This document shows positions 1 through 64,000 of a stretch of 64,000 bases of DNA, piece after piece. The notes under the pieces are model-generated. The model made no database searches, had not been told where the DNA came from, and saw only the letters and a program-made list of their open reading frames with translations. Source of the DNA: Naegleria gruberi (taxonomy: Eukaryota). The stretch lies in assembly GCA_000004985.1 (NCBI GenBank), contig GG738866.1. One strand, given 5' to 3'. Positions within the stretch are counted from its first letter, which is position 1; every line of letters starts with the position of its first letter. The position numbers and the translations under genes were made by a program.

Positions 1-18
1 TCTGGTTTATCATTCCAT

Positions 19-1332
19 TCATCGCCCAGTGCATATGAGGAGCCGATTACTTGTCAGTGTGGAGACAATCTTTTGAATGGCAACCTTAATCTCCAAAGTA
101 GCACCATAAGCCCCACATCCCCATCGTCCTGAATTGATTAATTGACCATTGAATTGTGAAAATGCACTGTAGGCTTTTGTTATTTCTCTCATGATACACT
201 TGTTGGATCTTTCATTTAATTCTACTTCAGTATCAAATGGAATAGCATCAATAAAAAGGAGAGTTTGTGGGCTACCAAATGGTTGCAAATAATTCAGAGA
301 TTCATTCAAGGCATTCGATTCTTTCAAGTAAACATGTCTATTAAATGTGAAATCAGTGACATTTTCCAATTGTCTATAAACTCCTTCTACAATCAAACAT
401 TCCTCTGCTTCAATTTCTTTACAAATCATTGAAAATGGAAGCATTTCAGGGTAAATTCCAAAGAATAATTCTTCCTGAGTTGAGTAACTTCCTGGACCAA
501 TCATTTTGTTTGCAAAAACAGTAGAAATTGAAGTTCTTGTGGACATTTGCTCCATTCTTGAAGGTAGAATTTCCATTACTTGCTTTTCAATTAATTTTTC
601 CATATTTTCTTCAACCAATTGTTTCACATTATTAGAATCTACTCGAATTCTCCTCACTGAAATCTTTTCATTCAAAAAATTCGAATAGCTTTCATCCCTT
701 TTAGACAATTCAACTATTCTAAACATTCTCCTCAAATAATTTGCCAATATTTTCAAATAAGTTTCACTCGAAGGAGTCGACTTGTGAGTCCACTCTCTCA
801 AACTCGTCTCAAATCCAACAAACTTTCTTCCACATAATTGTTTCTTTGGATATTGAATTGCTCCAATCAACATACAGGCCACAAGAGTTGCAATTTGCAA
901 TCTGGTCAACTCTACCTTCTGATTAGCTTCTGAACATAGTAAAACTTGCCCATCTGGGAATAATTCAGGAAGAAGCAACACTAAACCTTTCACACAATCC
1001 AATAATTCACCATTACTTTCACACAGTGAATCAAGCGTAGAAACACATGTCTTCATGTATGTTAATTCCAACTCATTCTCATCAAACTTTCGGGAAATTA
1101 CAAAATTTGATGAAGAATTACTAGATTCCCGATAGGAACGTAATAAATCAATTATTTGAGTCAATGAATATGATGTTGAATCATCATTATCAATGCATAG
1201 AGCTTGACAAATGGTCCAAAAAGAAACACTTTCTAATTCTTGGTCTTTTTCTGATAATTTTACAATGCCAGAATTTAAAACTTGATCGATAGGTGAGGTT
1301 GGAAGGATGAGGTAACGTTCTTGTTGTGACAT
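19..1332 (-). CDS. Poly(ADP-ribose) glycohydrolase (PARG), complete 437-aa ORF with ATG at 1332 and TGA stop at 19-21
   Basis: The translation contains the PARG catalytic signature FANKMIGPGSYSTQEELFF (the glycine-rich loop plus QEE) and the C-terminal SGRWGCGAYGATLEIKVAIQ block, which matches the conserved GNWGCGAFGGD segment of PARGs. It is a single uninterrupted ORF. Confidence 0.85.
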   Translation of the reverse strand: MSQQERYLILPTSPIDQVLNSGIVKLSEKDQELESVSFWTICQALCIDNDDSTSYSLTQIIDLLRSYRESSNSSSNFVISRKFDENELELTYMKTCVSTLDSLCESNGELLDCVKGLVLLLPELFPDGQVLLCSEANQKVELTRLQIATLVACMLIGAIQYPKKQLCGRKFVGFETSLREWTHKSTPSSETYLKILANYLRRMFRIVELSKRDESYSNFLNEKISVRRIRVDSNNVKQLVEENMEKLIEKQVMEILPSRMEQMSTRTSISTVFANKMIGPGSYSTQEELFFGIYPEMLPFSMICKEIEAEECLIVEGVYRQLENVTDFTFNRHVYLKESNALNESLNYLQPFGSPQTLLFIDAIPFDTEVELNERSNKCIMREITKAYSAFSQFNGQLINSGRWGCGAYGATLEIKVAIQKIVSTLTSNRLLICTGR

Positions 1333-1616
1333 TTTTTTAATTTTTGTTTACAAAAGAGATTCAATGCTGAATATGAATCTCATTTTGAATGTTACACACT
1401 AGATATTACTAGTTTATGTTTGGCGTTGAATATTATCCTTGTGTGACAATCAAAGGAAATATGAAGTAACACAGAAATTTCCTCCATTTACCCAGCTCTA
1501 CACTCGAGATATAAAAAACTCTAGTGCTACTTTTCAATCCTTTCACTTACAGCTGTACATGGATGCTTTCAGGTTGCCTTAATATGCGTTCATGATAAAA
1601 TCATCCACTAAGAAAA
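1333..1616. promoter_or_regulatory. Divergent intergenic region between the PARG gene (minus strand) and the myosin-like gene (plus strand); presumed bidirectional promoter
   Basis: This is 284 bp of AT-rich non-coding DNA with ATG start codons immediately on either side in opposite orientation. Confidence 0.3.
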
Positions 1617-4600
1617 ATGCTCACAAGCCCTAGAGAAGAATTTGCAGACTCGGGTGATGAAGATGATAAGGACGTTATCGATCAATTTAAAAAGCTGATA
1701 CGGCTTTCTAGGAATTCAAAACAAAATCATAGGAATTTTGCAAAAACTGAAATATCAAACAATATGAATTTTGGAAAGAATAACACTACAAGTGAAAAGG
1801 AAGAAAAAGTCAGTGGTATAGCTAATATGGTGATGAAACGGTTAATGATGGGAAAGTTTGTTACACAAGTCAGGCCTCATTTTCTCTCTGCTGTTCTATA
1901 TTCCGATGAGAGTAGAGAGGACGATTGTTCATCAGTAGCCAATGTATTGTACTCTCGACTCGTTGATTCAATTTCAAAAACTTCTAGGTCGCAAACCATT
2001 GTTCTTAATGGAAAAACAACAAGAAAGAGAGTGAAAACAACATTAACCTTGTTGAACCTTTTATTAGGAGCAAAAGGTAGTGCATCTATTGCTTCCGAAC
2101 AGCTTTCGTTATTTTACAGATTTGGTTCAACTAGTTTGGAACATGGAGAGTACTTGAAACCACTCTTTGCTTTCAATATTGGAATTACATTCAAAACTGA
2201 AAAGGGTTCGTCACAACTATCAGCTCTCGATTTTGATGTGGCTGCTTCTCTTTTCAATAGGTTTGAGATTGAATATTTACTTGAGAAGAAGAGTCCTTAC
2301 CAAACAGCTGTTCAATGTATTGTAGAAAGAATTGAAATATTCAAAGACTTGTTGTGTGCACCTTCAAAAATGTTAGAACCTCTGCTGGGCCAAACTTTTG
2401 TTGAATTGAAATATTTCGCTTTCATTAATAACTTGAAAAAGGAGGTACCAATGTCAGAGTCTAGGTTTTATGATTTTCTCAAGAATATTAAGAGGGCTCT
2501 TTTGTGTTCAACAAGAGAGATTAATACTCTTCTAAGAACGTTATCCATCATACTGCTATTATTGGATTTGGAAGATAACACATCATCTGATGCTTTCAAT
2601 GAGGCTATAAAGTCTGAAATAGAAAGCCATTTGGAAACATTTGACTCTGAGTTACTGGGTCAAATATGTGAAATATTACACATGGAACAATTTGAAGTAT
2701 TGAAAAGTGTTGGAATGATGATAGACAATAAGAGAGAAGAGCTAGGATTTGCGTTTACCAAGTGCACTAGTTTTGTTTGTATTTTGGTTGAATCACTATT
2801 CAGATGGATAGGACAAAAATGTAAAAAAGCATCAAAAGATTTTGTAAATAGTATTGAAATTGATGAGAATCTTGAATGCGAAAATATAGCAGCAGTTCAC
2901 ATTATAAGTTTCCCAGAATTGTCAGCAGAAAAGAACATCATTTATTCCTTTGGAGATTTATGGTGTAATGCCAGTTCTGAGCACGCCTACTCTTGGGCTT
3001 TACAATTTTTGGTAGAGGATATTTCAACAACCCATACAAAGGAAGGATTTGTGACTGATCCTCTTATTGATATTTTAGAAGGTTCTTCAAGCAGAGAAAT
3101 TATTGACTTTTTGTTTGGGAATACTGGTTTATTGTGTTCCTATCCTTCTCTTTCAGATACATCAACTTACCACGACAGAAAGGATGCTATAGATAAGGTT
3201 ATTTTCTTCTTCCGTAATAATTCATATTATGGACTAAGCAGTGTAAATATGGATCAAAATGATGGAAATCACTACATGATTAACCATTCATTTGGAAAAT
3301 TCAAATATGAAGTTGGTTCATTCTTTCCAAAATATATCAATGAAGATGTCCAGCACCAAATATTGAAGGCTGGAATACCAAGTGTTGAAATATCTGATCT
3401 ACACAAGGATTTCCTTCATTCAATGAAGAGTTTATTCTCACCGACTGCCTTGAACTCGGATCCGACTTTTGTAACCTTTTTCCATTTGAAAACCAATACA
3501 TCAACTAATGATTTAATGCAACAAATGATTAATAGCCAAGTTATGACAGTCTCTGATGTATGTGAAAAGTCCTTTGATGTTACTCTTTCGAAGAAATCAT
3601 TCTGGAAAGTTTTTCATCCACTTTCATACAAAAAGTTTTCAAAAGATACCGCTCTTGACCTGGCAGTTTCAAAGATACTTCTCCACTCTATTGGATTTCA
3701 AAAGAGTGGTCAAACACAATTTTATTTTATTGGCAAATCCTCAGTTATGCTTAAAAGAGATACTTACGAAACATTGAGAGCGCACGTTTTTGATGTTATG
3801 AATGAAGCTGCAACAGTTATTCAAAAGTTGTGGAGGCGCTATAAGTTGAAAAAGAAATTGAGGGAATCTATTAAGGAGGCTATTGAAAACAACAGGAAAG
3901 AAATTAAAAAGAAGCCCTCTCCTCAAAAAATTGAAATACCAAATGAAGAAGTGCTGTTTTCAAAGCCAAAGATGGCTGTCAGCACCACTCCTCTAAGCGA
4001 AAAGAAGAAGAAACTTCAAAAGTCATATGCTTATGGATTAGTAAAAAGAAAAGAGGCAATTAAAAAGAGAGCCGCTTCTCCAATGAAGAAACCAAAGCCA
4101 CAAAAGGTAGAAAAGGTGGATATCGACACTCAGGTATCTGTAATTCAAGCATTAATTCGTGGTAAATTGGCAACCAGACATATGTCTAAAAAAGTTGACC
4201 TTAGTTTAAAGATCCAAAGATTGTACAGAGAAAAGAAGAGGAATGATATTGAAAGAGAAATAAGAAAAAGAAAGATTAATGTGATAAAAAAGAGAAACGA
4301 GCAAAAGAAACATGAGATTGAAAAATTGAATGTTGCCGCTAGGAAGATTCAACAAGCATGGGTCAACTATAAGGAAAATTATTTTCAAAAACAACTAATT
4401 GAGGCAGTGATCATAATTCAAAGGGCTTGGAGAGCTTACAAGTTGAAAAGGTCATTGAAAATTCTTCTAAAGATAAGACGAGATGGAGAGAGAAGGAAGA
4501 AAGAATATGAAGAAAGGGAAAGAAGACTGAAAGATAAAGAGATGCAAGTTGTAAGAGAAACCAAAGAATTGGAATATCAAAAACATATACTTGAAGAAAA

Positions 4601-5303
4601 GGAGAAGCTTTTTGTGAAACAGCACATTGTAGATAAAAAGCTGAAGGAAAAGGAAGAGCAGGTATGGAATTCATTACAAGAAATCAGCAATAGTCTGATT
4701 CATTCAAATAGAACTCAACTACCATTAAGCAGCCCTCCTCAACCACCTTCGAAAATTAGCAATCTTCCACTGCTACCTTCAAGTCAGCCAAAAAGACAGT
4801 TGGATGATTCATCAAAAGTTGCAACTAAAATGAGAGAATCATCAGTGAGAACAAAAACCAATATCACAAACGTGTCTAATAACTCAGAAGATAACTCGAG
4901 TTCTAACAAGAAAATTTCATATGCAGACCTGCTAAAAGAAGCCTATGGATCAGCATTCGAATCGAAAATTAAACCAAAACCTCCTTCTCTGAAAAAGGTC
5001 AACAAGACAGAATCAGAAATTGACAAATCAAAGATTGCATCTCCAAGAAAAGTCACTACCAATTCCCAAAACAAGAGTACCATTATTACAAATATTCCAA
5101 CAAGCAGAGTAGTTCCAAAACAACCAATACTTGAGCGTCAAACCCTTAATACTTCAAAATATCACCCTAGTACCATAATAGTTCCAGAAAAAGCAATGAA
5201 ACAGATGATTGAACGTAATGAAAAGAAGTCCAAGAAACCTAATGAAACGTGGAATCAATGGAATTTGCTTGTTCAGGAATTATCTAACGAATTTAATCCC
5301 TAA
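1617..5303 (+). CDS. Myosin-like protein with degenerate motor-domain motifs, three to four IQ motifs, an E/R/K-rich helix and an S/T/P/K-rich tail (1228 aa)
   Basis: The N-terminal ~730 aa are collinear with a myosin head, but the signature motifs are degenerate. SSVANVLYSRLVDSI...QTIVLNGKTTRKRVKTTLTLLNLL replaces PHIFAIAD..AYR...[24 protein letters not shown] (P-loop). SLFNRFEIEYLLEKKSPY..ERIEIFKDLL replaces NSSRFGKFIEI..YLLEKSRV..ERNYHIFYQLL (switch I). LFRWIGQK...SIEIDENLE replaces LFLWLVKKIN...LDIAGFE (switch II). The converter-like TQFYFIGKSSVMLKRDTYETLRAHV is followed by the IQ motifs IQKLWRRYKLKKK, IQALIRGKLATRH and IQRAWRAYKLKR, then an E/R/K-rich stretch (RDGERRKKEYEERERRLKDKEMQ...). 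The myosin consensus was recalled from memory. Confidence 0.75.
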   Translation: MLTSPREEFADSGDEDDKDVIDQFKKLIRLSRNSKQNHRNFAKTEISNNMNFGKNNTTSEKEEKVSGIANMVMKRLMMGKFVTQVRPHFLSAVLYSDESREDDCSSVANVLYSRLVDSISKTSRSQTIVLNGKTTRKRVKTTLTLLNLLLGAKGSASIASEQLSLFYRFGSTSLEHGEYLKPLFAFNIGITFKTEKGSSQLSALDFDVAASLFNRFEIEYLLEKKSPYQTAVQCIVERIEIFKDLLCAPSKMLEPLLGQTFVELKYFAFINNLKKEVPMSESRFYDFLKNIKRALLCSTREINTLLRTLSIILLLLDLEDNTSSDAFNEAIKSEIESHLETFDSELLGQICEILHMEQFEVLKSVGMMIDNKREELGFAFTKCTSFVCILVESLFRWIGQKCKKASKDFVNSIEIDENLECENIAAVHIISFPELSAEKNIIYSFGDLWCNASSEHAYSWALQFLVEDISTTHTKEGFVTDPLIDILEGSSSREIIDFLFGNTGLLCSYPSLSDTSTYHDRKDAIDKVIFFFRNNSYYGLSSVNMDQNDGNHYMINHSFGKFKYEVGSFFPKYINEDVQHQILKAGIPSVEISDLHKDFLHSMKSLFSPTALNSDPTFVTFFHLKTNTSTNDLMQQMINSQVMTVSDVCEKSFDVTLSKKSFWKVFHPLSYKKFSKDTALDLAVSKILLHSIGFQKSGQTQFYFIGKSSVMLKRDTYETLRAHVFDVMNEAATVIQKLWRRYKLKKKLRESIKEAIENNRKEIKKKPSPQKIEIPNEEVLFSKPKMAVSTTPLSEKKKKLQKSYAYGLVKRKEAIKKRAASPMKKPKPQKVEKVDIDTQVSVIQALIRGKLATRHMSKKVDLSLKIQRLYREKKRNDIEREIRKRKINVIKKRNEQKKHEIEKLNVAARKIQQAWVNYKENYFQKQLIEAVIIIQRAWRAYKLKRSLKILLKIRRDGERRKKEYEERERRLKDKEMQVVRETKELEYQKHILEEKEKLFVKQHIVDKKLKEKEEQVWNSLQEISNSLIHSNRTQLPLSSPPQPPSKISNLPLLPSSQPKRQLDDSSKVATKMRESSVRTKTNITNVSNNSEDNSSSNKKISYADLLKEAYGSAFESKIKPKPPSLKKVNKTESEIDKSKIASPRKVTTNSQNKSTIITNIPTSRVVPKQPILERQTLNTSKYHPSTIIVPEKAMKQMIERNEKKSKKPNETWNQWNLLVQELSNEFNP

Positions 5304-5371
5304 TCAACTGTTTAAATTGGATATTAAAATAAAATATTTAAAAAAATAAAAATAAAAAAATCACTATCAAC

Positions 5372-8300
5372 ATGTCGGAGGAAACACCTGTGGAACAACA
5401 AATATCCTCCAATATTGATGATGATCATCATCAGGTGGAAAATACTACCACTAGCATCACTGAGGATACCAACAATGATACATCGACTGTTAATGAACAA
5501 ACAGAAGATGAAACAACAAATATTGTCGAACAAACCTCCGAAGAATCAAAGCAGGAAGAAACAACAATTGAAGAAAATACATCAATAGAAGAAAAACAAT
5601 CTGTTGAATGTAATAACAATGACGATACTATTATTCAACCAACAACAGAAGAATCTACAAAGGTAGAAGAACAAGTAACTTCTCCAACGAGTGAGACCAA
5701 TTTTGATAATGGTGATTGGTTGGATGGTGATTCTTTTGCCACAACCGATGATCATCAACAAGAAACATTGTATAATAACGATCAATCTTCTACTGAAAAT
5801 AGCACACTGCCCGAACAAACAAATCTAGTGAGTGATAGTGTTATTTCTGCTCAATCAACAGATGAACAACAAGAAGCAACAACAACAAACACTGAGGAAC
5901 CAATAGTTGAAGAACAATCATCCGAAAAAGTAATTCCTAATACTTCATCACAGGAAGATTTTGGAGATTATTCAGAGGATGCTTCAGAAGCAATAGTTAT
6001 TGGAGAGACAATGCACGAACACAATTCATCCCAAGATGTAAATAATCAAGTGGAAATACCTTTGGAAGAATCTGTACAAACCAATGAGTCCAACACCTTG
6101 GAAAGTACAAACAAAGTAGAACATTCCGATAGTGTTGTTGAAGAGACTAATAACGAAAATTCAGATGAGGGATTTGCAAATAATGATGATTTTGGTGATT
6201 TCCCAAGCACAGCAACAGCAACCATGGAAACACCAACTATTGAGGAGCCATCAACAATAGTGGAATCTACATCTCAAGAGGGTAGCAACCAAACTTCTAC
6301 TGAGGATAATCTTAATTCGTCTGAACAACCTGCCGAAGATCAACTTGAGGAATCAACCAATCCATCAGAAGAAGGTAATAAGCCAGAAACAACTGTAGAA
6401 ACTGAATTCTCCTCCGTCCAAGAGGAGATGAAGTTTGCAAATGATGAAGATTTTGGAGATTTCCCAACATCGACCGAGGTGGAAACATCCCAACCTGCAC
6501 ATATTAATGAAACAACTGAACCAGTCAGAGAATTTGCAGAAGATGAAGATTTTGGAGATGTTCCAGTATCTACTGTGGTGGAAACATCCCAATCTACACT
6601 CGTAAAGGAAACAATCTCTGAACCTGTACCGGTTCAAGAATTAGCCAAGGATGAAGATTTCCCAACATCTACAGAGGAAACAGCCCAAAAAGAAGAGCAT
6701 GTTAATGACACGAATGAAAAAATAGAATCTGTTGATTCAACAGGCCAAGAAATTGAAATTGTTCAACCAACCACACAAGTTACTGGGTTTGACGATAATG
6801 ATAATTTTGGTGAATTCCCAGAGGTTGCTGAAAATACTCATAAGGTAAAAGGGTTTGGTGATGACGATGATTTTGGCGAATTCCCAACAGAACAACCAAG
6901 TGCACACACTGAAACTGTTATACAGCCAGCAACACAAGAGGAGAAGTTTGTAAATGATGAAGATTTTGGAGATTTCCCTCAACCTACACTCACAAATGAA
7001 ACAATTTCTGAACTAGAATTTGCCAAGGATGAAGATTTTGGAGATTTCCCAACATCAACTGAGGAAACAACCCACGTAAATGAAACAAGTTCTGAACCAG
7101 TTCAAGAATTTGCTCAAGGTGAGGATTTCGGAGATTTCCCAACATCTACTGAGGAAACATCCCACGTAAATGAATCTACTAACCCACCAACAGATGAAAC
7201 AAATGGTGGATTTGCAGAGGATGATGATTTTGGTGATTTTGCTCCAGCAGTTGAATCGACTGAGGCTAATGCAGAGGATGATTTTGGTGATTTTGCTGAA
7301 CCTACAACAGATTCTACTACAGAACAACCAACAACTACAGCAGATCATAATGAAGAAGACTTTGGAGATTTCAATGAGCCTACCCAAGAATCTACTAAGG
7401 AAGATGAAGACGATTTCGGTGGATTTGGGGAAGCAAAGGAGGAGGAAGAAGAACCTGTTGCTAAACCAGTTGAGATCAATTATGCAGATCTTCTTAAGGA
7501 TCAAAAACATGTTATTGATTCTATTCTTTCAATTGACCAGATCAAAAACGAGGACGAATTTTCCAAAGTTAAACAATCTGTTCACAATTTAGTTAGTATG
7601 CTTATACCAACTGAACTTGCAGGAAATCCAGAGAGAACTGACATTACTGGAGAATCTGGAAATACTCTAGAAAAACTATTCAATATGAATTCCAATCACA
7701 ATGCAGATATTTTAAGCAAAATGTCTGTTTGGCAAAATAGTTGTGTGGAAAAACACTTTTTACTCTCACTAGGAATGGAAAAAAAGAAGAATAAGAAGCT
7801 TAACAAACCACTCAGAAAAGCACTTCACAGAAGAACAGCTTCCACAACCTACTCGACACCAATTTCTGGAGATACCCCTCAAAAACCAAAGATTGATACT
7901 CCAAATGTAGATCAAAGAATGAAGATTGATGAAATTGGTAACATTTCTCAAAGAATGCTAGGAGCAAGACATAGAAGAGTTGGTTCCACTGTGACTGACC
8001 TTCATCTTTCTCCAAGAACTGTTCCATTAGGTGTAAACACAATGGAACAGGCTGTTTCACCAACCGCTACAAGTCCACTCCCAACTACTCCTGTATCTAC
8101 CAATAAGTTTACTGGAAACGTTCCATCACCAAGTTTATCGGCTCAACACACTGATGATCTCATCAATTCTTACACTCCATCTATCAATACGCCTTCCTCA
8201 AGTAAGCCAAAGAATGCTGAATTGGATGATATTGCAGCTTTAGTATTTGGTTCTGGATTTGCCTCTCCAACAAAGGAGATACCAAAGACAGAAGTCAAGG

Positions 8301-10228
8301 TTGCAACCAGTACCATCAAAATTACAACCACTTCTGCCTCGCCTTCAGGTGTTGCTCCTCAATCATCAACTGCATCTCAAAAACCTTCTGCTAGTAACAA
8401 TGGTTTTGATAACGATGACTGGGGAAGAATCATTCCAAACATTTCCACAAATACCAATGATGTTAAACCTGTTAAGCTAGATTCACCTGGTTTTGAAAAC
8501 GACACCAAACAATCTGCTACTATTTCCCAACAACCAAAGCCATCTCTATCACCTGTTAAAAAAGAAAGTGTTGTTTCTGCCAACGACGATTTTGGTGACT
8601 TCCCAGAACCAAAGTCAACAAAAGAAGAAACTGAATGGTCAAGTAATGATTCATGGGATGCACCTCCTCAAACATCTCCAAAAGCTACTTCAACAACTGA
8701 CTCTTGGTCTACACCTGAGCCAAAGGAGGTTTCAAATGATTCTTGGGGAGATGACAACAAGTGGACTGAACAATCATGGGAACCTTCACCACCAAAAGCA
8801 ACAGAAACTAAATCAGAAGTGCCAGTCAAGAAGATTGAATCTTCTGTTGTCTCAGCTAGTGAAGATGATTTTGGAGATTTCCCAGAACCAAAAGATCATG
8901 ACCCACAACAACACGATTCTTGGGGAAATACCCAAAATAATTCATGGGAAAGTTCTAGCAATAATTGGGCATCAAATAATGATTCATGGGGAACTTCTCA
9001 AAATGACTCCTGGACAACCCAAGTTGACTCTTTCAAACCTGAGCCAACCTCTTGGGAAAGCTCGTCCATAAGCAATACTAACAATGCTGCCAGCTCAACA
9101 CCATCATTTACTGATCAAGGTTTTGCCAATGATGATTTTGGAGATTTCCCAGTTGTAAAGGAGGATTCAAAGCCTCAAGCAGATTCTTGGGAAACTCAAA
9201 TACCAACCACTATTGAACCAGTCCAAACACCAGAAGCTTCAGTTCCAACTCCATCGTTCCAAACTACATCTCAACCTAATAGTGGATTTGACGACTTCCC
9301 AAAACAACAAGACGAGCAAGGTTTTGGTAACGATGATGATTTTGGAGATTTTCCAGAGCCACAAGACCATTCCCTTAAACAAAATGACAACGATGATTTT
9401 GGTGATTTCCCAGAGCCTCAAGATCACAAACCACAAGATGATTCATGGGGAAGCAACATTCAACCTGTCTCTAACAACGACTCTTGGCTTTCAGCTATTC
9501 CTACAAATGTACAAACTTCTGTTAAACCTGCTCAATTAGGAGGGTTCGATGATTGGTTGTCTCCTGCAACAGTTTCAACTCCACCTGCACAATCAACAGG
9601 TACACCGCTAAGTACCCCTCAACCAATTTCAGATGATTGGCTTTCAGGATCCATTTCTACTCCAACAGTTCCTCAGTCTCAACAAACAACTCAACCTACT
9701 GTAGTTGCTGATGATTGGCTCTCAGGATCTAGCTCTACAACAGCTCTTCCCCAAACTCAACCTGTTGGTGATGATTGGCTTTCTGGCTCCATTTCCACTC
9801 CAACAACACAATCATGGTCAACTGCTGCTGTTGCATCAACTGTTGAAACAACTGAGGATGATAGCTTTGGAGATTTCCCAGAACCAAAGGATCACGAACC
9901 AAACCATCAAGATAACGATGACGATTTTGGTGATTTCCCAGAACCTCAAGATCATGTACCAAAACAAACATTTTCCAATGATGGATTTGATACTTTCCCA
10001 GTTTCACAAAATATTATTATTCCTCCTGTTCAAACAAAGCCAATTGGTGGATTTGACGATTGGTTATCTACTCCAACCTCTCAATCAACAGGGTTTTCCT
10101 CCCAACCAACTTCCCAACCTGTAATTTCTGATGATTGGCTCTCCACTACCACCAGTGCTACTACTTCTCAACCATCTACAAATAATACTGCTGCTGGTAA
10201 ACCAAATGATCTTTTTGAATTTTTCTAA
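5372..10228 (+). CDS. Large acidic, low-complexity protein (1618 aa) with about 20 DFGDF(P) motifs, multiple DDWLS and DSWG motifs and a short non-repetitive central island
   Basis: A single ORF starts only 68 bp after the previous stop. Recurrent (D/E)(D/E)DFGDFP peptides lie between positions 6180 and 9950. DDWLS(G/T) repeats lie between 9535 and 10140. Composition is D/E/T/S/P/Q-rich. Confidence 0.8.
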   Translation: MSEETPVEQQISSNIDDDHHQVENTTTSITEDTNNDTSTVNEQTEDETTNIVEQTSEESKQEETTIEENTSIEEKQSVECNNNDDTIIQPTTEESTKVEEQVTSPTSETNFDNGDWLDGDSFATTDDHQQETLYNNDQSSTENSTLPEQTNLVSDSVISAQSTDEQQEATTTNTEEPIVEEQSSEKVIPNTSSQEDFGDYSEDASEAIVIGETMHEHNSSQDVNNQVEIPLEESVQTNESNTLESTNKVEHSDSVVEETNNENSDEGFANNDDFGDFPSTATATMETPTIEEPSTIVESTSQEGSNQTSTEDNLNSSEQPAEDQLEESTNPSEEGNKPETTVETEFSSVQEEMKFANDEDFGDFPTSTEVETSQPAHINETTEPVREFAEDEDFGDVPVSTVVETSQSTLVKETISEPVPVQELAKDEDFPTSTEETAQKEEHVNDTNEKIESVDSTGQEIEIVQPTTQVTGFDDNDNFGEFPEVAENTHKVKGFGDDDDFGEFPTEQPSAHTETVIQPATQEEKFVNDEDFGDFPQPTLTNETISELEFAKDEDFGDFPTSTEETTHVNETSSEPVQEFAQGEDFGDFPTSTEETSHVNESTNPPTDETNGGFAEDDDFGDFAPAVESTEANAEDDFGDFAEPTTDSTTEQPTTTADHNEEDFGDFNEPTQESTKEDEDDFGGFGEAKEEEEEPVAKPVEINYADLLKDQKHVIDSILSIDQIKNEDEFSKVKQSVHNLVSMLIPTELAGNPERTDITGESGNTLEKLFNMNSNHNADILSKMSVWQNSCVEKHFLLSLGMEKKKNKKLNKPLRKALHRRTASTTYSTPISGDTPQKPKIDTPNVDQRMKIDEIGNISQRMLGARHRRVGSTVTDLHLSPRTVPLGVNTMEQAVSPTATSPLPTTPVSTNKFTGNVPSPSLSAQHTDDLINSYTPSINTPSSSKPKNAELDDIAALVFGSGFASPTKEIPKTEVKVATSTIKITTTSASPSGVAPQSSTASQKPSASNNGFDNDDWGRIIPNISTNTNDVKPVKLDSPGFENDTKQSATISQQPKPSLSPVKKESVVSANDDFGDFPEPKSTKEETEWSSNDSWDAPPQTSPKATSTTDSWSTPEPKEVSNDSWGDDNKWTEQSWEPSPPKATETKSEVPVKKIESSVVSASEDDFGDFPEPKDHDPQQHDSWGNTQNNSWESSSNNWASNNDSWGTSQNDSWTTQVDSFKPEPTSWESSSISNTNNAASSTPSFTDQGFANDDFGDFPVVKEDSKPQADSWETQIPTTIEPVQTPEASVPTPSFQTTSQPNSGFDDFPKQQDEQGFGNDDDFGDFPEPQDHSLKQNDNDDFGDFPEPQDHKPQDDSWGSNIQPVSNNDSWLSAIPTNVQTSVKPAQLGGFDDWLSPATVSTPPAQSTGTPLSTPQPISDDWLSGSISTPTVPQSQQTTQPTVVADDWLSGSSSTTALPQTQPVGDDWLSGSISTPTTQSWSTAAVASTVETTEDDSFGDFPEPKDHEPNHQDNDDDFGDFPEPQDHVPKQTFSNDGFDTFPVSQNIIIPPVQTKPIGGFDDWLSTPTSQSTGFSSQPTSQPVISDDWLSTTTSATTSQPSTNNTAAGKPNDLFEFF

Positions 10229-10357
10229 GTAAGGGATTAATTTTAATGCAAAATAATTGTAGAGATAAACAGAGATATGTTTAATAATAACGACTAGTAT
10301 TTATAAAAAGATAAGCTTTTTAATTTGGAAGTTTCCTAATTAATCACATTAAAAAGA

Positions 10358-13300
10358 ATGTCTGCTCTTAGCCACATCCTTAACACCCTCACCCTCCTCA
10401 TCACAATACTTCTGCTCACATCTCTATCACTCGGAGCCAAACAGCCATACATTCTTCCATACTGTGCCAAACTAACAGTAGAACCTTACAATGTGAAAAT
10501 TGCTACAGCTTCCACAACCATAACTTTCAAATCGACATCTGATCTGTGGTTCTTTCTCGACTCTTCATACTTTGCCCTTATTCCAAACAATACAGATCAT
10601 GGCAAGTTTGCTGACTTTGCTCGTTATTGTGTCTATTTGATGGACACTTCAACTTCCTACACTTATTTACCAGCTGTGAATAGTATGAATTTGACGAGTA
10701 CTAAAACTTTCACAGCCACATTTACCAGTTTACCAAATAACAAGAGACTCTCACTGTCAATGTCAAGTTGTTTCTTTACATTATACAGAGAGAGTGAATA
10801 TCATCAAGAGCTTGTGCCAATTCCACCAATTAGTATCTACAATTATGCAACTGGTACTGGAACTGTTTCATCTTTTGCTCCGACCTATGATTATGATTCA
10901 TACTATGCCAAGTATTGTCTTAATAAGGCAACGAATGATTCAAGATATTCAGCAGAGACTTTCACCAGCACAACTTCAACATCAACTGTAGCCAGTTCTT
11001 TATCTTTGATATCGGAAAGCACTTTTGCAAAAACATATTCCAATTCTGGACTATCTATTTCTGGTAAATGGAAAACAGACTCGTTCTCTTCGCAAATTAA
11101 TTCATTCACCTATTCCAATTACAATTATCAACTCTTCAATCCAATCAATATGAATTTCAAGAAAAATGCAACTTTTATCAAGTATCCTCTCAAATGGAAA
11201 CGTCACATTAATGTGGCATCTGAGTCTGTCAGTTTCACAGTGCCATCAGATACTTCCATCACAAAGAGATGTGCAGATCCTCAAGAATTACAAGATTTAC
11301 TCGACACCTGCATTTCTACCAATCAAATTTTTAAGGTAAATGATGTAGAAGGAGGAACTCCATGGCATTATGGAGCTAATCCTTCATCTCCAGCTGAGGT
11401 TTCAGATGTCAACATTTTAATAACCTATTCTTATTACGAAGCTATTTTCTATTCAGGACTGGCTCTTCCTTATTTGAGAGCTCTCATAGTTAATGGAACT
11501 TTGACAATTGCAAGAACTGACATTTCAAATTCATATTTTTATTGTGCAAAGAATACTTTGAGAAACCAATTCCAATATTGGGATTCCACAGTTTATCACT
11601 TTATCAAGTTTAGTACTATTCATAACATGTATTCATTTGATTCAAGTAGGAAGAGTTATGATTTGAATACAATGGCAGGAATTGGCATTGGATCTCAAAA
11701 TATTCAATTGACTAATTTCGAAAATCAAAATGCAAAGAGTGAGAATGGAGTTTCTTTGCAGATTAGTGATACTTCACTGGATGATACATTCTATTCTCAA
11801 ACAAGAGTTGTTCCAATCTATCAATATAACGAAACAATCAATTCAGTTTTTGATTTGACATTTATTTATGATTCTGAGCTTGGATCCAAGACAGGTGGTG
11901 CTTTGGTGACACAGGAAGATTTTGTGACAACTTATAAATCAACTGCTTGTGCTGAAAAGTATGGTTCCAGACTTGATACTCAATTGAGCAATTTCTTTAC
12001 GTCAAGTGCTTATACTTTTATTAGAATTCCAGAGTTTGCCAATAGACTAAACTATTCCAAGTCTATTTCCTATAATATAACATCAAACTCTATACAAATG
12101 AATTATCTAAACACTGAGCAAGCCGTTCAGTTCAGTTTACTAGTAGATTCTTCATTATTAGTTTACAAAGAGGCAAGAATTTCACTTGCAGATTATTCCT
12201 TCTTTGTAACACCAAATAGACAAGAATGGAATGAAATGAATGCTACCTTGAATGTAAATATAACAAATAGTGGAGAAATTAAAGGAACTTTTCAAGTGAC
12301 AGCAACTTGTGGTTCACCAATCACAGTTAAGGAAGCTAATGTCAAGACTGCTGACATTGAAAATGGAAAATCAACTTTGATTCAATTTGGAGTGACCAAT
12401 TCAGAATGGAAATCATATAAGGATTTACTAAATGTTTCCTGTTTGGTAAATGTTAAAATTATTAAGGAAGAATTATGGACCAGTACGAATAAGGAAATTA
12501 CTATATATGAAACTATTGTTTTGGATCATGGTTACTTTGTACCATATTGCGAACAAAAATATAACGAGCCATTTATTGAATTTTCTGAGAGCCATTTGAA
12601 TCAATCCAAATTTACAAGAATTTCGAATACGTTTTACAATTCTATTCTATTCGCAGTGAAAAGCAATACAACAGATCAAATTTCTGCCAGATACAGTATA
12701 TCAGTCATCCCAACAGACGATAACCCATTTATTCTTTCAAATTCTTCAATACTGACCTTTGAATTAATACCTCAACAAGAAACAACTCTGAATTTGGAAA
12801 TTGTGGGAATTGACTTTGAGAAAATCATGAAAGAACGAATTAATCTGAGCAATTATACCTTCCAAATCACAATCCAGAATATGGATACAGCTGACTGTTG
12901 GTCCGATTATGGAAAATCCATCATCCAACCATTCACGTTCCATGTCGAATATTTGTGTCCAGACAATTTCGTAGGAGTTTTGTGTGATATTCCAGTATGT
13001 TATGGATACAATGCCACAGATATGGAGAACGTATGCTATGGACATGGGTCATGTCTAGCACCAGATACTTGTTCCTGCTTGAATGGTTATACTGCAGATA
13101 ATTGCTCTATACCTATTTGTTTTGATTACAATTCGACTGATGTCAGAGTGTGCTCATCACACGGTGAATGTTTATCACCAGATAATTGTCAATGTTCAAA
13201 TGAATGGACTGGTGATGAGTGTAGTATTCCAATATGTTTTGGAATTCCAGCAAATATTGAATCCACTTGTTATGGTCATGGTAACTGTTCTAATCCAGAT

Positions 13301-16300
13301 ACGTGTCAATGTATTTCAGGATATACATCATCTAATTGTTCAATTCCAGTTTGTTTTGGATTTAATGCTTCAGATATTTCAAATGTTTGTTCAAATCATG
13401 GACAATGTGTTTCACCTGATAACTGCCAATGCGAAAATGGTTATACTGGACTTAATTGCTCAATTCCAATTTGTTTTGGTAAGCATTTACTCATGAATGA
13501 ATCAGGTTTGATCTGCTCAACTCATGGTCATTGTGTGGATACAGACATTTGTCTTTGTTTTGATGGATATTATGGTCCACAATGTGAACTACATAATTGC
13601 TTCAATGTCCCGTTCAACGATTCAAACGTATGTTATGGACATGGTAATTGTACAGAACCAGACCAATGCCAATGTCAAGATGGCTACACTTCATCAAATT
13701 GCTCAATTCCAATTTGTTATAGTTATAATGCATCTGATATTTCAAATGTCTGTTCTACACATGGCAAATGTACTGAACCTGATGTGTGTGCATGTGATAG
13801 TGGGTACACTTCTTTGAACTGTTCAATTCCAATTTGTTTTGGAATTCATTTAGCAATGAATGAATCAATGTTAATTTGTTCATCACATGGTTATTGCGTT
13901 GAACCAGATACATGCATTTGCGAGAATGGATATTATGGAGCAATGTGTGAAATGCATAATTGCTTTGGTGTGAAATTTAATGACTCCACTGTATGTTATG
14001 GACACGGAAATTGCTCACAACCAGATTCCTGTGTTTGCTCAGATGGTTATACATCTGATAATTGCTCAATTCCAATTTGTTTTAACATCACAGCTTCAAA
14101 TTCACAAGTTTGTTCATCACACGGTGAATGTTTATCACCAGATAATTGTCAATGTTCAAAAGAATGGACTGGTGATGAGTGTAGTATTCCAATTTGTTTT
14201 GGAATTCCAGCAATTAATGAAACTGTTTGTTATGGACATGGTAATTGTTCTAATCCAGATACGTGTCAATGTAAATCAGGATATACTTCATCGAATTGTT
14301 CAATTCCTCTTTGTTATGGATTTAATGCTTCAGATATTTCAAATGTTTGTTCAAATCATGGACAATGCCTTGCTCCTGACACTTGCCAATGCGAAAATGG
14401 ATATACTGGACTTAATTGCTCAATTCCAATTTGTTTTGGTAAGCATTTACTCATGAATGAATNNNNNNNNNNNNNNNNNNNNNNNNNNNNNNNNNNNNNN
14501 NNNNNNNNNNNNCATTCCAATTTGTTTTGGAATTCCTGCAACCAACGAATCTGTTTGTTATGGACACGGCAACTGTACCTATCCAGACTATTGTACATGT
14601 AAGCATGGTTTCACATCTAGCTACTGCTTCATGCCAATGTGCTATGGATACAACGCCTCAGATGCTCAAGTTTGCTCTTCACATGGCCAATGCATCTATC
14701 CAGAGTTGTGTAAATGCTCAACTGGGTATACCTCAGAAAATTGTTCAATTCCTATTTGTTTTGGCGTTCATATCTTGATGAATGAAACAGCTCCCTGTTC
14801 CTCACATGGCCATTGTGTTGCTCATGACATTTGTCAATGTTATGACGGATATTATGGAGATAATTGTGAAATACATAATTGTTATGGAGTACCATTCAAT
14901 GATTCTGCAATGACTTGTTATGGCCATGGTAATTGTTCATCTCCAGATATTTGTCTTTGTGAAGAAGGTTATGTTTCGGATAATTGTTCGTTACCAGTTT
15001 GTTTTGGGCTCAATTCTTCTGATTCTAATGTTTGTTCTTCTCATGGACAGTGTATTAAGCCCAATGAATGTGAATGTTCGGTTTATTTTACAGGATTGCT
15101 TTGTGATATTCCAATATGTTTTGGAATTCCAGCAAGTAATGAATCTACTTGTTATGGACATGGTAATTGTTCTAATCCAGATACGTGTCAATGTATTTCA
15201 GGATATACTTCGGATAATTGTTCAATTCCAGTTTGTTTTGGATTTAATGCTTCAGATATTTCAAATGTTTGTTCAAATCATGGACAATGTATTTCACCTG
15301 ATAACTGCCAATGCGAAAATGGATATACTGGACTTAATTGCTCAATTCCAATTTGTTTTGGAAAACATTTACTCATGAATGAATCAGATTTGATATGCTC
15401 AACTCATGGACAGTGTGTGGATACAGACACTTGTCTTTGTGGTGATGGATATTATGGTCCACAATGTGAACTCCATGATTGTTTCCAAGTGCAATTCAAC
15501 GATTCAAACGTATGTTATGGACACGGTAATTGTACACATCCAAACCAATGCCAATGTCAATATGGTTACACTTCATCCAATTGCTCAATTCCAATTTGTT
15601 ATAGTTATAATGCATCTGATATTTCAAGTGTTTGTTCTGCACATGGTCAATGTATTGAACCTGATTTATGTGAATGTCTAAATGGTTACACTTCTTTGAA
15701 CTGTTCAATTCCAATTTGTTTTGGAATTCATTTAGAAATGAATGAGTCAATGTCAATTTGTTCATCACATGGTTATTGCGTTGGGCCAGATACATGCATT
15801 TGTGAGAATGGATATTATGGAGCAATGTGTGAATTGCACAGTTGTTTTGGTGTGAAATTTAATGACTCCACTGTATGTTATGGACATGGAAATTGTTCAC
15901 AACCAGATTCCTGTGTTTGCTCAGATGGTTATACATCTGATAATTGCTCAATTCCAATTTGTTTCAACATCACAGCTTCAAATTCACAAGTTTGTTCATC
16001 ACACGGTGAATGTTTATCACCAGATAATTGTCAATGTTCAAATGAATGGACTGGTGATGAGTGTAGTATTCCAATTTGTTTTGGAATTCCAGCAAGTAAT
16101 GAAACTGTTTGTTATGGACATGGTAATTGTTCATATCCAGATACGTGTCAATGTAAATCAGGATATACTTCATCGAAATGTTCAATTCCTATTTGTTTTG
16201 GATTTAATGCTTCAGATATTTCAAATGTTTGTTCAAATCATGGACAATGCCTTGCTCCTGACATTTGCCAATGCGAAAATGGTTATACTGGATTTAATTG

Positions 16301-19300
16301 CTCAATTCCAATATGTTTTGGAAAACATTTACTCATGAATGAATCAGATTTGATCTGTTCATCCCATGGTGGGTGTATTTCACCTGATACATGTCTATGC
16401 GATAATGGATTTTATGGCCCACAATGTGATTTATTCGATTGTTTTGGAATACAATATAATGATTCGAATACTTGTTATGGAAATGGTAAATGCATTTCAC
16501 CAAATTTGTGCGAATGTTACGATGGATGGACATTTACAAATTGCTCCATTCCTTTATGTTATAATTTAACAGCCTCTGATACGAATGTTTGTTCTTCACA
16601 TGGAAATTGTCTGAAACCTAACGAATGCCAATGTCACGAAGGATTTACATTTGAAAATTGTTCAATTCCAATTTGTTTTAACGTGAACGCATCAGATTCT
16701 AATATTTGCAGTGGACATGGTACATGTATCTCTCCAAATAATTGTTCATGTGAAGAGAATTATTTTAATGCCAATTGTGAAGAAACTACTTGTTTTGGAC
16801 TTGTTTCTAATAGTTTACAAAGTTGTGGTGGATTTGGTAATTGTACAGCATTTGATATTTGTGAATGTGACTCGAAACATGTTGGAGAAAACTGTTCCAT
16901 TACTTTTTGTTTCGGATTACTTTCTAACAATTCGAACAATGTTTGCTCGGGCAAAGGTCAATGTTTAGAATACGACCACTGTAACTGTTCACAAGGTTAC
17001 TATGGAGAATCATGCGACTTATTCGATTGTTTCGACATGCCAAAAAATTCTTCACTTGTCTGTTCAGGAAAAGGTAAATGTTTAGATTCGAATATTTGTA
17101 AATGCGGTATAGGATTTTATGGAGATTATTGTCAAGATTTTGATTGTTTTGGAATTCACAAAGATGATCCAAATGTCTGTTCTAGAGTTTCTCCATGTAC
17201 TTCTCCCAATAATTGCTCCTGTCCAGCTGGATATTACGGAGCTAGTTGTGAACTATTCAATTGCTTTGAAATTCAAAGCAACTCCTCTAAAGTTTGTTCT
17301 GAACATGGGAAATGTCACTTGCCAAATAATTGTTCTTGTGAAGAAGGATATTTTGGGAGAGATTGTTCAGAATTTGAATGTAATTTCATTCACAAAAATA
17401 ATGAAACTGTTTGCAGCTCAAATGGAAAATGTCACTCACCAAATAATTGTTCATGTTTTGATCATTATTATGGAGAAGATTGCGAATTATTTAATTGTTT
17501 TGGGAAAGCATTCAATTCTTCACTGGTTTGCTCTGGAAATGGCCAATGCCTCGATTACAATAATTGTAAATGTAATATATCATTTTTAGGTGTGGAATGC
17601 CAAGATTTTACCTGCCATGGATTACATTTTAATGATTCGAATGTTTGCAGTGGAAATGGAAGCTGTTTATCTTTGGATAATTGCACATGTTTTGATGGAT
17701 TTACTGGGAGTGATTGTGAAATTAATATTCCAGATCCAATTATTGAGAGAAATGAAACTAATAACCAAACTGAAACAACAAATTCAACTCTATTTAGTAA
17801 TCAAACAAGTAGTGATGATAATTCTACCCTGTTTGATAATTCCACTTTGATTAATGGAAATAATCAAACTGAAATGTCTAATTCAACTTTAGAAAGCAAT
17901 CAAACTGTTGTTATTGAAAACTCAACACTACCATTAACGAATCAAACCCTTAATTCATCTTCCATAAATGGAAATCAAACTGAGGTATCAAATTCAACAG
18001 CACTCACAAGTAACCAAACTAATGTTATTGATAATTCTACTTCTTCTGAAAATTCAACATTATCAGCCACCAATCAAACTTTGAATTCCACTTCTGTAAA
18101 TATTAATAACCAAACCGAAACTAATTCTACTGATTCCAATAATTCCACTCTAGAGTCGTGTTCTCAACATGACGGTATACAATGTTCTGGTAATGGATTT
18201 TGCAATCATTCTGAATGTATTTGTGAAAATGGTTACCACGGAACCGATTGCAATCTATTCGAATGTTTTGGAATCAATTCGACTAATTCTCAAGTCTGTT
18301 CTGGTAATGGCCAGTGTGAATCTCCTAATTTATGTGCCTGTAAAGAAGGATATCTATCACCCAATTGTTCCTCATTCACTTGCTTTTCCAAACTAAACTC
18401 AGAACCATTAGTTTGCTCTGGACACGGATATTGCCAAGATCTAAACTCGTGCCAATGTGATTCTGGTTTCTATGGCCCTCAATGTGACCTTATCAAATGC
18501 TTCTCCGTCCTCTCCAATGAATCATCAACAGTTTGTCAAGGTCGTGGAAATTGCACAAATCCTGACACATGTCAATGTGAAACGGGATATCACGGTCCAG
18601 AATGTAACATTCCAGTATGTTTTGGCAATTACAATGAAAATTCAACAAGTGTTTGTAATGGAAATGGTCAATGTTTTGCAAAGGATACATGTCAATGTAA
18701 TGAAGGATATCTTGGTGAAGAATGTCATTTGACAGTCTGTAACAAAACTTCATGTGTTTATGGTGTTTGTGAAAGTGCTTTGAATTGTAAATGTAATGTT
18801 GGATATGGAGGAAAAAATTGTGAGCAAGTCATTTGTTTTGGTCATTTGGCATCTGACATTAATGTTTGTAAGGGAAATGGATATTGCATAGCTCCTGACA
18901 AGTGTAATTGTTCAAGTTTGAAATATAGTGGAAAGGAATGTCAATTCGAACAAGATTCTGATGAGCAATGCTCCATTTATGGAGATTTAACAATTTTTAA
19001 TTCTAATTGGATGAGTGAAAGTTTGAAAATTGGTTTGAGTGGAAAATTGAATCAAACTTTGAGGTCAACTATCAAATATTCTCCTAATTTATTTTCAATG
19101 AATAGTTTCAAATATCTAATCAAGATTCAAAATAACGGAATTAGAAGTTTCGAATATTCTATTCGATCATATTGTGAAAATGGAAATTCTTTCAAGAGTT
19201 TAGGAAAGATGGTTAACTCTATTGAAAGCTCTAAATCATTAACTCAATACGAAAGTATCCAAATTGAAAATGATGCTTTTGGATTTGCATTCTATTCTCT

Positions 19301-20696
19301 TGACGAAAGATTTGAAAATATCGAATGCAATATCGAACTGAGTATGAAACCTCTAGATAGAAAAGACAATTGTTTGGTTTATGATTCTATTCATGATCCT
19401 ACTTCTTCATATAACTACAAAATATTGATGATATTTGAGAATGTTGATTCTTGCCTCTTTATGAAAGAAAATGAAAATGGTCTAGTTGACTTGACCATTC
19501 AAAATTCAGTCCTATCAAGCCTCACAAATCAATCTTCTGAATTATACAATTATGAAACCAATTCTACAGAAAGCTATCTTAAAATTCTTTCCATTTTCCC
19601 ACAGAAGCGTAATAATTGGCAAATAATCCAGTCAACCAATGACAACAACACAACAACCTCAACATCTGCATCTCTGTTAATCACAGCTCAATTAATCAAT
19701 CCAGAAAATCTCTACGGTATATTCATTCCTGCTCTATACTGCCAGGACGACAGTATTTCAAGTGGGGACTCCTTTACAACAAGTTCTAGCTCTCTAACTC
19801 TTTATCATGAAATGTCAAAATTAGTTTTCCAATTCAACATTACAATTCAAAACATTTCACAAGATTTGATTGATTATGGAAGAGTCAGAGGTGGTAAGGA
19901 AGGCACAGCATCCATTAATATCGATTCCATGAACCTTAATTGTTCATTACTACTCATACCATCACCTGCCAAATGTTGGACATCAAAAATTGATAACCAA
20001 TCCAAACGTTCTCTTCCACAACCTTCTACTCAACTCCAACTCTACCTCCAATCACTCAAAAAACTAATATGTCACTTTACCCTGCCAATTGTCTCTGGCG
20101 AATTTAAATTCATCCAAAGTGTCAGATCATTCGAAATTGCCCTAACCTATACTTGTATGACTCTTGGATTCGCCTCAATGATTTGCACAACCAAAGGTCC
20201 AAGAGATCGTAAACACTCCCTACTACAGTTAGTAGATTTCGTAAAACAAACTAGACGAAACAAGCTCGAACAAGATGAACAAGACGAAACTCATTCCACC
20301 CATGAAACAGAGAAAAATTTACCTTACTGCGACAATTGTGGGCATAAAACCTTGAAAAAGGCGAAATTTGAGATTAGCTTTGATGGTCAACAATCAGAAA
20401 GTGAAATTGGATTTTTCGTGTGCGAACAGCAAGAATGTTTTGAAGCATTGTGTTCGTTATACAATGAAAATTATAGTGAATATTTCACATGTTATGATTG
20501 TAGATCTGGTCAATTGGTGAAATTCCCGCCATTTTTGATGGTGGGTGTGGATTGTGTTGATGATTTGCCTGCTGGTGCAGAATCACAAATTTTGTTGAAT
20601 GCCTTTGATGCTGATGAATATGGAGATCTTGATGAAGAAACAGTAGACGAAACATTTGATACAGTGTTATTGGATTCGAATACTAGTAGATCTTGA
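10358..20696 (+). CDS. EGF-like repeat transmembrane protein, about 3440 aa or more. It has a signal peptide, an ~870-aa N-terminal domain, more than 45 tandem CFG-type EGF-like modules, an N-glycosylation-sequon linker, further EGF modules, a C-terminal domain, one transmembrane segment and a Cys-rich cytoplasmic tail. The CDS is interrupted by an assembly gap.
   Basis: The N-terminus MSALSHILNTLTLLITILLLTSLSLGA is a signal peptide. Six-Cys units of ~38 aa end in ...GYTS.NCSIPICFG. A hydrophobic segment IALTYTCMTLGFASMICTT lies near 20150. The two ORF-track ORFs (10358-14602 and 14457-20696) are the same gene on either side of the 50-N run; the frame changes across the gap because the gap length is arbitrary. 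Confidence 0.8.
12960..17730 (+). repeat. Tandem coding repeat array (EGF-like modules), including at least four copies of a ~960-bp super-repeat
   Basis: The string tgaatggactggtgatgagtgtagtattccaat recurs at 13201, 14161 and 16041. ttttggaattccagcaa... recurs at 13241, 14201, 15121 and 16081. Spacing is 960 bp, apart from the copy across the gap. Confidence 0.8.
14463..14512. other. Assembly gap (50 N) inside the EGF-repeat array
   Basis: The sequence shows a run of exactly 50 n characters. Near-identical repeat DNA flanks it on both sides. Confidence 0.95.
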
Positions 20697-21079
20697 TCAT
20701 TTCACAAATCAACAATCTTCAATTACAAATAAAGGCATTCGCTTTGTTTCAGTGTTTCACTCACTTCTTACAATTCGCAAGTCCCAACCAACACTTTCAC
20801 TTTTCACACTTGACATTTGGCAGATAACTCTGCCATCCCAACACCTCACACCATCTCCAACCAACAAACTCTTCCTCACCATCCACTATCTCCAATATCA
20901 CCTTTTGACCCATTCACTCCCATTGTAAACAGTTCCAAATATGACTCGTGAAAATGAATTATAAAACATTGCATGTCATTAGATTAGATGCGGTTGTGGA
21001 AACCGTTACCAATCTAGTCAAGTTGGCCCTTCTGGTAGTTGTGGCAAATCATTTCCATGTTAAAAAATCTTGAAAAAAA

Positions 21080-22446
21080 ATGTTTCCACAACAACAATTT
21101 GACAATAGACAGCAAATGTCACATCAAGACGAAGAAGATGGCGGCTCTGGATCGTTTCATCTGCCATCGATTCATACGTTTATTCAGAATTCGAATAGTG
21201 GTAATTCGCAGCAACAACCACATCATAGCTATCCAAGTCCACATTATCCATTTTCTTCTCCATTTCTTTCGGCTTCCCATGGTTCGAACAGTTCAAGACC
21301 ACGTTCTCAAGATTCGATAATGAGTGGTCTTTCGAATTTCAGTAATCATCATTCATCACATTCGAATAATGTTTCTAATAATTTCCAATATCATCACCAA
21401 CAGTTTTCGAATAATCAGCAACACAATAATCATCAGGATTATTCTAATAATCATAATCAAATGGAAGATGAATCACCAACCATGTCCTCTTCAACCTCCT
21501 CCTTTTCGAATAATGACAACCAACTTTCGAATAACAACCAACATCGAACCCAACGATCCAATTCCTCTCTGATGACCAACCACCAACTCAACAGAAAAGC
21601 AGTCATCACTCCAAATGGCATTAATCTACCTCCAAGTCTTTCCCACAACAATTATTCGAATCCTCACCAACACTATCCTATTCTACCCCAGCAACAACAA
21701 CAACACAACCTTGTTACTCCACAACAACAACCTCCATCCAACAGCACCACGCCATCGTTGTCCACTACCAATCACATTTCTAATAATGTAGTTATTGGAA
21801 CCTTTCCAGTTGGAAATTCCTATTCTTATCATTCACCTCAACAATCTCTTCATCACGTGCAACAACAACTTTATATTCATCACGATCCACAACAACAACA
21901 AACTTTCTTTCCCACCACTCCAAATTCAACTTCATCTTCAACTGCTCCTCCTCCGATGGTGGTGGTTCATCATCAACCTTTAAATGCACATGTAATGATG
22001 AATACCAATACTACTAATAATAATACATTGGCCAATAATAATAATAATTATTATAATCATTCTCATGGTGCTGCTAATAATAATGCTAATAATGCTAATA
22101 ATAATGAATTTTATCCACCATTGCCACCAAAGCCATCACGTCCAGTGCCAATTTCCAATATTTCATTCAGTGGCATTGTTAATAATTATAATAATAATAA
22201 TAATAGCAGTAAGGATAATCAATTGTCTTGTGCATCATTGTCGACAAGTAATGCTTCGTCAGTGAATGGACAATCGGCAGTGATGATGACGAATCAGTTT
22301 GGGATTAATCCACTACCTTGGGATAATAATAGTAAGATGATTAGGTCATTTTCGAATTTTCAACCTAAACCACCTAAAAAGACAAAGAGTTCTGTAAAGC
22401 AATGTGAAAATCCAAAGTGTAATGCTACTGATACTCCATTATGGAG
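21080..22446 (+). CDS. GATA-type zinc-finger protein, exon 1 (poly-Asn/Gln/Ser low-complexity N-terminal region)
   Basis: The ORF starts at ATG 21080. The exon ends ...CENPKCNATDTPLW plus two nucleotides ('ag'), followed by the donor GTAAGT at 22447. Confidence 0.75.
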
Positions 22447-22530
22447 GTAAGTATTTGATATTTTTATTGTAAATATTTAACATTTTACAATAATTATGTG
22501 AAATTTCTTAATTTGAATCACATGTATTAG

Positions 22531-23401
22531 AAAGGGATATTTCGTCGAAGGTGGAAGAAGAGCCAATTTGTGTAATGCTTGTGGACTTCATTATCGTAAG
22601 GGACATTTTTGTAAATTTTGTAATGAAATTTACAGAGATGTTAATGAGCTCGTTTCCACAGAGCCATGGATTTTGTGTTGCGCTTGTGAGAGGTATATGC
22701 ACAGAAAGTGTGTTCAACAGGCAGGTATTTCCCTTCCAAAATCTCAAAGTCATCAACACATTTCACAATCAGTGAATGATCAGTTCTATTGTGATGAATG
22801 TGGAGGTACTAGGACATTACAATCATCCATCACTGCAACTGCAATCAACAATGATCCTGCCACTGCTGTCAGCAGCACTTCCACAACAATGCTCACTGAA
22901 AAGATGGATGAAACCTCCTTTGAATCAAGTCCAATCCTTAATGCAATTGCCAACAATTCAACCTCACCACCAAAGACATCACCTGGTTGTAGACCTCTTT
23001 CATTCCAAGCTCCTCCATCAACTGCACAAGTGAGAGTTGCAACTAGACCATTCACTGTGAGTGCAGACAGAGAGAATGTAGTCTCACTTTTAATGAGACA
23101 CAATGAGACCAACGTGATGGGTATGATGAATGCTCCAAATCCATTTGTAAATAATACTGCTTCTGCTGCAAATGTTGAAGAAGAAAATGGTGAAAATCAC
23201 AATTCTTCACAACAACATGAAACAACCTCTGGTCTCAACAATTATTACAATTTGAAGAATAGACCACTTCCTCCAATTCCATCCAATAATGGAAAAGTTT
23301 TTGCAGAGCAAACAAATTCAACAACAACCTCACCACCAAATATGAGAGAAGGTAATACTCTACCTTCCATTAATTTCCTACTCACACCTCCAAATAATTA
23401 A
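22531..23401 (+). CDS. GATA-type zinc-finger protein, exon 2 (completes the finger and adds a second Cys/His cluster)
   Basis: The 84-bp AT-rich intron (22447-22530) ends in tattag. The spliced protein reads ...TPLWR-KGYFVEGGRRANLCNACGLHYRKGHFC; the junction is in phase 2 and in frame. Downstream lies CKFCNEIYRD...CCACERYMHRKC...CDECGG. Confidence 0.7.
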
Positions 23402-23448
23402 TTTTTGAAATCAAGAGCAAACTTTATTCGAGTTGACATTGTAATAAA

Positions 23449-24186
23449 TTAAAACATATTGAAGGCACAACTTGTTGAGGTTCCTGACCTAGTCATTTTG
23501 ATTTGGTGGTGCTCTCTTTCTTCTTCTTTATCTTCTTTCGTGATGATTCTCTTTCTTTTGATATCATCTAGGGATTCATTTACAGAGGTGGGTTGGTACT
23601 TGTATGAGTTTTCTTTTAGGAATTGATCAAAGGATTGGAAATTGTTGGGAGTAATGGTTAGGTGGAGGTAATTATTAGGAAGGGAAGGAGGATTGGAAGG
23701 TATGGCCTGATTCATTGAGGTGGTGACACCTCCTTGATTACCTAGATTACAGTGTTGTTGAGGAAAATTGTCAGATTGGCAAACCATCATATCATTGGTT
23801 GATACAATTTTTGCATTATGGGAAAAGTCTTGTATGTTTGTGGGAATCTGCATTCCTGAATAATCACTTGTTGGATGTTGATAAATTGAGGTAGGGGTGG
23901 ATGTATTTGTGAAAGATGGTCTAGAATTATCATTAGATTGATTATTAAATATTGACAGGTGTTGATGGTAGTTATTGTTATATTGTTCCAAGTATTGTGA
24001 TGAGAGTGTAGGAGGAGAATGATGGTTTGTGAAAGGAAGTGGTTGACCACCATGTTGTTGTATGTTGTTAGTGGATGCTGCTGAAGGATTGCAATATAAA
24101 TTAATGTAGGAAGGCAAAGAAGATGATCTTCTTAAACTACTATTAGGAGATTCAAATCTACCACCTTCAAGGTATTTAGGTTTCAT
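23449..24186 (-). CDS. Hypothetical low-complexity (N/Q/S/T/P-rich) protein, about 245 aa
   Basis: ORF on the minus strand. The ORF-track start at 24195 is GTG; the first ATG is at 24186 (MKPKYLEGG...). No recognisable domain was found. Confidence 0.35.
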   Translation of the reverse strand: MKPKYLEGGRFESPNSSLRRSSSLPSYINLYCNPSAASTNNIQQHGGQPLPFTNHHSPPTLSSQYLEQYNNNYHQHLSIFNNQSNDNSRPSFTNTSTPTSIYQHPTSDYSGMQIPTNIQDFSHNAKIVSTNDMMVCQSDNFPQQHCNLGNQGGVTTSMNQAIPSNPPSLPNNYLHLTITPNNFQSFDQFLKENSYKYQPTSVNESLDDIKRKRIITKEDKEEEREHHQIKMTRSGTSTSCAFNMF

Positions 24187-25883
24187 AATGTACACGGAAT
24201 AATTTACAAAAATTCACAAGACTGTCTAATCAGTCACTTAGTTATACTTCTTATTATTAGGAATCACAAAAATACACAATGTGTTCCTCCAAAATCTTAT
24301 GAAAAACCGAACGATATGATGATGTCCTCTTTTTCAAAAGCGAAAGTGTTTGTAGTATTTGATGTTTTGGCTATTTTTTTTAACCTTCATTCAATCTTTC
24401 ACTACTCGTGATGATAAACAATATCAAAATACCAAATCAAGCCTTACCCAAAGGCTCAGAGTTGAAAGTTGTTCTTCTTGCTCGATGCCATAGTGGTGAT
24501 GAATAATACAAAAGTTTGTAATGATGATGTAAGTAAAAAATTGGAGGGATTTTTTGCAGCTCAAAGTGCCTTGTCAGAACTAGATTGGTGTTGTAGTTGT
24601 TGGTTCAATAAGGATCCATACGGATTGTAGGGATAATGGAATGCTGTCTATATGGTATTTAGCTGAGAATTGAGTAATACATTGCTGGTACTACAACACT
24701 ACGATTCAATGAATACTACTACGAACAAAACTGTACAATTTTTGATCTACAGTACTCTTCATTATTCAAATAGTAATTTAGGAGTAATTCAAATAGTCCC
24801 TCGACGATGACTATTCAGCTAGATGTTGAGGTATTCATCAATGATAATCACCATCTGGTGTTGATAATTTTTTTGAGGTTGCATCTCACTAAGGTAACAA
24901 GAGAGAATATTCACTACAAGCATTAAGGGTCTTTATTTGGAGTTTTTGAGATGAAGAGTTTCAATGTAAGCAATGTTAAAAATCAAATAGAGGTGACATG
25001 TTTCTTTTAAATTCATTATTTCTTCCTTCTTGACAATAAAGACAGGTACCTCTTAGTTTACAAAGAGTTTTTATAATCAATATAAAAATTACTCTACTTC
25101 CTAGCACCACAATACTATTATGAATCTACTCTTCTTTTTTGCTTGTAATATCTGATTAACAAATTATTGAGGAAAATTTCATTTCTTTTAAATTGATTCA
25201 ATCTATCAATTTGAACACTTAGCATATTCACGGTCAAACTCCCAGCTTTTCCTGCAATTATAACTTGTTATTTCGTAATTAATTTATAAAACAAACTCAT
25301 TTGGTCCATTATGATCCATCACTTGAGGGTTTAATTAATAATAATATCTGAAATATTGTCTAATTGATCAGATTGATTTCTGCTTGTAAATCCATTCTAA
25401 GGTACAATAACAACATCCAATATTAACGTTAACCAAAGAGTAAGCCACTTACAAGTCAATGGTTATAGACAACATCTATCAACAAAGTTCACAACCCAAA
25501 TTTGCACAGTGATCGTTAACATTTAATTGACAATCAACCTTTTGGGAAGTTGACAGAAATTTATCAGTTACAACATTCATTATTGTCAACTCAAGCTTAC
25601 AAGTCAGTTTGCAGCTTGTAGTATATGTGAAAAGCTGATAAGGTTTTTCACTACTTTGTCTCTTGTTCTCTAAATTGAAACTTCTCTCGTTCAGCAATTA
25701 ACCAAAATCTAAAATGTCAAATTTTCAAAAATCACTTCCATCATTATTAAGGAGATTCTCTTAACAATAACTCATATCCAATAACGTGATTCTCTAGAAC
25801 AACCTCCTACTAACATCCAAAAAAACTGTCTTTGATGGATTCAAATAAACAATAGGCAACACTTTCTGGAGCAAACCAATCAA

Positions 25884-26802
25884 ATGTCCACATCATTTCA
25901 ACAGCTTTCAGAAAAAATGAAACGAATGTTTGGAAGCCGTACGAACAATACTGACAAATCAAAAGATCAGTACGTTCTTGGCTCTTCCTCCAATAACAAC
26001 AACAACAACAATACCAACAGTAATAATAACAATGGTAGTAATACTAATGGTGGTAATACTACTACTTCTACCAATAATTCTCAACAACCTACTACATCAA
26101 GTCAACCACCACCACAAAATTCATCCAAACAAGCACCACCAAGAAAAGGATCACGGAATATGGAAATTTCCAGACCAACTAGTTTTAGATTATTGCAAAG
26201 TTTCGCCACAACAGACTCCAATTCTTCTTCATCAAAATCTAACGGCCATCCATATTCAAATGGCGGGGAAAGTAAAAAAAATTCATCATCAAATGGCAGC
26301 AGCAATACATCCTCATCCGCATCATCTACAAGTGCAACGAGTAATAGTCAGACTAGTAGTAGTAGCAGCAGTAGCCTTTCGATTGTTTCGTCCATTGATA
26401 CACAATCATTGAGTTCTCAGGGATCCGTTTCGGGAGATGTAAATATTACCATCAATGATGATCATCATAGCAATGGTCAGCAAAATATGAATTCGGGAGA
26501 GAGAAGTGAATCACCCAATTCAATCACTCCACAAAAGTTGCAAATACCCTCTCCAAAGGCTATGCATCATGGAAGAAGTCCAACATCTTTCAATGTTCCT
26601 TCCTTAACTTCAGTGTTGGTGCAACAGGGCGATAAGGTGCATCATCGAACAAAGTTTAATGAAATTTCTGTTCGTCAATTATCTCCAATGAGTTCTAGAT
26701 CTCCAGTCAAATCTCCTGAATTGGAGTTGACAGAAGAAAGACTCAATAAGATAAATGAGGATTTTGAGGCTGTTTTAAAGAGTAGAGCAGTCAAGCAATA
26801 TG
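25884..26802 (+). CDS. Formin, exon 1 (Ser/Asn-rich N-terminal region)
   Basis: ATG at 25884. The exon ends ...AVKQY plus one nucleotide, with the donor GTATGT at 26803. Confidence 0.7.
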
Positions 26803-26852
26803 GTATGTTTATTGATATATGTTTTAGTATATTTAATCCTGAATATTATTAG

Positions 26853-29800
26853 AAATTGAATACGTGAAAAAGAATTGGTCTTTGAAACAAAAACTAGTTT
26901 TTATTCAAATGAACGAGCAACTCAATAACATGTCGAGTGAGAATTCTTATAATGATCCAAATTCAGAGCCATTGACAGTTGCTGATGAAATTAGAGAAAC
27001 TCTTGTAGTCATCTTTTCTTACTTACAAGATTATGAATATCTCATTACAAACGTCAGAACTCATCACAGAAGATTGCACGTAATCTTGGAAACTGTGAGA
27101 CACTTATCTGTTGCCTTAAGAACACGCGAGATTAATTTTGTTACCGAGTTTATTCAGCAAGATGGTATTAATGCATTAAGTCTTTTATTGACCAAAGTTA
27201 ATAGAATTTACAAACTGAACTTGCATACAGAGAAACAAAGAAAGAAGAAGATTTCTTATCAATTAACCGAGTTGGAAATTTTACAACAAATCATCTTGTG
27301 TTTCCATTCTATTGTTGATACAGATGAAGGAATGGAAGCATTGATTGCACACTCTGATGTTATCAAACACTTGTTAATGATTTGTGACTTTGAAGCATTC
27401 CTCAAGGAAATGTTGGACTATTCAAACTTTATTACTAATAACAGTAGAAATGAAACTGTTCAAAGTCCAAGAGGAACAAAACCATTTAGCACTCAAACTA
27501 ATACCTCATCCTCTGGAGCAGAGAATAATGATGGATCAAGTTCAGACGAAGAGCCTGAAAATGATGCTCAATCTATTTCTGTTCTTTCCTCACCAAGAGA
27601 ATCTAGAAGAAAAACGACAGAGACACTGAAAGGTCTTGTCAACCAAATGATTGTTCAAAAGTCTAACCTAAGATCTAAAATTCTAGTCCTGTTATCAGTT
27701 GTGGCCTACTATGGCGAGAATGGTTTTTGGATCATTTTAGAATCTGTCAATAGCTATAAATTGATGAAGAATGAAAAGCACAGATTCAAAGAAATGTTCC
27801 ACTGTATGGAATCAGTTTTTTATCACGAGCAAGAGCTAGCAGCTCACATTTTAATGTTTATGAATTCATTCCTTTATGCTTCTAAGAATTCGAGTTTTGC
27901 AAGTCATATATATAGAGAATTTATTAACTTTGATGTTAAGAAATTTGTCAGCGAAAAGTATGCCAGCAAGGAGGAAATTACAAATGGAAAACTCTTAAAT
28001 CAGTGTAAAATGTTCCTTGACTTTGAAAATAACGAAAGAAGAATATTCCAAAATGCTTTCAAAGGAGATGGTATTTCTAAGGAAGACGAAGACCTTTGGC
28101 TTTCCTTGTCAGATCCTGTTGAAATTGCCAAAGTAATGAAAATGAGATTGAGTGAATCTGCCGAGTCTAATAGTAGTATGATTAATACCATGAAATTGTT
28201 ACTTCTCATAACTATGAATAAGAATAAGGACAAACTTGACTCCAAGTGGACCCTCGTTGAAAAGGTACTTGCAGATACTATTACACCTTCTGGAGATGTG
28301 ACAGAAAAGAGTGGTGGAGCTGACAGAATTGAATCTCTCAAATTACAAACAACTATTGATTTGCAAAGAGACAGTATCAAGGCACTGGAAAAGGAACGCA
28401 CTCAAGCATTGGATATTATCTCACAATTAACAGACATCACTAGAAACAATAAGGAAAATGCAACAGTTAGTGTTTCTAAATTCGATTCTCAAGACAATCC
28501 TCTGCTCGACAAGCTTGTCGATTTTTCAAAGAATCCACTCGCTGAAAAGTATTCATTCTCTGTAAATATTGTGGAACCTGTAGAAGCTCTCATTCCTCCA
28601 CCTCCTGGTATGGGTGGTATTCCACCACCACCAGGTTCTGGCATTCCACCTCCACCTGGAATGGGAATACCTCCACCTCCTGGTATGGGTGGCATTCCAC
28701 CTCCACCAGGCTCTGGTATTCCACTACCTCCTGGTGTTCCACCACCACCTGGAATGCCTGGTGTTCCTCCACCGCCAGGTTCTGGTATTCCAATGCCTCC
28801 TGGTGGTGGCTTTTTTGGAATGAAAACCAAACTTCCAAAATTACCAGAGCTTAAAGCCACCAAAGACACTAAAAAGATTCACATAGCAGGCGACAAGATC
28901 AATAACAAGGACATTGAAGGAACTGGTTGGATGAGTATTTTAGAAGAAAATGCTGAAAAAATGAGCAAGATATTCGACAAGAATCTATTCGAAAATAACT
29001 TCCAAAAGAAGGAAACAAGAGATGCTCCATCGCAAGAAAAGGAGAATGTTCCTACTCTTGTTTCATTCCTTGACTCGAAGACTTCATACCAACTTGCATT
29101 GTTATTGGGCTTTTTGAAGAAGAATGAAAGAGAAATTAGAAAACATGTAATTGATTTGAATGAAAAGGAACTTCAAAAGCAAACTATTCACAGTTTGAAA
29201 GACTTGTGTCCTGAAGAAGACAAATTCAAGGAAATTGAAAGTTTCGTACAGAAAGGAGATGGTTATTTGGAACAGCTGGAACCTGGTGACAAACTCTTCT
29301 ATGCCATGAAAGACATTCCAAGACTTAAACAAAGATTCACTGCATGGTCAAGCCAAATTTACTTTGAAGGATCTGTTATTAGTGTAGAACCAGATATTGA
29401 ATCCTTGAATAGAGCATGCAAGAATATTGTGCAATGCAAGAGTTTACAAAGATTGATGACATTAATAGTATTGCTTGTCAACTTTTTGAATAAGGCCAAG
29501 ACTGACAAGGACAGAGTTTATGGTTTCAAGCTTAACTTTTTGACAAAACTTGGTGATATCAAATCTTCTAGCGATCCAAATCGTTCAATGATGAATTATC
29601 TTTGCGAATTCTTGTTGGCCAAGGATGACAAGTTAATTCCAGAACTTCTCAAGGAATTGAAAGACTATGCTGAAGTCGGATCTAGAATTGAGCTTCCAGA
29701 ATTGAAGAAAGAAATTGGCAAACTTAACGAGTCCTTAAAAGTCATTCAAACTGAACTCGAATTCTACAAGAAGGAGCAAAAGTTTATCAATGACAAATTC

Positions 29801-30133
29801 CCAAAGCAATTGGATGAATTCTATCAATATGCCAAATCTGAAATGCAAAAAATTAACAAGGCCCAAGAAAAATTGGAAAAGATTTTGAAAGAGGTTGCCA
29901 AATTCTTTGGCGAAAAGGAGAAGGATGTCTGCGATACTCCTCACTTATTCTTCACTGCTGTTTCAAACTTCTTGAAACAACTCGACGCTACTTTTACCAA
30001 GCTCAAGGAAGAAAAGGAAAAGAACAAGGATGACCAATTAAGAAAAGAATTGAAGAACTTTTTGCAGAATAGAAGACCAGAAGGAAACATGACCATTCTC
30101 TCAGCAGTAGCTAACGGTGATATTAAACAATAA
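26853..30133 (+). CDS. Formin, exon 2 (GBD/FH3, FH1, FH2); spliced protein about 1399 aa
   Basis: The 50-bp intron (26803-26852) ends in ttattag. Splicing is in frame (phase 1) into ...EIEYVKKNWSLK.... The FH1 region carries (I/V)PPPPG(M/S)G repeated eight times at 28590-28810. The FH2 signature is LVNFLNK...VYGFKLNFLTKLGDIKSSSDPNRSMMNYLCEFL. The ORF-track start at 26864 is GTG, not a real start. Confidence 0.8.
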
Positions 30134-30157
30134 AACAAACATAGATGATTAATCAAT

Positions 30158-30535
30158 TTAAATAATGAATTTTTTGAATTCTTCATGTTCAGCAAAGAAG
30201 TTCCACATTGTTGTGTCAGCTTTGGTCATTATTTGTCTGTTTGGTTCTTGTTTCTTGACGTGTGTAACTGTTCTATCGAATTTATCATGCACAGAACCCT
30301 CATCTGAATCCTTTAAAAAGTTTACAATCAATTGAGCTGTATCTTGTTCTCTTTCCATGAAGAACATGTGTCGTGTATTGTTCAAAATGACAAATCTCGA
30401 CTTGCTATTCTCCTTCAATAAATCATAATAGATTGGGAAACATTCAGTACTTGGAACTGTCAAATCAAAGATTGACCAAATGAGGAAAACTCTAATATTT
30501 GATTTACCAACAATTCGAATCTGTTCATCACTTCC
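30158..30535 (-). CDS. Alpha/beta-hydrolase fold protein, exon 3 (contains the catalytic-His region NTRHMFFME...)
   Basis: Acceptor ...ccattgcag|GGAAGT; phase-0 exon ending at the stop 30158-30160. Confidence 0.6.
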   Translation of the reverse strand, partial: GSDEQIRIVGKSNIRVFLIWSIFDLTVPSTECFPIYYDLLKENSKSRFVILNNTRHMFFMEREQDTAQLIVNFLKDSDEGSVHDKFDRTVTHVKKQEPNRQIMTKADTTMWNFFAEHEEFKKFII

Positions 30536-30607
30536 CTGCAATGGAAAATTACTTTCGAAAAATGTAAATATTCAATGTCATCATAATACCTACGTAAATG
30601 AATTAAC

Positions 30608-30913
30608 AAATGAAGTTACTTGAGAATTATTCTCATCTTCCTTATTTTTCATTTCCACTGCGTATTTCATTCTCTCCTGAACTAGAGAATCATTCAAATC
30701 AAAAAGTCCAGTAGCAACCTTTTGTTCATCAGTTGATGCCTTATGCAAAGCTCCATAAACAACATTTCCCAACCATGGAACCTTTACAAGTGAACTTCCA
30801 AATGGCAATTTCCAAGTTGCACCAGCAGGTGAAAACAAAATCAAATCATCCACAATATCCGAATGTTTAGCAGCAAAATGTACAGATACACATCCACCCA
30901 TCGAAAATCCAAT
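30608..30913 (-). CDS. Alpha/beta-hydrolase fold protein, exon 2 (nucleophile elbow IGFSMGG). The 3' boundary is approximate: the donor is either GTAACT at 30619 or GTTAAT at 30607.
   Basis: The exon begins directly after ...aataacag| with ATT GGA TTT TCG ATG GGT GGA, reading IGFSMGGCVSVHFAAKH. An in-frame TAA lies immediately upstream. Confidence 0.55.
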
Positions 30914-31003
30914 CTGTTATTCTCGGTCTCTTTGTTTCTAATTTGATTCCAATCATTATTTTGAATACATTATATATTCATCATGATCAAAATATATACC
31001 AAC

Positions 31004-31346
31004 CTCTTTTTGTATGAGCTTTAATAATTAAATTATCAATCAATTCATACAACTGATCCACAAACAAATCAGCCGAATGTTCAATCTCTGGATTTTCAGA
31101 TTTTCCTCTTCCGTACTTATCATAACGTAAATAAATTGTTTTTTCCGATGATGCTGATGATGAATTCAAAGTCTGCTCAATAGCCTTCATCAAATGTAAA
31201 TAAGAATAGGAGTGTGAGGAAATTCCACAAACAAAAACAATGGCATGATCCACTTGATCAGATTCCGATGGTCCATCCAAGATGTATCTGGTTTTTCCGT
31301 GCTTGGTTTTCAAATAGGTACAATTGTCTGCTGGCAATGTTTGCAT
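31004..31346 (-). CDS. Alpha/beta-hydrolase fold protein, exon 1 (ATG 31346 ... LYELIDNLIIKAHTKR)
   Basis: The only GT donors near the exon end (GTTGGT or GTATAT) leave the exon 1 / exon 2 junction one nucleotide out of frame. The boundary is therefore uncertain (see findings). Confidence 0.5.
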
Positions 31347-31504
31347 TTTTTTTAAAATTGTATTGTAAATTATTTTAATCTACCGATTCGTTGACTAATA
31401 TTACAATTTAACAATAAGATAGAAGACCATACTTTATGAAAATTGTTGAAGAGTCGCTATTTGTTTCTAATATTGAAAAATAGAAAAGAAATAGTAAAAT
31501 TATC

Positions 31505-31576
31505 CTCCCATGCCGGGAATTGAACCCGGACCTCCTGGGTGAAAGCCAGGTATCCTAGCCATTGGACTACACGGGA
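31505..31576 (-). tRNA. tRNA-Glu: tRNA-Glu (anticodon UUC), 72 nt, no intron, CCA not encoded
   Basis: The minus-strand sequence TCCCGTGTAGTCCAATGGCTAGGATACCTGGCTTTCACCCAGGAGGTCCGGGTTCAATTCCCGGCATGGGAG folds as a cloverleaf. The acceptor stem is TCCCGTG/CATGGGA (one G-U pair). The anticodon stem is CCTGG/CCAGG with loop CTTTCAC, giving anticodon TTC. A T-loop GGTTCAATTCC is present. Confidence 0.85.
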
Positions 31577-31893
31577 TCTTGTTCATATTGAAAATATTTC
31601 ATAAATGTAATCAAGATAGCAAAATATTTCGTAAAGTTTGAGTACTGAACGTTTAGGAAATTCACAAGCTTAATAGAATCAAATGCTGTTAAAAAATATT
31701 AATTTCAAATGAATGAGTATCTTAATTTCATTAGGCTTAAATGTCGATGAGATTATCATTGCAGCTTTTTATAGAACTTGACAGTAAACTTATCTTCTGT
31801 CAAACACGCAATTTAGTCAACCCAGTTATCTTGGAACAAAACATTAAAGGAATGCAAGTACCAGTGCTAACGGCGGCGAACAGACGAAAAAAA

Positions 31894-31912
31894 ATGATTG
31901 ACATTCGCTTTG
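31894..31912 (+). CDS. Secreted, probably GPI-anchored protein, exon 1 (19-nt micro-exon: MIDIRF plus one nucleotide)
   Basis: ATG 31894 is followed by the donor GTAAGT at 31913. Confidence 0.55.
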
Positions 31913-31964
31913 GTAAGTTGCTTTCTAATACATAAACTAATCAGCAAAGTAATCTCATTACTAG

Positions 31965-33196
31965 TACTTGCGTTGTGGTCAAGTGTTGCTCTCGCACAGC
32001 TTACCACAAGAACATCCAATACCATCACCATAACTGATCGTTCTGGCAATGGTCTAACCGCAATACCTCTCCAAATCGGTCGCCCATTCATTCAAGGTGA
32101 AATTCCATCAGTGCCAGGTGTCAAATTTAATGGAACAATTATTACCTCACAAACTGAAGTAACCAACAGATATCCTGATGGTTCTGTCAAGTTTGCCATA
32201 ATCTCTACCATTCTACCAAATATCCCTGCAAATTCCTTTGGCTATTTAACATTTTTCTCCACAACTCCACATGTTGGTTCTTCATGTTCAATAAGTGGCA
32301 TGTTAAATGATCAACCAGAGTTGGAAGTAAAGATTAAACTGGAAGGAAATTCAACTGAGAGTAACATTAGTCTCAGAGATATGATTTCAAAAGGTTTATA
32401 CAAGTGGACAACTAATGGACCTGTAAGATGTGAATTAATTGTTGCAGATCATTCTATTGAGAGAAAGGCAGATGTTGGATTGGGAGGCCCAAAATCATTT
32501 AGACCAATCTTTCATCTTTCACATTGGAGTAATGGAAAGGTTCGTGTGAGGAGTATCTTGGAAAATTCAGTCATGGATACATTGCAAGATGTACAATATC
32601 ATGTCTCAATTTATACAGGTGTCAGCAATCCTCAATTATCACACAATCAAGCAAATGTCACTCATTGGTTTGGTGCTCGTTGGACACGTATTAATTGGTT
32701 TGGAGCTGAGCCAGAAATCAAATATGATCTCAATTACAATGTTGAATATTTGGCCTTGACAAACTATGTTCCAAATTATTCACTCAATGACACTTACACG
32801 CCATCTCAAATCTCTTCATATTATAATACATTTTTAACAAGACCAAGAGGTATCTTTGAACAAGGTTTTTGGACAAAAGGAATGCCAACAACAGGAATGA
32901 GAGATGACATTGGTGTCATGCCAGAATGGACTGCATACTGGTTGTGTAATGGAGATTGGAGAATGAGACATATAAATTTGATTCAATCTGATTTGGCAGG
33001 TGCTTGGAGAGCTCAATTCAGAGAATGGGATACCTCACTCTATTGGGATAGAAACAAGACAGTTTCTGCTATTGGAAAACCAATTTCAATCTATGCTCAT
33101 CCAACTTGGTGGTTCCCTAATAATGCCGATGTTTATGCTGGAGCATTGAATGTTCCAAAGATTACCAATCCATGGATTTTTGATGCCTCTCATCAA
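31965..33196 (+). CDS. Secreted, probably GPI-anchored protein, exon 2
   Basis: The acceptor ...attactag|TACTTG restores the frame, giving MIDIRF-VLALWSSVALAQ-LTTRT..., a signal peptide. The exon ends ...DASHQ before GTAAGT at 33197. Confidence 0.65.
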
Positions 33197-33240
33197 GTAA
33201 GTTTTATTTTCAAAAGTATTCTAATAATTGTTTCTAATAG

Positions 33241-33337
33241 CCTGATCCATTTTCAGTTCCTTACATGTTGAGTGGAGACTACTACTATTTGGAAAGTTTA
33301 CAATTTTGGGCAGCCATTGGTTGTACTAGAATGAATG
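33241..33337 (+). CDS. Secreted, probably GPI-anchored protein, exon 3 (97 nt)
   Basis: A 44-bp intron ends in ...aatag. The exon reads PDPFSVPYMLSGDYYYLESLQFWAAIGCTRMN plus one nucleotide, and is followed by GTAAGT at 33338. Confidence 0.6.
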
Positions 33338-33380
33338 GTAAGTTATTTTGGATCAGTTTCTAATAATTGAATACTTTCAG

Positions 33381-34285
33381 ATGGTATCTATGGACGTGGC
33401 ATGAGTGGATATGCTGGAATTAATGATCAATTGAGAGGAATTGCATGGACTGCAAGAACTAGAATGTACGCTGCCATTCTCTCACCAGATGAATCCATTG
33501 AAAGATCTTTCTTCTATGAAACAATTTATGATGCCATTGCATATTGGGAAGGAGTGAGAGGAATTGATGATCCTCGTTTCAATACTCGTCCAAATTATCA
33601 ATGGGCAAGAAAAAACAATGCCTGGACATGGTCTCCATTAAGATTCTTTTTAAGAGATACAAATGGTAGAATTGCTGCTTTCTGGCAAGAGAGTATGATG
33701 TTAATTGTTTTGGGAATGATGAGAGATTTGGATTTCCCAGTTGAGCCACTATTGAGCGAATATCACAAGGTGTTAACAACTCAATTATATGCTACTGGAC
33801 ATGATTATCGTTATATGGCTTATTATTGGGCTTTTGTAATGCAAAATTCCACATACAGTTATAAATGGTACGAAACATGGAAAGAATTCAAAGAGCAAAA
33901 TGATGCACAACAAATTCAAAGAAGTCAAGATGCTGTAAATGGATGGTTGACTGGAAATTTCTATGCCAAAATTGCCTCATGTGCAAGTTCATTCCTTGTC
34001 AAGTACACTGGTGGTCCTGAATTATATGCTACTGCCAAGAAGGAAATTTATGACAAGTTCCCCATGTCTTTTGAATATAGATCTTTCAAAATTTATCCAA
34101 GACAAGATATTACACCAATATTTAGAGATGTTAGTACTATACCAAGACCAGATTCTTCATTGAATGTACCAGGAGGAGGTGGCCAAACCTCCAATCCAAA
34201 GAAGGCCATCTCTAGAGCTTCCAATGTTGTAATGAGTGCAGTTACAATGCTCATTCTTGTTATCTTTTCTGTTTTATTAAACTGA
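33381..34285 (+). CDS. Secreted, probably GPI-anchored protein, exon 4; total about 750 aa
   Basis: The acceptor ...tttcag|ATGGTATC reads in frame into DGIYGRGMSGYAGINDQ.... The C-terminus ...SNPKKAISRASNVVMSAVTMLILVIFSVLLN has a small-residue omega region followed by a hydrophobic tail, which is GPI-signal-like. Confidence 0.65.
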
Positions 34286-34435
34286 GAATAAAGTCAAGAA
34301 AATAAATATATAACTGTGTCAACTGCACTGACAGATTCAGATTCATTACACTGATTATCAAATAATTATTAGAAGAGTTTTGAAAGAATTTAATATTTAC
34401 AATTTGATAAAATGTCTTTCTTAGATTATAATAAA

Positions 34436-35200
34436 TTAAATGAGAACCATGGAGGAGTGAGGATGATCGTCATCATCCAAATGTGCCAAATTGAAGTAAC
34501 CTTTGAACTTGGGTGCTTCCTTGTTGAGTAGAATCTTTGATCTTGGTCCTCTGAATGAACCTATCAAAGACGTCGTTGGATTTGAATCCACATGACTTTC
34601 CATCAGGTCTCCAGTGTAATTTTGCTTGAAAACAACCTTTTGTTTCTTCTCTTCATCCTTGTAGAATGAGGCATCCGTATCATTGGACGATGATCCACTT
34701 CCACTGTCACCTTCCGAGTAAATTCCTAGATCGACATTTTCTCCCTTTTCTATTCTTCGTGTTTCCTCACTCATCTTTCTGTCCTTTCTTCTCTTCCTTT
34801 GTTTTTCCTTAGCTTCCTTTAATCTTTCCTCAAGTGCAGCCACTGCATTAAATTCCTTATTAATTCTCTTTCCAGCCTTGATGGTTCTATCAAGCTTTCC
34901 CATCTGACCCTTAACTCTATTAAGGGCCTCCTTCTTCATTTGTTTTAATTGGAGTAATCGTTGTTCACCTTCACCAAAACCTTCCTCTCCATACTTTTTA
35001 GCCATCATTCGATGCAATCGTAAATCATCTCTTATTTGCATAATTTCAGCATGGAGGAGTGCAATGTGATCTTCCATATTGACCATCACATCATCAACTC
35101 GTTTCGTTCTTCCATCCATAGCATTGGTCTTCTTCATGAACGAAGAGGATGGTGAGAAGGGAGGAACATACCCCGATGAAGTTGAACTGGCTGAGCTCAT
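34436..35200 (-). CDS. Hypothetical coiled-coil protein, about 254 aa
   Basis: ORF on the minus strand. The first ATG is at 35200 (the ORF-track start at 35203 is GTG). The central region is rich in K/R/E heptads; no recognisable domain was found. Confidence 0.45.
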   Translation of the reverse strand: MSSASSTSSGYVPPFSPSSSFMKKTNAMDGRTKRVDDVMVNMEDHIALLHAEIMQIRDDLRLHRMMAKKYGEEGFGEGEQRLLQLKQMKKEALNRVKGQMGKLDRTIKAGKRINKEFNAVAALEERLKEAKEKQRKRRKDRKMSEETRRIEKGENVDLGIYSEGDSGSGSSSNDTDASFYKDEEKKQKVVFKQNYTGDLMESHVDSNPTTSLIGSFRGPRSKILLNKEAPKFKGYFNLAHLDDDDHPHSSMVLI

Positions 35201-35595
35201 CACAATAAATTAATTTTTTTTAAAATTCTGTACTTTGAACGATAAAAGTTGGCGGGTTTTTAACTATTGTTTCAAGAACAAAAGGTAAAGATGTGCGAAT
35301 CAGTTATTATAAGACGCCCGTGGATGTTCGTCTCACTGCCATTTTGTGCTCAGCTACTGACCACATAGAGCCATATGGTATCCGAAGAGAAAGCAAGACT
35401 ACGAAGTGGATGAGCCTCACCCAATTTAGATACAGAGTTAACGGTGAGATCGATGGTATTGATAGACTCTCTTCTTATGTGAGTGGTGCATTTTTTGAGA
35501 GGATTGTGGTTCTTTGGTATTTTAATTTTATTTAAAATACATTTAATATTTGAATTGAAAAAGTTTGAATTGTGAAAATGAACTAATTCATCACT

Positions 35596-36957
35596 TTAAA
35601 AGAAGGAAATGGATGGGATATCATAGCAAACTCTAGAGGCAATTGAGCATTGGGAAGAAACAGTAGCAGAACCTGTTATAGCCAACAGTGAATCTACAAA
35701 GAATTGTTTGGCATGAGCAATATTATCAAATAATCTCGAATAGGTCTGTCCAGTATTACCCACTTGTCCAAATCTTGCATAGACTGTGAAAATGTTATCA
35801 TTTAGAGCATTGTTTTGAAGTTGAAGCATGAGGAATTTGTTATCATTTCCACAATTAATAAGAGCATTGAATGTACAAGATGAACGATCTTCATAGGTTT
35901 CTCTATAAATTCTTCCACCAATCCTCATAATAGTACAATATGGATCAGTCACTAGACTATATCGTGAATTATTAGTAACAATTAATGATGATGAAGAGGA
36001 AGTATTTTGAAGAAGGGAGAGTTTTTGCAATTTGCCCAAAAGAACACTACTTTCATCTAATACCAACTCTTCCCTATTGCCTGTGGACAATAAATCAAGC
36101 CAAGGACATTGATGAGTAGAGTGGTCATCATAGCAAACTGTTGTATTGTTATATGGAACGGAAGATTCTATAACATTACTCAAAAGGAAGGCAGAATTGC
36201 TGACAAAATTGATGGGAATGTTTTGATAGATTGGATTGGTCTTAGTTCTCTTAGTGTGTTGTTTGATTTGTTGTTCGTACAGTGTTGGTGAAGGATGATC
36301 CTTACGCTTTCTTCTCTGAAAATTGTTGACTTTGGAGCAATAATTGAGAGAAAAGTCTTTGAGTGGAATGGTCAAAGATGAAGATGAACAACTCTGAGTA
36401 AAGATTGGTTGATGGATAAGTGGTTGTTGTTGATGTTGAGGAAGTGTTAGGAGAGGTGTATCAAAGATGTGGTCTAATTCTTCGAGGAGAGCATTTGGTG
36501 ATGAAGGATCCATAACATGTTGATTTTCTGCACTTGTTGTTGCAACAGAATTACTAATGGTACTGGTTGTTGTTGTTGATGGTGTTGTATCAATTTGCTC
36601 TATCAACTTGCTATCTTCACTTTCAGTGGTACTTGTTGTTGGATGTACTTGCTCTAATTCTCGTACCAATTCTTCAACTTTATCCGCATCATCAGTTGTA
36701 TCAACTTCTTTTGTTTGGTTATTCTTACTCACTGCACCATCAACATCTTCAGTATTGTTGCCATTTGTTGTTGTCGTTGAAGTAGTAGGTTCATCAATTA
36801 CTGTTGTTGTTATTGGTGGTGGAGCAATACTATCTTGTTGAATCAAGTCCAAACCCTCAACCTCCAGAAATTCCTCTTCTTCTTCTTCCTCTACAGGAGA
36901 TGAGGGTATGATCAGAGAGGACTCATCGGCAATCTTAGTGTCGACGTGTTCTGGCAT
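35596..36957 (-). CDS. Acidic, Thr/Ser-rich protein (453 aa) with a C-terminal WGR-like domain
   Basis: ATG at 36957. The C-terminal NKFLMLQLQNNALNDNIFTVYARFGQVGNTGQTYSRLFDNIAHAKQFFVDSLLAITG aligns with the WGR domain pattern (Y.LQL...W.RWGRVG..GQ......A...F...F..KTG). The consensus was recalled from memory. Confidence 0.5.
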   Translation of the reverse strand: MPEHVDTKIADESSLIIPSSPVEEEEEEEFLEVEGLDLIQQDSIAPPPITTTVIDEPTTSTTTTNGNNTEDVDGAVSKNNQTKEVDTTDDADKVEELVRELEQVHPTTSTTESEDSKLIEQIDTTPSTTTTSTISNSVATTSAENQHVMDPSSPNALLEELDHIFDTPLLTLPQHQQQPLIHQPIFTQSCSSSSLTIPLKDFSLNYCSKVNNFQRRKRKDHPSPTLYEQQIKQHTKRTKTNPIYQNIPINFVSNSAFLLSNVIESSVPYNNTTVCYDDHSTHQCPWLDLLSTGNREELVLDESSVLLGKLQKLSLLQNTSSSSSLIVTNNSRYSLVTDPYCTIMRIGGRIYRETYEDRSSCTFNALINCGNDNKFLMLQLQNNALNDNIFTVYARFGQVGNTGQTYSRLFDNIAHAKQFFVDSLLAITGSATVSSQCSIASRVCYDIPSISFF

Positions 36958-37321
36958 TTATTTATGATAAAAAGATTTGGAATACGTTGAACCTCTCTTA
37001 TAAAACTACTAGTATGGCTTTTTTAAAATTATTAAATATAATTATTAATAATCAATCTCGAGAAACGTGTCTGATACGACGTCGTTTTGATCGAATAGAA
37101 ACTGATATTGTTCTATTTCACCATGTTCAGAGTAGCAATATGATAACGGTAATTTGTTTCTCGAGGCAAGTTTATGAATGACAAATAATCATATTACCTG
37201 ATTCACTAATTTTCCTTGTACATTGGATGATTAAAATCAAGATTCCATCCATTATAATCACTCATTAATTGCAATAACAACATTACGTGGTGTGTTTGTA
37301 GACAATAGACAACTCAAAAAA

Positions 37322-38399
37322 ATGTTTCGTCTACCTCTACAGGAAACATTTAAAACATCATCACTAACACATCAGAGATCATCTTTAGCACTGTTCCGGT
37401 GTTCATCTCTTTCTCAACATTATCAATACTCTAGAATTTTCATTTTCATATCACTTTTATTATTGTCATGTTTGTTATCTTCCATAAATTCTCAAGAGTT
37501 TACATTGAATCCTCTCGAGGGAAGAATATCTACCATGCAGTTCATAAACAGACGTACAGTTTATGTTCATACAGATAAATATGTTTATTTGAGTGCTGAC
37601 AAGGGTGTTCACTTTCAAAATTTTAATCAAAAGGCTAGAAATTGTCAAGAAGCAAAATGTATTCAAACCATTGCTAGACATCCTTTTGATGATAACGTAT
37701 TTATTTTAATTTCTAATTTGAAAAAGTTGTTTTACATTTGCACAGATCTCAATTCTGCCAATGAATTTGACATTGATAGAATTAATTGTGTAGAAAGACC
37801 ATTTCCAAATGATAATTCTGATGCTAAACAAGCTCCGATTGTGACCAAAGTAGTTTTCCATCCAAAAATTCATAACACTTTACTAGTTTTAATGAGTAAC
37901 AATAGATTGTATCTCAGTGAAACTTTGGCTAGTAATTTCTACTTTTTAAAGTCAGGTGTTAAACAAATTTCATTTGCAAATTCTGAATCAAAACTCTATT
38001 CCGATACTCTCTTGTTAGGTATCAAGGAAAGTGATGGAATTAGCTATTTTTTCAATATGGACAGTCGTTCTAGAAATGATGAGGATGATAATGAGATTAT
38101 TCGCCATGCTAGAGAATTCATGATGTATGGACCATTCCTTTTCGTTGCGACCATTGAGGAAGCAACAGAAAAATACCAAAAAGAAAAATACATGGCCAAA
38201 CTCTTTGTTGGTACTGATAATGGACGTTCTTTCAATAGAGTTTCAATCTCTCAATCCACTCAAAACCATATCATTGAAAAATCATTCATTATTTTGGATG
38301 GAAGCGAAGGTGCTGTATTGATTAATGTTCAACAAGAACAATCATCAGCTACTTCCTCATCTTCAACTTCTTCCAAGTATGGTAAAGTTTTCATTTCAG
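37322..38399 (+). CDS. Vps10-domain (sortilin-like) sorting receptor, exon 1
   Basis: The first ATG is at 37322 (the ORF-track start at 37292 is GTG). A signal/anchor segment IFIFISLLLLSCLLSS is present, with Asp-box-like SADKGVHF and GTDNGRSF. The exon ends ...KVFISG before GTAAGT at 38400. Confidence 0.7.
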
Positions 38400-38441
38400 G
38401 TAAGTTGATAATTTGAATATATAATACTTATATTCTTTTAG

Positions 38442-39949
38442 ATGCTCGTGGTGTCAGATATAAACAAACATTATGGGATAACAGAAGAGATGGCAATCAT
38501 GCTGATTTTACCAAAGTCAAATCATTGGAAGGTGTTTATCTTGCCAATCAAGTTCAAACCTATGATATGAATACTATGGAGTTGTACGAATGTAACAATT
38601 GTAATGGCTATGAAGATTGTACAAGGAAATGTAAAACTAAAACTCTCATTACCTTCGACAAGTCGGTTTGGAGATACATTACACCACCAAAGTATGGAGC
38701 CAATAAGGAGTTAATCAATTGTCCAAGTGGTAATTGCAAGTTGCACCTTCATGGATTTTCTGCTGGTACTAATCCAAACTATCCAAGACTTCATTCACAC
38801 AAGGATGCAGTTGGTATCATTTTCGCAAATGGTAATGTTGGAGAATATTTATGGGAAGGAGGAACTATCAATACTTACATGAGTAGAGACGGAGGATTGA
38901 GTTGGACTGAAGTGGCTAAAGGTTCTCATGTCTATGAAATTCTTGATCATGGTGGAATTATGATGATTGCTGAGAATAATAGACCAACTGATACACTCAG
39001 GTACAGTTTGGATGAGGCCAATACTTGGGTAACAACCAATTTCACAGAACATCTCAGAACCTATAGAATTAATAAGATGTATGCCAATGAAAAGTTTGAT
39101 CAATTGGCCAGATATGCTCTAATTCATGGTTCTGCTGATACATCAGGAGATATTGTCATTCGTGTTGATTTTTCCAAGGTTCACCAAAGGGAATGCACTG
39201 GTATCAACAATCCATACGACCAAAACAGTGACTATGAATATTTCAAACCACACAACTATAACTCCAAGTGCTTACTGGGTAGAGTTGTTGAGTATACCAG
39301 GAGAAAGAGAACTTCCATGTGTTTCAATCCAAGTCTCACTGAAGGAAAACCTGTCAAGATCACAAATTGTGAGTGTACATATGCTGACTATGAATGTGAC
39401 TATGGATATGAGAAGAAGAGAATTGATGATGTCAAATTTAGTTGTGTAGCAATCAATGCCAAATTGGAAGAGGAATCAAAGGCTCCATCTCTTTCCTCAT
39501 GCCAAACAGAAAATTACTATAATGAATCTAGAGGATATGCCAGAATTCCTGGAAATACTTGTAATGGAGGTTTGAGCAGTCAATTAGATCCTATTAAGAG
39601 AGATTGTCCAAAATCAATGAGTAATTGGGCTGTATTCATTATTGTTCTCTTCTTTGTTATGGTATTGACTTTTGGTGCATTGCTTTTCTACAAACAAAGT
39701 GGATTTTTACAACAATTATTCAATCCTAACAAGATGAGATATAGATACAATCAGCTCATCAATGATATGAATACCCCTGATACTGCATTCGGTCGAGACA
39801 TTGAGAGAAATCAACCATCATCCTTCCAAGACAACAGAATTCAATCCGATGACGAAGATGATGAAGATTTTGGCCTTGATGTTATTGAGGAAGAGGAAGA
39901 AGCACCAGAAGAAATGCATCCAGGTTCTTTTGGATCATCTAAACATTAA
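38442..39949 (+). CDS. Vps10-domain (sortilin-like) sorting receptor, exon 2 (remaining propeller and 10CC module, transmembrane segment, cytoplasmic tail); total about 861 aa
   Basis: The 42-bp intron (38400-38441) ends in ttttag and is in frame (phase 1). Asp-box motifs SRDGGLSWTEV and SLDEANTWVTT are present. The 10CC-type module reads ...CECTYADYECDYGYEKK...C...C. The transmembrane segment is WAVFIIVLFFVMVLTFGALLFY. The tail carries YNQL (Yxx-phi) and the acidic cluster SDDEDDEDFGLDVIEEEEE. Confidence 0.8.
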
Positions 39950-40145
39950 GCAGATCTGATAATAATAGATAGAAAAGTTCCGACATCCAATTCTTTATGT
40001 TCTACATGAGTGAACAAATTATTATTGAGCATGTTCGTTCAAGGAGAAAATGCACTGAACGAACATTACACACAATTAAATTCTCTATTTTTGTTACTCA
40101 GGGTTGGCGCCAATTTTACACACAAACACGCAAAAAAATAAGAAA

Positions 40146-43100
40146 ATGTCTTCCATATTTCACGTTCCAATCCTTATCCTTATTGTGCTTATTGCTTCAC
40201 AGTGGTGGTATTTAAATCAAGAAAGAACATTGAATCAATCATCATCACCAAATATCGATCTCGGCTTACTCTCAAAGGATTGTTCCTCTCAACTTGTTAA
40301 GAATTTCTACTTTGAGAAGGCTTTGAGCCAATATAAGGAAAAATGTCTTGTTGAAAAGAAGTGTGGTTCAGAATCATTAGAAGGTAGTGCTGAGAATGTA
40401 ATTAAGCAGATAGACGAATTAGTTTCCAATCAAAAAAAGCAAGCCTTGGAAAGAAGATGCAACAACCTTATTATTCATTCCGAAAATGTTCAAATTCTTC
40501 CAAAGCAAACAATTGTTGATCCAAAACTTGATGCAATTTGTGGTAATTCAACAGAATGCATTCAAACTGTTCATGAAATGATCATTTATCATCAGGCCTT
40601 TGCTTTTGCAGTTCAAAAGCTAAAGTTGGATCAAGAAAGTGTTAAGAGATTTTTACAATTACAAATCACCAATCTTGGAGAGAAGGCAAATTCAATTTTG
40701 GAATTTATCAGAAATCCTCAAGGTATTGAGGGTCCATCTGGTTTTTCCATTTCCTTGAAGCCAACACATTCCAGCCATCACTCATTCATCCAATCAGTTT
40801 TTTATGGTTTGATGGCATTGGCTTTGGGATGGTTGTATTTAATGTTCTGTACATTTGTTCAAGTAGAAGATGATTACTCGAAGAAAATGGCAGAGGCAAC
40901 TAGAGAGACAGATGAATTGAAAAAGAAATTGAAAGAGGCAACAGTAAAGGTTCTCGAAAAAGTTAAAGAACTCAATACTGAAAAGGAAAAATTAGAGCAA
41001 GATCTTTCAGATGAAAAGCAAACTTCAACAACATTGACAAGCGAGAAAAATCTACTAGAAAATGACCTTTCAACAATGACGACCAAGAAGAATCAATTAG
41101 AAAACGATTTAGCAAACGAAAAAAAATCTACAACATCATTGAGAACTCAAAAGAAAGAAATCGAGGACAAGCTTGAAAAATCCAAGAAGGAATACCAAGA
41201 CACTCTCAATAAGAAAGACAATGAACTAAAGAATACCAATGAAAAATTGAAAGTTGTGGAGAATGAGAATAAGCAATTCAAGAAGGATTTGGATACTAAG
41301 AGCAAGGATATTACCAACTTGGACAATTCGCTGAAGAAATCTAAGGAGCAAATTGCAGAACTTGAAAAATTGCATGCCCAACTAAAAAATGAAAAAGAAC
41401 AAACATTAAGAGATCTTTCGAATTGTAAACTCAGACTTGAAAAGGAGAATGAATTATGTTCTGCTCAACTCAAAAAGCTTGAACAAGAAATCAATAACCA
41501 AATCAATGATATGAAGCAAGTCGTCCAATCAAAGGTAGTATTAGAAAAACAACTCAAGAAAGTTGAGGAAATGCACAGTGAATTGAAGAGTGAGAAGGAC
41601 TTGCAGACCGAAGAATTTTCAAAAGAAAAGGAAAGATTGCTGGGAGAAATGAAGAATTTAGAAAATGAAGTAAAGAAACAAGCAAAGATTTGTGAAATAG
41701 AAAAGATCAACACTGAACTCTCTGAACAAATTCAACAATTATCATCTGAAAGAGATGCTATTCAAAACGCACTTAATGATGAAACTCAAAGATTAAACGG
41801 CCAAACAGAAAAGATCAGAAATGTATTGGTAGAGATCTCAACATTGAAGAATACAAATGAAGAACTTGAAGAAAAAATCAAATCTTTGGAGGAGGAAAGA
41901 TCAAACAAGGACCAAAGTATTGAATTTTTGCAAGAAGAAAGCAAGGTTCTATCTGAAACTGTTACAACACTTGAAACCAAATTGCAAGATATACATACAG
42001 AAGTTGAAGATATAAAGAAGCAATTGGAAGAAGTTGCATCTCTAAAGAAGCAATTGGGAGACAAGAAAATTGAATTGCAACAAATTAATGATGGCTTGAA
42101 TAATTTAGCTGTCCAACACCAAAAGGAATTGGAAAAAGAAAAACAAAAGATTGAAGAGTACGAAAGAACTATTACTGAACTCAAAAATTTACTTTCCGAA
42201 ATGAATAATGAGTTGATGGAAGACAAGTCAATAGAATTAGAGGCAGAACTGAAAGTTGTAAAGGAGTCTAACAGCAAGCTTTTGAAATGCATGGAAGAAA
42301 GAGATGAACAGATAACTAGCCTAGAGGAAGAAATTAAGGGTTTGAAGTCTCAAACCGAAACTCTTTCTGAAGAGGCAAAGAACTTGAAAGAATCATTGAA
42401 AGAAAAGGATAATGAAGTTGTGATATTGACAGAATTAGTGAAATCTGAAGATCAACTTTTGCAAGTTGACCAGGCTGAAATTAACAATTTGAGTAGTATT
42501 GTTAATCAAGCAGATGAAGGAATTACTTATCTTAAAAACGATTTGAATACTATTAGAACTGTTCTTGCTAGCACTGAAGAAAAGCTTAATAAGTCTGTAA
42601 AGGAGAAGGAAAGAATCTATGATGAATATGAAACTGTTCAAAGGGATGTAAAGAGATTAACAGAAGAAAAGCTTGAAATGGAGAAGGAAATCCAAATGTT
42701 AAAGCAAAGAAGCCCTCGTACATTCAAATCTTCACCATCAAGGGAGAAGGAAGAAAATAGGCGATTGAAGGAGAAGATTGAATTATTGGAAAAGAAACTC
42801 AAGTTATCTTTGAAAAAGATTCCATCTGATCAAAATCTCATCAACAACCTACCAATCATCAATACAACAGCTACCACGCCTTCCAGTTCTTCAACAAGTA
42901 CTTCACCAAGCACTGAACAGGATAAGGATGAATTAATCAAACGATTGAAGGAAAAGCTTGAAATTAAGGAAAACAAATTGAAGGCTGCCATTGTGAGTAA
43001 GCTTGAAGTTGTTGAAAGACTCAAAAACTATGAAGCAGATGCTCACTTCAGCACAGCTTCTGTTGGACCTGGAGCTAATCAACCACATCAGCAACCACAA

Positions 43101-43154
43101 CAACCAGTACAACAGAAAGTGGCAACTCCAAGAAATAACAAGAAGAATTTGTAA
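40146..43154 (+). CDS. Coiled-coil protein (about 1003 aa) with two transmembrane segments and a Cys-containing lumenal N-terminal domain; paralogue of the 54190-63034 gene
   Basis: The first ATG is at 40146 (MSSIFHVPILILIVLIASQWWY...; the ORF-track start at 40104 is TTG). A second hydrophobic segment VFYGLMALALGWLYLMFCTF is followed by about 750 aa of heptad-rich coiled coil. It shares the unit KQAKICEIEKINTELSEQIQQLSSERDAIQ with the minus-strand gene. Confidence 0.75.
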   Translation: MSSIFHVPILILIVLIASQWWYLNQERTLNQSSSPNIDLGLLSKDCSSQLVKNFYFEKALSQYKEKCLVEKKCGSESLEGSAENVIKQIDELVSNQKKQALERRCNNLIIHSENVQILPKQTIVDPKLDAICGNSTECIQTVHEMIIYHQAFAFAVQKLKLDQESVKRFLQLQITNLGEKANSILEFIRNPQGIEGPSGFSISLKPTHSSHHSFIQSVFYGLMALALGWLYLMFCTFVQVEDDYSKKMAEATRETDELKKKLKEATVKVLEKVKELNTEKEKLEQDLSDEKQTSTTLTSEKNLLENDLSTMTTKKNQLENDLANEKKSTTSLRTQKKEIEDKLEKSKKEYQDTLNKKDNELKNTNEKLKVVENENKQFKKDLDTKSKDITNLDNSLKKSKEQIAELEKLHAQLKNEKEQTLRDLSNCKLRLEKENELCSAQLKKLEQEINNQINDMKQVVQSKVVLEKQLKKVEEMHSELKSEKDLQTEEFSKEKERLLGEMKNLENEVKKQAKICEIEKINTELSEQIQQLSSERDAIQNALNDETQRLNGQTEKIRNVLVEISTLKNTNEELEEKIKSLEEERSNKDQSIEFLQEESKVLSETVTTLETKLQDIHTEVEDIKKQLEEVASLKKQLGDKKIELQQINDGLNNLAVQHQKELEKEKQKIEEYERTITELKNLLSEMNNELMEDKSIELEAELKVVKESNSKLLKCMEERDEQITSLEEEIKGLKSQTETLSEEAKNLKESLKEKDNEVVILTELVKSEDQLLQVDQAEINNLSSIVNQADEGITYLKNDLNTIRTVLASTEEKLNKSVKEKERIYDEYETVQRDVKRLTEEKLEMEKEIQMLKQRSPRTFKSSPSREKEENRRLKEKIELLEKKLKLSLKKIPSDQNLINNLPIINTTATTPSSSSTSTSPSTEQDKDELIKRLKEKLEIKENKLKAAIVSKLEVVERLKNYEADAHFSTASVGPGANQPHQQPQQPVQQKVATPRNNKKNL

Positions 43155-43327
43155 ATAATGTACCAATAAAAGAAATTGTTTAATATACTGTAAATCGTAT
43201 TGTTAATATAATAATAACTAAATTTTATTTTTTTGTAAATACACAAAAATATTATGGCGCCATTTTTTAGACTTCCAGCAAAAATTGGATTGTCAAAAGT
43301 GAAGCCTAAAAATCAAACAAAAAAAAA

Positions 43328-43936
43328 ATGGCACTCTCCTATCAAACTGCAACAGAATACATAGCCTCACCAATGTATAGGAAGGCTTCATCAATGCCTG
43401 AATACTTTGATACAGACAGTGAAAATAAGGAGGAAATTACACAAGACCCATTCGAAAACATTATCAATAATACCATTGATGAGGAAGAAGATGATTGCTC
43501 CGATCCATTCTCGGAAGTAGACGAATTTCTTGATAACGAATCTGATCCATTCACAATATCTGATATTGATCCCTTCTTGTTGAAAGATGTTGATCCATTC
43601 CTTGTAGATGACAGAGATCCATTTTATGAAGTTGATGAATTTGATGAGGATGAGGTGGATCCATTTCTTGTGGAAGATACTGACGTTTTTAAGGCTAACT
43701 CATTATTGGATGCTGGAGTAGTGACAGATCCTTTCTTGGCAGAGCATGGAGTTAAATGTTTTGAGGAATATGATGGAGATGATCCATTCTTAATAGAAGA
43801 TGAAGAATATGATGAGAAGGAAATGCATTCTAAAGAAGAGAGCAGAAGTATCTTTGAGTTGGTTTTTACCCTTCACAATTTAGGCTTACTTTGTTTGATG
43901 GTTGCTTTATTAATTCTTTTGGTCAACCACAAATAG
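43328..43936 (+). CDS. Small acidic tail-anchored protein (202 aa) with nine DPF motifs
   Basis: ATG at 43328. The motifs are QDPFENI, SDPFSEV, SDPFTIS, IDPFLLK, VDPFLVD, RDPFYEV, VDPFLVE, TDPFLAE and DDPFLIE. The extreme C-terminal hydrophobic segment is IFELVFTLHNLGLLCLMVALLILLVNHK. Confidence 0.65.
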   Translation: MALSYQTATEYIASPMYRKASSMPEYFDTDSENKEEITQDPFENIINNTIDEEEDDCSDPFSEVDEFLDNESDPFTISDIDPFLLKDVDPFLVDDRDPFYEVDEFDEDEVDPFLVEDTDVFKANSLLDAGVVTDPFLAEHGVKCFEEYDGDDPFLIEDEEYDEKEMHSKEESRSIFELVFTLHNLGLLCLMVALLILLVNHK

Positions 43937-44080
43937 AGATTAAAAAAACTAGGATGTAGTAATAAATGTAAATAAAATTAATATCTAACGGAAGAGAAAT
44001 TGTACAATTCTCCTAATAATATAATTTGTTTTTGATTATTTGTTTGAGTTTGGTGTAACTTGATGATTTGTCACATTTCT

Positions 44081-45070
44081 TCAATCTTTCCAATTTGAAA
44101 ATTGTCTTCTGACTTTAAAATCTAAAGGCGTTGAAAATTTTCTCTGTGCAATAGCAAAGCATTCTTCTTTCAAATGTTTGTCTTCCACTGCTGAATAAAG
44201 AAAGGAAAAGGTATTCCATTGAAACTCATTTAAAAAGGATTTTTTAGAGTATCTGACCAGTAGGTCAGGGGCAAGATCACGGTAGCTTGCCAATACATTT
44301 GGATTCCTATTGATTGCTTGAATCAGTTCGTTAGAATGGCCATCAACTACAATTTCATAAACAAACAAGTTATTGAACATGTATTGGAAAAATGAAATAT
44401 TATCGCGAGTGGCCAACACATTTCTAATTAAGGTTCTCTTATGAGTATCAAATCCATACTTATCAAATAATAGTATCAATTCATAATTTAAAAACATGTC
44501 TCTGAATAATATCGTGGGATCATAGATTGATTGTATCATTCTAACGAATGCATACTCTTTCTCTTCCTCCAAGTCGACAATCAGCTCATTACTATTCGAT
44601 TCTATCATACCCAATGAAAACATATTCTTGAAAAAGTCACTATTCTCTGCAAGCACCATTTTGTGTACTTTCAAGCTGTTAATCTCTTTCCCTTGTTTCA
44701 TAAACTTAATAGTAAAATCAGAGTACAGATCATTATTAAAAAATGATCTATAACCGTCTGTTATAATTAATTCTTTGACTCGTGGTGTTTCATTCTCTTC
44801 TTCAGAAGTGGGGAGTGTGAAATATTCAGTAGAAAACGATGAATCAAACAGTAGTGGTAAATTATTGTTAGATTCCAGTGTTAGAGGAACCTTTCTAAAT
44901 TTCCTTGTTTGCAAATATTCAGCAACAAGTAGTCCATCTCTTTCTTCCTTCCTATCCTTCTCAAAGACTGAGTAAAATTCCCACCTCCACTCCTCAAAGC
45001 TCTTCCCTTTACATTCTTCAGCAAAGGTTAGGCTCATATATTGATCATTATTGGCCACAAATCCAAACAT
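44081..45070 (-). CDS. BTB/POZ-domain protein (329 aa)
   Basis: ATG at 45070. The BTB-like block reads DFTIKFMKQGKEINSLKVHKMVLAENSDFFKNMFSLGMIESNSNELIVDLEEEKEYAFVRMIQSIY. Confidence 0.6.
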   Translation of the reverse strand: MFGFVANNDQYMSLTFAEECKGKSFEEWRWEFYSVFEKDRKEERDGLLVAEYLQTRKFRKVPLTLESNNNLPLLFDSSFSTEYFTLPTSEEENETPRVKELIITDGYRSFFNNDLYSDFTIKFMKQGKEINSLKVHKMVLAENSDFFKNMFSLGMIESNSNELIVDLEEEKEYAFVRMIQSIYDPTILFRDMFLNYELILLFDKYGFDTHKRTLIRNVLATRDNISFFQYMFNNLFVYEIVVDGHSNELIQAINRNPNVLASYRDLAPDLLVRYSKKSFLNEFQWNTFSFLYSAVEDKHLKEECFAIAQRKFSTPLDFKVRRQFSNWKD

Positions 45071-45426
45071 TGATAATTATGGCTGCAAAGTCTTATTGTC
45101 CTTTTTTTAAGATTTGATCAGCAAACTTAACAAGATCTTTTGAAAGTTATTTAACGAAGGAATTCTGTTGGGAGGAAATTCCAGCGAAGGGAATTTTCCA
45201 TCAAAACGTTTTTGAAAAATCCCTTCAGCAATAACAGATTATTAACAACAATCATATCAGCTGGTATGATTACAGGAAGGCTTTTGGTAGAGTTGAAAGA
45301 AAATTCAGAATAAATTCGGGTGTTGATCATTTCCCAATATTTTTTACCGTTAATTTATTTCTAAATATTAATATTTAAAAAGAAGAAGAAAATATCATCC
45401 CACACCATCACATTTTAGCTAAAATA

Positions 45427-45834
45427 ATGTATAATCTAGAACAATTAGAACAACTTTCACTCTACGTGATGAGAAGGTTTGGAGAGTATTTCCAAGTCGT
45501 CTCAGCCTTTTCCAAAATTAATAACAACAACTCGGATAAGATTGAACAAATCAGAGGAAGAATTAACGAACAACGTGAATTGTTGGATACATTAAAGAAG
45601 GACGTTGAAATCAATAGGAACAAGTACTCGGAATCAGAAATCAAAGCCTTTGAAATTGAAATTGAGAAGAGTGAGAAGAGGCTAGCCAAGCAAGTTGAAA
45701 TTCTTCATCAATACGAAAATCAAGTTGATACAATGCATCATACGACATTTAATTTGAGTTTTAAATTAATTGTACAGGTGATCATTGCTCTAACTGTTTT
45801 GGCGTTAATGTTTTATATGGTGTTTTTTTGGTAG
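45427..45834 (+). CDS. Small tail-anchored coiled-coil protein (135 aa), with a SNARE-like topology but no clear SNARE motif
   Basis: ATG at 45427. A heptad-rich region is followed by the C-terminal transmembrane segment LIVQVIIALTVLALMFYMVFFW at the extreme C-terminus. Confidence 0.45.
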   Translation: MYNLEQLEQLSLYVMRRFGEYFQVVSAFSKINNNNSDKIEQIRGRINEQRELLDTLKKDVEINRNKYSESEIKAFEIEIEKSEKRLAKQVEILHQYENQVDTMHHTTFNLSFKLIVQVIIALTVLALMFYMVFFW

Positions 45835-46190
45835 ATTGGTTGATAATAGTGTTCATGAAATTGGATATGATATCAATTGAATGGACAATTCTGGTTTGAA
45901 GGATCTTTGAGTTCTTTTGAACTTTATGTCACTGTAGTTAAATTGTTAAACACGAAGTTTACAAACCAGGACAAATGTATCGTACTTCAGCAAGTCGCAA
46001 GAGCTTCAAAAGTTATTTGATAATTATGAACTGATTACTCATCAACAAACATACTAAATATGGTAATTTTATATGGAAAGTTGTTGTCGATTTTTTGGGA
46101 ATGCTCAATTATTGGACTATATCTTATGATTTATGAAACAAAAAAAGATTTTATTCTAATTGATTCAGAATCTTTAAGTTACAAAAAAAG

Positions 46191-49100
46191 ATGAAACAGT
46201 TACTCTCACCGAAATCTATATTACTTTTTATAATACTATCTATAGCTTCTATTGGATGGATGGTTATTGGCCAAGAGTTGCCCTACTCTTCATCATGGTC
46301 AATTACCAACTCGAATATTCAAACATGTAATACTATACGTGGTCAACAGGATGATTACTTTTATATGGGAGGTAAATTCAGTGGCAGTATTGATACAAGT
46401 GCTATAGGAGTCATATCTCCCGATAGATTTAATAACTCTGTAGTTTTGGCAACATCATTAACGAGTGAGGCGTATGCACTTAAGGTTCAAAAGTCAACTG
46501 GTAAGGTTGACTCATCTATTCAATTTGCACCAAGTGGCAATACAGAAACGATTCAAAGTTCAGAAATTATTTCAATAGGAACGAGTACTCAATTTCAAAT
46601 ATTTGCAGGAATTATCAATACAAATCAAGGAATTTTCATTTCAAAGTTTAACACCAATGGAATGGAATGGACACAAACCTATTTATTTTCGAGTGGAAAT
46701 TACATTACAGTGAGAGATTCAAAAGTGGTTGATACGAGTATTGTCATTGTAGGAACATACAGAGGAGACATTTCCATTAGTAATGGTTCAATTGCTCTCA
46801 CTTCATCCTCGAGTCAAGATTACGAAAACATGTTCATTGCTATTTTGGATATGACTGGATCTATTCAATATATCTATACTAATAATGGTAATAATGCTAA
46901 AGTCATACCACAGAATTTGCACTTGTCTTCAAATGGTGAATTTTGCTATGTTATGGGAGTTTTCAGCGGATCAACTTTGTCATTCACCAAATCCACTAGC
47001 TCATCAGAACAGCTAACTCTCACTTCAACAACTTCTACAGATCAGTACGATTTATTCCATCTCAAATATTCCATCACTAGTAAGGAGTTGGTTTGGCTCA
47101 TGGGCACTACAGGACCTCATCAGATGGACTATTCATACAAGATTGTTGGCAGCTCACCTTCGACCATTTATGCCTTCAGGGATATTATCATTGATCAGGG
47201 ATATAGTGAAAGCAGTGATTGTGGCAGCCAAACAGATGTTCCTATTGCAACTCTGACAAGGAATTTATTCACACTTCTCTCATCGAATGTTCTCTTTGGT
47301 GGAGCATCAGCCACAGGTTCTCAGAGTTTGAGCTTTTTCAAAGCTTTGGATTTTGCAGGATTTTCCAATTCAATTCTCTTCGATAATGGAACTACTTCAT
47401 CTGTTATGAACATTTCCAGATCGACACCACTAACTCTCTCTTCGACAGGATTTACTACCTGTCCTAACAAACAAGCTCTGATGAACTATTCCACAGAGTA
47501 TACATTGAATTATGCCAGTGGTTCCGAGACTATCCTTCTCAAATCCTATGTGAGCATACCAAAGTTATTGTTCACTTCCAATTACAATGTTGGTGTAATT
47601 AATTATGCTGGTATTACATCCACTTTGACATTTAACATGCCAAGTACACTGCTGAGTGTTATCGATAAGAATCTGGTTGTTGATGTTGGTGGAACGAAAA
47701 GGCCAGTGAAGAATTCCAATAATGTCTATACGGCAGACTTGTTTTCAACCACTGTAGGATGGAATAATATCACTATTTATTTCAATAATACTGCTCAGAA
47801 CAGGTATGATTTGATTTCTATGAATTCTGTCAAGACTTTCTTCTTTGATGATTCTTTGGTTATCAGTATTCAGAATAGTACAATTTTATTCAATAGCAGT
47901 ACTTTGAATAATGGTAGAGGTACACTAACATTGACAGGATTATTGAATTCCACGTATAATTTCCCACAGGAATATGTCAGCTCTATTATGTGTAGAGTGG
48001 CTCAACAAAATTTTGCTACCAATATTGATGGTAATCAGATTACATGTCAAAATGTTCCATTTTCAGAGAGGAACACGACAGTAGTACTTGTCTATAGATA
48101 CAGCAACTCTATTTTCTATAACATTTCAAGAAGTTTGGATTTGAGTTTTATTGAAACACGGACACTTACAACTTCTTCACAATACAGGGTGATTACAACA
48201 GATGAGCAAACCAAGGGATCGTTTGCTTTGTCTTTAACAATCGGTAAAACAATGGGCTCTTTGGATGTCAAATTGCAAGCAACAAATCAAAATGGAGCTG
48301 CTTCTTATTTACCATTTACAGTTTCATCAGGTACAAGTATTTCTGCAACCTTGGCAGTGGCTCAATTTGAAAAGGCAAATTTGAAATTTATGGTAAAATC
48401 TCAGAATGACTATGTGGATTTTACCAACACAATTTCTATTCAATTCTTGAAGCAAGTCAAGTTTACATCCTTGTCGAGTACCATTGATAATTCGAGACAA
48501 ATGAAGACCGCATTCAGTATTCAACCAAACCTGATAGATTCATTGAAATCTCAGCTAACTTGCCAATATAATGAGAGTCCAACATTGAGAACTGCTTTGA
48601 ATAGTACTGATAATACATGTAATATTGACAATCGATTCCTTTCCACAAACAATACTCTCCAATTATTGCTTAATATGGGAAATAATGTTTATTTACAAAT
48701 ATCAGACAGTATTTCATTGACATCTCCCTCACTACCAACAATATCCTTCCTATTTACTCCTAATTTTGGTATCAGTGGATTTACTAATATTACAACCGAA
48801 ATTACATCTCAAGATTTGATATTTGAACAATTGAAAAGAAATTTACAAATAGAAATTAATTCCATTCGTTATACACCAACTGTTGGGTCAGATGGAAAGG
48901 TTTCATTTCCACTTGTAACCTCAGTAGCCGGCTGGAATAATTTGACAGTTCTTGGAAAATATTCAACCAATGACACTTCATACTCTGTGATCAGCACTCA
49001 GAGTAAGATTTATTTCTTTAATACTCCACAAACAAATATTTTCACTTTCCCTAATGGAAATATCACACTCCTCACTCCATCCAGCAGTAGAAATTTCATG

Positions 49101-52100
49101 ATTGACTTGGTATTGAGTTCTCCCTTTGATATTCCTTATACCTTACTGAGTCCAAACAACTTTTTCTGTAACATATTTGGAGAGTCATATAGTGCCCAAT
49201 TTGTTTCCAGTACCAGAGTTCAATGTCAAAATGTAGTAAGCAGAGAAGGTGAAACTGATTCTTTTATCACAACTTCTATTCGAAATACCACATTTGAAAT
49301 ATCTTCGAGAAGTCTGTTCACCTTTGTTAAAACAAGAGAAATCAAACCTGTTGGAGTGTCTCTCATTCAATCTACTGATTTTTATATTGGAACATTGCCT
49401 CAAACACAAGCAACCTATTCGTTGCAGATTAATATTGAAGATAGCTTGTTCACTGCTCTACAAATTGAAAATACTCAAAAACTTGCTATTCAACTTACTG
49501 ATCTGCTAACCAATCAGAAACAAGTCAGATTCCCACAAATTACCAGAGGATTAAACATGTCTACTCTTTCACTCAACTTGGACGTTGCCACTTCCCAGTC
49601 CATTTTCAAATATGAAATTAGAGTATTGTTTAAAGGACTGGAGATTTCTCAAGTTGCATTAAAGTATCTTCTTGTGAGAGAATCACCAATTGGAAAGGTA
49701 ATTTCCTCCAGAGATTCCACTGATAATTTACTCATCAACATGCCAAGAATTTTATCAACAGCAACTTCAATTAGTGACGATGAAAAGTTAATTATGGACA
49801 GAGTGTACTGCTCTCTTGGAGATTCAACTCTTTCCAAGGTTACCTATTCTGTGAGTGGTGGTATTCAATGTAAATTTGCAACTGATTTCACATCAACACA
49901 AACCAAATCAGTTCAACTCTTCATGTCCATCAATACTGTGGCCACAAATAGTTCAGTTATCAAAATATCCTCCAACTCACAACAAGCATATCCAATCTAT
50001 TGTTATTCAATTCCTCACTATTTACCAACTGTTTGTTCTTCAAAGGGAACTTGTAAGCAAACTGATAACTGTACATGTACCAACAATTTCCAAGGAAATG
50101 ATTGCAGTTTCACCCAATGTTTTGGAATTGCATCCACTGATAAGACTGTCTGCAGTGGATACGGTCAGTGTCCAACCTCAAATAATTGTGTTTGTAATGC
50201 AGGATTTAGTGGCACAAGATGTGAAAATAAGGTCATGTATGTTTCTGAGGACAAATCATGGCTATCCACCAGTGAATCTATGAGCAGTTTACCAAGATCG
50301 CAACTCTCTGCTCTAATAGAAACAGAGAGTTTGTCCAAAGTTGAATGTGCATCTTTATTAGCAACTGCATCTATTGATACCATTGGAGTTGATGCATTTT
50401 GTTTTGTGAACTCTGTTGATATTGTAATCATGTTGAACAGGAACGTTATGAACAATACTGTATTACTATCTTCCTCGACTATTGGTAGCATCCTTTCGAA
50501 ATCATTTTCACAATATCAAGTGCTTGACACTAAAGGAAAGTCAACCAGTCCAGAAATTCTATTAAGAACTAGTTTCTCAAGTGTGAATTTCCCTGCTGTG
50601 GTTGAACCGCTCATTGTCACTGCATCACCTCTCTCAAATTTAGGTCTATCATGGCAAAGTGATGATCCAACTATTAACAGTCAACTTTCTTCATTTGCCA
50701 ATCAGTCAATTATCAAACTGAATTTAGGAGCAAAAACAAGACAAAATGTAATTTCTAATGGAGCTGTTAATTTGGTTTTGCAAGTTGCCGATTCAACATT
50801 CAATACTTTGACCAAATATTCCACTAAATTGCTTTTGAATCAATCTTCCAACTCTGGAGAAGCAATATTCAATTATGGAGGATCTCAAATTGAATGCCAA
50901 TCCTTTGCCTCATGTGATATTGCCTTTAGTGTTGCTCCTATTAAGGGGTCTTCTATTAGGTCATCTTTCAATCCTGACATTGGAAATATAACTACAAACT
51001 ACATTCATAATTTGAAAAGTTTTGCAGAGGGTTGTTCTACTGTATATTCCCTGCGTAGCAGTGAGAGCAAACAACTGTGTATTAAGATTAGAGATAAGGG
51101 TGTTATTCAATACTATTTGGATGTCAATACTCAACAAGATAATTCCATTGTAGTCACTTTGAGTCAATTCAACACTTCCTCTAAAGTATATTCAATTATT
51201 ACCAGTTCTAACTCTGATATTATACAATTGATTAATTTGAATACTAACACTTCTGTGCAAGGCGCGAAGGATGGAAGTAGTTCAGCAGTATATTTCAAGG
51301 GAATCAAAGAGCAAGAACCATACGAGATTAGATTTACTAGTTCATTAGGAAAGGCCTCCCTCAAGATTCAATATTCCACAAGTATGCAACTCAAGCTCTT
51401 AACATTCATTCCTAAAGTAATGGGAAGAAAATCTTCATTGATATTGTCTTCTCTGGTTGACTCTGATAGCAGCACAGTTCAACAAGTTGATTTCCTGTTA
51501 ACAAAGAAAGGCCAATCACAATCCACGTCTCTTCCAATAGTTCAACAATATAATGATCTGACCTTTTCACAAGCCCTGTTGAATGCTTCACTTTTAGATA
51601 GTGGATCTTTCTACATTCTGAGAGTTCAATCAAGGAATGCTAAAGGACATGTAACCTATATTGAACAATCTTTCTATGTACAATTAGAACCAAACTATAA
51701 TATCAATTGTGCTATTACTCCAAAAGAAGGAATTGCTTATGAAACAGAATTTACAATTTCATGTTTATCCAATAATTTAGATTTAGATACTTATCAATTC
51801 CTCATAACGAATGGTACTCATCAATTAGAGCTTTCCAAAGGAAGAAAGAGAGCATTCTTTACTAGAATTGGATTTTTACAAAATGCCAAACTTCAAGTCA
51901 AAACTAATGATGTTTGGAATAGTGAAAAGACAACAGAGTTCCCAATCCAACTCAAACATCCAAAACAAGTTTATCAAACATCTTTAGAATTTTATCAATA
52001 TTTAACAAGAAAAGTTCAGGATCTTCTCAATGAAGAAGTTTCTCCAAACAGTTTAGGATTTGATTATGTCAACAGTGTCATCACCTTCATGTCAATTCTT

Positions 52101-54182
52101 GGTGCTGACTCGAGTATTGTACCAAATTATGAATATAGAACAGAGTTGGGTTTGAGCTTGCTGGATATATTCGAAAAAGTCGTTGGCTATGCTAAACAGA
52201 ATAAGGATTCTACGTATATTGGAAGAAGTTTACCGATAATGAATCAATTCTTGCAACAATTTTCAAATACCACACAAACAAATAGAGATAGAGTCTATGG
52301 ACTGATCAACTCTACGTTGGATATATTACAAGACTTTTCATCAACTAATCCAAGTAGTAGTATTAATGATATATTTACTATTGTTGACAGAATTATTCCA
52401 CTAGTAGCAACTGATTTACAAACTCAATTATTCAACAAATTGAGAATAGTTAATCAACAGAATTTGTTTGGAAAGATGAAGAATGGTTATTTGGTTTCAA
52501 ACTTCTCCAAACTTTCCAATACTACTCTTGAAAATTATCAAATCATTAACTTGAATGTGTTGGGAAGAAAAATTTCAGAGCCAATCAATCTCGGTACACT
52601 TTCACTCAATCTTCCTTCACAAATTAGTTCAGATTCTTTGAATTCTCTATTTGAAGTGAGTGCTCTAATTTATCAAACCAAATCCAAAACAAGTAGAACA
52701 TTACAACAAGCTACCTCTATTCCTAATGTACAAGTTGCACTAACGAAGAATTCCATTCCACTTACCGATTCTTCACTAAATGTCAACATTACCTTCCCAA
52801 TCCAATTGAATAGTAAGACAAGAGCCCAATGTAGATCATTTTCCTTCCAGGAAGAACCAAAGAATCACACAACATTCCAATCCGAATCAGCAGTGGTATG
52901 CTTAGTGGCACTCTCAGATTTGAATAGAAACTTGTATATTTATACCTATGAAGGTATTTTTATAGGACCACTGCCACAAAATAGTGATAATGTGAAAGGT
53001 CCACTTCTTCAGGATAACACCTTGACCATAGCTTTGGCCACCATTTTGTCAACTGTTGGTTTGATATTTATATGCTGTTCACTCCTGGTATTGTTGTTCA
53101 TTATTGGAAAATGTAGAGGAAGAGGAAAGAAGGAAAATACACCAAATATGACAGAGTTTACCTATAAGGCATCTGGATCTCATTCTCCAATTGGAATTTC
53201 AGATCATTCTTCATCTGATAAGAATTCTGATACTTCATCAGAAAAACAACAAACTGAAAAGAATATCAATCAACGAGTGACTGAGAATGTTGAGCTATTG
53301 AATGGACAATATCAATTATTAGAAACCATTTCCATTCACTCCAACTATACTCTCTATAGAGCTAATAATATTAGTACAGGTCAGGTTGTGTGTATTAAGA
53401 AGATTGGATTTTCTTCTTTTGAGGAAATTAATTCATCATCCTCTGTTATTGTGAAAGAGTATACGAACATGTCTCGTACTCAACATGCTAATATTGTCAA
53501 GTTACACGAGGTGTTTGTTGATACAAGTCTTAAGGCAGTTTGTTTAGCTCTTGAATATTTCGAGCTTGGAAATTTGAATGAATTACTACTCAAGCGAATT
53601 CAACAAAACCAAATATTTGATGAGATTCATATTGGTCAGATATTGTATCAACTTTCCCAAGCTCTTTCGTATCTTCATGATGAATGTGGATTGTGTCACA
53701 GGAATATCAGGTTGGAAAACATATTTGTAAGACAATTTACACCACAAAAAATTGATATTTGTTTGGGTGAATTTACAGATTCGAGATCCAGAAACTCACT
53801 CAAAATAGAACATGATGTGCAAGACCAATCGTTTGGATCTGCTATAAGTTCTTATAAGTTTGGTAATTTTACCAAAGCTGTGAAGGAAAATGCAATCAAA
53901 TCTACCAGTGACCAGTTTACGTCTGAAGATACATTCCAGGTTGCGTGTGTAATGTACAAACTAATGTCGTTTGATATGGAGAGTAAGGTCAATTCATTAT
54001 TTGAGGAGTATGAGTTTGAAAAAGACGTATTCACATTGCTAGAATCAAGGATACACTCATCATATTCTAGTGAAATAGTTTCCATCATCTTGTCAATGTT
54101 TGCTCGAGAAGAAAAAAATCGTCCAACAATGAACCAAGTCACCAATTTATTGGGCAATGTATTCAAGTTTGAAACACAATAA
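46191..54182 (+). CDS. Receptor-like transmembrane pseudokinase (2663 aa). It has a signal peptide, a ~2250-aa Ser/Thr-rich ectodomain with two CFG-type EGF-like modules, one transmembrane segment and a cytoplasmic kinase-like domain with degenerate catalytic motifs.
   Basis: The N-terminus MKQLLSPKSILLFIILSIASIGWMVIGQ is a signal peptide. EGF modules lie near 50000-50230 (CSSKGTCKQTDNCTCTNNFQGNDCSFTQCFGIASTDKTVCSGYGQCPTSNNCVCNAGFSGTRC). The transmembrane segment is IALATILSTVGLIFICCSLLVLLFIIG. The kinase-like domain has VVCIKKI (VAIK-like), HANIVKLHE, YLHDECGLCHRNIRLENIFV (HRD changed to HRN), ICLGEFTDS in place of DFG, no GxGxxG loop, DTFQVACVMYKLM and NRPT. Confidence 0.8.
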   Translation: MKQLLSPKSILLFIILSIASIGWMVIGQELPYSSSWSITNSNIQTCNTIRGQQDDYFYMGGKFSGSIDTSAIGVISPDRFNNSVVLATSLTSEAYALKVQKSTGKVDSSIQFAPSGNTETIQSSEIISIGTSTQFQIFAGIINTNQGIFISKFNTNGMEWTQTYLFSSGNYITVRDSKVVDTSIVIVGTYRGDISISNGSIALTSSSSQDYENMFIAILDMTGSIQYIYTNNGNNAKVIPQNLHLSSNGEFCYVMGVFSGSTLSFTKSTSSSEQLTLTSTTSTDQYDLFHLKYSITSKELVWLMGTTGPHQMDYSYKIVGSSPSTIYAFRDIIIDQGYSESSDCGSQTDVPIATLTRNLFTLLSSNVLFGGASATGSQSLSFFKALDFAGFSNSILFDNGTTSSVMNISRSTPLTLSSTGFTTCPNKQALMNYSTEYTLNYASGSETILLKSYVSIPKLLFTSNYNVGVINYAGITSTLTFNMPSTLLSVIDKNLVVDVGGTKRPVKNSNNVYTADLFSTTVGWNNITIYFNNTAQNRYDLISMNSVKTFFFDDSLVISIQNSTILFNSSTLNNGRGTLTLTGLLNSTYNFPQEYVSSIMCRVAQQNFATNIDGNQITCQNVPFSERNTTVVLVYRYSNSIFYNISRSLDLSFIETRTLTTSSQYRVITTDEQTKGSFALSLTIGKTMGSLDVKLQATNQNGAASYLPFTVSSGTSISATLAVAQFEKANLKFMVKSQNDYVDFTNTISIQFLKQVKFTSLSSTIDNSRQMKTAFSIQPNLIDSLKSQLTCQYNESPTLRTALNSTDNTCNIDNRFLSTNNTLQLLLNMGNNVYLQISDSISLTSPSLPTISFLFTPNFGISGFTNITTEITSQDLIFEQLKRNLQIEINSIRYTPTVGSDGKVSFPLVTSVAGWNNLTVLGKYSTNDTSYSVISTQSKIYFFNTPQTNIFTFPNGNITLLTPSSSRNFMIDLVLSSPFDIPYTLLSPNNFFCNIFGESYSAQFVSSTRVQCQNVVSREGETDSFITTSIRNTTFEISSRSLFTFVKTREIKPVGVSLIQSTDFYIGTLPQTQATYSLQINIEDSLFTALQIENTQKLAIQLTDLLTNQKQVRFPQITRGLNMSTLSLNLDVATSQSIFKYEIRVLFKGLEISQVALKYLLVRESPIGKVISSRDSTDNLLINMPRILSTATSISDDEKLIMDRVYCSLGDSTLSKVTYSVSGGIQCKFATDFTSTQTKSVQLFMSINTVATNSSVIKISSNSQQAYPIYCYSIPHYLPTVCSSKGTCKQTDNCTCTNNFQGNDCSFTQCFGIASTDKTVCSGYGQCPTSNNCVCNAGFSGTRCENKVMYVSEDKSWLSTSESMSSLPRSQLSALIETESLSKVECASLLATASIDTIGVDAFCFVNSVDIVIMLNRNVMNNTVLLSSSTIGSILSKSFSQYQVLDTKGKSTSPEILLRTSFSSVNFPAVVEPLIVTASPLSNLGLSWQSDDPTINSQLSSFANQSIIKLNLGAKTRQNVISNGAVNLVLQVADSTFNTLTKYSTKLLLNQSSNSGEAIFNYGGSQIECQSFASCDIAFSVAPIKGSSIRSSFNPDIGNITTNYIHNLKSFAEGCSTVYSLRSSESKQLCIKIRDKGVIQYYLDVNTQQDNSIVVTLSQFNTSSKVYSIITSSNSDIIQLINLNTNTSVQGAKDGSSSAVYFKGIKEQEPYEIRFTSSLGKASLKIQYSTSMQLKLLTFIPKVMGRKSSLILSSLVDSDSSTVQQVDFLLTKKGQSQSTSLPIVQQYNDLTFSQALLNASLLDSGSFYILRVQSRNAKGHVTYIEQSFYVQLEPNYNINCAITPKEGIAYETEFTISCLSNNLDLDTYQFLITNGTHQLELSKGRKRAFFTRIGFLQNAKLQVKTNDVWNSEKTTEFPIQLKHPKQVYQTSLEFYQYLTRKVQDLLNEEVSPNSLGFDYVNSVITFMSILGADSSIVPNYEYRTELGLSLLDIFEKVVGYAKQNKDSTYIGRSLPIMNQFLQQFSNTTQTNRDRVYGLINSTLDILQDFSSTNPSSSINDIFTIVDRIIPLVATDLQTQLFNKLRIVNQQNLFGKMKNGYLVSNFSKLSNTTLENYQIINLNVLGRKISEPINLGTLSLNLPSQISSDSLNSLFEVSALIYQTKSKTSRTLQQATSIPNVQVALTKNSIPLTDSSLNVNITFPIQLNSKTRAQCRSFSFQEEPKNHTTFQSESAVVCLVALSDLNRNLYIYTYEGIFIGPLPQNSDNVKGPLLQDNTLTIALATILSTVGLIFICCSLLVLLFIIGKCRGRGKKENTPNMTEFTYKASGSHSPIGISDHSSSDKNSDTSSEKQQTEKNINQRVTENVELLNGQYQLLETISIHSNYTLYRANNISTGQVVCIKKIGFSSFEEINSSSSVIVKEYTNMSRTQHANIVKLHEVFVDTSLKAVCLALEYFELGNLNELLLKRIQQNQIFDEIHIGQILYQLSQALSYLHDECGLCHRNIRLENIFVRQFTPQKIDICLGEFTDSRSRNSLKIEHDVQDQSFGSAISSYKFGNFTKAVKENAIKSTSDQFTSEDTFQVACVMYKLMSFDMESKVNSLFEEYEFEKDVFTLLESRIHSSYSSEIVSIILSMFAREEKNRPTMNQVTNLLGNVFKFETQ

Positions 54183-54189
54183 AAGTTTA

Positions 54190-57033
54190 TTATTTCCTTG
54201 GTGATCTTGGTGAAATTTGATCGTAGGAAACAGCAGCAAAAGCTTTTTGCAAGCTAGCTAACTTGATCTCAATTTCATCTAATAATTGAGGAGGTGAAGA
54301 AGGAATTGGGTAAAAATAATCTTCTCTCAAAGGTGATTGTGGAATATCCATATGCCCTTGGGAGATTGATAAACCTTCTTTAGTTGTTTCTGCCATGATA
54401 GTAGCTAATTGCTCAAGTTGGCCAATAGCAAATTTCAAATCATTCTCGAGTTTCTTTGTGTAAGCTTCCAAACCTTGTATACCGTCCGTAAGAGTCTTGA
54501 CGGTTTCTTGTTGGCGTAATATTTCCCCATTCAGATTTTCAATTGTTCCTCTTAGTTCTGAACTTTCCTTTGCGTTTTGGTTTTTTAACTTTTCCAACGC
54601 TTCTTGCTTGTCAACAAGTAGCTCCTTTTGAGATTGAGATAATTTTTCATTCTCTTGGAGAATACCATGTAAATCTTTCATAGACTCCTGCAAGAGTTGA
54701 ATCTCCTTCTTTGCCTGACTCTTTTCCTTCTCTAAAATTGATCGTAGCTCGTCTTCTCTTATTTTCATTTCAGCATCTGCTTTTTTCTTCTCATTAAATA
54801 CCTTTTGCATTTCATCTTTTAGCAACTTTAAAGTTTCTGTCTGCAAGAAAATACCTTCTTCTAGCTGTTTTGTTTTTTTCCTTTCCTTTTCTAAATAATC
54901 TTTAAATGTTTCCAAATCATTCTTAAGGCGCCCAATATCTTCAACCGATTTTTCTTGATATTCTTTAAACTCCTCTCCCTTGGTTCTCACTTTTGATTTT
55001 TCCTTTTCCAGCAATTCTGCTTTTGAATTAACCAACTCTTTAAGCTTGTTTGTTTCTTCTTTTTCAACCAAAAGGTCCATCTCAATCTTGCTCAAGTCAA
55101 TTTCCATATTCTGTTTATACAGGTTCATTTCCTTTTCAAATTCTTTCTTTTCATTCATAATTTTTTCTATCTCTTTGTTTTTTTGTGTAAGCTCTTCTTC
55201 AAATTTCTTAAGGAAGTTGTTTAAATCTCCAATTTCTTTCTGATTTTGATTTTTCAAGTCTGTCAAGCTTCTATTTTCCTCTGAAAGTTCGTTTTCTATA
55301 TGCTTCAAACTCTCTACCACCTTCTCAAGTTCTTGTTTAACTGCTGATTCTCTTTGTAACTTGGATTCACCTTCTAAGTTTGCACGTTCAATGCCTTCAA
55401 GAGATTTTTCTAATTCCTGCTTGACATTTGCGAGCTCATTGGATAAATCTTCTTCTTTTTGATTCTTTTCAATCATCAACTGTTTGATATCAACAAGATC
55501 TTTGTGTAATTCTCTTACAGAGTTACTTTCTCTAGTGATTTGTTCTTCCCTTTCGCTTAACTTTTCTTTAAGGGAGCATATCAAGTTCTCCTTTTCAGAT
55601 AATTGAGTGGATAGATTGGCCTTCTCAGATATTATAACGGCCAATTGTTCTGTTGCATTCTTGGCCTCCTCTTCAAGAATTTTAAGCTTGATTTCTCTTG
55701 AAGATTTATCTTCCAAAAGAGAATTGAGTTCCTCTTGAAGATTTAATATATCTTTTTTCAGATTTGTCAAGTCTTGTTGCAACTCACTGTTTTCGTGCAT
55801 TAAATCTCTCACCCTATGCTGTTGTGCCTCTATGAAACTCTCAGTTTTGACTCTTGATACAGTATTCTCAGATACGATTTCTTTTAGTCTCGAGTTGTCT
55901 TTTTCGAGATCATTAACACGGTTTTTGAGCTTTTCAGTTTCATCCAAGATTGCTTGCTTTTCATCTTTTTCAGATTGGATATTTTCTGTTAGTGAGATTA
56001 CCAAGTTAGATTTTTCTTCGTGCAATTTATCAATAGTAGTTCTCAAGTTTTCAACTTCACTCTCGCTTGAATGAAGAATACCTTGTATTTTAGCTTTAAT
56101 GTCTTCTTTTTCTTTCTTGAGGTCATCCCTTTCCTTTTCGATAGCAGACGATTTGTTTTCCAATTGTTTCAACTTTCCATCTGTATCTGAAATAACTTTT
56201 TGTAGATTTTCAATGTTCAAATCAGAAACTTCCAATTTAGAACATAAATCCTTATTAATATCTTTGAGAGCTACAATCTCATTATTAAGAACAGAACATT
56301 CTTGTTGTAATTGGTCATTCTTCGATTTCAATTCTTCTAGAGAGGATGTAATATCTTGAATCCTTGCTTCCGTATCCAATAACTTTTCAGTAAGGGTGGT
56401 ATTTTGGGAAATAAAATTAATTTTCTCATTTTCTGCAATAGTAGTCATTTCTATTAGCTGTTGTTCGAGCTCTTTGTACTTCTGCATTTGATGTGACAAA
56501 TCAGACTTTGAATTTGAAAGCTCGTTATCGAGAGCTTCCTTTTGTGAAAGTAGTTGTAGATTTTCATCCTTGGTGGATTCAATTGTGTTTTGCTGATCTT
56601 GGACTTGTGAGGTGCAGTCATCAAGTGACTCCTTTAATTTTAGAATTTCTGATTGTGATTGAGAGTACTTTTCAGTTAACTCTTGATTTTTCTCCTCTTG
56701 GACTTTTCTAAATAGATCAAACTCCTTGCATTTAGAATTGATCGATTCATTCATAGAAAATAATTTCGATTCCTTTTCCTGTAAGAGTTCTTCTTTTTCT
56801 GCAATATTATTTCCCAAGGTTAATATTTTATCTTTCAACATATCCATTGTGGAATTCTTGCCGTAAAGCTCATTTTTCATTCGATTAAGTTGATCTTCCA
56901 AATTGCTTAGTGAGTTTGTAAGCTCGTTGTTGGTAGTTTCTAATGTTTGCTTTTTCTCAAAAAGGCCAGTGTTAATATTTTCCATTTCACAAATCTTTGC
57001 TTGTTTCTCTTCGACAATTTTCTTTTCCTTCAT
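54190..57033 (-). CDS. Giant coiled-coil gene, segment 4 of 4 (947 aa; the C-terminus is Pro/Ser-rich and ends ...DQISPRSPRK)
   Basis: This segment starts with an ATG (57033) at the third frame change (MKEKKIVEEKQAKICEMENINTGL...). It overlaps the segment 3 ORF by 47 nt. Confidence 0.55.
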   Translation of the reverse strand: MKEKKIVEEKQAKICEMENINTGLFEKKQTLETTNNELTNSLSNLEDQLNRMKNELYGKNSTMDMLKDKILTLGNNIAEKEELLQEKESKLFSMNESINSKCKEFDLFRKVQEEKNQELTEKYSQSQSEILKLKESLDDCTSQVQDQQNTIESTKDENLQLLSQKEALDNELSNSKSDLSHQMQKYKELEQQLIEMTTIAENEKINFISQNTTLTEKLLDTEARIQDITSSLEELKSKNDQLQQECSVLNNEIVALKDINKDLCSKLEVSDLNIENLQKVISDTDGKLKQLENKSSAIEKERDDLKKEKEDIKAKIQGILHSSESEVENLRTTIDKLHEEKSNLVISLTENIQSEKDEKQAILDETEKLKNRVNDLEKDNSRLKEIVSENTVSRVKTESFIEAQQHRVRDLMHENSELQQDLTNLKKDILNLQEELNSLLEDKSSREIKLKILEEEAKNATEQLAVIISEKANLSTQLSEKENLICSLKEKLSEREEQITRESNSVRELHKDLVDIKQLMIEKNQKEEDLSNELANVKQELEKSLEGIERANLEGESKLQRESAVKQELEKVVESLKHIENELSEENRSLTDLKNQNQKEIGDLNNFLKKFEEELTQKNKEIEKIMNEKKEFEKEMNLYKQNMEIDLSKIEMDLLVEKEETNKLKELVNSKAELLEKEKSKVRTKGEEFKEYQEKSVEDIGRLKNDLETFKDYLEKERKKTKQLEEGIFLQTETLKLLKDEMQKVFNEKKKADAEMKIREDELRSILEKEKSQAKKEIQLLQESMKDLHGILQENEKLSQSQKELLVDKQEALEKLKNQNAKESSELRGTIENLNGEILRQQETVKTLTDGIQGLEAYTKKLENDLKFAIGQLEQLATIMAETTKEGLSISQGHMDIPQSPLREDYFYPIPSSPPQLLDEIEIKLASLQKAFAAVSYDQISPRSPRK

Positions 57034-60000
57034 CCTCCAACTTCCTCATTTCTTCCAACAGTCTTTCCTTTTCTTTAGAAAATTCTTCACTCTTCTTTTC
57101 ATTTTCCTTCTCCAATACATTGATGGTCTCTTCAAGTTTCAATACGCAATTATCATACTTATTCTTATTCTGTTCCATTTCTTGTCTTGCCTTTTCCAAT
57201 TCATTCTTTGTATCTTCAAGCTGTCTAATTATTTCTTCTTGCTTTTCACTTAGTGCCAATTTCTTTGCCTCAAGATCTAAATTATGTTGTTCAAGTACTT
57301 GAACCTGTTTTTTCAAATCTTCAATACAGAGAGTATCTTGTTGTGCTCTCTGTTTCAACTCTACGCTAGTATTTTCTGCTTCATTAAAGCGTTCTTCAGC
57401 ATTTGCACGAAGGGTTTCTTCTTTCAACAAACCAATTTTCAAAATATCTAGCTTCTCTTGAAGAACTACTCGATCACTTTCAAGCTTCTTCTTGTCATTA
57501 TTTAAATTCTTTTCTGACTCTTTCAGAATTGAAATTGACTTTTCTAGTTCTTTCACTTTATCTGTTTGCTTCTTAGCATTCATGGTAGCATCCTTGAGTT
57601 CATATTTCAATGTATCAATAGTTTTACCAAGATATTTCACTTCTTCTAGGAGTTTTGATTTCTCTGATTCTAATTGCTTAATTTTTGAATTGTGTGAATT
57701 AACTTCTTTTGCATTTTCTTTGAGTTGCTCTTTTTGGGTGTTCATAACATCTTGAAGAACTTTGATTTTCTTTTCTTGAGTATTACACATTATCTGTGTT
57801 TCTTCTTTGTCTTTAGTCAATAAGTCAGCCTCCTTAGATTTATCAAGAATCTCTTTAGACAATCTTGTTATTGCTTCAGAAGTAGTTCGTTCAAGATTAT
57901 ACTTTTCTGTATTTAATTGAGATATATATTGATCCAACATAGTCTTCTGTTGCTCAACATTGTTAATGCTCTCTTTCAGCTCTTGGTTGGAGGATTCAAG
58001 ATTCTCTATAAATGATTGTTTTTCTTTTGATGTTTGAATTTCCTTGGTAAGAGTTTCTTGAATAACATTTCTTTCAGATGATAATTGTTGAATTTGTTCA
58101 GAGAGTTCACAAATCTTTGCTTGTTTCTCCTCGACTATTGCCTTTTCCTTCTTTACTTCATCCTCCAACTTCCTCATTTCTTCCAACAGTCTTTCCTTTT
58201 CTTTAGAAAATTCTTCACTCTTCTTTTCATTTTCATTTTCCAATACATTGATGGACTCTTCAAGTTTCAATACACAATCACCATACTTATTCTTATTCTG
58301 TTCCAATTCATTCTTTGCATCTTCAAGCTGTCTTATTATTTCTTCTATATCTTTCTTTAAATTCTGTTCTGACTCTTGCAGTGTTTCAAGGGCCCTCTCC
58401 AGCTCTTTCACTTTATCTTTGTACATTTCTAAATTGTTGGTAGCGTCTTTGAATTGAGATTCTAAATTATTAATAGTTTGACCAAGATCCTCCAATGTTC
58501 GTTGGCGATTATCATCTTCCTGCTGTTTGTCATTAATAACCGAAGCAAGTTTAATCTCGCCTTGTCGAACATTTTCACGTAAATTGTTTACAACTGTTTC
58601 CAATTCTTGATTACATTTGGTGAGGTTTTGCACTGTGTCTTCAAGATGTTTCAATTTATCAAGAAGGGTAATATTTGAGGATGCCAGTTGATTTGAAAGT
58701 TCCTTTTCTTTTCTGAAACCATATTGTATATTTTGTAGCTCCTGTGAAATACGAGTGTTTTCTTTTTCTAATTGATTGTTTGCTGTTGATAAAGCCTGGT
58801 TATCGTCCGATAACTTGAGCAGCAAATCTTCATTTTGTCTAATATTGTCTGTCAGGTTTGATTTCTCTGATTCCAACTGTTTGATTAGTGAAATTTGTGA
58901 AATGGTTTCTTTAGCACTTTCTTTGAGTTGCTCTTTTTGAGTGTTCAAAAGGTCTTGAAGAACTTTGATACTCTTGTCTTTAGCATTACATGCTGTTTCA
59001 GTGTTGCTTATCCTTTCTTTAAGCTCTTTAGTAGAAGTCTCAAGAAGGTTCTCCATTATTGATTGTTGCTCTTTTGATAATTGAATTTCATTATTGAGAG
59101 ACTTTTGAATGGCATCTCTTTCAGATGATAATTGTTGAATTTGTTCAGAGAGTTCAGTGTTGATCTTTTCTATTTCACAAATCTTTGCTTGTTTCTCCTC
59201 AGCTATTTCCTTTTCCTTCTTTACTTCATTTTCTAAATTCTTCATTTCTTCCAACAGTCTGTCCTTTTCTTTAGAAAATTCTTCACTCTTCTTTTCATTT
59301 TCCTTCTCCAATACAGTAATAGATTCCTTTAGTTTCAATACACAATCATCATACCTATTCTTATTCTGTTCCAGTTCATTCCTTGCATCTTCAAGCTGTC
59401 TTATTATTTGTTCTCTATCACTCTCAAGGCTCTTCTTGTCATTATTTAAATTCTTTTCTGACTCTTTCAGAATTGAAATTGACTTTTCTAGTTCTTTCAC
59501 TTTATCTGTTTGCTTCTTAACATTCATGGTAGCATCCTTGAGTTCATATTTCAATGTGTTAATGGTTTTACCAAGATATTTCACTTCTTCTAGGAGTTTT
59601 GATTTCTCTGATTCTAATTGCTTAATTTTTGAAGCATTTTCTTTGAGTTGCTCTTTTTGAGTGTTCATAACATCTTGAAGAACTTTGATTTTCTTTTCTT
59701 GAGTATTACACGTTGTCTGTATTTCTGCTTTGTCTTTAGTCAATAAGTCAGCCTCCTTAGATTTATCAAGAATCTCTTTAGACAATCTTGTTTTTTCGTT
59801 TTCCATGACTTCCTTTTGGGTTTTCTTTTCTCCAGAAAGATCTATTATTTTGTTTTCTAACTGTTTAATACGTGACTGCTGTTCAAGTAAATCAAGTTGT
59901 TTAGACTCTAAATTATTAGCCAACTCTATGTTCTGAGTTTTGATTTGGGTCAAGTCTTTCTCTAATCCTGTTATTGTTTCATAATTTGCTTGTTGAAGAT

Positions 60001-60262
60001 TGTCCTTTTCTGTATTTAATTGAGATATATATTGATCCAACATAGTCTTCTGTTGTTCAACATTGTTAATGCTTTCCTTCAACTCTTGGTTGGAGGATTC
60101 AAGGTTGGCTATCATTAATTGTTTGTTTTTTGATACTTGAATTTCGTCGTTGAGCGTGAATTGAATGGCATCTCTTTCAGATGATAATTGTTGAATTTGT
60201 TTTGATAGCTCAGTGTTGATCTTTTCTATTTCACAAATCTTTGCTTGTTTCTCTTGAGTCAT
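56987..60262 (-). CDS. Giant coiled-coil gene, segment 3 of 4 (1091 aa, internally duplicated)
   Basis: This segment starts with an ATG (60262) created exactly at the frame change (MTQEKQAKICEIEKINTEL...). It contains duplicated ~1 kb and ~2 kb units. Confidence 0.55.
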   Translation of the reverse strand: MTQEKQAKICEIEKINTELSKQIQQLSSERDAIQFTLNDEIQVSKNKQLMIANLESSNQELKESINNVEQQKTMLDQYISQLNTEKDNLQQANYETITGLEKDLTQIKTQNIELANNLESKQLDLLEQQSRIKQLENKIIDLSGEKKTQKEVMENEKTRLSKEILDKSKEADLLTKDKAEIQTTCNTQEKKIKVLQDVMNTQKEQLKENASKIKQLESEKSKLLEEVKYLGKTINTLKYELKDATMNVKKQTDKVKELEKSISILKESEKNLNNDKKSLESDREQIIRQLEDARNELEQNKNRYDDCVLKLKESITVLEKENEKKSEEFSKEKDRLLEEMKNLENEVKKEKEIAEEKQAKICEIEKINTELSEQIQQLSSERDAIQKSLNNEIQLSKEQQSIMENLLETSTKELKERISNTETACNAKDKSIKVLQDLLNTQKEQLKESAKETISQISLIKQLESEKSNLTDNIRQNEDLLLKLSDDNQALSTANNQLEKENTRISQELQNIQYGFRKEKELSNQLASSNITLLDKLKHLEDTVQNLTKCNQELETVVNNLRENVRQGEIKLASVINDKQQEDDNRQRTLEDLGQTINNLESQFKDATNNLEMYKDKVKELERALETLQESEQNLKKDIEEIIRQLEDAKNELEQNKNKYGDCVLKLEESINVLENENEKKSEEFSKEKERLLEEMRKLEDEVKKEKAIVEEKQAKICELSEQIQQLSSERNVIQETLTKEIQTSKEKQSFIENLESSNQELKESINNVEQQKTMLDQYISQLNTEKYNLERTTSEAITRLSKEILDKSKEADLLTKDKEETQIMCNTQEKKIKVLQDVMNTQKEQLKENAKEVNSHNSKIKQLESEKSKLLEEVKYLGKTIDTLKYELKDATMNAKKQTDKVKELEKSISILKESEKNLNNDKKKLESDRVVLQEKLDILKIGLLKEETLRANAEERFNEAENTSVELKQRAQQDTLCIEDLKKQVQVLEQHNLDLEAKKLALSEKQEEIIRQLEDTKNELEKARQEMEQNKNKYDNCVLKLEETINVLEKENEKKSEEFSKEKERLLEEMRKLEDEGKENCRRETSKDL
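57460..60250 (-). repeat. Nested tandem segmental duplications inside the coiled-coil gene, with units of about 1.1 kb and about 1.96 kb
   Basis: Positions 57487-57875 and 59443-59805 are more than 95% identical. Positions 57880-58100 match 59990-60200. The ctttacttcatcctccaacttcctcatttcttccaacag block recurs at about 57030, 58150 and 59220. Confidence 0.75.
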
Positions 60263-61637
60263 CTATTTCCTTCTTCACTTCATTCTCCAACTTCTTCATT
60301 TCTTCCAACAATCTGCCGTTTTCTTTTGAAAATTCTTCTAATTGTTTCATTCTTGAATTAGCTTCATTAGCATTTTCTTTGAGTTGCTCTTTTTGAGTGC
60401 TCATGAGGTCCTTGAGAATATTGATTTGTTTCTCTTTAGCGTTACATGTTGTTTCAGCATTGCTAATCTTTTCTTTCAACTCTTGATTAGTGTGCTCGAG
60501 ATTATCGATAACCGATTGTTTGTCTTTTGATACTTGAAATTCCTTCTTAAGAGTTTCTTGAATAGAATCTCTTTCAGATGATAATTGTTGAATTTGTTTT
60601 GATAGCTCAGTGTTGATCTTTTCCATTCCACAAATATTTGCTTGTTTCTCTTGAACCATTTCTTTTCCCTTCTTCACTTCATTCTTCATTTCTTCCAACA
60701 GTCTTTCTCTTTCCTTTGCTAAACGGCAATCTTCCAACCGCATATCTTCAATCCTTTTTTCATGTTCATCCTTCAAGTTATCATACATTTTCTCAACTTC
60801 TAAAATTTGTACATGTAGACCTCTCAATTCATCATTTCTGTGTGCTAAATCTTCACTAAGATTTTCTATTGTTTTCATAGCCTCGGCAACTTGCTGCTCG
60901 GTTTTGAAGAGTGCTTCACCTTTACCAAGGTTTTCTCCAGTTAAATTTTCAACCTCACCCAGCAATTCTTCAATTTTCTTTTCATTCTCACAAATGGTGT
61001 GACAAAGATCCTGTTTGTTTTGTTCGAGAGACTTGGATAACTGCACTAGATCTTCTAAATATTGGTGCATTTTCTCCTTCTCTTGTAAAAGTTGCTGCCT
61101 CTCAGAAGCAATCTCATTGTTAGCTTGATCGAGTTGGTCAATTTTCTTCTTTTGTTCCATTGTTTGTTCTTTCTCTACATTGAGTTCGTTTAATCTTTCC
61201 GAAATTGAGTGTTGTAAAACGCTAATTTTCTCATCCTTTCTTTCGATATCACTCTTAAGTTGTTCGGTTTCATTCTCCATCACTTTCAACTTCTCAACAA
61301 TAATATTTGCCTCTTCTCTTCTCTTGTTGCAACAGTCCTCAAGATCTTTTTCTCTAGCATTTAGTCTTTCTGTCAATCGCTTTATATCCTCCTCGAGTTG
61401 TGTTGTTCTTTGAGATTTAGTATCCTGTTCATAGGTTAAATCCTTAATTTTTTCTCGGAGACTTTGGGATTCTACTTGTTTTTTCTCCCACATATTAGTA
61501 ATTTTTGCTAGCTTTTCATCTTTCTCATTTAATTGGAGAGAAAGGCTATCATTTCTTGTTTGTAAAGCATTCAACTCTTCTTCCTTCTGTTGGTTAAGTT
61601 GGTCTAGAGCAGAAATATTGGACAGAGAGTCTTTCAC
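60231..61637 (-). CDS. Giant coiled-coil gene, segment 2 of 4 (frame shifted relative to segment 1; no ATG at its start)
   Basis: This frame opens with GTG immediately after a TAA and overlaps the segment 1 stop by 4 nt. The coiled coil continues (KDSLSNISALDQLNQQKEEELNAL...). The segment ends ...EVKKEIDDSRETSKDL*. Confidence 0.5.
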   Translation of the reverse strand: MKDSLSNISALDQLNQQKEEELNALQTRNDSLSLQLNEKDEKLAKITNMWEKKQVESQSLREKIKDLTYEQDTKSQRTTQLEEDIKRLTERLNAREKDLEDCCNKRREEANIIVEKLKVMENETEQLKSDIERKDEKISVLQHSISERLNELNVEKEQTMEQKKKIDQLDQANNEIASERQQLLQEKEKMHQYLEDLVQLSKSLEQNKQDLCHTICENEKKIEELLGEVENLTGENLGKGEALFKTEQQVAEAMKTIENLSEDLAHRNDELRGLHVQILEVEKMYDNLKDEHEKRIEDMRLEDCRLAKERERLLEEMKNEVKKGKEMVQEKQANICGMEKINTELSKQIQQLSSERDSIQETLKKEFQVSKDKQSVIDNLEHTNQELKEKISNAETTCNAKEKQINILKDLMSTQKEQLKENANEANSRMKQLEEFSKENGRLLEEMKKLENEVKKEIDDSRETSKDL

Positions 61638-63034
61638 TTATCTTTCAGCTCCGATATCTTTGTGTTTTTGGTATCTATAATTTTTGCAGAGTTTTCATTT
61701 TCCTCACGTAAAGAAGAAACTTCTCCTTTAAGTTTGGTAACTATTTCAGAAATATTGATTGTTTCTCTTTCTAATTCTGCAGATCTTTCCGTAGATCTTT
61801 CCTTTTCTTTGGTTACCTTTTTTAACTCTTGGAAAATATTATTATGTCTTATTTGTACCTCATTTTCTTTTTTCTGAGATTCTGTCTTTAATTGTTGGAT
61901 TTCGTTTTCCAACTTTTCTTTAAGAGATGTGGCTTCTTTCTTTTGCAAGGATAAGTCTTTATCAAGACCCCTATTCTTTTCTGTTAGAGAAGAAACTTTC
62001 TTCGATAATTCTTCTTCTTTCTTCTTTGCTGCCTCCTTTTCTTTTGCACTTTCTGCATGAAGTTTGGTAGTTGAGGTCTTGTATTGCTCATCTAATCTCT
62101 CAAGGTTTGAGTTTTGAGTTCTTGCTTCGGTTTTTGCTTCCTCGAACTTTTGTTCAAGATTAGCTATTGTGTCTTTGAGCGATGCAACTAAATCTCTGCT
62201 TTCTTTTAATTCATTCTGTTTGATTTTGCTTCTTTGATTAGCAGACTCTAGATCTTTGTTCAGCCTATCTATTCTATTCTCCAATGAGGTTTGCTCCAAT
62301 GTGAGAGACTTGTATTGCATGACCATCAATACCACCATAATACCAAAAATGATAGATGTTACAACCTTATCTTCCCTCTCATCATCAGTGTTATCCATTG
62401 TGGTCTTGACAGAAATATCAAATCCTGAATATCCCTCCAACCCTGGTACAGTTCTAATGAATTGTGAAACCTTATCGGGCTCATCAAATAATTTGGAAGC
62501 CTTTGTTTCCATGAACTTTCTGATGTGTTGAGTGTTGAGGTTTGTCTTTTCATTTGCATATTCAAAGACTTGCATATAAATAATTACTTCAAAGACTGCA
62601 CTCATACACTTTGTGGAGCCTCTACAAATCGAATAGACACGATGATCAACCTCCTTCTTTAAAATTGGAACAACCTGCTCATGATGAATAACAAGATTAC
62701 CACACTCACTATTCAAAGACTTTTCTAATTGCCTGGAAATCATTGCATCAATTTTTCTATCTAAATTGGCCACACCACAGTATTTGTTATCGGAAGCGCA
62801 ACCATTCTTGTATTCTGTTAAGGCTTGAACAAAATAAAAATTCTTGATGAGTTGTGAATGGCAATCTTGCTCTAGCAGAGACAAATCGATGAGTGAAGTC
62901 TCGTTAATTATTATGGTCTTTGATGAGGGTATTGTTGTAAAATCGCTCGACTTGAATGGTGTATAAAATTGGCTAATTATCAATACCACCAAGGCTAAAG
63001 CACTAAGGAACAAATTTATCCTTGTAGCTTGCAT
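61634..63034 (-). CDS. Giant coiled-coil gene with two transmembrane segments, segment 1 of 4 (N-terminal lumenal and transmembrane domain plus coiled coil, 466 aa up to an in-frame TGA)
   Basis: ATG at 63034. The N-terminal domain is homologous to the 40146 gene: LLEQDCHSQLIKNFYFVQALTEYKNGC against LLSKDCSSQLVKNFYFEKALSQYKEKC; ECGNLVIHHEQV against RCNNLIIHSENV; ICRGSTKCMSAVFEVIIYMQVF against ICGNSTECIQTVHEMIIYHQAF. The second transmembrane segment is SIIFGIMVVLMVMQY. Confidence 0.7.
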   Translation of the reverse strand: MQATRINLFLSALALVVLIISQFYTPFKSSDFTTIPSSKTIIINETSLIDLSLLEQDCHSQLIKNFYFVQALTEYKNGCASDNKYCGVANLDRKIDAMISRQLEKSLNSECGNLVIHHEQVVPILKKEVDHRVYSICRGSTKCMSAVFEVIIYMQVFEYANEKTNLNTQHIRKFMETKASKLFDEPDKVSQFIRTVPGLEGYSGFDISVKTTMDNTDDEREDKVVTSIIFGIMVVLMVMQYKSLTLEQTSLENRIDRLNKDLESANQRSKIKQNELKESRDLVASLKDTIANLEQKFEEAKTEARTQNSNLERLDEQYKTSTTKLHAESAKEKEAAKKKEEELSKKVSSLTEKNRGLDKDLSLQKKEATSLKEKLENEIQQLKTESQKKENEVQIRHNNIFQELKKVTKEKERSTERSAELERETINISEIVTKLKGEVSSLREENENSAKIIDTKNTKISELKDK

Positions 63035-63401
63035 TGTTTTTTTTCTGGTTTTGAATTGTTCTTATTTGCGAGAGAGTTGGAACGCGTTGAATTTTTCTGT
63101 TGTTCACAAATGTCTGAAACTGACTCCTTGATGGACAAGAATATGTGATTCCACAAAATATTCGGAAGGATATCAAACCTTCATCATGAATTTTTCATAC
63201 TATTATTCAGTTATCAAAAAGCATTGTCTTCCTACATTGAATTAAATTGCCACATAGAAATCATTTAATAGCTTCTTTGGTTTTTCTTCAAAGGAACTAC
63301 AGGTTATTTAGATATTTATAATTAAATTGTTGATTTTCAGAAGAAACCAGCCTAATATTTGTCATTGCATTTTTAATAATTTGTTTTAAAATTAATATTT
63401 A

Positions 63402-64000
63402 TTAAACTAGGGTGTCGAAACAAGAAGTAAATGCCTTATTCCACGATTTAACATCCTCATAATCCTCAAATTGGTAACACATATGGAATTCAATATCATG
63501 TTCATCAATTTCAAGACTCTTTTCTTCCTTGTACTTCGTAATTACAACATTTACATCTCCAACAATTTCATCGGTGACTTTAAATGGAATAAGCCAGTTC
63601 TTTGTTGGAGCTTTAACTACTAAACAATCTCCGAACAAGTAAATTTCGTGCAATTCGTTTTCATGTTTGAAAACTCCCTCCTTGACCAAAAATCGTTTCT
63701 TATTCATCAACTCAGTCATGCCCAAATCCTTATACAACTCAATAACCTTAAATAATGTGTGGTTTTCCAAATATACATCACCTCTGTAATCATCAACTTC
63801 TGAAATTGTGGATAGGAACATATTTACAGAGTCAGTAGCCAAAATATCAGCCAATTCAGTAAGCTTTCCCTTTTGTTGTTGCAAACAAGTAACTGGATCA
63901 AGCAAATAGTAGATTAAATCTCTTGGTTGTGATTGAGTATTCATGTAATTAAAAACATCATTTGTTTGCATATTTTGACAAATAACTTGTAAAGCAGAAG
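63402..64000 (-). CDS. C-terminal fragment of a DH-PH (RhoGEF-like) protein; the ORF is open to the window edge, so the N-terminus lies outside the window
   Basis: The frame upstream of the ATG at 63971 remains open to position 64000 (...SALQVICQN-M...). LIYYLLDPVTCLQQQKGKLTELADIL resembles the end of a DH domain (LIKPVQRI.RY.LLL.EL). RFLVKEGVFKHENELHEIYLFGDCLVVKAP is a PH-like start. Confidence 0.4.
   Translation of the reverse strand, partial: SALQVICQNMQTNDVFNYMNTQSQPRDLIYYLLDPVTCLQQQKGKLTELADILATDSVNMFLSTISEVDDYRGDVYLENHTLFKVIELYKDLGMTELMNKKRFLVKEGVFKHENELHEIYLFGDCLVVKAPTKNWLIPFKVTDEIVGDVNVVITKYKEEKSLEIDEHDIEFHMCYQFEDYEDVKSWNKAFTSCFDTLV

Follow-up and report, generated by a model that had tools for sequence, protein, structure and literature searches.

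Positions 5372-10228 of the 64-kb window (the whole stretch of DNA analysed) are occupied by a complete, plus-strand coding sequence from the ORF list, which starts with ATG, encodes 1618 aa followed by a stop codon and probably specifies an aftiphilin-like protein. The single-exon gene model was adopted because the ORF translation is identical over its full length (100% identity, 100% coverage) to an NCBI Naegleria gruberi "predicted protein" (P0001), whose entry is unannotated. The preceding ORF ends at position 5303, leaving a gap of 68 bp, and both the extent of the gene and its short distance from the neighbouring one, as described in the first-pass annotation, were borne out by the ORF list. 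The encoded protein is acidic (327 D+E vs 83 K+R) and dominated by S, T, E, D and P. A Kyte-Doolittle scan in 19-residue windows gave a maximum mean of 0.73, with no hydrophobic segment; neither a transmembrane segment nor a signal peptide, whose absence had been noted before, was found, and the chain starts with acidic sequence. Lacking any hydrophobic segment, the product was ruled out as a secreted or membrane protein. Its composition, together with low AlphaFold2 confidence, suggests that it is mostly disordered, which fits the acidic, disordered protein proposed at first reading. No Pfam model reached its gathering threshold on the 1618-aa protein, with neither ENTH nor EH domain found, and coiled-coil is absent. 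A search with the whole protein retrieved only the query itself and an orthologue in N. fowleri, a lethal human pathogen.

The N-terminal region (aa 1-270; 5372-6181, plus strand), delimited by composition windows and a motif scan, is acidic, rich in S/T/E/N and predicted to be disordered; it is weakly conserved with N. fowleri and contains no FG[DEG]F motif and a single FGDY at aa 197. The protein as a whole carries 18 FG[DEG]F motifs, including 14 DFGDF and 11 DFGDFP, and further variants (one DFGDV, two FD[DT]F and two FDDW). They span nucleotides 6191-7426 and 8591-9937, matching the ranges of 6180-7420 and 8580-9950 proposed before. Thus, the previous estimate of about 20 DFGDF(P)-type motifs holds once the variants are counted, but the strict form (D/E)(D/E)DFGDFP, said to recur about as often, has 6 matches only. 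Composition-preserving shuffling produced 0.03 FG[DEG]F per shuffle vs the 18 observed, and 18 of the 19 FG[DEG]F found by six-frame translation of the window fall in this gene, the remaining one lying in a non-coding frame.

The motif scan resolved two arrays on the plus strand. The first (aa 271-686; 6182-7429) comprises 11 FG[DEG]F and one DFGDV, most of which conform to the longer pattern [GEK]F[AGV]x[DE][DE]DFG[DE]FP, and its motifs are putative ligands of the AP-1 gamma ear. The consensus for gamma-ear motifs was reportedly given by Mattera et al. in 2004; a consensus for DFGxPhi ligands is also found in PMC10798858. The second array (aa 1072-1526; 8585-9949) contains seven FG[DE]F, the majority with the longer sequence DDFGDFPEP[KQ]D[HE], as well as one FDDF (aa 1306), and is followed just past its end by one FDTF at aa 1539. 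Candidate gamma-ear ligand peptides are DDDFGDFPEPKD, NDDDFGDFPEPQD and EFAKDEDFGDFPTS. Tandem Repeats Finder detected one imperfect 99-bp tandem duplication (6434-6614, plus strand; 1.8 copies, 80% match), the source of the adjacent copies DEDFGDFP and DEDFGDVP; in an extra repeat copy (aa 425-435, KDEDFPTSTEE) the "GDF" is no longer present. Because this is the single tandem duplication at the DNA level, and with variable codon usage between motif copies and diverged linkers, a recent DNA repeat expansion was excluded as the origin of the motifs.

Conservation of the motifs in related species, which the first-pass annotation had considered critical, was found in N. fowleri as well as in other members of the family described below. 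The N. fowleri orthologue has 11 FG[DEG]F, with which half of the N. gruberi motifs (9/18) are positionally aligned, among them six of the seven in the second array and the last three of the first (aa 620, 638 and 664). In other members of the family, as in aftiphilin, an FGDF cluster that aligns with these three precedes the core, and the relatives P0004, P0005 and P0007 have 2-4 (D/E)FG(D/E)F each just upstream of that core. Identity between the two Naegleria proteins amounts to 48% in the motif windows vs 23% in other disordered sequence.

A tryptophan motif array (aa 1015-1591; 8414-10144, plus strand), also defined by motif scan, overlaps the second FGDF array. It includes 16 D[DS]W, six of them DDWLS, and holds 23 of the 25 tryptophans of the protein, embedded in G/S/D/N-rich disorder in contexts such as SWG, DSWG and NDSWGTSQNDSW, with DDRWGNDNDSWD as an example from N. 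fowleri; D[DS]W-class motifs are also present in the N. fowleri orthologue. The WxxF-acidic pattern of AP-2 alpha-ear ligands (W..[FW].[DE]) had no matches in the N. gruberi protein. The chain ends in DLFEFF-COOH (10208-10225, plus strand), which is identical in N. fowleri and has as counterpart (L/F)DDF(F/L/M) at the C-termini of other family members; it may act as a terminal docking motif, for example a DLF-type clathrin motif. Between the arrays, a basic, Naegleria-specific insert (aa 811-895; 7802-8056, plus strand) is invariant in N. gruberi, N. fowleri and the fragment P0003, and was not found in P0004-P0008 in the family alignment. It shows conserved RRxS/T-type sites (HRRTAS, ARHRRVGSTVTDLHLSPR), which are possibly regulatory phosphorylation sites, and its residues 852-863 are predicted to be helical. 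Further downstream, the conserved AELDDIAALVFGSGF block (aa 949-963; 8216-8260, plus strand) corresponds to the family motif ELxxIAxLV[WF], whose E, L, L and V do not vary among the seven sequences of alignment A3, and is weakly paired by hhalign with LSEEAAKVI of aftiphilin.

The most conserved part of the protein is the sequence immediately following the first array, pointed out in the first-pass annotation as a non-repetitive island at 7440-7830 (aa ~690-820). The conserved helical island proper covers aa 698-810 (7463-7801, plus strand), where identity with N. fowleri reaches 56% compared with the 23% of other disordered sequence. The AlphaFold2 model of the island (pLDDT 49) has five helices, among them aa 704-719, 727-744, 765-771 and 774-799. 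A HMMER search of 1.84e9 proteins with the island detected P0004 (8.6e-17), P0005 (2.5e-7) and the Acrasis kona protein P0007 (2.5e-5). By sequence similarity, the island places the Naegleria protein in a small heterolobosean family that includes A. kona and others. A 7-sequence island profile run against a word-indexed database returned three already known proteins and nothing further, and a PDB sequence search with profiles A1 and A3 had no matches at E<=10. Pfam matches of the heterolobosean relatives to Borrelia_P83 and, at E 0.002-0.08, to ClpS were dismissed as compositional, low-complexity hits.

Profile comparison relates this family to aftiphilin, an animal protein that binds the gamma ear and connects AP-1 with HEATR5 proteins. 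The full-length heterolobosean family was aligned colinearly with aftiphilin by hhalign over 358 columns (probability 85%, E 6.1e-6, score 51.35). The alignments used have little depth (Neff about 2.2-2.7) and a compositional bias. The score exceeded the maxima obtained after shuffling columns (25.3, n=120), block order (48.75, n=200) or residues within blocks (31.3, n=195). A direct comparison of the two Naegleria proteins with aftiphilin gave P 6.7e-4 and probabilities of 27-50%. The aftiphilin bait was an approximate human sequence, 91% identical to the Elephantulus aftiphilin P0009, and the conclusions rest on the database proteins retrieved with it. Within the alignment, the core signature TLEKLFNMNSNHNADILSKMSVWQNSCVEKHFLLSLGMEKKK (aa 765-806; 7664-7789, plus strand), defined by hhalign against aftiphilin, pairs with the first half of PF15045 "Clathrin_bdg" in aftiphilin (LLDVWTELQDIHDAHGLRYQWGGSHSNKKLLCSLGIDTR), core identity being ~28%; PF15045 covers residues 57-125 of P0009, and the core alignment lies inside this interval. 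The core block alone scored 23.6 (P 0.013), a value reached by none of 499 column shuffles. Likewise, a C-terminal LPDL[ST]F block shared by P0004-P0008 and aftiphilin gave P 0.0018, with 0/497 shuffles attaining its score; this block (LPDL[ST]F[MV]) is absent from both Naegleria proteins according to hmmsearch --max. PF15045 itself had no matches in the Naegleria proteins at E<=10 or in P0003-P0008 at E<=1, and genuine aftiphilins score 78-85 bits with it.

A second line of comparison concerns Laa2, in which an acidic FxxPhi motif reportedly binds the AP-1 gamma ear and is needed for AP-1 binding, while the helices HR1-3, which aftiphilin has too, bind HEATR5 (PMC10798858). The PF17104 (YBL010C/LAA2) profile matched the two Naegleria proteins with 21.6, 22.9 and 23.6 bits (E 2.6e-4 to 6.6e-5), below its gathering score of 24.7 bits, and in both orthologues the match covers profile positions 2-141. 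Fragment scans attributed 14.6 of the ~23 bits to the acidic FGDF segment alone; PF17104 gave no reported match with the island helices alone and none with the other heterolobosean members. As proof of Laa2 homology, this match was downgraded for deriving mostly from the FGDF segment. At the structural level, the AlphaFold2 model of the aftiphilin C-terminus (pLDDT 47) consists, like the Naegleria island, of short helices in disorder; an autonomous fold is predicted for neither, given the low confidence in both, and this short-helix pattern fits the description of HR1-3 (PMC10798858). The island (aa 698-810) is a putative HEATR5-binding region equivalent to HR1-3.

The best explanation of these data, and a probable one, is that the product is cytosolic and largely disordered, a highly divergent HEATR5 cofactor of the aftiphilin/Laa2 class, to which CLBA1 also belongs, and thereby an accessory protein of the AP-1 clathrin adaptor. 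The gamma-ear accessory role put forward in the first-pass annotation thus gains sequence support apart from the motif, from an island family colinear with aftiphilin as well as from the sub-threshold Laa2 matches, and the earlier statement that nothing similar could be recognised by name has to be given up, since the protein appears aftiphilin/Laa2-like. GGAs, which had been proposed as alternative receptors, are disfavoured: their GAE domains are reported to be restricted to opisthokonts (PMC3191125, PMC3473312), so that AP-1 gamma is the likely GAE-domain receptor. By homology with HR1-3, the island (aa ~700-810), with short helices that would not fold by themselves, would bind lengthwise to the C-terminal part of Naegleria HEATR5. 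On either side of it, in the disordered arms, the ~18-23 acidic motifs FG(D/E)F could each bind the AP-1 gamma ear, judging from their match to the published acidic FxxPhi motif. With so many gamma-ear motifs per molecule, one molecule could engage many AP-1 complexes and, through avidity, would retain or gather them at TGN/endosomal membranes. More speculatively, the D[DS]W array and the C-terminal DLFEFF might serve to bring in a second partner, for which clathrin or another appendage domain would be candidates. The motifs would have multiplied in the Naegleria lineage (2-4 in the relatives, 11 in N. fowleri, 18 in N. gruberi), with loss of the LPDLSF block.

A different origin for the same activity has to be weighed, namely a lineage-specific disordered AP-1/clathrin accessory protein with convergent gamma-ear motifs, unrelated to aftiphilin or Laa2 and with an island partner other than HEATR5. 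Short linear motifs readily arise by convergence, no Pfam threshold was passed, the alignments are shallow and the Laa2 match is mostly the motif itself. However, the heterolobosean family and aftiphilin present the same order of blocks, with a score above all order-permuting and composition-preserving shuffles, and the best local match coincides with the part of PF15045 overlapping HR2/HR3; convergence is considered unlikely.

Far less probable is the G3BP branch of the first-pass annotation, in which the protein would be a scaffold binding G3BP/NTF2-like domains and regulating stress-granule-like assemblies, as do alphavirus nsP3, USP10 and HSV ICP8. The motifs contain the very core, FGDF, that binds G3BP, and multivalency is also a trait of nsP3 (PMC4967826). 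In G3BP ligands ((L/I)TFGDF, FNFGDF, YIFGDF), subsite 1 of the binding groove is occupied by a hydrophobic residue two places ahead of the first Phe, at -2 (PMC4967826). Such a residue ([FYLIMV].FG[DES]F) occurs in none of the 18 N. gruberi and none of the 11 N. fowleri motifs, which have D/E/N/G/S at this position, and the reading is disfavoured on this account. Furthermore, the conserved island points to aftiphilin and to no G3BP partner, and aftiphilins carry the same acidic FGDF. Finally, a C-terminal half acting as a GW/WG-type Trp-repeat platform (such as an Argonaute or CCR4-NOT "hook") with incidental FGDF motifs is very improbable: the 23 tryptophans embedded in G/S/D/N-rich disorder do recall the composition of Ago hooks, but the conserved FGDF arrays and the aftiphilin-like core would be left unexplained, and endocytic accessory proteins use acidic Trp motifs too, such as DWNAFED and SWAAFGD in aftiphilin.

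HEATR5 is highly conserved, whereas its AP-1-binding cofactors are described as fast-evolving, clear homologues of aftiphilin being reported only in animals and those of Laa2 only in fungi (PMC10798858). Literature searches for Naegleria with HEATR5 found nothing, and those for aftiphilin in protists nothing relevant. An aftiphilin-like family in Heterolobosea (Discoba) would push the module back towards the eukaryotic root, its conserved core L-E-x-L-F...H-N-A...W-x-x-S...K-x-F-L-x-S-L-G would help to find the cofactor in other lineages, and the FGDF gamma-ear ligand would have remained essentially unchanged from amoeboflagellates to humans. Multivalency as extreme as that of the ~20 FGDF-type motifs is unusual, as is the presence of a second, D[DS]W array. 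It is conceivable, though rather doubtful, that the Naegleria protein has evolved into a hyper-multivalent scaffold with ~20 gamma-ear motifs, ~16 D[DS]W motifs for a second partner and DLFEFF at its C-terminus, and that its avidity might make AP-1 coats cluster or condense; if so, this would be a mode of coat organisation distinct from the 1:1 bridging by Laa2. As a natural extreme of motif multivalency, the protein would be well suited for testing avidity-based coat assembly.

Compared with known systems, alphavirus nsP3 and USP10 share the identical FGDF tetrapeptide with the Naegleria protein, but belong to another protein family, and the Naegleria copies lack the upstream hydrophobic anchor and stand in a strongly acidic context. 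The gamma-ear ligands epsinR/Ent3/Ent5, gamma-synergin, p56 and rabaptin-5 likewise have acidic FG[DEG]F-type motifs in disorder, whereas the aftiphilin-like core is absent from all of them, and the Naegleria protein differs from them in having no ENTH, EH or coiled-coil domain according to Pfam. Yeast Laa2 (YBL010C), which links Laa1 (HEATR5) to AP-1, has the same succession of an acidic FxxPhi motif and short helical regions, but is small, and a single motif is functional in it. The closest resemblance is to aftiphilin (AFTPH), the partner of HEATR5B/p200 and gamma-synergin: both proteins have acidic (D/E)FG(D/E)F, a helix ending in F/I-P (hydrophobic-Pro), the core pattern L[DE]x3-4..H[DN]A..L..W..S...K.[FL]L.SLG[IM][DE] and short helices amid disorder that fold poorly alone, and the LPDL[ST]F block is common to aftiphilin and the non-Naegleria family members. 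Unlike aftiphilin, with one FG[DEG]F in each fragment retrieved, and unlike the one to four that are usual, the N. gruberi protein has 18. At 1618 aa, it also carries a basic insert rich in RRxS, has D[DS]W arrays where aftiphilin has WxxF, and lacks LPDLSF.

The ORF at 5372-10228 (+), as described in the first-pass annotation and separated from the upstream ORF by the 68 bp claimed there, encodes a 1618-aa protein that matches, at 100% identity and full coverage, an NCBI "predicted protein [Naegleria gruberi]" without Pfam annotation. The protein is acidic (D+E = 327 versus K+R = 83), with S, T, P, N and Q abundant, and a sequence scan detected neither a hydrophobic segment nor a signal-peptide-like N-terminus, bearing out the reported absence of a signal peptide. 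A motif scan identified 18 FG[DEG]F motifs (14 DFGDF, 11 of them DFGDFP), against an expectation of 0.03 from composition-preserving shuffles, as well as the near-variants DFGDV, FDDF, FDTF and two FDDW. The proposed array of about 20 (D/E)(D/E)DFGDFP copies holds as a repeat array, arranged in two clusters (nt 6191-7426 and 8591-9937), but not in its strict form, which occurs in 6 copies. Six-frame translation placed 18 of the 19 FG[DEG]F motifs of the whole 64-kb window inside this gene. Only one DNA-level tandem duplication, of 99 bp, was found in it. Since codons vary among the motif copies, the motifs are maintained in the protein sequence and are not the product of a young repeat. The imperfect 99-bp duplication (6434-6614) made adjoining motif copies, one of them degenerate (DFGDV), and aa 425-435 (KDEDFPTSTEE) constitute a third copy of the unit from which 'GDF' was apparently lost; together, these copies show motif birth and decay in progress.

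The N. fowleri orthologue (P0002, 1554 aa; E 2e-92 in a whole-protein search) contains 11 FG[DEG]F motifs. Conservation in orthologues, on which the first-pass proposal had been made to depend, was indeed observed: 9 of the 18 motifs in N. gruberi have an aligned N. fowleri motif at the same position, and identity amounts to 48% in motif windows versus 23% in the remaining disordered sequence. C-terminal motif copies of both species have the common extended form DDFG(D/E)FPEPKD. Over aa 698-965 identity is 56%, and the best conserved part (aa ~698-810) corresponds to the island already flagged at nt 7440-7830. An HMMER profile of this island, run against 1.84 billion representative proteins, matched only six proteins besides the two from Naegleria: a Naegleria-like fragment (P0003), P0004 (E 8.6e-17), P0005 (E 2.5e-7), P0006 (E 1e-6), P0007 (E 2.5e-5), which is a hypothetical protein from the heterolobosean Acrasis kona, and P0008 (E 1.6e-4).

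The island family has one common architecture, in which an acidic N-terminal region with two to four (D/E)FG(D/E)F motifs is followed by a helix (QKxVIDSILS), a second helix with IP/LPP at its end, then the core LExLFKxNxxHNxxxLxKMxxWxxSxIEKxFLxSIGxxK, a basic stretch and an ELxxIAxLV(W/F) block; LPDLSFVV and a terminal DDF(F/L/M) are found in the non-Naegleria members. The N-terminal part is missing from P0006 and P0008 only through truncated gene models. At the locus of P0006 (L001, 543-4143), the 380-aa model begins within the island, and an ORF that stops 10 bp upstream of it codes for the first helix and for the acidic region, with DDEFGDFDDF and DFGDFETT. The complete gene probably spans ~1200 aa and includes a short intron or a frameshift. 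After the core, a Naegleria-specific basic insert (7802-8056, aa 811-895), which other heteroloboseans lack, includes a short predicted helix (RMKIDEIGNISQRM) and invariant RRxS/T-type sites (HRRTAS, ARHRRVGSTVTDLHLSPR) that are candidate regulatory phosphosites.

Aftiphilins were retrieved from the database with an approximate aftiphilin query used only as bait (top match 91% identical, Elephantulus aftiphilin), and their C-terminal regions were aligned and submitted to profile-profile comparison with the heterolobosean proteins. The best local match of the island was the aftiphilin segment LLDVWTELQDIHDAHGLRYQWGGSHSNKKLLCSLGIDTR, within PF15045 (score 23.6, P 0.013), a score reached by 0 of 499 column shuffles (maximum 21.5). 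Independently of this core block, the C-terminal block (DDGFGDDQVEEFVST)LPDLSFVV matched (EEHLSEEALKVIAS)LPDLTFMH with P 0.0018 (0 of 497 shuffles). With N-terminal parts included, one colinear alignment of 358 columns was obtained (probability 85%, E 6.1e-6), whose score of 51.35 exceeded every column shuffle (maximum 25.3), all order-permuted 25-column block shuffles (maximum 48.75) and all shuffles that destroyed motifs while keeping regional composition (maximum 31.3). The Naegleria pair alone gave P 6.7e-4 (probability 27%), and the seven-sequence island with its FGDF flank P 1.6e-4 (probability 50%). AlphaFold2 modelled both the Naegleria island and the aftiphilin C-terminus as short helices in low-confidence disorder (pLDDT 49 and 47), which fits segments that would fold on a HEATR5 surface. 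That an unrelated disordered protein gained the motifs convergently would agree with the shallowness of these alignments and with the fact that no curated threshold was passed, but appears unlikely.

Against Pfam, the N. gruberi protein gave a single sub-threshold match, to PF17104 (YBL010C/LAA2), as did its N. fowleri orthologue when two far weaker matches (E 0.08-0.13) were disregarded (21.6-23.6 bits, E 2.6e-4 to 6.6e-5, cutoff 24.7). Laa2 is the yeast cofactor joining the HEATR5 protein Laa1 to AP-1 through an acidic FxxPhi motif and three short helical regions, HR1-3 (PMC10798858). Fragment scans traced the larger part of the PF17104 score, 14.6 bits, to the acidic FGDF segment, and the match was therefore not relied on.

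The results obtained directly concern sequence anatomy, conservation and statistical similarity, and their most likely reading, held with fair confidence, is that the N. gruberi protein is a divergent aftiphilin/Laa2-type cofactor. Its central helices would bind HEATR5 and its FGDF arrays the AP-1 gamma ear, and 18-23 ligand motifs could engage many AP-1 complexes per molecule. The gamma-ear accessory role first proposed, which included GGAs, is thus narrowed to the AP-1 gamma ear as the most likely partner, since GGAs, the other GAE-domain proteins, are reported to be confined to opisthokonts (PMC3191125, PMC3473312); binding itself is predicted from sequence.

The C-terminal half, where 23 of the 25 Trp residues are located, contains a second class of short motifs, with 16 D[DS]W (six of them DDWLS) at 8414-10144 (aa 1015-1591); this class is likewise present in N. 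fowleri (DSW, DDW, GW). The array matches none of the adaptor-ear regexes DP[FW], WxxF-acidic and PWxxW, and its composition is like that of GW/WG repeats, a GW/WG 'hook' being a minor possibility for this half. DLFEFF-COOH at the extreme C-terminus (10208-10225, aa 1613-1618), identical in both Naegleria species, looks like a conserved docking motif; elsewhere in the family the C-terminus reads LDDFF, LDDFLM, FDDFLNM or FDDFMNS. The G3BP-binding scaffold initially considered as an alternative is disfavoured, because structurally characterised G3BP ligands place a hydrophobic residue, occupying subsite 1, at -2 from the first Phe (PMC4967826), and this was found in 0 of 18 N. gruberi and 0 of 11 N. 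fowleri motifs.

Regarding the neighbourhood, ORFs at 37292-38416 and 38525-39949 (+) were noted in connection with Vps10-type receptors, which are classical AP-1/GGA cargo; their co-location with the gene, 27 kb away, is probably coincidental. The downstream neighbour (10358-14602 and 14457-20696, +), secreted or membrane-bound, has at least 12 teneurin/EGF_2-type repeats (CSIPICFG...), and its two ORFs may be one larger gene, since a 50-N assembly gap (14463-14512) interrupts it. A 2663-aa protein kinase (46191-54182) is also EGF-bearing. The 1228-aa upstream neighbour (1617-5303, +) combines IQ calmodulin-binding motifs with a long basic coiled region, and no myosin head or other domain beyond IQ was detected in it. 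Four large successive ORFs at 54190-63034 (-), of 947, 1091, 468 and 466 aa, had no Pfam match and lie where the AT skew is strongly negative (-0.27 to -0.36); as adjacent frames overlap slightly, they may be exons or frameshifted parts of one very large gene. No functional link to the 1618-aa protein is apparent for a poly(ADP-ribose) glycohydrolase (19-1332, -), a diaphanous-type formin (GBD + FH2; 26864-30133, +) or a WGR-domain protein (35596-36957, -).

Clear homologues of aftiphilin have been described only in animals and those of Laa2 only in fungi (PMC10798858), and a literature search pairing Naegleria with HEATR5 returned no paper. The unannotated N. gruberi protein would represent a new, very divergent relative of this known class, informing the evolution of the AP-1/HEATR5 machinery and studies of motif multivalency without overturning current understanding. 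Compared with aftiphilin, the heterolobosean members show no HMMER match to PF15045, the Naegleria proteins lack the LPDLSF block and carry their own basic insert with conserved RRxS/T sites, and the N. gruberi protein is devoid of WxxF motifs and far larger. Its unusual features are the expansion of ligand motifs and the second, D[DS]W array.

Follow-up and report, generated by a model that had tools for sequence, protein, structure and literature searches.

An intron-free Naegleria gruberi gene for a predicted giant EGF-module surface protein, probably interrupted by a scaffold gap within a recently duplicated block of modules

Positions 10358-20696 on the + strand are most readily explained as a single intron-free gene of Naegleria gruberi, in which a block of EGF modules, recently duplicated, contains a scaffold gap; we put the probability of this reading at roughly 0.85. 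The predicted product is a type I membrane glycoprotein of at least 3,457 aa, the minimum being reached with a gap of 88 nt, with ~47 EGF modules in all. It would begin with a signal peptide and a lineage-specific head of ~840 aa, followed by ~40 or more tenascin/teneurin-type EGF modules and a heavily N-glycosylated linker. Beyond the linker, seven further EGF modules, a juxtamembrane domain of ~395 aa and one transmembrane (TM) helix are predicted to lead into a cytoplasmic tail of 167 aa, which carries a conserved four-Cys motif and has an acidic end. No gene model for this gene is present in the public protein sets. The window referred to below is the whole stretch of 64,000 nucleotides that was analysed.

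Results

Strong support for one gene on both sides of the assembly gap

The 50-N run at 14463-14512 is the only N-run in the window. Upstream of it, ORF1 starts at the ATG at 10358, the first after the upstream stop, and stays open for 1,368 codons as far as the gap (10358-14462). Downstream, the frame that begins at 14514 (ORF2) has 2,060 open codons and ends with a TGA stop at 20694-20696. It has no start or signal peptide beyond the gap, and its earliest in-frame Met is at aa 40, within a module. The features of the gene, apart from the repeats within its EGF arrays, are as follows.

10358-10435, +: start codon and predicted signal peptide MSALSHILNTLTLLITILLLTSLSLG/AKQ (Kyte-Doolittle 19-residue mean 2.09; the cleavage site is a guess)
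10436-12949, +: extracellular head domain, ~840 aa, assigned to no Pfam family, with 16 N-glycosylation sequons
12950-14462, +: EGF array part 1, 13 module junctions, the final KHLLMNE-type module being cut by the gap
14463-14512, no strand: assembly gap, 50 N, a placeholder by frame and register arithmetic
14514-17717, +: EGF array part 2, 27 modules up to the linker
17718-18158, +: N/S/T-rich linker, 147 aa, with 23 N-x-S/T sequons
18159-18941, +: EGF array part 3, ~7 modules, 42 Cys
18942-20129, +: extracellular juxtamembrane domain, ~395 aa, aligning to ~1440-1884 of the Willaertia magna protein KAL9658154.1 and belonging to no known family
20130-20192, +: probable TM segment FEIALTYTCMTLGFASMICTT, then the basic residues of KGPRDRK (Kyte-Doolittle 1.39; alignment to W. 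magna)
20193-20696, +: cytoplasmic tail, 167 aa, and stop, with the conserved Cys motif and acidic C-terminus

ORF1 and ORF2 lie in different phases (10358 ≡ 2 and 14514 ≡ 0 mod 3). An earlier sequence-only reading had put this change down to an arbitrary gap size, and the arithmetic bears it out, as the frame is lost with 50 N and the real length needs to be ≡ 1 mod 3. The same six-Cys EGF modules with CSIPIC(F/Y)G junctions, which that reading had described on either side of the N-run, were seen in both ORFs. Since ORF1 is free of stops up to the gap, ORF2 lacks a start and EGF modules lie on both sides, the two ORFs are to be read as one gene. The W. magna protein leads to the same conclusion because it joins homologues of the ORF1 head and of the ORF2 tail. 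KAL9658154.1 (ABK040_013066), a predicted hypothetical protein of 2,171 aa, was the only full-length relative found. Residues 10-861 of the head query matched its residues 7-838 (E 1.5e-58), and the juxtamembrane domain, TM segment and tail of ORF2 matched its residues 1424-2059 over 598 aa (E 4e-76). Together, these results strongly support the assignment of both ORFs to the same gene, as the sequence-only reading had proposed.

The unlike frames across the gap might instead reflect two genes, one encoding a secreted head and EGF protein and terminating in the gap, the other starting there and encoding an EGF-TM protein, and the N. gruberi paralogue D2V061 is indeed annotated as head plus EGF with no tail. 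The D2V061 model is itself probably truncated, as it has an abnormal end within an EGF repeat. Moreover, the W. magna orthologue carries head and tail in one protein, ORF2 has neither a signal peptide nor a plausible start, and a stop, a promoter, a signal peptide and the intergenic sequence would all have to fit into a gap of tens to hundreds of nucleotides. We therefore regard two genes as extremely unlikely.

The EGF arrays are of the tenascin/teneurin type

Modules in both ORFs follow the pattern C-x4-C-x10-C-x5-C-x5-C-x-C-x8, with six Cys in 39-43 aa, and are separated by junctions of only four residues of the CSIPIC(F/Y)G type. They were compared with the Pfam EGF models PF07974 (EGF_2), PF23106 and PF25024 at the curated gathering thresholds. 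Both ORFs scored far over the cut-offs: 170.8 bits for ORF1 and 370.4 bits for ORF2 with EGF_2 (cut-off 22.1), 162.3 and 327.5 with EGF_Teneurin (cut-off 24.3) and 147.8 and 355 with EGF_TEN (cut-off 65). Minor matches to the Delta/Jagged EGF models were also seen. On these scores the modules are of the tenascin/teneurin type.

The three parts of the array contain 75, 162 and 42 Cys, a total of 279, which corresponds to ~46.5 modules. As 40 junctions lie upstream of the glycan linker and seven modules downstream, the more than 45 modules that had been placed ahead of the linker hold only as a total for the whole protein. The arrays ahead of the linker contain 74 sequons. Stiffened by glycans, the EGF array would probably act as a long stalk that keeps the head well away from the surface of the amoeba, and the architecture is consistent with a stalk that may help the cell to adhere to prey, substrate or other cells, or to recognise them.

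The module had also been called a dictyostelid variant, an attribution that the relatives contradict. Three neighbouring ORFs are exactly the N. gruberi proteins EFC44778, EFC44779 and EFC44789, the closest EGF matches are from N. fowleri, N. lovaniensis and N. gruberi, and the relatives of the head are confined to Naegleria and Willaertia.

A recently duplicated block of modules is cut by the gap

The strongest repeat in the array was found at a shift of 1882, where two blocks align gaplessly over 1,238 bp with 93.9% identity. The left copy ends where the gap cuts it, and older modules lie between the gap and the right copy.

13225-14462, +: duplicated block copy 1, modules A-H, A, B and part of C, its right end cut by the gap
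14513-15101, +: five EGF modules (a' b' c' d' h'), older and diverged, with identities of 0.62-0.72 to the module types, starting inside an xIPIC junction
15107-16344, +: duplicated block copy 2, 93.9% identical to copy 1

The 589 bp past the gap (14513-15101) have no match of more than 70% elsewhere in the window. A period of 960 bp (320 aa, eight modules) is also present, with copies starting at 13220, 14180, 15102 and 16062. The sequence-only reading had reported four or more such units as the main repeat. The period and the copies are there, at coordinates ~20 bp from those it gave, but just two of them, copies 1 and 3, span a whole unit; the gap ends copy 2 at 283 bp, and copy 4 diverges beyond ~340 bp. 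At a shift of 960, similarity is high over ~475 bp only (13031-13502 versus 13991-14462, 86%), and the best repeat is the 1,238-bp block. Judged from these alignments, what was actually duplicated in recent times is a block of 1.24 kb or more. The array may have grown as blocks of several modules were recently duplicated or recombined unequally.

Compared in frame, 13220-14461 and 15102-16343 (1,242 nt) differ at 77 nt, giving 31 synonymous and 36 non-synonymous codon differences. These values bear on whether the region could be an artefact of assembly, either through a mis-join of separate loci or because the 1.24-kb block before the gap is a haplotype duplicate of 15107-16344. The gap does lie right within a repeat of 94% identity, where mis-joins typically occur, and N. 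gruberi has paralogues with a head and EGF modules. Nevertheless, alleles would not diverge by as much as 6.2%, with 36 non-synonymous codon changes, and the sequences to the left of the two blocks are unlike (64-71% identity in a sliding profile). The heads of the paralogues are only 32-34% identical, leaving no near-identical locus to be confused with this one, and the head and tail together rebuild the W. magna architecture. An artefact of this kind is very unlikely.

The differing frames across the 50 N and the missing gene model could also be taken as signs of a pseudogene with a genuine frame break at the gap. The N-run itself says nothing about the frame, and the two halves remain open for their full 1,368 and 2,060 codons despite lying in DNA of 34% GC. 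In addition, among the codon differences between the duplicated blocks, synonymous ones exceed the neutral expectation, and we find the pseudogene explanation scarcely credible.

More than 88 nt are probably missing from the gap

Copies 2 and 3 of the 960-bp unit are spaced 922 bp apart, 38 bp short of the expected 960, which corresponds to a gap length of 88 nt. Since 88 ≡ 1 mod 3, this length brings the frame back. A displacement of 40 bp had been claimed for the third copy; the real value is 38, and adding 40 would not restore the frame. Nor is the shift the exact expectation for a gap hiding 40 + 960n bp, as 38 bp shows only that the module register is kept and reveals no periodicity of 960. 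An intact gene would require a missing length of 88 nt plus an integer number of modules of 117-126 nt, with a total ≡ 1 mod 3. The eight-module unit would be completed by 682 nt.

In the simplest case exactly 88 nt are missing, one module is completed, nothing has collapsed and the protein is 3,457 aa long. This length restores the frame and the 960-bp register alike, and 50-N placeholders are often used for small gaps, where linking information points to one. The junctions between modules argue against it. A non-IP junction follows 14 of the 14 YYG-type modules, including all six HLLMNE modules, yet the module cut by the gap is of the HLLMNE type and the first sequence past the gap is xIPIC. 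A gap of 88 nt would therefore place an xIPIC junction after a KHLLMNE/YYG-type module, an arrangement found after none of the 14 such modules in the gene. Furthermore, the first module past the gap is A-like (0.67 to A versus 0.59 to D), and in the five other cases (5/5) an A-type module comes after an H-type module. We consider the 88-nt gap unlikely, though it deserves some weight. The junction rule, which is an internal regularity and not proof of what the gap contains, suggests that more than 88 nt are missing, and the missing sequence probably amounts to at least 205 nt. Collapsed repeat units at the gap are possible; that they are probably present had been deduced from the repeat spacing, from which it does not follow, and the hint of a longer gap comes from the junctions.

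The head defines a small heterolobosean family

The signal segment of the predicted product has a hydrophobic equivalent at the N-terminus of the W. magna protein (Kyte-Doolittle 2.29). With the head that follows, a word-indexed search gave zero matches, and its relatives came from an exhaustive HMMER search of 1.84 billion representatives. This search returned three relatives only, the N. gruberi proteins D2V061 and D2VLI8 (E 8.5e-104 and 2.6e-91) and KAL9658154.1. The alignment of the family has ~90 invariant columns. Searches of Pfam with the head, including one at E ≤ 10, gave nothing significant, and a PDB sequence search gave no real match. Neither the head nor the tail resembled any other ORF in the window.

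From a four-sequence alignment, AF2 gave a poor model of the head (pLDDT 45.6), in which beta-sandwich segments were predicted with moderate confidence at ~590-660 and 720-810 of the model, i.e. gene residues ~616-686 and 746-836. The Foldseek matches of this low-confidence model were all generic proteins with tandem beta-sandwiches (RbmA, integrin alpha legs, transglutaminase barrels), a weak hint at TM-scores of at most 0.16 when normalised by the query and at most 0.34 by the short targets.

In D2V061 (NAEGRDRAFT_62182) and D2VLI8 (NAEGRDRAFT_69794), the head is followed by EGF modules of the CxIPxC(F/Y)G type. D2VLI8 shares the N-glycan linker and a TM segment, but has ~3 EGF modules only and a different membrane-proximal domain. 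D2V061 shares the multi-module super-repeats. Neither has a tail homologous to that of ORF2. KAL9658154.1 is co-linear with the N. gruberi gene in signal peptide, head (27-29% identity over ~850 aa), EGF array, juxtamembrane domain and TM segment, and shares the PRDR motif and a cytoplasmic CxxCGH...CExQxC...SLYNxNYxEYFxCY. In contrast to the N. gruberi gene with its 47 or more EGF modules, it has ~14.5; Asn-rich spacers separate its module pairs, its TM segment is clearly hydrophobic and a long N-glycan linker is missing. The N. gruberi gene thus has a homologous ~800-aa head directly before CxIPxC-type EGF modules, which places it in a heterolobosean 'head-EGF' family. Its homologous juxtamembrane domain, TM segment and Cys motif, which both N. 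gruberi paralogues lack, place it in a W. magna-type subgroup.

The TM segment and the cytoplasmic tail

The Kyte-Doolittle value of the TM candidate, taken over 19 residues, lies under the classical threshold of 1.6. The W. magna segment aligned to it scores 2.28, and PRDR follows in both. Hidden introns that might yield a better TM segment were ruled out, as no hydrophobic alternative frame exists. The order of signal peptide, head, EGF array, linker, EGF array, TM segment and Cys-containing tail given in the sequence-only reading therefore stands, with a head of ~840 rather than 870 aa and a TM segment that is weak by hydropathy.

At 20319-20501 the tail carries the motif LPxCxNCGH...FxVCExQxCFxALxSLYNxNYxEYFxCY, which is conserved in W. 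magna. The four-Cys motif probably binds Zn; a Pfam hint to the NOB1 Zn-ribbon scored 18.2 bits, under the cut-off of 24.9. Searches of Pfam at E ≤ 10 and of PDB sequences with the juxtamembrane domain and tail gave sub-threshold matches only. CARDB was another sub-threshold hint from the Pfam and PDB searches of the head, juxtamembrane domain and tail. For the tail region, AF2 on two sequences reached a pLDDT of 31.9, too low for the model to be interpreted. The conserved tail would probably couple to cytoplasmic partners.

Discussion

These results add to the N. gruberi reference protein set a missing gene of ~3,450 or more residues, whose lack of a gene model is probably due to the scaffold gap breaking the frame. 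They also define a small family specific to Naegleria and Willaertia with uncharacterised head and tail domains; in the literature on Naegleria EGF/tenascin proteins we found no description of the head-EGF family. The 1.24-kb block at 94% identity is a clean case of recent multi-module EGF amplification, and the number of modules differs three-fold between N. gruberi and W. magna of the sister genus. Scans of metagenomes gave no gap-spanning or orthologous contig, and the locus is flagged for re-checking in long-read assemblies.

The family might constitute a receptor class specific to Heterolobosea, with a novel head fold, an EGF stalk that changes quickly in length and a conserved, undescribed cytoplasmic zinc-binding signalling module, although we think this improbable. 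If true, it would represent an independent, non-animal invention of giant EGF receptors like Notch and teneurin, with a possible use in the recognition of prey, self or mates.

Tenascins and Notch had been named as likenesses in the sequence-only reading, which is apt for the EGF modules; Pfam searches found no LNR, ANK, FN3 or fibrinogen domains. Like the arrays of tenascins and teneurins, those of the N. gruberi gene have six-Cys modules that closely abut and lack the calcium-binding consensus. The FN3 repeats, the fibrinogen globe and the N-terminal assembly domain of tenascin are missing; the FN3 and fibrinogen families gave no Pfam match with the whole ORFs at E ≤ 0.01 or with the head and tail at E ≤ 10. 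It differs from teneurins in lacking NHL and YD-shell domains (Pfam) and in topology, as an N-terminal signal peptide and a C-terminal candidate TM segment point to a type I protein, opposite to the type II teneurins. As in Notch and Delta, tens of EGF modules in tandem are carried by what is predicted to be a large type I membrane protein, but the product has no LNR, NOD, RAM, ANK or DSL domain and no cbEGF consensus (none of LNR, NOD/NODP, RAM-ANK or calcium-binding EGF matched in Pfam), and its head and tail are unrelated to those of Notch. As far as the sequence comparisons reach, the resemblance to tenascin, teneurin and Notch is confined to the modules. The gene product is a lineage-specific EGF-stalk surface protein of an ordinary kind rather than a new type of system.

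ORF1 and ORF2 probably form a single gene

The window contains exactly one run of Ns (50 N, 14463-14512), which separates two EGF-encoding reading frames.

10358-14462, plus strand: ORF1, including the ~840-aa N-terminal head
14514-20696, plus strand: ORF2, including an N/S/T-rich linker at 17718-18158

ORF1 starts at the first ATG past an upstream stop and has no stop for 1,368 codons, to the gap; the stop assigned to it at 14602 is a product of reading through the Ns only. ORF2 is open for 2,060 codons from 14514, ends with TGA at 20694-20696, and has neither its own start codon nor its own signal peptide. When the head (863 aa) served as query in an exhaustive HMMER search, 1.84 billion representative proteins yielded just three matches: the N. 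gruberi paralogues D2V061 and D2VLI8, and Willaertia magna KAL9658154.1 (2,171 aa). Residues 7-838 of KAL9658154.1 align with the ORF1 head, and residues 1424-2059 align with the juxtamembrane domain, transmembrane segment and cytoplasmic tail of ORF2 (E 4e-76, 31% identity). Thus head and tail are one polypeptide in the sister genus. An ORF2-type tail was not found in D2V061 or D2VLI8. Together, the W. magna protein, the missing ORF1 stop and the missing ORF2 start suggest, with a probability of about 0.9, that both ORFs are one giant EGF gene split by the gap, as the sequence-only reading had proposed. Protein database searches returned no self-match; the gene therefore has no model among public proteins, for which the broken frame at the gap is a plausible reason.

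Modules and repeat structure

The EGF scores of ORF1 and ORF2 are far over the Pfam cut-offs: 170.8 and 370.4 bits for EGF_2 (cut-off 22.1), 162.3 and 327.5 bits for EGF_Teneurin, and 147.8 and 355 bits for EGF_TEN (cut-off 65). Modules span 39-43 aa, have cysteines spaced as C-x10-C-x5-C-x5-C-x-C-x8-C and are joined by four residues, in most cases SIPI. Ahead of the linker we counted 40 junctions, of which 13 lie in ORF1 and 27 in ORF2 (26 complete and one cut at the very start); about 7 modules come past the linker. With the Cys totals across the EGF arrays (75 + 162 + 42), this gives ~47 modules in all, rather than the more than 45 previously placed ahead of the linker.

When all shifts were scanned, the best self-match of the gene was at 1882, not 960. 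In BLASTN, 13225-14462 and 15107-16344 formed an ungapped alignment of 1,238 bp with 93.9% identity. Compared in frame (13220-14461 and 15102-16343), the two blocks show 77 nt differences, with 31 synonymous and 36 non-synonymous codon changes, a pattern that fits recent duplication of functional sequence but not alleles or sequencing error. At shift 960, similarity was high only between 13031-13502 and 13991-14462 (86%) and in the corresponding stretch of the second block. The modules are arranged as follows.

Module order: [E1 H0][A B C D E F G H][A B C / gap / a' b' c' d' h'][A B C D E F G H][A B C d'' h'' ...]
Starts of the 8-module, 960-bp unit (repeat family D3): 13220, 14180, 15102, 16062

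The 960-bp period is therefore real, but of the four or more units originally described just two, copies 1 and 3, are full-length, and the strongest repeat lies at 1882. Copy 2 is ended by the gap at 283 bp and copy 4 has diverged past ~340 bp. The five post-gap modules (a' b' c' d' h') have 62-72% identity to the canonical types and are old and diverged.

Length of the gap

The ORF1 and ORF2 frames differ in phase, with one overhanging base on each side of the gap, T (14462) and C (14513), so the true length of the hidden sequence, L, must be ≡ 1 mod 3. Since 50 is not, the shift in frame is only apparent and reflects the arbitrary gap size if the gene is intact, and this earlier explanation holds. 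Copies 2 and 3 of the 960-bp unit are spaced 922 bp apart, a shortfall of 38 rather than the 40 first given, so that L = 88 brings back both register and frame (88 ≡ 1 mod 3). The 38-bp displacement is a sign of conserved module register only: adding any number of whole modules, of 117-126 nt each, to 88 gives an L that fits just as well, and the 960n series, previously presented as the expectation, is one option among many. Nor does it follow from the displacement that repeat units were collapsed in the assembly, as had been proposed. L = 682 would fill out the 8-module unit.

An L of exactly 88, with no further module hidden, would restore register and frame, but we consider it unlikely. None of the 14 modules with a Y-Y/F-G-type C5-C6 loop, among them all six 'HLLMNE' modules, the kind cut by the gap, has an IP junction after it; the junctions there read ELHN, EMHN, DLFD or similar. 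The sequence right after the gap, however, opens with xIPIC. The first post-gap module is moreover A-like, and A-type modules are preceded by H-type in the other five cases. The module pattern thus suggests that the gap likely holds at least one extra module (L >= 205). Nanopore data on N. gruberi strain NEG-M exist (PMC12344493), as do long-read genomes for N. clarki and W. magna (PMC11702301).

A small family and its genomic surroundings

The gene belongs to a small Naegleria/Willaertia-specific 'head-EGF' family, with KAL9658154.1 as its W. magna orthologue; it adds an unannotated protein of an already known kind. KAL9658154.1 has ~14.5 EGF modules, compared to at least 47 in the N. gruberi gene. 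D2V061 resembles the latter in having multi-module super-repeats. Its annotated model (no signal peptide, ~22 EGF modules, 393-aa self-period) ends in a non-EGF 'DLLHMS' within the EGF array and was likely also cut short by a repeat or gap. In this family, rapid amplification may thus be recurrent, as may breakage during assembly or annotation.

The modules had been labelled a dictyostelid variant. This label is wrong: ORFs 1617-5303, 5372-10228 and 46191-54182 are exact N. gruberi EFC44778, EFC44779 and EFC44789 on one contig. Naegleria EGF proteins commonly carry the CxIPxC(F/Y)G junction. The following features were also found in the window.

5372-10228, plus strand: EFC44779 (1,618 aa), exact N. 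gruberi match
25884-26852 and 26864-30133, plus strand: abutting ORFs, the second with Drf_GBD, FH2 and a poly-proline FH1 region
31505-31576, minus strand: single tRNA-Glu(TTC) gene, sole Rfam match in the window
46191-54182, plus strand: EFC44789 (2,663 aa), EGF modules at aa 1280-1349, C-terminal protein kinase domain at aa 2388-2651
54190-63034, minus strand: four long abutting or overlapping ORFs (947, 1,091, 468 and 466 aa), strong AT skew (~-0.3)

EFC44779 is acidic and S/T-rich, with dozens of D(D/E)DFGDFP and many DSW/DDWLS motifs and a sub-threshold Pfam match to YBL010C/LAA2. DFGxF-type motifs bind clathrin-adaptor gamma-ear domains, and EFC44779 may be an adaptor-accessory scaffold. 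By its domains, ORF 26864-30133 is classed as a diaphanous-type formin, whose N-terminus may reach into the upstream ORF. EFC44789 has a receptor-kinase-like layout, as does another N. gruberi match of the EGF search. ORF 56987-60262 had no Pfam match and encodes a coiled-coil rich in K, E, Q and L that contains long internal repeats; the four ORFs at 54190-63034 are probably pieces of a single giant coiled-coil gene, separated by introns or frame errors.

Architecture and comparison with known EGF proteins

The protein begins with a predicted signal peptide (Kyte-Doolittle 2.09) and the head, for which no Pfam family was found. The linker (147 aa) carries 23 N-glycosylation sequons, and the EGF arrays ahead of it carry 74 more. 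A juxtamembrane domain of ~395 aa leads to a candidate transmembrane segment, FEIALTYTCMTLGFASMICTT, followed by KGPRDRK; its hydropathy is weak (1.39), whereas the aligned W. magna segment is clear at 2.28. The 167-aa tail has a conserved CxxCGH...CExQxC...SLYNxNYxEYFxCY motif and an acidic end. Predicted structures were uninformative (pLDDT 45.6 for the head, 31.9 for the tail), and Foldseek with the head model returned generic tandem beta-sandwiches (TM-score <= 0.16 query-normalised, <= 0.34 by short targets). We infer a type I topology, in which the EGF array would form an extended, glycan-stiffened stalk and hold the head, as the part used in adhesion or recognition, away from the cell surface. 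In the tail, the Cys motif may bind zinc and could couple to cytoplasmic partners.

The gene had been likened to tenascin or Notch. Pfam searches of both ORFs gave no match to FN3, the fibrinogen globe, NHL, YD, LNR, ANK or cbEGF. The protein is therefore not a tenascin, which has FN3 repeats and a fibrinogen globe, nor a Notch, which has LNR, ANK and cbEGF. It is not a teneurin either, because its inferred topology is type I and NHL and YD are absent. The part of the comparison that stands is the module itself, which by its profile matches is of the EGF type shared by tenascin and teneurin.

Follow-up and report, generated by a model that had tools for sequence, protein, structure and literature searches.

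Kinectin (KTN1) and p180 (RRBP1) carry an N-terminal anchor followed by a very long cytosolic coiled coil, with essentially no lumenal domain. STIM1/2 are built, in order, from a signal, a helical lumenal domain of ~200 aa, a transmembrane (TM) segment, a cytosolic coiled coil, a Ser/Pro-rich region and a basic tail. CLIMP-63 (CKAP4) is a type II protein whose coiled coil lies in the ER lumen, and in KASH proteins the TM segment is C-terminal and carries a lumenal peptide some 30 aa long. The membrane attachment of golgins is close to the C-terminus and uses tail-anchor TM domains or GTPase binding (PMC5840792). Here, we analyzed a 64,000-nucleotide stretch of Naegleria gruberi contig GG738866.1 (hereafter the window), in which two long coiled-coil genes, A (40146–43154, + strand) and B (54190–63034, − strand), face each other across an intervening receptor ORF (46191–54182), as a preliminary description had stated. 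Our joint reading, to which we assign a probability of roughly 0.5, is that they belong to a Naegleria-type family of membrane-anchored proteins with cytoplasmic rods and arose by an inversion-linked duplication in the N. gruberi lineage.

The proposal that the two genes share an N-terminal module held up well. A BLASTP comparison of their first 285 aa gave 83/238 identities (35%, E=2e-46), and judged by this alignment genes A and B are true paralogues. Both encode a hydrophobic N-terminus, a ~180-aa domain, a TM helix and a heptad-periodic rod; six Cys positions are conserved between them, and every motif quoted earlier (DC.SQL.KNFYF, C.NL.IH, IC..ST.C and G.EG.SGF.IS.K) is present in the alignment. 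Gene A (locus NAEGRDRAFT_67250) is a complete ORF of 1,002 aa beginning with the ATG at 40146. The deposited model is only 614 aa long, with 40962–42125 removed as spliced-out, and looks wrong, lacking 388 codons. By hydropathy and the family alignment, gene A opens with a hydrophobic segment (aa 1–23, 40146–40214, +) that would serve as a signal peptide or, alternatively, as a signal-anchor. The putative lumenal or extracellular domain that follows (aa 36–212, 40251–40781, +) contains the six Cys, two of which (Cys132 and Cys138) flank an N-x-S/T sequon, and leads into a hydropathy-predicted TM segment (about aa 215–240, 40788–40865, +). The corresponding parts of gene B are a hydrophobic segment (aa 6–24, 62963–63019, −), a Cys domain 41% identical to that of gene A (aa 48–222, 62369–62893, −) and a TM segment (aa 223–241, 62312–62368, −), the first and last again placed by hydropathy.

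A search of 1.84 billion proteins with an HMM of the N-terminal module returned only six, with E-values from 1e-8 to 1e-138: the two N. gruberi models, C9374_003907 of N. lovaniensis and three proteins from one ENA metagenome. A seventh member was found in a third Naegleria-type genome. All named HMM matches are labelled "predicted" or "uncharacterized", the module has no Pfam match even at E≤10 and no PDB match by sequence, and we found no mention of any family accession in the literature. These searches bear out the suggestion that the family was unrecognised. It is small and fast-evolving and has so far been found solely in Naegleria-type genomes. The N-terminal part is common to all seven members, and the TM segment and start of the coiled coil to all six that are long enough. 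After the N-terminal hydrophobic segment, the family is marked by the motifs C-x2-Q-x2-KN-x2-F, C-x-NL and C-x5-C. The invariant Cys are Cys46, Cys132 and Cys138; 5–6 of the seven members also have each of Cys67, Cys73 and Cys105, and the sequon between Cys132 and Cys138 occurs in 6/7. AF2, run on an alignment of six sequences only, gave a mostly helical model of the gene A domain, a bundle that also includes two short strands (pLDDT 81, pTM 0.79).

The preliminary description had given each protein two TM segments. Two hydrophobic segments are indeed present in each (the strongest stretches being aa 1–19 and 222–240 in gene A, aa 6–24 and 223–241 in gene B), although the first may be a cleaved signal peptide, in which case the protein would be single-pass type I. 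Alternatively, the first segment could be an uncleaved signal-anchor, giving a hairpin with two membrane crossings, a lumenal Cys loop and both termini in the cytosol. In genes A and B this segment runs for about 20 residues without a charge, its Kyte-Doolittle averages over 19 residues (2.0–2.1) match those of the second, and AF2 renders it as a 23-residue helix. However, the N. lovaniensis ORF, which starts MRLWVLSLCVGLCVMHGWC, has a shorter, signal-peptide-like h-region of about 13 residues, and the small residues that follow the h-region, such as A-W-A in member P0010, resemble those of cleaved signal peptides. We consider a hairpin quite possible, if a little short of an even bet. The two alternatives differ only in where the N-terminal five residues lie, and leave the orientation of domain and rod unchanged.

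The rod had earlier been left as "cytosolic or lumenal"; the sequence features point to the first option. Because the domain with conserved Cys and an N-glycan sequon follows the N-terminal signal and precedes the TM segment, the rod would fall on the opposite, cytoplasmic side whether that signal is a signal peptide or a signal-anchor. A lumenal or extracellular rod, similar to a surface fibril or to the spacer that CLIMP-63 forms in the lumen, would place the N-terminal domain in the cytosol. This arrangement was raised in the preliminary description and has no direct support; we give it almost no credence, as a hydrophobic stretch at the very start of the protein would direct the domain behind it into the ER lumen, the conserved cysteines and glycosylation sequon sit in that domain, and Cys are few in the rods and none is conserved across members.

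The rods themselves are true heptad coiled coil, as indicated by composition, by an a/d hydrophobic contrast of 0.51 (0.27 ± 0.01–0.02 in shuffles) and by proline-free spans of about 610 aa in gene A and about 2,650 aa in frame-corrected gene B. In gene A the rod covers aa 246–856 (40881–42713, +), contains no proline and is net acidic. By rise per residue, it would extend about 90 nm, and that of frame-corrected gene B up to about 390 nm. Pfam matches to the rods of gene A and all four gene B ORFs were sub-threshold and generic to coiled coils. Across the family, rods are acidic and C-terminal tails hydrophilic and mostly basic; that of gene A (42714–43151, +) is Ser/Thr/Pro-rich (25% S+T+P), has a net charge of +10 and includes a short second helical stretch. 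The tail of gene B is neutral and member P0007 has an early proline, so a basic tail is not universal.

Gene B had been described as a single gene spanning 63034–54190. Instead, the locus holds four consecutive long ORFs on the − strand (61634–63034, 60231–61637, 56987–60262 and 54190–57033) separated by three frame disruptions; with three frame corrections they join into a protein of 2,946 aa. The first ORF begins with the ATG at 63034 and encodes the N-terminus homologous to gene A. The deposited annotation (NAEGRDRAFT_48880, 466 aa) comprises this ORF only and ends at the first disruption, and this truncated model looks wrong. At disruption 1 (61634–61640, −), read directly from the sequence, the TAA of the downstream frame (61640–61638) and the TGA of the upstream frame (61636–61634) leave a single position for a frame-joining 1-nt indel. 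Disruptions 2 (60231–60262, −) and 3 (56987–57033, −) are deletions of 2 bp and 8 bp, respectively, relative to sister repeat copies, and each lies just upstream of an EKQAKICE unit. The coiled-coil region at 57009–60650 (−) is internally duplicated, with super-repeats of ~1.06–1.12 kb whose copies are 74–91% identical in nucleotide sequence.

These disruptions are either very recent or artefacts. An 8-bp deletion is atypical of base-calling error, so gene B may yield the 466-aa product alone or be dying. If gene B were a recently dead pseudogene, or the source of an N-terminal product only, then N. gruberi would have one functional member, gene A, and the "pair" would be a gene with its decaying duplicate. 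Three independent disruptions fall within 8.8 kb, and at two of them bases are missing that sister repeats retain; these speak for this explanation, as do the intact 8-kb receptor ORF next door and the end point of the deposited annotation. Against it, no stop codon interrupts the ORFs past the first disruption (468, 1,091 and 947 aa) in a genome of 34% GC, the internal repeat copies, located downstream of the frameshifts, show dN/dS values of 0.28–0.40, and misassembly of the ~1.1-kb repeat array would explain the disruptions equally well. The stop-free ORFs and dN/dS values imply that any inactivation was very recent. We regard loss of the full-length product as a tentative alternative and do not favor it.

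Genes A and B also share a 30-aa unit within their rods, found once in gene A (KQAKICEIEKINTELSEQIQQLSSERDAIQ at aa 511) and as five degenerate copies in gene B (at 60650, 60253, 59197, 58129 and 57009). The unit was correctly reported in both genes, but gene A matches 30/31 of the residues quoted, as its copy is preceded by K, not E. The DNA encompassing the unit in gene A (41579–41797, +) aligns with gene B copy 59197 at 79% identity, the alignment extending over 243 nt. Its core, at about 41674–41767, is identical to gene B at 93/94 positions and includes an 85-nt perfect match. DNA-level similarity is confined to the shared unit, with none elsewhere in either gene. The perfect match is consistent with a recent gene-conversion tract between genes A and B.

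The receptor gene between them (46191–54182, +) encodes 2,663 aa with a signal peptide, EGF modules, a TM segment (aa 2288–2306) and a kinase-like domain in which HRN replaces HRD and GEF replaces DFG; the stop codons of the receptor and gene B are 7 bp apart. Immediately 5′ of the receptor is a small ORF (45427–45834, +), a homologue of which likewise precedes the receptor in N. lovaniensis, and this conservation indicates the extent of an inverted block. In each of the three Naegleria-type genomes, a sortilin/Vps10 gene (at 37292–39949, +, in the window) is the upstream neighbor of a family member; the window also contains a formin gene at 26864–30133 whose product shows 100% identity with an N. 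gruberi protein. The inverted pair around the receptor is not conserved. In N. lovaniensis, where the stretch was read as far as the receptor, a single copy follows sortilin and is convergent with the receptor, and the third genome has one copy adjoining sortilin. The lumenal domains of A and B are 41% identical to each other and about 24% identical to those of other members, and the two genes group together in an NJ tree. Being mutually closest, they point to a duplication specific to the N. gruberi lineage, which on the strength of gene order is tied to inversion of the receptor block.

In this history, one ancestral gene would have lain between sortilin and a convergent receptor and been duplicated with inversion of the block containing the family gene, the receptor and the small upstream ORF. 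Gene A would have retained the sortilin side and gene B the tail-to-tail receptor junction, with gene B later lengthened through internal ~1.1-kb duplications and the two genes probably still exchanging sequence by gene conversion. The tail-to-tail adjacency survives the inversion in two species, N. gruberi (7-bp gap) and N. lovaniensis (95-bp gap), as might be expected if the family protein and receptor pseudokinase formed a functional module, for example with the rod scaffolding the cytoplasmic pseudokinase. However, sortilin and four to five more neighbors are also syntenic, so the linkage is not specific and may be plain synteny. In addition, adjacency in eukaryotes seldom implies function, and no receptor adjoins the metagenomic members L002 and L003, whose contigs are 3.9–4.7 kb long. 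We consider such a module very unlikely.

Returning to the joint reading, the N-terminal hydrophobic segment would target the protein to the ER, leaving the ~180-aa helical domain facing the lumen or outside, probably disulfide-bonded and N-glycosylated. A single membrane-spanning helix would then lead to an acidic, proline-free cytoplasmic coiled-coil rod, ending in most members in a predicted non-helical, Ser/Thr/Pro-rich, basic tail. In the most probable mode of action, that of a cytoplasmic rod anchored in a membrane, lumenal domain and coiled coil would together maintain a parallel dimer in the membrane, with the rod holding the basic tail away from its own membrane for contact with another surface, and the protein would act as a tether, spacer or scaffold. 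A more specific proposal, which we think unlikely, is a Naegleria-specific tether with a lumenal fold absent from the PDB, which would have evolved independently of the ER-anchored rods of STIM or kinectin type that it parallels; its basic tail would dock on a second membrane or the cortex, and rapid internal duplication together with conversion between the inverted paralogues would tune its rod length.

In Naegleria, a genus that includes the pathogen N. fowleri, the Golgi is unstacked and interphase microtubules are absent. If our reading is true, Naegleria owns a family of membrane-anchored giant rods whose lumenal domain matches nothing known and which could mark or organize a structure of the cortex or endomembrane system; the cell biology of this lineage is poorly mapped. 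The locus would also be a clean case of inversion-associated duplication followed by gene conversion, and the practical gain is correction of both deposited gene models. Current ideas are not overturned; this is an orphan, lineage-specific family.

The likeness to kinectin, CLIMP-63 and golgins drawn in the preliminary description holds for architecture but not for the golgin anchor. The TM golgins (giantin, golgin-84 and CASP) likewise have an extensive cytoplasmic coiled coil and a one-TM anchor, whereas the hydrophobic segments of A and B, at aa 1–24 and about 215–241 only, are N-terminal to the rod, and the lumenal domain precedes the TM segment; no golgin family was found in a Pfam scan of gene A and the four gene B ORFs (E≤0.01). 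CLIMP-63 is also single-pass with a long coiled coil but differs in that the A/B rod is probably cytosolic, given the N-terminal signal, conserved Cys and sequon. KASH/nesprin proteins similarly join a giant cytoplasmic rod via one TM segment to a short, partner-binding lumenal element, but the polarity of A/B is opposite and their lumenal domain is 180 aa; hydropathy revealed no C-terminal hydrophobic segment, and the only KASH-related Pfam match, KASH_CCD, is a coiled-coil match far below threshold (17 bits; cutoff 43.3). With STIM1/2, the family shares the order of parts, a likeness that is architectural only: the Pfam scan found no EF-hand, SAM or SOAR, there was no fold match to EF-SAM, and the A/B rod is 5–20 times longer. 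Homology to kinectin/p180 was found neither in the N-terminal HMM search of 1.84 billion proteins nor in the Pfam scan of the rods. Like kinectin and p180, in architecture only, A and B have an anchor N-terminal to a long cytosolic coiled coil, inserted co-translationally rather than as a tail anchor, but they differ in bearing a conserved, Cys-containing lumenal domain of ~180 aa.

The first ~240 amino acids of the gene B ORF, which opens with an ATG at 63034 on the minus strand, align with those of gene A at 35% identity (E = 2e-46), far beyond chance. Gene A, on the plus strand, runs from an ATG at 40146 to a stop at 43154 as a single ORF of 1,002 amino acids. Within the alignment we found six cysteines at corresponding positions, as well as every motif quoted in the preliminary description, which had proposed that the two genes share an N-terminal module. 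Each protein carries two hydrophobic segments (aa 1–19 and 222–240 in A; aa 6–24 and 223–241 in B), and the second is followed by a rod in which Glu, Lys and Leu make up ~44% of residues. The long coiled coil described there is borne out for both genes: hydrophobic contrast at a/d positions was 0.51, compared to 0.27 ± 0.01–0.02 for shuffled sequences, and the proline-free span extends over ~610 residues in A and ~2,650 in B. The core observation, paralogous N-terminal modules joined to coiled-coil rods, is real.

Both rods also contain the unit quoted as common to the two genes, in a single copy in A (aa 511) and in five increasingly degenerate copies in B, although A matches only 30 of the 31 quoted residues, with a K in place of the E. 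Rods across the family are net acidic (–3.4 to –7.5 per 100 aa). The first proline is followed by a Ser/Thr/Pro-rich tail, with a net charge of +10 in A, +8 in the N. lovaniensis member and +4 in P0008, a family protein that also has internal coiled-coil repeats of its own. The last 40 residues of another member, P0007, are basic, and the tail of gene B is neutral.

The deposited gene models depart from these reading frames. The model for A (XP_002677530, NAEGRDRAFT_67250; 614 aa) excises 40962–42125 as an in-frame, 1,164-nt GT...AG intron. Because this segment is open, has coiled-coil character and holds the unit common with B, the called intron is probably an annotation artefact; judging from the sequence, the deposited model is probably wrong and the true A protein is probably 1,002 aa. 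The model for B (XP_002677609, NAEGRDRAFT_48880) covers the first ORF only. The stretch from 63034 to 54190, given earlier as one gene, is not a single reading frame but comprises four ORFs of 466, 468, 1,091 and 947 aa. Only a 1-nt indel at a single, defined site would restore the frame at the first break (61640–61634). An intron rescuing this break was ruled out, as a by-hand check revealed no GT...AG pair of suitable phase and length 3' of 61637. The second and third breaks are 2-bp and 8-bp deletions relative to sister copies of an internal repeat, and each lies just 5' of an EKQAKICE unit. With three frame corrections applied, gene B would encode 2,946 aa. Its length derives from internal duplications of ~1.06–1.12 kb whose copies are 74–91% identical by self-BLAST; TRF, with a period limit of 500 nt that falls below the ~1.06-kb repeat period, found no tandem repeat. 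The ORFs past the breaks are free of stops and the repeat copies within them have dN/dS values of 0.28–0.40, indicating that the frames of B were translated for the greater part of their history. Either very recent mutation or misassembly of the ~1.1-kb repeat array accounts for the disruptions.

To identify further members, we searched 1.84 billion representative proteins with a profile built from the two N-terminal modules, which matched six: N. lovaniensis C9374_003907, both N. gruberi models and a further three from one ENA metagenome assembly. In a third genome of the Naegleria type (Logan SRR29240419), a walk that began at the formin orthologue led to a seventh, which shares 59% identity with the N. 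lovaniensis protein. Every one of the seven has the N-terminal hydrophobic segment and Cys domain, and the transmembrane segment and start of the coiled coil are present in all six of sufficient length. Eleven positions are invariant (L42, C46, Q49, K52, N53, F56, Q96, N107, L108, C132 and C138), and six of the seven members have an N-x-S/T sequon between C132 and C138. Between N. gruberi and N. lovaniensis, the lumenal domain shows ~24% identity and the adjacent formin (26864–30133; best orthologue N. lovaniensis C9374_003913) 65%, so by this sequence comparison the family evolves fast. The N-terminal module had no Pfam match even at E ≤ 10, the rods gave only sub-threshold matches to generic coiled-coil entries, and a literature search returned no paper naming any family accession. 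The suspicion that the family had gone unrecognised was thus well founded: it is a previously undescribed orphan, and every member seen to date comes from a Naegleria-type genome.

The three metagenomic members (L002, L003 and P0010) are divergent and come from a single assembly, ENA ERZ27315067, on contigs of 3–4.7 kb; L002 has a GC content of 38.5%. They suggest that a Naegleria-like organism not yet sampled carries several paralogues. At the locus in the third Naegleria-type genome (22365–22883), the member ORF ends at 22377 and the next called gene starts on the same strand at 22365; the rod of this member may extend further, past an intron or a change of frame.

AlphaFold2 modeled the 260-aa N-terminus with a pLDDT of 72.5 and the lumenal domain alone with a pLDDT of 81.2 and a pTM of 0.79, models that are provisional as the alignment had only six rows. 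The modeled lumenal domain has five long helices of 23–26 residues, two of which meet at a two-residue kink, together with a single short helix and a pair of short strands. Foldseek with this model gave a best match of E = 0.64, and a profile search of PDB sequences gave a single match at chance level; among solved structures, no relative of the domain can be recognised.

From its place at the very N-terminus, the first hydrophobic segment should direct the domain downstream of it into the ER lumen, a placement that agrees with the conservation of both the cysteines and the glycosylation sequon. The segment after the lumenal domain, at ~aa 215–241, would then put the rod on the cytoplasmic side. 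The first segment of A and B has ~20 uncharged residues and equals the second in hydrophobicity. The un-spliced N. lovaniensis ORF starts MRLWVLSLCVGLCVMHGWC, with the short h-region of a classic signal peptide, and in P0010 the h-region is followed by A-W-A. The preliminary description had given each protein two transmembrane segments forming a hairpin; two hydrophobic segments are present, but the hairpin is uncertain for A and B, since the first may be a signal peptide. The orientation is the same whether or not the first segment is cleaved, and of the two locations offered for the rod, cytosolic or lumenal, we infer the cytosolic one.

The gene that A and B flank (46191–54182) encodes a receptor with a signal peptide, an ectodomain of ~2,260 aa with EGF modules, a transmembrane segment at aa 2288–2306 and a kinase-like domain in which HRN replaces HRD and GEF replaces DFG. 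Its N. lovaniensis orthologue likewise lacks both Asp residues, making the earlier label of pseudokinase reasonable. The receptor gene converges with gene B, their stops just 7 bp apart (54183–54189), so their 3' UTRs must overlap on opposite strands.

Synteny does not support conservation of the inverted pair. The N. lovaniensis order is sortilin (+), one family member (+) and, on the opposite strand, the receptor orthologue, with 95 bp between stops; no second family copy was found in the 22 kb examined. In the third Naegleria-type genome, sortilin is again followed by one member. In these comparisons the arrangement is specific to the N. gruberi lineage. A small ORF (45427–45834) adjoining the N. 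gruberi receptor upstream is homologous to sequence directly upstream of the N. lovaniensis receptor, which indicates that the block of small ORF, receptor and family member lies in opposite orientation in N. gruberi and N. lovaniensis. The deposited 3,081-aa model of the N. lovaniensis receptor apparently joins the small upstream gene (21758–22147 of that locus) onto it; the long receptor ORF opens with a signal peptide of its own in each species. Gene B retains the ancestral tail-to-tail junction with the receptor and gene A the ancestral position after sortilin, and the two are closest to each other (41% lumenal-domain identity; paired in a neighbor-joining tree). The simplest history would be that an inversion in the N. 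gruberi lineage also duplicated the gene at its breakpoint. No counterpart was seen, in the comparison sequence examined, for the 202-aa ORF and the BTB gene that separate A from the small ORF.

At the DNA level, A and B match nowhere outside the shared unit. There, A 41674–41767 and the copy at 59197 (–) in B, ~17 kb apart, match perfectly over 85 nt (93/94 in the core); upstream, past a 24-nt indel, another 29 nt are identical. Divergence is greater in the flanks, and identity across the full 243-nt alignment is 79%. Identity extending to synonymous sites argues for recent gene conversion between the inverted paralogues and not for protein-level constraint, and the 85-nt match looks like a conversion tract.

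The window (~34% GC) is eukaryotic and contains formin, PARG, sortilin, BTB, EGF-repeat and protein-kinase genes. Its formin has 100% identity to an FH2 protein of N. gruberi. Two EGF-repeat ORFs, 10358–14602 (1,414 aa) and 14457–20696 (2,079 aa), overlap by 146 nt on the same strand in different frames and may be one ~3,400-aa gene broken by an intron or frameshift. Sortilin/Vps10 lies in two ORFs ~108 nt apart (37292–38416 and 38525–39949), presumably split by a short intron; its N. lovaniensis orthologue is one unbroken ORF (6980–9727 of that locus). Two genes are related to ADP-ribosylation: PARG (poly-ADP-ribose glycohydrolase; 19–1332) and a WGR-domain gene (35596–36957).

Nothing in the family findings runs against expectation, and the architecture falls in an already known class, that of membrane-anchored coiled-coil rods. 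Read from its anatomy, a family protein would be a cytoplasmic rod anchored in a membrane and dimerised through its lumenal domain together with its coiled coil. The basic, flexible tail would be projected ~90 nm (in A) or more from the home membrane, as computed from the standard coiled-coil rise of ~0.15 nm per residue, and could there make contact with a second membrane, a filament system or the cortex, giving the protein a role as tether, spacer or scaffold. We rejected a nuclear-fusion protein of the Kar5/Brambleberry type, given its different domain order and the lack of a Pfam match; those proteins have a lumenal Cys-rich domain and coiled coil with a C-terminal transmembrane segment. 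The likeness first drawn to kinectin, CLIMP-63 and golgins survives as a kinectin-type architecture, but not as membership in the kinectin or golgin families. Golgins are C-terminally anchored by definition (PMC5840792), which excludes the family; it does not belong with the KASH proteins and probably not with CLIMP-63. STIM has a similar order of parts (lumenal helical domain, transmembrane segment, coiled coil, S/P region and basic tail), although the family is not a member. Closest in working mode would be kinectin/p180, which likewise pairs an N-terminal anchor with a cytosolic rod, although the family does not belong to it.

Follow-up and report, generated by a model that had tools for sequence, protein, structure and literature searches.

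Nearly all known DPF-motif arrays belong to animal or fungal scaffold proteins that are soluble and act in endocytosis, and the published work on DPF repeats is essentially all devoted to Eps15 and Eps15R. The Eps15 array engages the AP-2 alpha appendages through single motifs and avidity, and the mu-homology domains of muniscins through closely spaced tandem DPF (PMC4921775, PMC4731787). The alpha appendage of AP-2 recognizes a single DPF at a per-motif Kd of about 200 uM; its binding is linear with the number of DPF, reflecting avidity, and the spacing between them is irrelevant (PMC4921775). The mu-homology domain of SGIP1/FCHo recognizes two consecutive DPF motifs, for which a 5-residue linker creates a low-affinity site (PMC4731787) and linkers of 2-3 residues a high-affinity site, with contributions of each D, P, and F (PMC4731787, PMC4921775). 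Substitution of the proline severely lowers binding to this domain (PMC4731787). The readers of DPF besides the AP-2 appendages comprise the muniscin/TSET mu-homology domain and EH domains (PMC4731787, PMC4921775, PMC2238750, PMC12370899), the latter of which can also read other Phe motifs (PMC2238750, PMC12370899). Naegleria gruberi possesses all six TSET subunits, including a TCUP whose mu-homology domain is homologous to that of the muniscins (PMC4031984).

We analyzed a stretch of 64,000 nucleotides of the N. gruberi genome (hereafter the window), which has a GC content of 34.7%; this value and a Vps10/sortilin match split over two ORFs are in keeping with a Naegleria chromosome. A first, sequence-only reading of this DNA had singled out one gene, NAEGRDRAFT_48877, as encoding a tail-anchored protein with nine DPF motifs, and had suggested it as an organelle-resident recruiter of adaptors. 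The features of this gene are listed in Table 1.

Table 1. Features of NAEGRDRAFT_48877 and its product, with positions in the window.
Feature	Position	Strand	Remarks
Coding sequence of NAEGRDRAFT_48877	43328..43936	+	Single exon, complete; 202 aa plus stop
Conserved N-terminal segment, YQTATEYIASPMYRKASSMPEYFDT	43337..43411	+	Residues 4-28; includes the FFAT-like 'EYFDT'
Acidic, predicted disordered array of 12 D-x-F (9 DPF, 2 DEF, 1 DVF)	43445..43789	+	Residues 40-154; spacing mostly 8
Core run of four DPF with 5-residue linkers, DPFTISDIDPFLLKDVDPFLVDDRDPF	43544..43624	+	Residues 73-99
Predicted tail-anchor transmembrane helix, LVFTLHNLGLLCLMVALLILLV	43859..43924	+	Residues 178-199; sole hydrophobic window
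Three-residue tail N-H-K, predicted lumenal	43925..43933	+	Net charge about +1; read from sequence

Gene model, relatives and genomic context

The open reading frame is exactly as the earlier reading described it, encoding an acidic protein with a pI of 4.05 and an Asp+Glu content of 29%. An exact-sequence cluster look-up matched the 202-aa product to the N. gruberi record XP_002677531.1 / EFC44787.1 / D2VEE6, which carries the database label 'predicted protein'. The ATG start codon is located six codons past an in-frame upstream stop. The intergenic spacers are compact: upstream, a gene for a 1016-aa coiled-coil protein ends 173 nt before NAEGRDRAFT_48877, and downstream, at a distance of 145 nt, lies the end of an oppositely oriented BTB-domain gene. 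With the long ORFs of the 64-kb window as training set, a codon model gave the annotated frame a log-likelihood of +0.345 per codon. This is more than was obtained for four held-out genes; the remaining two sense frames scored strongly negative.

Relatives of the protein are few. A single-sequence, word-indexed search of 5.8 billion proteins returned only a strain variant and a 221-aa protein of N. lovaniensis (C9374_003881). When 1.84 billion cluster representatives were searched exhaustively by HMMER, a two-sequence profile identified only one further relative, P0044 (188 aa, E = 8e-19), encoded on an ENA metagenome contig (L002). Searching 5.8 billion proteins with a three-sequence profile yielded nothing further, none of the 600 pattern matches from a scan of JGI metagenome contigs was confirmed, and no N. 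fowleri relative was returned by the protein searches. The 202-aa protein has no match in Pfam, and a profile search of the PDB gave none at E <= 10. As far as these databases show, the family appears tiny and confined to Naegleria or very close relatives. The three orthologues share 31-48% identity and one architecture. On the P0044 contig the downstream BTB gene is retained in the tail-to-tail arrangement (31-33% identity), which supports the orthology of P0044.

A comparison of NAEGRDRAFT_48877 with its orthologue on L002 gave a dN of 0.43 and a dS of 1.8, the latter near saturation, corresponding to a dN/dS of ~0.24. Another metagenome contig, L001, derives from a second N. gruberi strain and could be compared over 1775 nt. 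Its coding sequence has no substitutions relative to NAEGRDRAFT_48877 and a single in-frame 3-nt indel, by which the Asn47 codon is deleted; the upstream spacer has three substitutions and two indels that follow no codon constraint, and the BTB gene has six substitutions. Judged by these comparisons, the gene is under purifying selection and is a genuine protein-coding gene, and we consider the reading that it is not a gene excluded. We found no paper that mentions NAEGRDRAFT_48877 and none that names the metagenome project PRJEB11402, and the gene was not found in the accessible part of the supplements to an N. gruberi organelle-proteomics study (PMC8134430).

The earlier reading had also counted NAEGRDRAFT_48877 among three genes with sorting-motif hallmarks lying within 40 kb. 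Both of the others are present in the window: a Vps10/sortilin match is split over the ORFs at 37292..38416 and 38525..39949, and the gene at 5372..10228 has 18 DFG motifs, most of them DFGDF or DFGEF, together with a weak LAA2 match. DFGDF and DFGEF represent the classical form of AP-1 gamma-ear ligands, and the sequence of this gene suggests that Naegleria uses canonical ear-ligand motif grammar. The idea of a cluster did not survive comparison with N. lovaniensis, where the orthologue is flanked by unrelated genes (V-ATPase G, a LETM1-like gene, VID27, and a teneurin-type EGF protein) and no sortilin is found within +/-6 kb. These unrelated neighbors rule out synteny with the sortilin and DFG-array genes as a 'sorting cluster'; the only shared neighbor is the downstream BTB gene, and this only with the metagenome contig of P0044. 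As trafficking genes are moreover common in eukaryotic genomes, we give their co-occurrence in the window no weight.

The D-x-F array and the C-terminal anchor

All nine DPF motifs quoted in the earlier reading are present, at residues 40, 59, 73, 81, 89, 97, 111, 134, and 152. Three further D-x-F motifs (DEF65, DEF103, and DVF119) bring the total to 12, so that 12 of the 16 phenylalanines of the protein are in D-x-F context, and successive motifs are spaced by 19, 6, 8, 8, 8, 8, 6, 8, 8, 15, and 18 residues. The description of the protein as 'almost entirely' DPF is too strong, because the array spans residues 40-154, or ~57% of its length. When the residues of the protein were shuffled 100,000 times, no shuffle had more than four DPF, and nine were never reached; the number of DPF is therefore not explained by chance. 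Among the other open frames of 80 aa or more, none in the 64-kb window contains as many as two DPF. Tandem Repeats Finder (TRF) detected just a 27-nt, period-9 blip in the array DNA. As no tandem repeat at the DNA level underlies the array, a recent repeat expansion is ruled out as its origin, and the array is old and maintained.

The motifs persist in the relatives. The three species have 12, 11, and 13 D-x-F, of which 9, 7, and 6 are DPF, and the spacings in P0044 (13, 7, 8, 8, 8, 6, 8, 8, 15, and 19) are collinear with those in N. gruberi. Five DPF, at N. gruberi residues 73, 81, 89, 111, and 152, are invariant in all three species, among them the first three of the core run. At several other orthologous positions the D and F persist, and M, V, E, L, or I takes the place of the proline (DMF, DVF, DEF, DLF, and DIF). 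The residues between the motifs vary, and directly after the phenylalanine L-[VIL]-[DE] is often kept, as in DPFLV, DPFLI, DPFLL, and DPFLA. The content of acidic residues is similar in all three proteins (26-29% D+E). The earlier reading had named a lack of motif conservation as an observation that would refute it, and on this point it is borne out: 11-13 D-x-F are kept in collinear order. The architecture of the protein and the functional importance of its D-x-F motifs, taken together, are conclusions that we hold with high confidence.

The N-terminal segment of residues 4-28 has a nearly identical counterpart in P0044, YQTASQYLSSPAYRKYSSIPEYFDD, and is partly retained in the alignment with N. 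lovaniensis. The block common to N. gruberi and P0044 reads YQTA[TS].Y..SP.YRK.SS.PEYFD. In the AlphaFold2 model, residues 5-12 and residues 15-20 form weak helices (pLDDT ~55).

The tail-anchor architecture proposed in the earlier reading holds. In a Kyte-Doolittle scan of the 202-aa protein, windows above 1.4 start only at residues 174-184, with a best 20-residue mean of 2.42, and the N-terminus has neither a hydrophobic segment nor a signal peptide. Since the only hydrophobic segment is a C-terminal helix, the standard topology rule gives a tail-anchored protein, of which the disordered acidic region would face the cytosol. The earlier reading had the anchor following the motifs 'directly', which is an overstatement, as ~20 residues separate the last motif from the membrane segment. 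An AlphaFold2 model, for which the alignment of the three sequences served as input, shows a helix at residues 171-201, with a block-mean pLDDT above 90 for residues 181-200. Across residues 1-170 the block-mean pLDDT is 46-59, with values of about 46-57 throughout the array, and the pTM of the model is 0.18; this region is, by prediction, acidic and intrinsically disordered.

As in tail-anchored proteins generally, the single segment is located within ~30 residues of the C-terminus, with three residues beyond it, and the same arrangement is found in both orthologues. Segments equivalent to the N. gruberi anchor are found at the C-terminus of P0044 and P0002, and the orthologues end in 'RN' and 'RVI'. 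Across the three proteins the anchor measures 19-22 residues and is followed by a tail of 0-3 residues. Anchor length and minimal tail suggest an address in the ER or early secretory pathway rather than the plasma membrane.

Candidate readers of the array

We propose that the protein enters membranes after translation, as tail-anchored proteins do, probably by way of the GET pathway and with the ER as the first stop, and that its array would offer a trafficking module with a Phe pocket a multivalent docking platform, of low affinity and tethered to the membrane. In order of preference, the candidate readers are the AP-2 alpha/beta2 appendages, the mu-homology domain of TSET (TCUP), and EH domains, and a ligand role toward any of these is plausible. 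Many weak motifs on one membrane would provide avidity, with one of two outcomes: coat or accessory proteins would be concentrated where the platform resides, or the protein itself would be a very efficiently captured cargo. We regard this coat-adaptor reading as tentative, and place its chance of being correct somewhat below even.

Several observations speak for it. The motifs are in excess of chance and unique in the window, and their collinear conservation is maintained at an identity of 31-48%. Multiple DP[FW] in a disordered region, as in AP-2 appendage ligands, are found in all three species, and in a regular-expression scan of the three orthologues DP[FW] was the sole classical trafficking motif. 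Purifying selection, codon usage, the predicted disorder with a C-terminal helix, the published DPF readers together with the six TSET subunits of N. gruberi, and the DFG motifs of the gene at 5372..10228 also count in its favor. The Naegleria array best fits the AP-2 mode of many single DPFs. Pairs of the form DPF-x5-DPF occur 3, 2, and 1 times per species, and one such pair is kept in all three; by its linker, this conserved pair would match only the low-affinity class of mu-homology-domain sites. DPF-x(2,3)-DPF is not found in any of the three species, and the misfit of the 5-residue linkers to the high-affinity muniscin site is a point against the reading.

Other observations speak against the coat-adaptor reading. 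The companion features of endocytic proteins are missing: NPF, clathrin box, FxDxF, and WxxF motifs had no match in the three orthologues, and lipid-binding and EH domains are lacking as well. The same scan gave no match to the W-box, the gamma-ear motif FG[PDE][FLMW], the delta-COP W motif, or the kinesin (KLC) W-acidic motif. Replacement of the proline in the orthologues departs from the DP[FW] rule. The recurrent DPF-L-[VIL]-[DE], a context not known from appendage ligands, suggests a longer motif and a different reader. The anchor appears ER-like, whereas AP-2 and TSET act elsewhere. Finally, AP-2, TSET, and EH proteins are pan-eukaryotic, yet the protein was detected in Naegleria alone.

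Several of these observations lead to the first alternative, in which the conserved unit is longer, approximately [DE]-x-D-[P/x]-F-[L]-[VIL]-[DE], and its reader is unrelated to clathrin adaptors; such a reader might be a protein specific to Naegleria, or else a factor of contact sites or organelle positioning. Hydrophobic residues at positions +1/+2 and acidic residues at +3/+4 recur in all species, and the proline is not strictly retained. The restriction of the family to one lineage is as expected of a lineage-specific partnership, and the anchor, as we infer, is ER- or organelle-like rather than plasma-membrane-like. Against this, it is precisely D, P, and F that are conserved most strictly, and we can name no candidate reader. 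A concrete, albeit weak, version of this alternative is an organelle-ER tether, in which VAP would bind the FFAT-like 'EFLDN/EFLED' and 'EYFDT'. The FFAT consensus is EFFDAxE, with a core of the form E-[FY]-[FY]-D-[small]-x-[acidic] that follows an acidic tract. Sequences of the form EFL[DE][ND] (EFLDN, EFLDN, and EFLED) occur once per species, after acidic residues, in all three orthologues, and EYFD[TD] (EYFDT or EYFDD) in two of the three. Neither form is canonical at positions 3 and 5, N or D standing at position 5 where a small residue is expected, and the fit extends to only 1-2 of the 12 motifs. Overall, we judge the longer motif with a different reader to be rather unlikely.

A second alternative is that the protein is not a recruiter but a sorted cargo or a regulator, the array being a high-avidity signal for internalization or retrieval, or a membrane-bound sink that sequesters adaptors from the site where they normally act; as cargo, this tail-anchored protein could cycle via the plasma membrane or contractile vacuole. 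It draws on the same motif data as the coat-adaptor reading, and the avidity of DPF arrays for AP-2 is established (PMC4921775). The protein also shows no sign of an activity of its own, as it has no Pfam family, no PDB relative, and a disordered model. Yet in the absence of a lumenal or functional cytosolic domain it has no obvious purpose as cargo, and known cargo signals, YxxPhi and [DE]xxxL[LI], bind the adaptor core rather than the appendages. A regular-expression scan found no conserved YxxPhi in the three orthologues, and matches to [DE]xxxL[LI] and DxxLL were isolated, overlapped DPF motifs, and were not common to the three species. A cargo or sink role is decidedly unlikely in our view.

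The coat-adaptor reading has a stronger form, in which the protein is a dedicated coat nucleator whose ~12 weak ligands for appendages or mu-homology domains seed AP-2, TSET, or clathrin on one particular membrane, such as that of the contractile vacuole or of an endosomal compartment. We give this form only a small chance. If true, a coat would be nucleated by protein avidity alone, without the usual coincidence detection of phosphoinositides or Arf, and the protein would be the natural counterpart of experiments in which adaptors are recruited by artificial membrane-anchored ligands.

In a third alternative the array has no reader and forms an acidic 'bristle', serving as an electrostatic or steric spacer, as a low-affinity Ca2+ buffer, or as a Tom22-like receptor of the mitochondrial outer membrane. 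The high acidic content, low pI, and complete predicted disorder are in line with such a role. It leaves unexplained why 11-13 collinear positions keep their phenylalanine, in each case two residues past an aspartate and amid drifting residues, and why three quarters of all phenylalanines (12/16) are in D-x-F; we consider its prospects slim. The Tom22-like version is rejected on topology: the membrane segment of Tom22 contains a conserved proline, and ~30 residues of it form a domain in the intermembrane space, whereas here residues 171-199 lack proline and only three residues follow the helix.

A role as an autophagy receptor was likewise rejected. The acidic-preceded LIR core had no regular-expression match in any of the three species. 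By eye, DPFENI, DPFSEV, and DPFYEV of N. gruberi fit F-x-x-[LIV], but these LIR-like cores are not conserved, the orthologous positions being DPFEKP, a deletion, and DMFDEI / DVFDAA.

That the frame is a chance ORF or annotation artefact has almost no probability: its sole annotation as 'predicted protein' and the lack of papers naming it would fit, but start, frame, length, N-terminal block, array, and tail anchor are kept in three species, the dN/dS is low (~0.24), codon usage is strongly frame-specific, the only coding difference between strains is an in-frame codon loss where the flanks have substitutions and out-of-frame indels, and the BTB neighbor is retained tail-to-tail on L002.

Comparison with known trafficking proteins

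The C-terminal DPF domain of Eps15/Eps15R, with 13-15 DPF repeats, shares with the Naegleria protein a long, disordered, acidic stretch in which many DPF are close together. There is no sequence homology, as Eps15 was not returned by the profile searches of the protein databases and the PDB. Eps15 is a soluble protein with EH domains, a coiled coil, and UIMs, all of which are lacking from the membrane-anchored Naegleria protein. The arrays themselves also differ: the residues between motifs are hydrophobic or acidic (L-V-D-D) in Naegleria and rich in G, S, and T in Eps15, the linkers measure 5 residues as opposed to 2-3, and the proline is replaceable in the Naegleria orthologues.

The DPW array of epsin and the DxF array of AP180 likewise consist of multiple D-[P/x]-[FW] motifs in an unstructured region, and the generalized 'DxF/W' rule established for appendage ligands would cover the DEF, DVF, and DMF variants of the Naegleria array. 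What sets both proteins apart is their possession of lipid-binding ENTH/ANTH domains, of clathrin boxes, and of NPF motifs; Pfam and regular expressions detected no such element in the Naegleria protein. The mode of membrane attachment also differs, being a lipid-binding domain in epsin and AP180 and, by prediction, a tail anchor in Naegleria.

SCAMPs are integral membrane proteins, the cytosolic NPF repeats of which bind EH-domain proteins. As membrane proteins that display a repeated x-P-F to the cytosol, they are the nearest conceptual analogue known to us. SCAMPs have four transmembrane helices and ~3 NPF and form a conserved eukaryotic family, whereas the Naegleria protein has one membrane pass, the tail anchor, lacks NPF but carries 9 DPF within 12 D-x-F, and is found only in Naegleria. 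With clients of GET/TRC40 the protein shares a single C-terminal helix with no more than three residues beyond it, the lack of an N-terminal signal, and, by prediction, a cytosolic N-terminal domain. Tail-anchored proteins are, however, a topological class rather than a homologous family.

Our literature searches found no known tail-anchored protein with a DPF array, no paper that combines 'DPF', 'tail-anchored', and 'appendage', and none that combines 'Naegleria', 'AP-2', 'clathrin', and 'DPF'. To our knowledge, a tail-anchored DPF/DxF array is thus undescribed, and represents a new arrangement of known elements. If the reader of the array is something other than an adaptor, the protein defines a new, extended acidic-Phe motif. 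If adaptors do bind in this deep-branching excavate, the grammar of appendage ligands would be older than the divergence of Discoba and opisthokonts and would also be usable in a membrane-anchored form, and this small protein would offer a simple handle on the recruitment of AP-2 or TSET in Naegleria.

The DPF gene and its neighbours

Comparison of the window with the metagenome contig of a second N. gruberi strain (L001) revealed a single difference in the DPF gene, which encodes the tail-anchored DPF-motif array protein: an in-frame 3-nt deletion at 43466..43468 that takes out one Asn of 'IINNT'. The 173-nt spacer upstream of the gene carries 3 substitutions and 2 indels between the same two sequences. 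Protein database searches returned no orthologue of the DPF protein in N. fowleri, and one is present in its sister species N. lovaniensis. In N. fowleri, the DPF gene has either been lost or is present without annotation.

The coiled-coil protein encoded immediately upstream (see table) shows weak matches to ERM-helical and KASH-coiled-coil, and contains two hydrophobic segments, one N-terminal and the second near residue 250. Its counterpart was not detectable upstream of the DPF orthologues on L002, a metagenome contig, or on L003, the N. lovaniensis locus. Downstream of the DPF gene, the second small protein with a predicted tail anchor combines a predicted coiled coil with a hydrophobic segment (LIVQVIIALTVLALMFYMVFFW) that comes after it, at the extreme C-terminal end. 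No significant family was found for this protein in a Pfam search; it may represent a diverged SNARE-like or tethering subunit.

Genes of the window, with coordinates and strand
Feature	Position	Strand	Description
PARG, poly(ADP-ribose)-related	19..1332	-	catalytic domains, E = 3e-28
DFG-array gene	5372..10228	+	1618-aa acidic low-complexity protein
Very large ORF	10358..14602	+	teneurin-type EGF array, 1414 aa
Very large ORF	14457..20696	+	teneurin-type EGF array, 2079 aa
WGR-domain protein, poly(ADP-ribose)-related	35596..36957	-	contains a WGR domain
Vps10/sortilin, two ORFs	37292..38416 and 38525..39949	+	Sortilin-Vps10 profile
Upstream neighbour of DPF gene	40104..43154	+	1016-aa coiled-coil protein
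Second small tail-anchored protein (predicted)	45427..45834	+	135 aa, 1.5 kb downstream of DPF gene
Very large ORF	46191..54182	+	teneurin-type EGF array, 2663 aa
Four ORFs in succession	54190..63034	-	947, 1091, 468 and 466 aa

Teneurin-type EGF arrays and other large ORFs

Of the teneurin-type EGF ORFs, the first two overlap, each in its own frame; an intron may join them into a single gene. The product of the third looks like a receptor kinase, because a protein kinase domain is found at its end. A teneurin-EGF gene is also located near the N. lovaniensis DPF orthologue (L003 1..822). None of the four successive minus-strand ORFs had a match in Pfam; AT skew over this region is strongly negative (-0.27 to -0.36), and the four probably belong to a single giant low-complexity gene that contains introns or frame changes. 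Both poly(ADP-ribose)-related genes, PARG and the WGR-domain protein, lie within the window.

Sortilin and the DFG-array protein

The sortilin match is divided between two ORFs, the first covering positions 2-252 of the Sortilin-Vps10 profile and the second positions 275-444 plus Sortilin_C, an arrangement that points to one intron of about 108 nt. For the second ORF, the closest named relative comes from Paramecium, at only about 36% identity.

The protein that the sequence-only reading had called a DFGDF array is the product of the DFG-array gene. It contains 18 DFG motifs, with 'DEDFGDFP' / 'DDDFGEFP' as the majority form, together with recurring 'DDWLS' and 'DSW' motifs and 'DLFEFF' at the C-terminus. 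Motifs of the DFGDF/DFGEF type are classical ligands of the AP-1 gamma-ear and GGA-GAE domains. The match to Pfam YBL010C/LAA2 is below threshold (E = 2.6e-4, 21.6 bits; cut-off 24.7). An AP-1 accessory protein resembling aftiphilin/Laa2 is the probable identity of the product.

Follow-up and report, generated by a model that had tools for sequence, protein, structure and literature searches.

Hardly any work exists on receptor pseudokinases in Discoba, in contrast to animals and plants, where they have been studied in depth. One such receptor, HER3, carries the sequence HRN in its catalytic loop and retains feeble activity. Among large surface proteins, the succession of a REJ module and a GAIN domain is known from polycystin-1. 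In most kinomes, K72, D166 or D184 is missing from about 10% of the kinases, and these proteins may be scaffolds or substrates (PMC3218828). Such loss is common in the Nek expansions of excavates, with 71% of the Giardia Neks lacking one of the three residues (PMC3218828). Further, single-pass transmembrane (TM) kinases occur widely among protists, each lineage having ectodomains of its own, and ~40% of the non-kinase domains in protist TM kinases have no Pfam annotation; the survey that established these points does not mention Naegleria (PMC10463195).

Here we describe NAEGRDRAFT_67254, a gene of Naegleria gruberi that lies in a 64,000-nucleotide stretch of contig GG738866.1 (hereafter, the window). 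We consider it likely that its product is a Naegleria-restricted type-I surface glycoprotein, in which a modular ectodomain of ~2250 aa precedes a NEK-like pseudokinase tail that signals non-catalytically.

Results

The gene and the predicted topology of its product

The gene and the features that define its membrane topology are as follows.

46191..54182, + strand: single-exon gene, 2663 aa plus stop (ORF scan, translation, NCBI model)
46191..46271, + strand: predicted signal peptide, aa 1-27 (Kyte-Doolittle; hydrophobic stretch at aa 4-30, with its core at aa 7-30)
53022..53108, + strand: predicted single TM helix, aa 2278-2306 (hydropathy, about aa 2278-2307; basic stop-transfer sequence KCRGRGKK after it)
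53112..53306, + strand: Ser-rich juxtamembrane linker, aa 2308-2372 (patches Y-K....SP..SD and DTSS conserved with respect to N. fowleri)

Translation of the ORF yields the 2663-aa product given in a preliminary description of this DNA, and it matches the annotated protein (XP_002677533.1, UniProt D2VEE9) with 100% identity over 100% coverage. NCBI names this entry "predicted protein", and literature searches on Naegleria pseudokinases, REJ, the kinome and the gene identifiers, with the N. gruberi genome paper outside their reach, returned nothing on it. All of the strings quoted earlier in support of a kinase fold are present in the translation (VVCIKKI, HANIVKLHE, LALEYFELGNL, DTFQVACVMYKLM, NRPT, HRNIRLENIFV and LGEF). 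The host had been taken for an amoebozoan; N. gruberi, an amoeboflagellate, is a heterolobosean (Discoba), and a comparison with the TKL kinases of dictyostelids, as had been proposed, thus has no bearing on it.

The signal peptide and TM helix were called with a Kyte-Doolittle hydropathy heuristic rather than a trained predictor. By this measure the 2663-aa protein has only two hydrophobic segments, aa 4-30 and aa 2276-2310. The sequence between them, aa 28-2277, is an ectodomain of 2250 aa with 22-26% Ser+Thr and 37 N-x-S/T sequons, in keeping with the ~2250-aa Ser/Thr-rich ectodomain previously placed ahead of the TM segment. The product is thus predicted to be a type-I, single-pass, receptor-like protein with a cytoplasmic kinase domain, as indicated by the positive-inside rule. 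It would be located at the cell surface and glycosylated.

A degenerate kinase-fold domain

Five features of the cytoplasmic part are relevant to its catalytic competence.

53352..54143, + strand: degenerate protein-kinase-fold domain, aa 2388-2651 (PF00069, E=4.6e-21)
53328..53354, + strand: equivalent of the Gly-loop, ISIHSNYTL, with no Gly (NEK2 has IGTGSYGRC; NEK2 alignment)
53697..53705, + strand: HRN in place of HRD, the catalytic Asp being Asn2505 (NEK2 alignment; codons cac agg aat)
53769..53777, + strand: EFT in place of DFG, Asp being Glu2527 and Gly being Thr (NEK2 alignment; codons gaa ttt aca)
53781..53801, + strand: SRSRNSL, beginning of an activation segment that exceeds the usual length by ~20 aa (two-species alignment)

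The cytoplasmic kinase fold noticed earlier is borne out by the Pfam Pkinase profile, the check that had been proposed for it: PF00069 scores 75.8 bits against a cut-off of 31.7 and is matched nearly in full (positions 15-258 of 263). The AlphaFold2 (AF2) model of this domain has a pLDDT of 39, and we therefore base the fold assignment on sequence profiles alone.

The closest solved kinases in a search of the PDB were NEK2, NEK1, NEK7, Wee1-like kinase 2 and PKR. NEK2 was matched with E=1.1e-11 by the single sequence and with E=1.3e-18 by a two-species profile. The three NEKs are the top matches at ~25% identity, but Wee1-like kinase 2, PKR, CDK and CAMK score close behind, and membership in the NEK family is thus not established. 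The domain nevertheless appears nearest to the NEK-type Ser/Thr kinases, rather than to TKL or receptor kinases, where the preliminary description had sought its relatives. That placement is at odds with the PDB ranking and with the lower score of PF07714 (51.8 bits) compared to PF00069; among the best 60 PDB matches, TK and TKL kinases are represented only by RIPK1 (single-sequence search) and DDR2 (profile search), both low-ranked.

No gaps interrupt the alignment to NEK2 near the catalytic loop (HRDLKPANVF against HRNIRLENIF) or near DFG (LGDFG against LGEFT). It confirms the missing Gly-loop and, together with the codons, the change of HRD to HRN and the altered DFG that had been read from the sequence. 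Because the HRD Asp (the base) and the DFG Asp (the metal ligand) are replaced and the Gly-rich loop is gone, canonical phosphotransfer would be precluded. A pseudokinase is commonly defined by the loss of at least one of K72, D166 (HRD) and D184 (DFG) (PMC3218828); here D166 is Asn and D184 is Glu, and K72 is kept. The broader assertion that the catalytic machinery is lost is thus correct for both Asp residues and the Gly-loop, but it does not extend to the beta3 Lys (K2403), the alphaC Glu (E2423) or the catalytic-loop Asn (N2510), all of which are retained and conserved in both Naegleria species. We found no shifted or conserved acidic residue that could substitute for the missing ones: an Asp lies three residues past EFT in N. 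gruberi, but is His in the N. fowleri orthologue. A missed intron that might supply the catalytic residues was also considered and rejected; none is needed, as the alignment runs through both motifs without a gap and the ORF is the same as the NCBI model.

An orthologue in N. fowleri that also lacks both aspartates

An exhaustive search with the part of the ectodomain nearest the membrane (aa 1350-2300) among 1.84 billion representatives revealed one homologue, FDP41_011304 of the brain-eating amoeba N. fowleri. This protein of 2993 aa is collinear with its N. gruberi counterpart over the whole length and shares its architecture. It is the positional orthologue: the immediate upstream gene, coding for 135/136 aa, is 44% identical between the species, and sortilin and WGR genes occur near the locus in both. 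BLASTP puts the two proteins at 28% identity and a global alignment at 34%. The latter figure compares with a local identity of 58-71% in tblastx segments of the adjacent sortilin gene, so that the protein diverges more quickly than those encoded around it.

The kinase domain is among the better-conserved parts (39% identity, 64% positives, few gaps), which argues for a folded, selected domain rather than one in decay. In N. fowleri it scores 90.4 bits with PF00069 and reads HTA for HRD (D166 is Ala) and EFG for DFG (D184 is Glu). Since both Asp residues are also missing there, the pseudokinase state is old and has been maintained. The N. fowleri domain keeps the Lys, Glu and Asn named above, the subdomain IX Asp, the subdomain XI Arg and CLGEF..SRSR.SL; the motif SRSRxSL is invariant between the species, as is FGNF further along.

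No relatives turned up when JGI metagenome contigs were scanned twice with conserved peptides. A word-index search returned only the protein itself for the whole sequence, nothing (not even itself) for the cytoplasmic part, and weak bacterial kinases for the two-species kinase profile; it is thus uninformative on paralogues. As judged from the exhaustive search and the metagenome scans, the family is Naegleria-restricted, with one gene per species in the two species where a member was found.

The retained residues raise the question of whether the domain might be a weakly or atypically active receptor kinase, one that, like HER3, would hold ATP through the Lys-Glu pair and the Asn, here with Glu2527 as metal ligand. 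The conservation of K2403, E2423 and N2510 in both species favors this, as does the acidic (Glu) DFG position in both. Yet the position of the catalytic base is Asn in N. gruberi and Ala in N. fowleri, so no common chemistry has been kept; the N. fowleri loop, HTAVKLSN, has no acidic residue at all; and a Gly-loop with no Gly in N. gruberi and one in N. fowleri disfavors phosphate positioning. We therefore regard such a receptor kinase as unlikely, though the Lys-Glu pair, the catalytic-loop Asn and the Glu at the DFG position would leave room for nucleotide binding or weak atypical activity. Good evidence that the kinase fold functions non-catalytically comes from the persistence of the degraded active site since N. 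gruberi and N. fowleri split.

A modular ectodomain

From the N-terminus to the membrane, the ectodomain comprises a beta domain, four Cys-pair modules, two EGFs, a REJ module and a helical and beta membrane-proximal region.

46272..47570, + strand: N-terminal beta-rich domain, aa 28-460 (recurring hhhGxFxG; conserved (D/G)hFhxK(F/Y)...W)
47595..49496, + strand: tandem internal duplication, aa 469-707 resembling aa 861-1102 (local alignment)
50001..50222, + strand: two tenascin/teneurin-type six-Cys EGF modules, aa 1271-1305 and 1310-1344 (Pfam EGF_2, EGF_Teneurin)
51465..51800, + strand: REJ-domain match, aa 1759-1870 (PF02010, E=3.7e-6, 26.2 bits against a cut-off of 25)
51981..52481, + strand: predicted helical segment of ~7 helices, aa ~1931-2097 (AF2 secondary structure, pLDDT 55-81)
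52536..53000, + strand: membrane-proximal beta-rich segment with conserved Cys pair 2214/2237 (AF2, pLDDT <40)

The N-terminal domain is 36% identical to its N. fowleri counterpart, and its repeated motif looks blade-like. An SBBP-type beta-propeller, which we had considered for this region, was dropped: aa 28-460 have no Pfam match, nor a PDB match by profile search at E<=10. It is followed by four beta-rich modules of ~200 aa in a row, reaching ~aa 1268 (49994), each with one conserved Cys pair (601/619, 791/810, 993/1012 and 1207/1227 in an eight-sequence alignment). Within this row lies the tandem duplication, which the preliminary description did not mention; its two copies align locally with a score of 149, against 56+-10 for shuffled sequences. 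The modules may bear some resemblance to IPT/TIG domains, but that identity (as in plexin/Met or the Dictyostelium Tgr-like receptors) was also dropped, as no Pfam TIG match was obtained and the eight-sequence profile had no PDB match at E<=10.

The REJ module and the membrane-proximal stalk

A second element that had gone unmentioned is the putative REJ module, which exceeds the Pfam cut-off independently in both species. The N. gruberi match spans positions 237-351 of the 452 in PF02010 and contains the best-conserved stretch of the ectodomain, C.I.PKEGIA.ETEFTISC. At the homologous position in N. fowleri, PF02010 scores 35.4 bits (E=6.2e-9) and is matched up to profile position 428. Structure searches with the helical segment that follows found generic helical repeats only. 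The membrane-proximal segment has the motif C.V..SDL....Y conserved between the species; the AF2 model of the membrane-proximal region, made from a two-sequence alignment, has a pLDDT of 48.

These elements invite comparison with polycystin-1 and the adhesion GPCRs, in which case a GAIN-like domain, subject to autoproteolysis or to mechanical unfolding, would come after REJ, and the protein would be a mechanosensor with a kinase-fold output. Both orthologues have REJ above the cut-off, and the succession of a beta sandwich, a helical bundle and a Cys-pair beta region before the TM helix matches the REJ-GAIN layout of polycystin-1. However, Pfam GPS (PF01825) is unmatched in either species even at E<=10; the C.C.HL[ST] motif, and with it the HL[ST] cleavage site, is absent, the corresponding sequences being VVCLVALSDL in N. 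gruberi and VTCSVKTSDL in N. fowleri; the beta part is modelled with low confidence; and a two-species profile of the region from REJ to the TM helix has no PDB match at E<=10. The GAIN/GPS identity of the membrane-proximal region was dropped for this absence of motif and structural support, and we consider a mechanosensor of the polycystin-1 type improbable. It is equally doubtful that REJ and the stalk make up a GAIN-like mechanosensory unit, divergent and non-cleaving, with a direct link to the kinase fold. Were the GAIN-like reading true, it would imply an independent, Discoba-specific joining of a polycystin/adhesion-GPCR-type ectodomain to pseudokinase signalling and, in N. fowleri, a means of contact or substrate sensing relevant to tissue invasion.

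The EGF pair and the neighbouring EGF giant

The two tandem EGF-like modules reported at ~50000-50230 are indeed present as six-Cys units, with scores of 31.2 bits for EGF_2 (cut-off 22.1) and 31.8 bits for EGF_Teneurin (cut-off 24.3). They are also of the same type as those encoded by the 10358-20696 gene, a tenascin/teneurin-type EGF array: both have the same six-Cys spacing, the CFG linker and matches to EGF_2, EGF_Teneurin and EGF_TEN. The giant has at least 45 such units; NAEGRDRAFT_67254 has two, related to them at family-level identity.

This likeness had been taken to imply domain shuffling between the two genes within one 40-kb neighbourhood; both indeed lie in the window. The pair would then have been gained recently from the giant, by exon or domain shuffling. 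The identities argue otherwise. Compared with 45 units of the giant, the pair shows a mean identity of 35-40% and a best of 50-54%, below the mean of 47% among the giant's own units, and at the DNA level the similarity is 68% over 91 nt. Identity to the corresponding pair of the N. fowleri orthologue, which occupies the same place in the protein, is 49% and 57%, as good a match as the best unit of the giant; the pair was thus already in the gene before the species split, and shuffling between neighbours is unsupported. Further, EGF_2 and teneurin-type EGFs are pan-eukaryotic families, and the two genes lie >25 kb apart, with about a dozen ORFs between them. We accordingly hold recent shuffling to be very improbable; the likeness is a family-level resemblance within a pan-eukaryotic EGF class.

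We give practically no credence to an artefact of annotation or assembly (a pseudogene in decay, or the fusion of a surface-protein gene with a kinase gene that is really separate), for which the unusual size alone speaks: the assembly gap of the window (14463-14512) lies elsewhere, the ORF is continuous with no runs of N, the chance of a stop-free run of 2663 codons at the local base composition is ~1e-84, and a collinear layout from signal peptide to kinase is also found in a Logan assembly and in the independently assembled genome of N. fowleri, whose matching design shows that the giant gene is real.

Discussion

We favor the reading of the protein as a receptor-like surface glycoprotein with non-catalytic output. 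Beside the observed architecture, motif losses and conservation in the positional orthologue, we set a mechanism in which the cytoplasmic domain would be a scaffold or substrate. Engagement of the ectodomain by a ligand, adhesion or mechanical force could alter its clustering or conformation. The conserved pseudokinase domain might then serve as a docking or allosteric partner of an active kinase, or as a substrate of one. Candidate sites for such a role are the invariant SRSRxSL of the lengthened activation segment and, in the linker, the conserved Ser/Tyr patches.

None of the literature searched was found to describe this domain combination, which joins REJ and EGF to a NEK-like dead kinase through one TM helix. 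Nonetheless, no existing view is overturned, as kinases predicted to be inactive make up about a tenth of most kinomes and protist TM kinases are common. NAEGRDRAFT_67254 encodes a real, uncharacterised, putative receptor-like pseudokinase, a further example of a common theme. As a fast-evolving giant surface protein of a lethal pathogen, the N. fowleri orthologue is a reasonable candidate for a part in adhesion or in sensing the environment, and for work on antigens.

HER3 (ErbB3) and other receptor pseudokinases of animals and plants are likewise type-I proteins that have lost the catalytic base and are expected to have allosteric or scaffold roles, and the HRN of N. gruberi is the exact substitution of HER3. 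Unlike in these receptors, the Naegleria kinase domain is neither TK nor TKL, the DFG Asp and the Gly-loop are gone as well, and the ectodomain, roughly four times larger, is unrelated.

Polycystin-1, PKDREJ and the sea urchin suREJ proteins also have a very large ectodomain with REJ in the third nearest the membrane, and helical and beta regions between REJ and the membrane itself. The REJ of Naegleria is partial in comparison, with only profile positions ~237-428 of 452 matched. Further, NAEGRDRAFT_67254 has no GPS, PLAT, 11-TM or channel-like region; in place of the multi-pass C-terminus of polycystin-1 and PKDREJ, it has one TM helix and then a kinase fold.

The TMK families of Entamoeba histolytica, including PATMK, offer a parallel from another amoeboid protist: a signal peptide, a Cys-containing ectodomain, one TM helix and a Ser/Thr/Tyr-type kinase (PMC2211552, PMC2880585, PMC10463195). 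Their ectodomains are likewise lineage-specific (PMC10463195). No sequence relationship to these proteins was detected; the ectodomain described here differs in its REJ, EGF and Cys-pair modules, and its homologue is found in Naegleria only.

Finally, the NEKs, which in Giardia are expanded and mostly inactive (PMC3218828), provide in NEK2, NEK1 and NEK7 the best sequence matches to the Naegleria kinase domain. NEKs are cytoplasmic proteins with coiled-coil or ankyrin tails, and none is a receptor, whereas the product of NAEGRDRAFT_67254 is predicted to be receptor-like.

Gene model and orthologue

The ORF at 46191..54182 (+) is uninterrupted for 2663 codons; at the base composition of the window, the chance of such a stop-free run is ~1e-84. 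Its translation matches a database protein at 100% identity and 100% length (XP_002677533.1 / NAEGRDRAFT_67254 / UniProt D2VEE9, on a 469-kb contig; sole annotation, "predicted protein [Naegleria gruberi]"). Thus, the gene model has a single exon, and no intron is required. All of the peptide strings cited in a preliminary description of this gene are found in the translation. That description took the host to be an amoebozoan, which is incorrect: N. gruberi belongs to the Discoba, Heterolobosea, and dictyostelid TKL and receptor kinases are therefore not the relevant comparison.

When 1.84 billion representative proteins were scanned exhaustively with HMMER, using aa 1350-2300 of the product as query, exactly one further protein was recovered, N. 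fowleri FDP41_011304 (2993 aa); metagenome scans returned no additional relatives. A word-index homologue search found the protein's own entry with the full-length query and missed both that entry and the N. fowleri protein with the cytoplasmic fragment or a two-sequence kinase profile; absence cannot be inferred from such searches with sub-fragments of long, low-complexity proteins. Neither gene is mentioned in any paper accessible to our literature search. The two proteins are collinear over nearly their full length (28% identity across 2344 columns by BLASTP, 34% by global alignment), with identity spread evenly (21-43% per 100 aa). They have the same architecture: FDP41_011304 has a Pkinase match of 90.4 bits, EGF_2, and, at the corresponding position, a REJ match (35.4 bits, E=6.2e-9). 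Synteny marks FDP41_011304 as the positional orthologue: a same-strand 136-aa upstream neighbour is shared, and sortilin-Vps10 and WGR-domain genes lie nearby in both species.

Neighbouring genes

Genes around the pseudokinase gene in the window
1617-5303 (+), IQ-motif protein
26864-30133 (+), formin (FH2 E=7e-54, plus GBD)
35596-36957 (-), WGR-domain gene
37292-39949 (+), sortilin-Vps10 gene, in two ORFs, probably split by an intron
44081-45070 (-), BTB/POZ protein
45427-45834 (+), 135-aa ORF directly upstream
54190-63034 (-), four consecutive long ORFs (947, 1091, 468 and 466 aa)

The 135-aa product, for which no Pfam family was found, is a coiled coil whose hydrophobic C-terminus suggests a tail anchor. 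Its N. fowleri counterpart (136 aa, 44% identical, E=7e-32), at 9074-9484 of L001, the sequence carrying the N. fowleri locus, has the same position and orientation beside the orthologue. The sortilin-Vps10 and WGR-domain genes are syntenic with, though arranged differently from, L001 21767-26020. Between species, sortilin segments share 58-71% identity versus 34% for the pseudokinase gene, which therefore evolves fast. The four minus-strand ORFs, with weak, coiled-coil-type Pfam matches, may be one giant coiled-coil gene split by introns or frameshifts; the first terminates 7 bp past the pseudokinase stop codon, and the genes thus converge tail to tail. The formin, BTB/POZ and IQ-motif genes show no sign of being functionally clustered with that of the pseudokinase.

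Kinase domain

Pfam Pkinase (PF00069) matches aa 2388-2651 at E=4.6e-21 and 75.8 bits (gathering score, 31.7 bits) and spans positions 15-258 of the 263 in the profile; PK_Tyr_Ser-Thr reaches only 51.8 bits. Among solved structures, the nearest is NEK2 (E=1.1e-11), followed by NEK7, CDK1, PKR, NEK1 and others; a profile of the two Naegleria sequences again ranks NEK2 first (E=1.3e-18), then Wee1-like kinase 2, NEK1, NEK7 and PKR. The domain appears closest to NEK-type Ser/Thr kinases, but identity is only ~25% and other groups score nearly as well, and we therefore treat membership in that group as unproven. The alignment with NEK2 is gap-free across the diagnostic motifs.

Diagnostic kinase motifs in NEK2 and in the N. 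gruberi protein
Gly-loop: IGTGSYGRC; ISIHSNYTL; without glycine
beta3 Lys: ILVWKEL; VVCIKKI; Lys2403 retained
alphaC Glu: VSEVNLL; VKEYTNM; Glu2423 retained
Catalytic loop: HRDLKPANVF; HRNIRLENIF; catalytic Asp to Asn2505, loop Lys to Arg, loop Asn2510 retained
DFG: LGDFG; LGEFT; Asp to Glu2527, Gly to Thr

The altered motifs were read directly from the DNA (cac-agg-aat for HRN, gaa-ttt-aca for EFT). By the K72/D166/D184 criterion (PMC3218828), the protein is a predicted pseudokinase, in agreement with the preliminary description. The description's "LGEF" in place of DFG is more exactly DFG to EFT, and its loss of the catalytic machinery is too broad, as the Lys, Glu and loop Asn persist.

The orthologue likewise retains the Lys (IIIIKRI) and Glu (REY); its catalytic loop reads LCHTAVKLSNIFI (HRD to HTA, Asn retained), and its DFG region reads CLGEFGHSRSR (DFG to EFG). 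Both aspartates are therefore missing in both species. Nor are they found at shifted positions: no conserved acidic residue lies nearby, the Asp three residues past EFT in N. gruberi being His in N. fowleri. The retained Lys, Glu and Asn, together with the acidic residue at the DFG position, would also suit a weakly active, HER3-like kinase, which we regard as improbable.

Conservation between the species is relatively high in the predicted pseudokinase domain (39% identity, 64% positives, few gaps). CLGEF, SRSRxSL, FGNF, the Asp of subdomain IX and the Arg of subdomain XI are among its invariant features. This pattern indicates, at the level of sequence, a folded domain under selection rather than decay.

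Ectodomain and topology

A hydropathy scan located only two hydrophobic segments: a signal-peptide-like N-terminus (aa 4-30) and a predicted transmembrane helix (aa 2276-2310) followed by KCRGRGKK. These features support a receptor-like protein. The predicted ectodomain, aa 28-2277, has the 2250 aa originally estimated, with 22-26% Ser+Thr and 37 N-x-S/T sequons.

Regions of the predicted ectodomain
aa 28-460, beta-rich N-terminal region, in which hhhGxFxG recurs and hFhxK(F/Y)...W is conserved
aa ~460-1270, four modules of ~200 aa, one conserved Cys pair per module
aa 1271-1305 and 1310-1344, two six-Cys EGF units (window 50001-50222, as first described)
aa 1759-1870, REJ-domain match (PF02010; E=3.7e-6, 26.2 bits, cut-off 25)

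The N-terminal region has no family match in Pfam or the PDB. Tandem duplication is clear between aa 469-707 and 861-1102 (local score 149 versus 56+-10 in shuffles); a supposed likeness of the Cys-pair modules to IPT/TIG domains found no support in profile or PDB searches. C-terminal to the REJ match, about seven helices are predicted, then a beta-rich part in which a conserved Cys pair adjoins the membrane. This order would fit a polycystin-like REJ-GAIN arrangement, for which we found no support: GPS was not matched, the HL[ST] motif is absent, and the AF2 model of this membrane-proximal region is of low confidence (pLDDT 48 overall, <40 in the beta part).

The EGF pair matches the same Pfam families as the neighbouring EGF giant (10358-20696, at least 45 units), which bears out the likeness in class first described. 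The further proposal of shuffling between these neighbours is not supported. Identity to the giant's units averages 35-40% (best, 50-54%), below the 47% mean among the giant's own; DNA similarity is marginal (68% over 91 nt). Judged by these values, the likeness is at the level that any two tenascin/teneurin-type EGFs show, and closeness within 64 kb adds no support. The orthologue has the pair at the same position (49% and 57% identical), and the pair was therefore in the gene before the Naegleria species split.

In the giant itself, a 50-N assembly gap (14463-14512) separates ORFs 10358-14602 and 14457-20696, leaving the reading frame and true unit number across it uncertain. Some of its tenascin-type units are 100% identical, and the array may therefore be collapsed in the assembly.

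Proposed mechanism

A pseudokinase can serve as scaffold, as allosteric partner or as substrate (PMC3218828). The architecture, motif losses and conservation are observed; from the known behaviour of pseudokinases we infer in addition that the large modular ectodomain could bind a ligand or attach to a surface or to another cell, and that the conserved kinase-fold tail could relay the signal without phosphotransfer. The tail might recruit or activate a genuine kinase, or itself become phosphorylated. The activation segment is ~20 residues longer than usual and begins with the invariant SRSRxSL, a plausible acceptor or docking site; conserved Ser/Tyr patches in the juxtamembrane linker are further candidates.

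Comparison with known systems

Among protists, single-pass transmembrane kinases whose ectodomains are specific to a lineage occur widely, and ~40% of their non-kinase regions are without Pfam annotation (PMC10463195). The best-studied amoebic examples are the Entamoeba TMKs (PMC2211552, PMC2880585). In most kinomes ~10% of the members are dead kinases, and among Giardia Neks the share reaches 71% (PMC3218828). Seen in this light, a receptor-like pseudokinase in Naegleria is unsurprising in kind. What is new is the combination of REJ, EGF and duplicated Cys-pair modules with one transmembrane helix and a NEK-like dead kinase, and its confinement to Naegleria, where the ectodomain search found only one member each in N. 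gruberi and N. fowleri. Also new are a dead active site that is, judging by these two species, ancestral and maintained, and the occurrence of this protein, a fast-evolving giant with a predicted surface location, in the pathogen N. fowleri.
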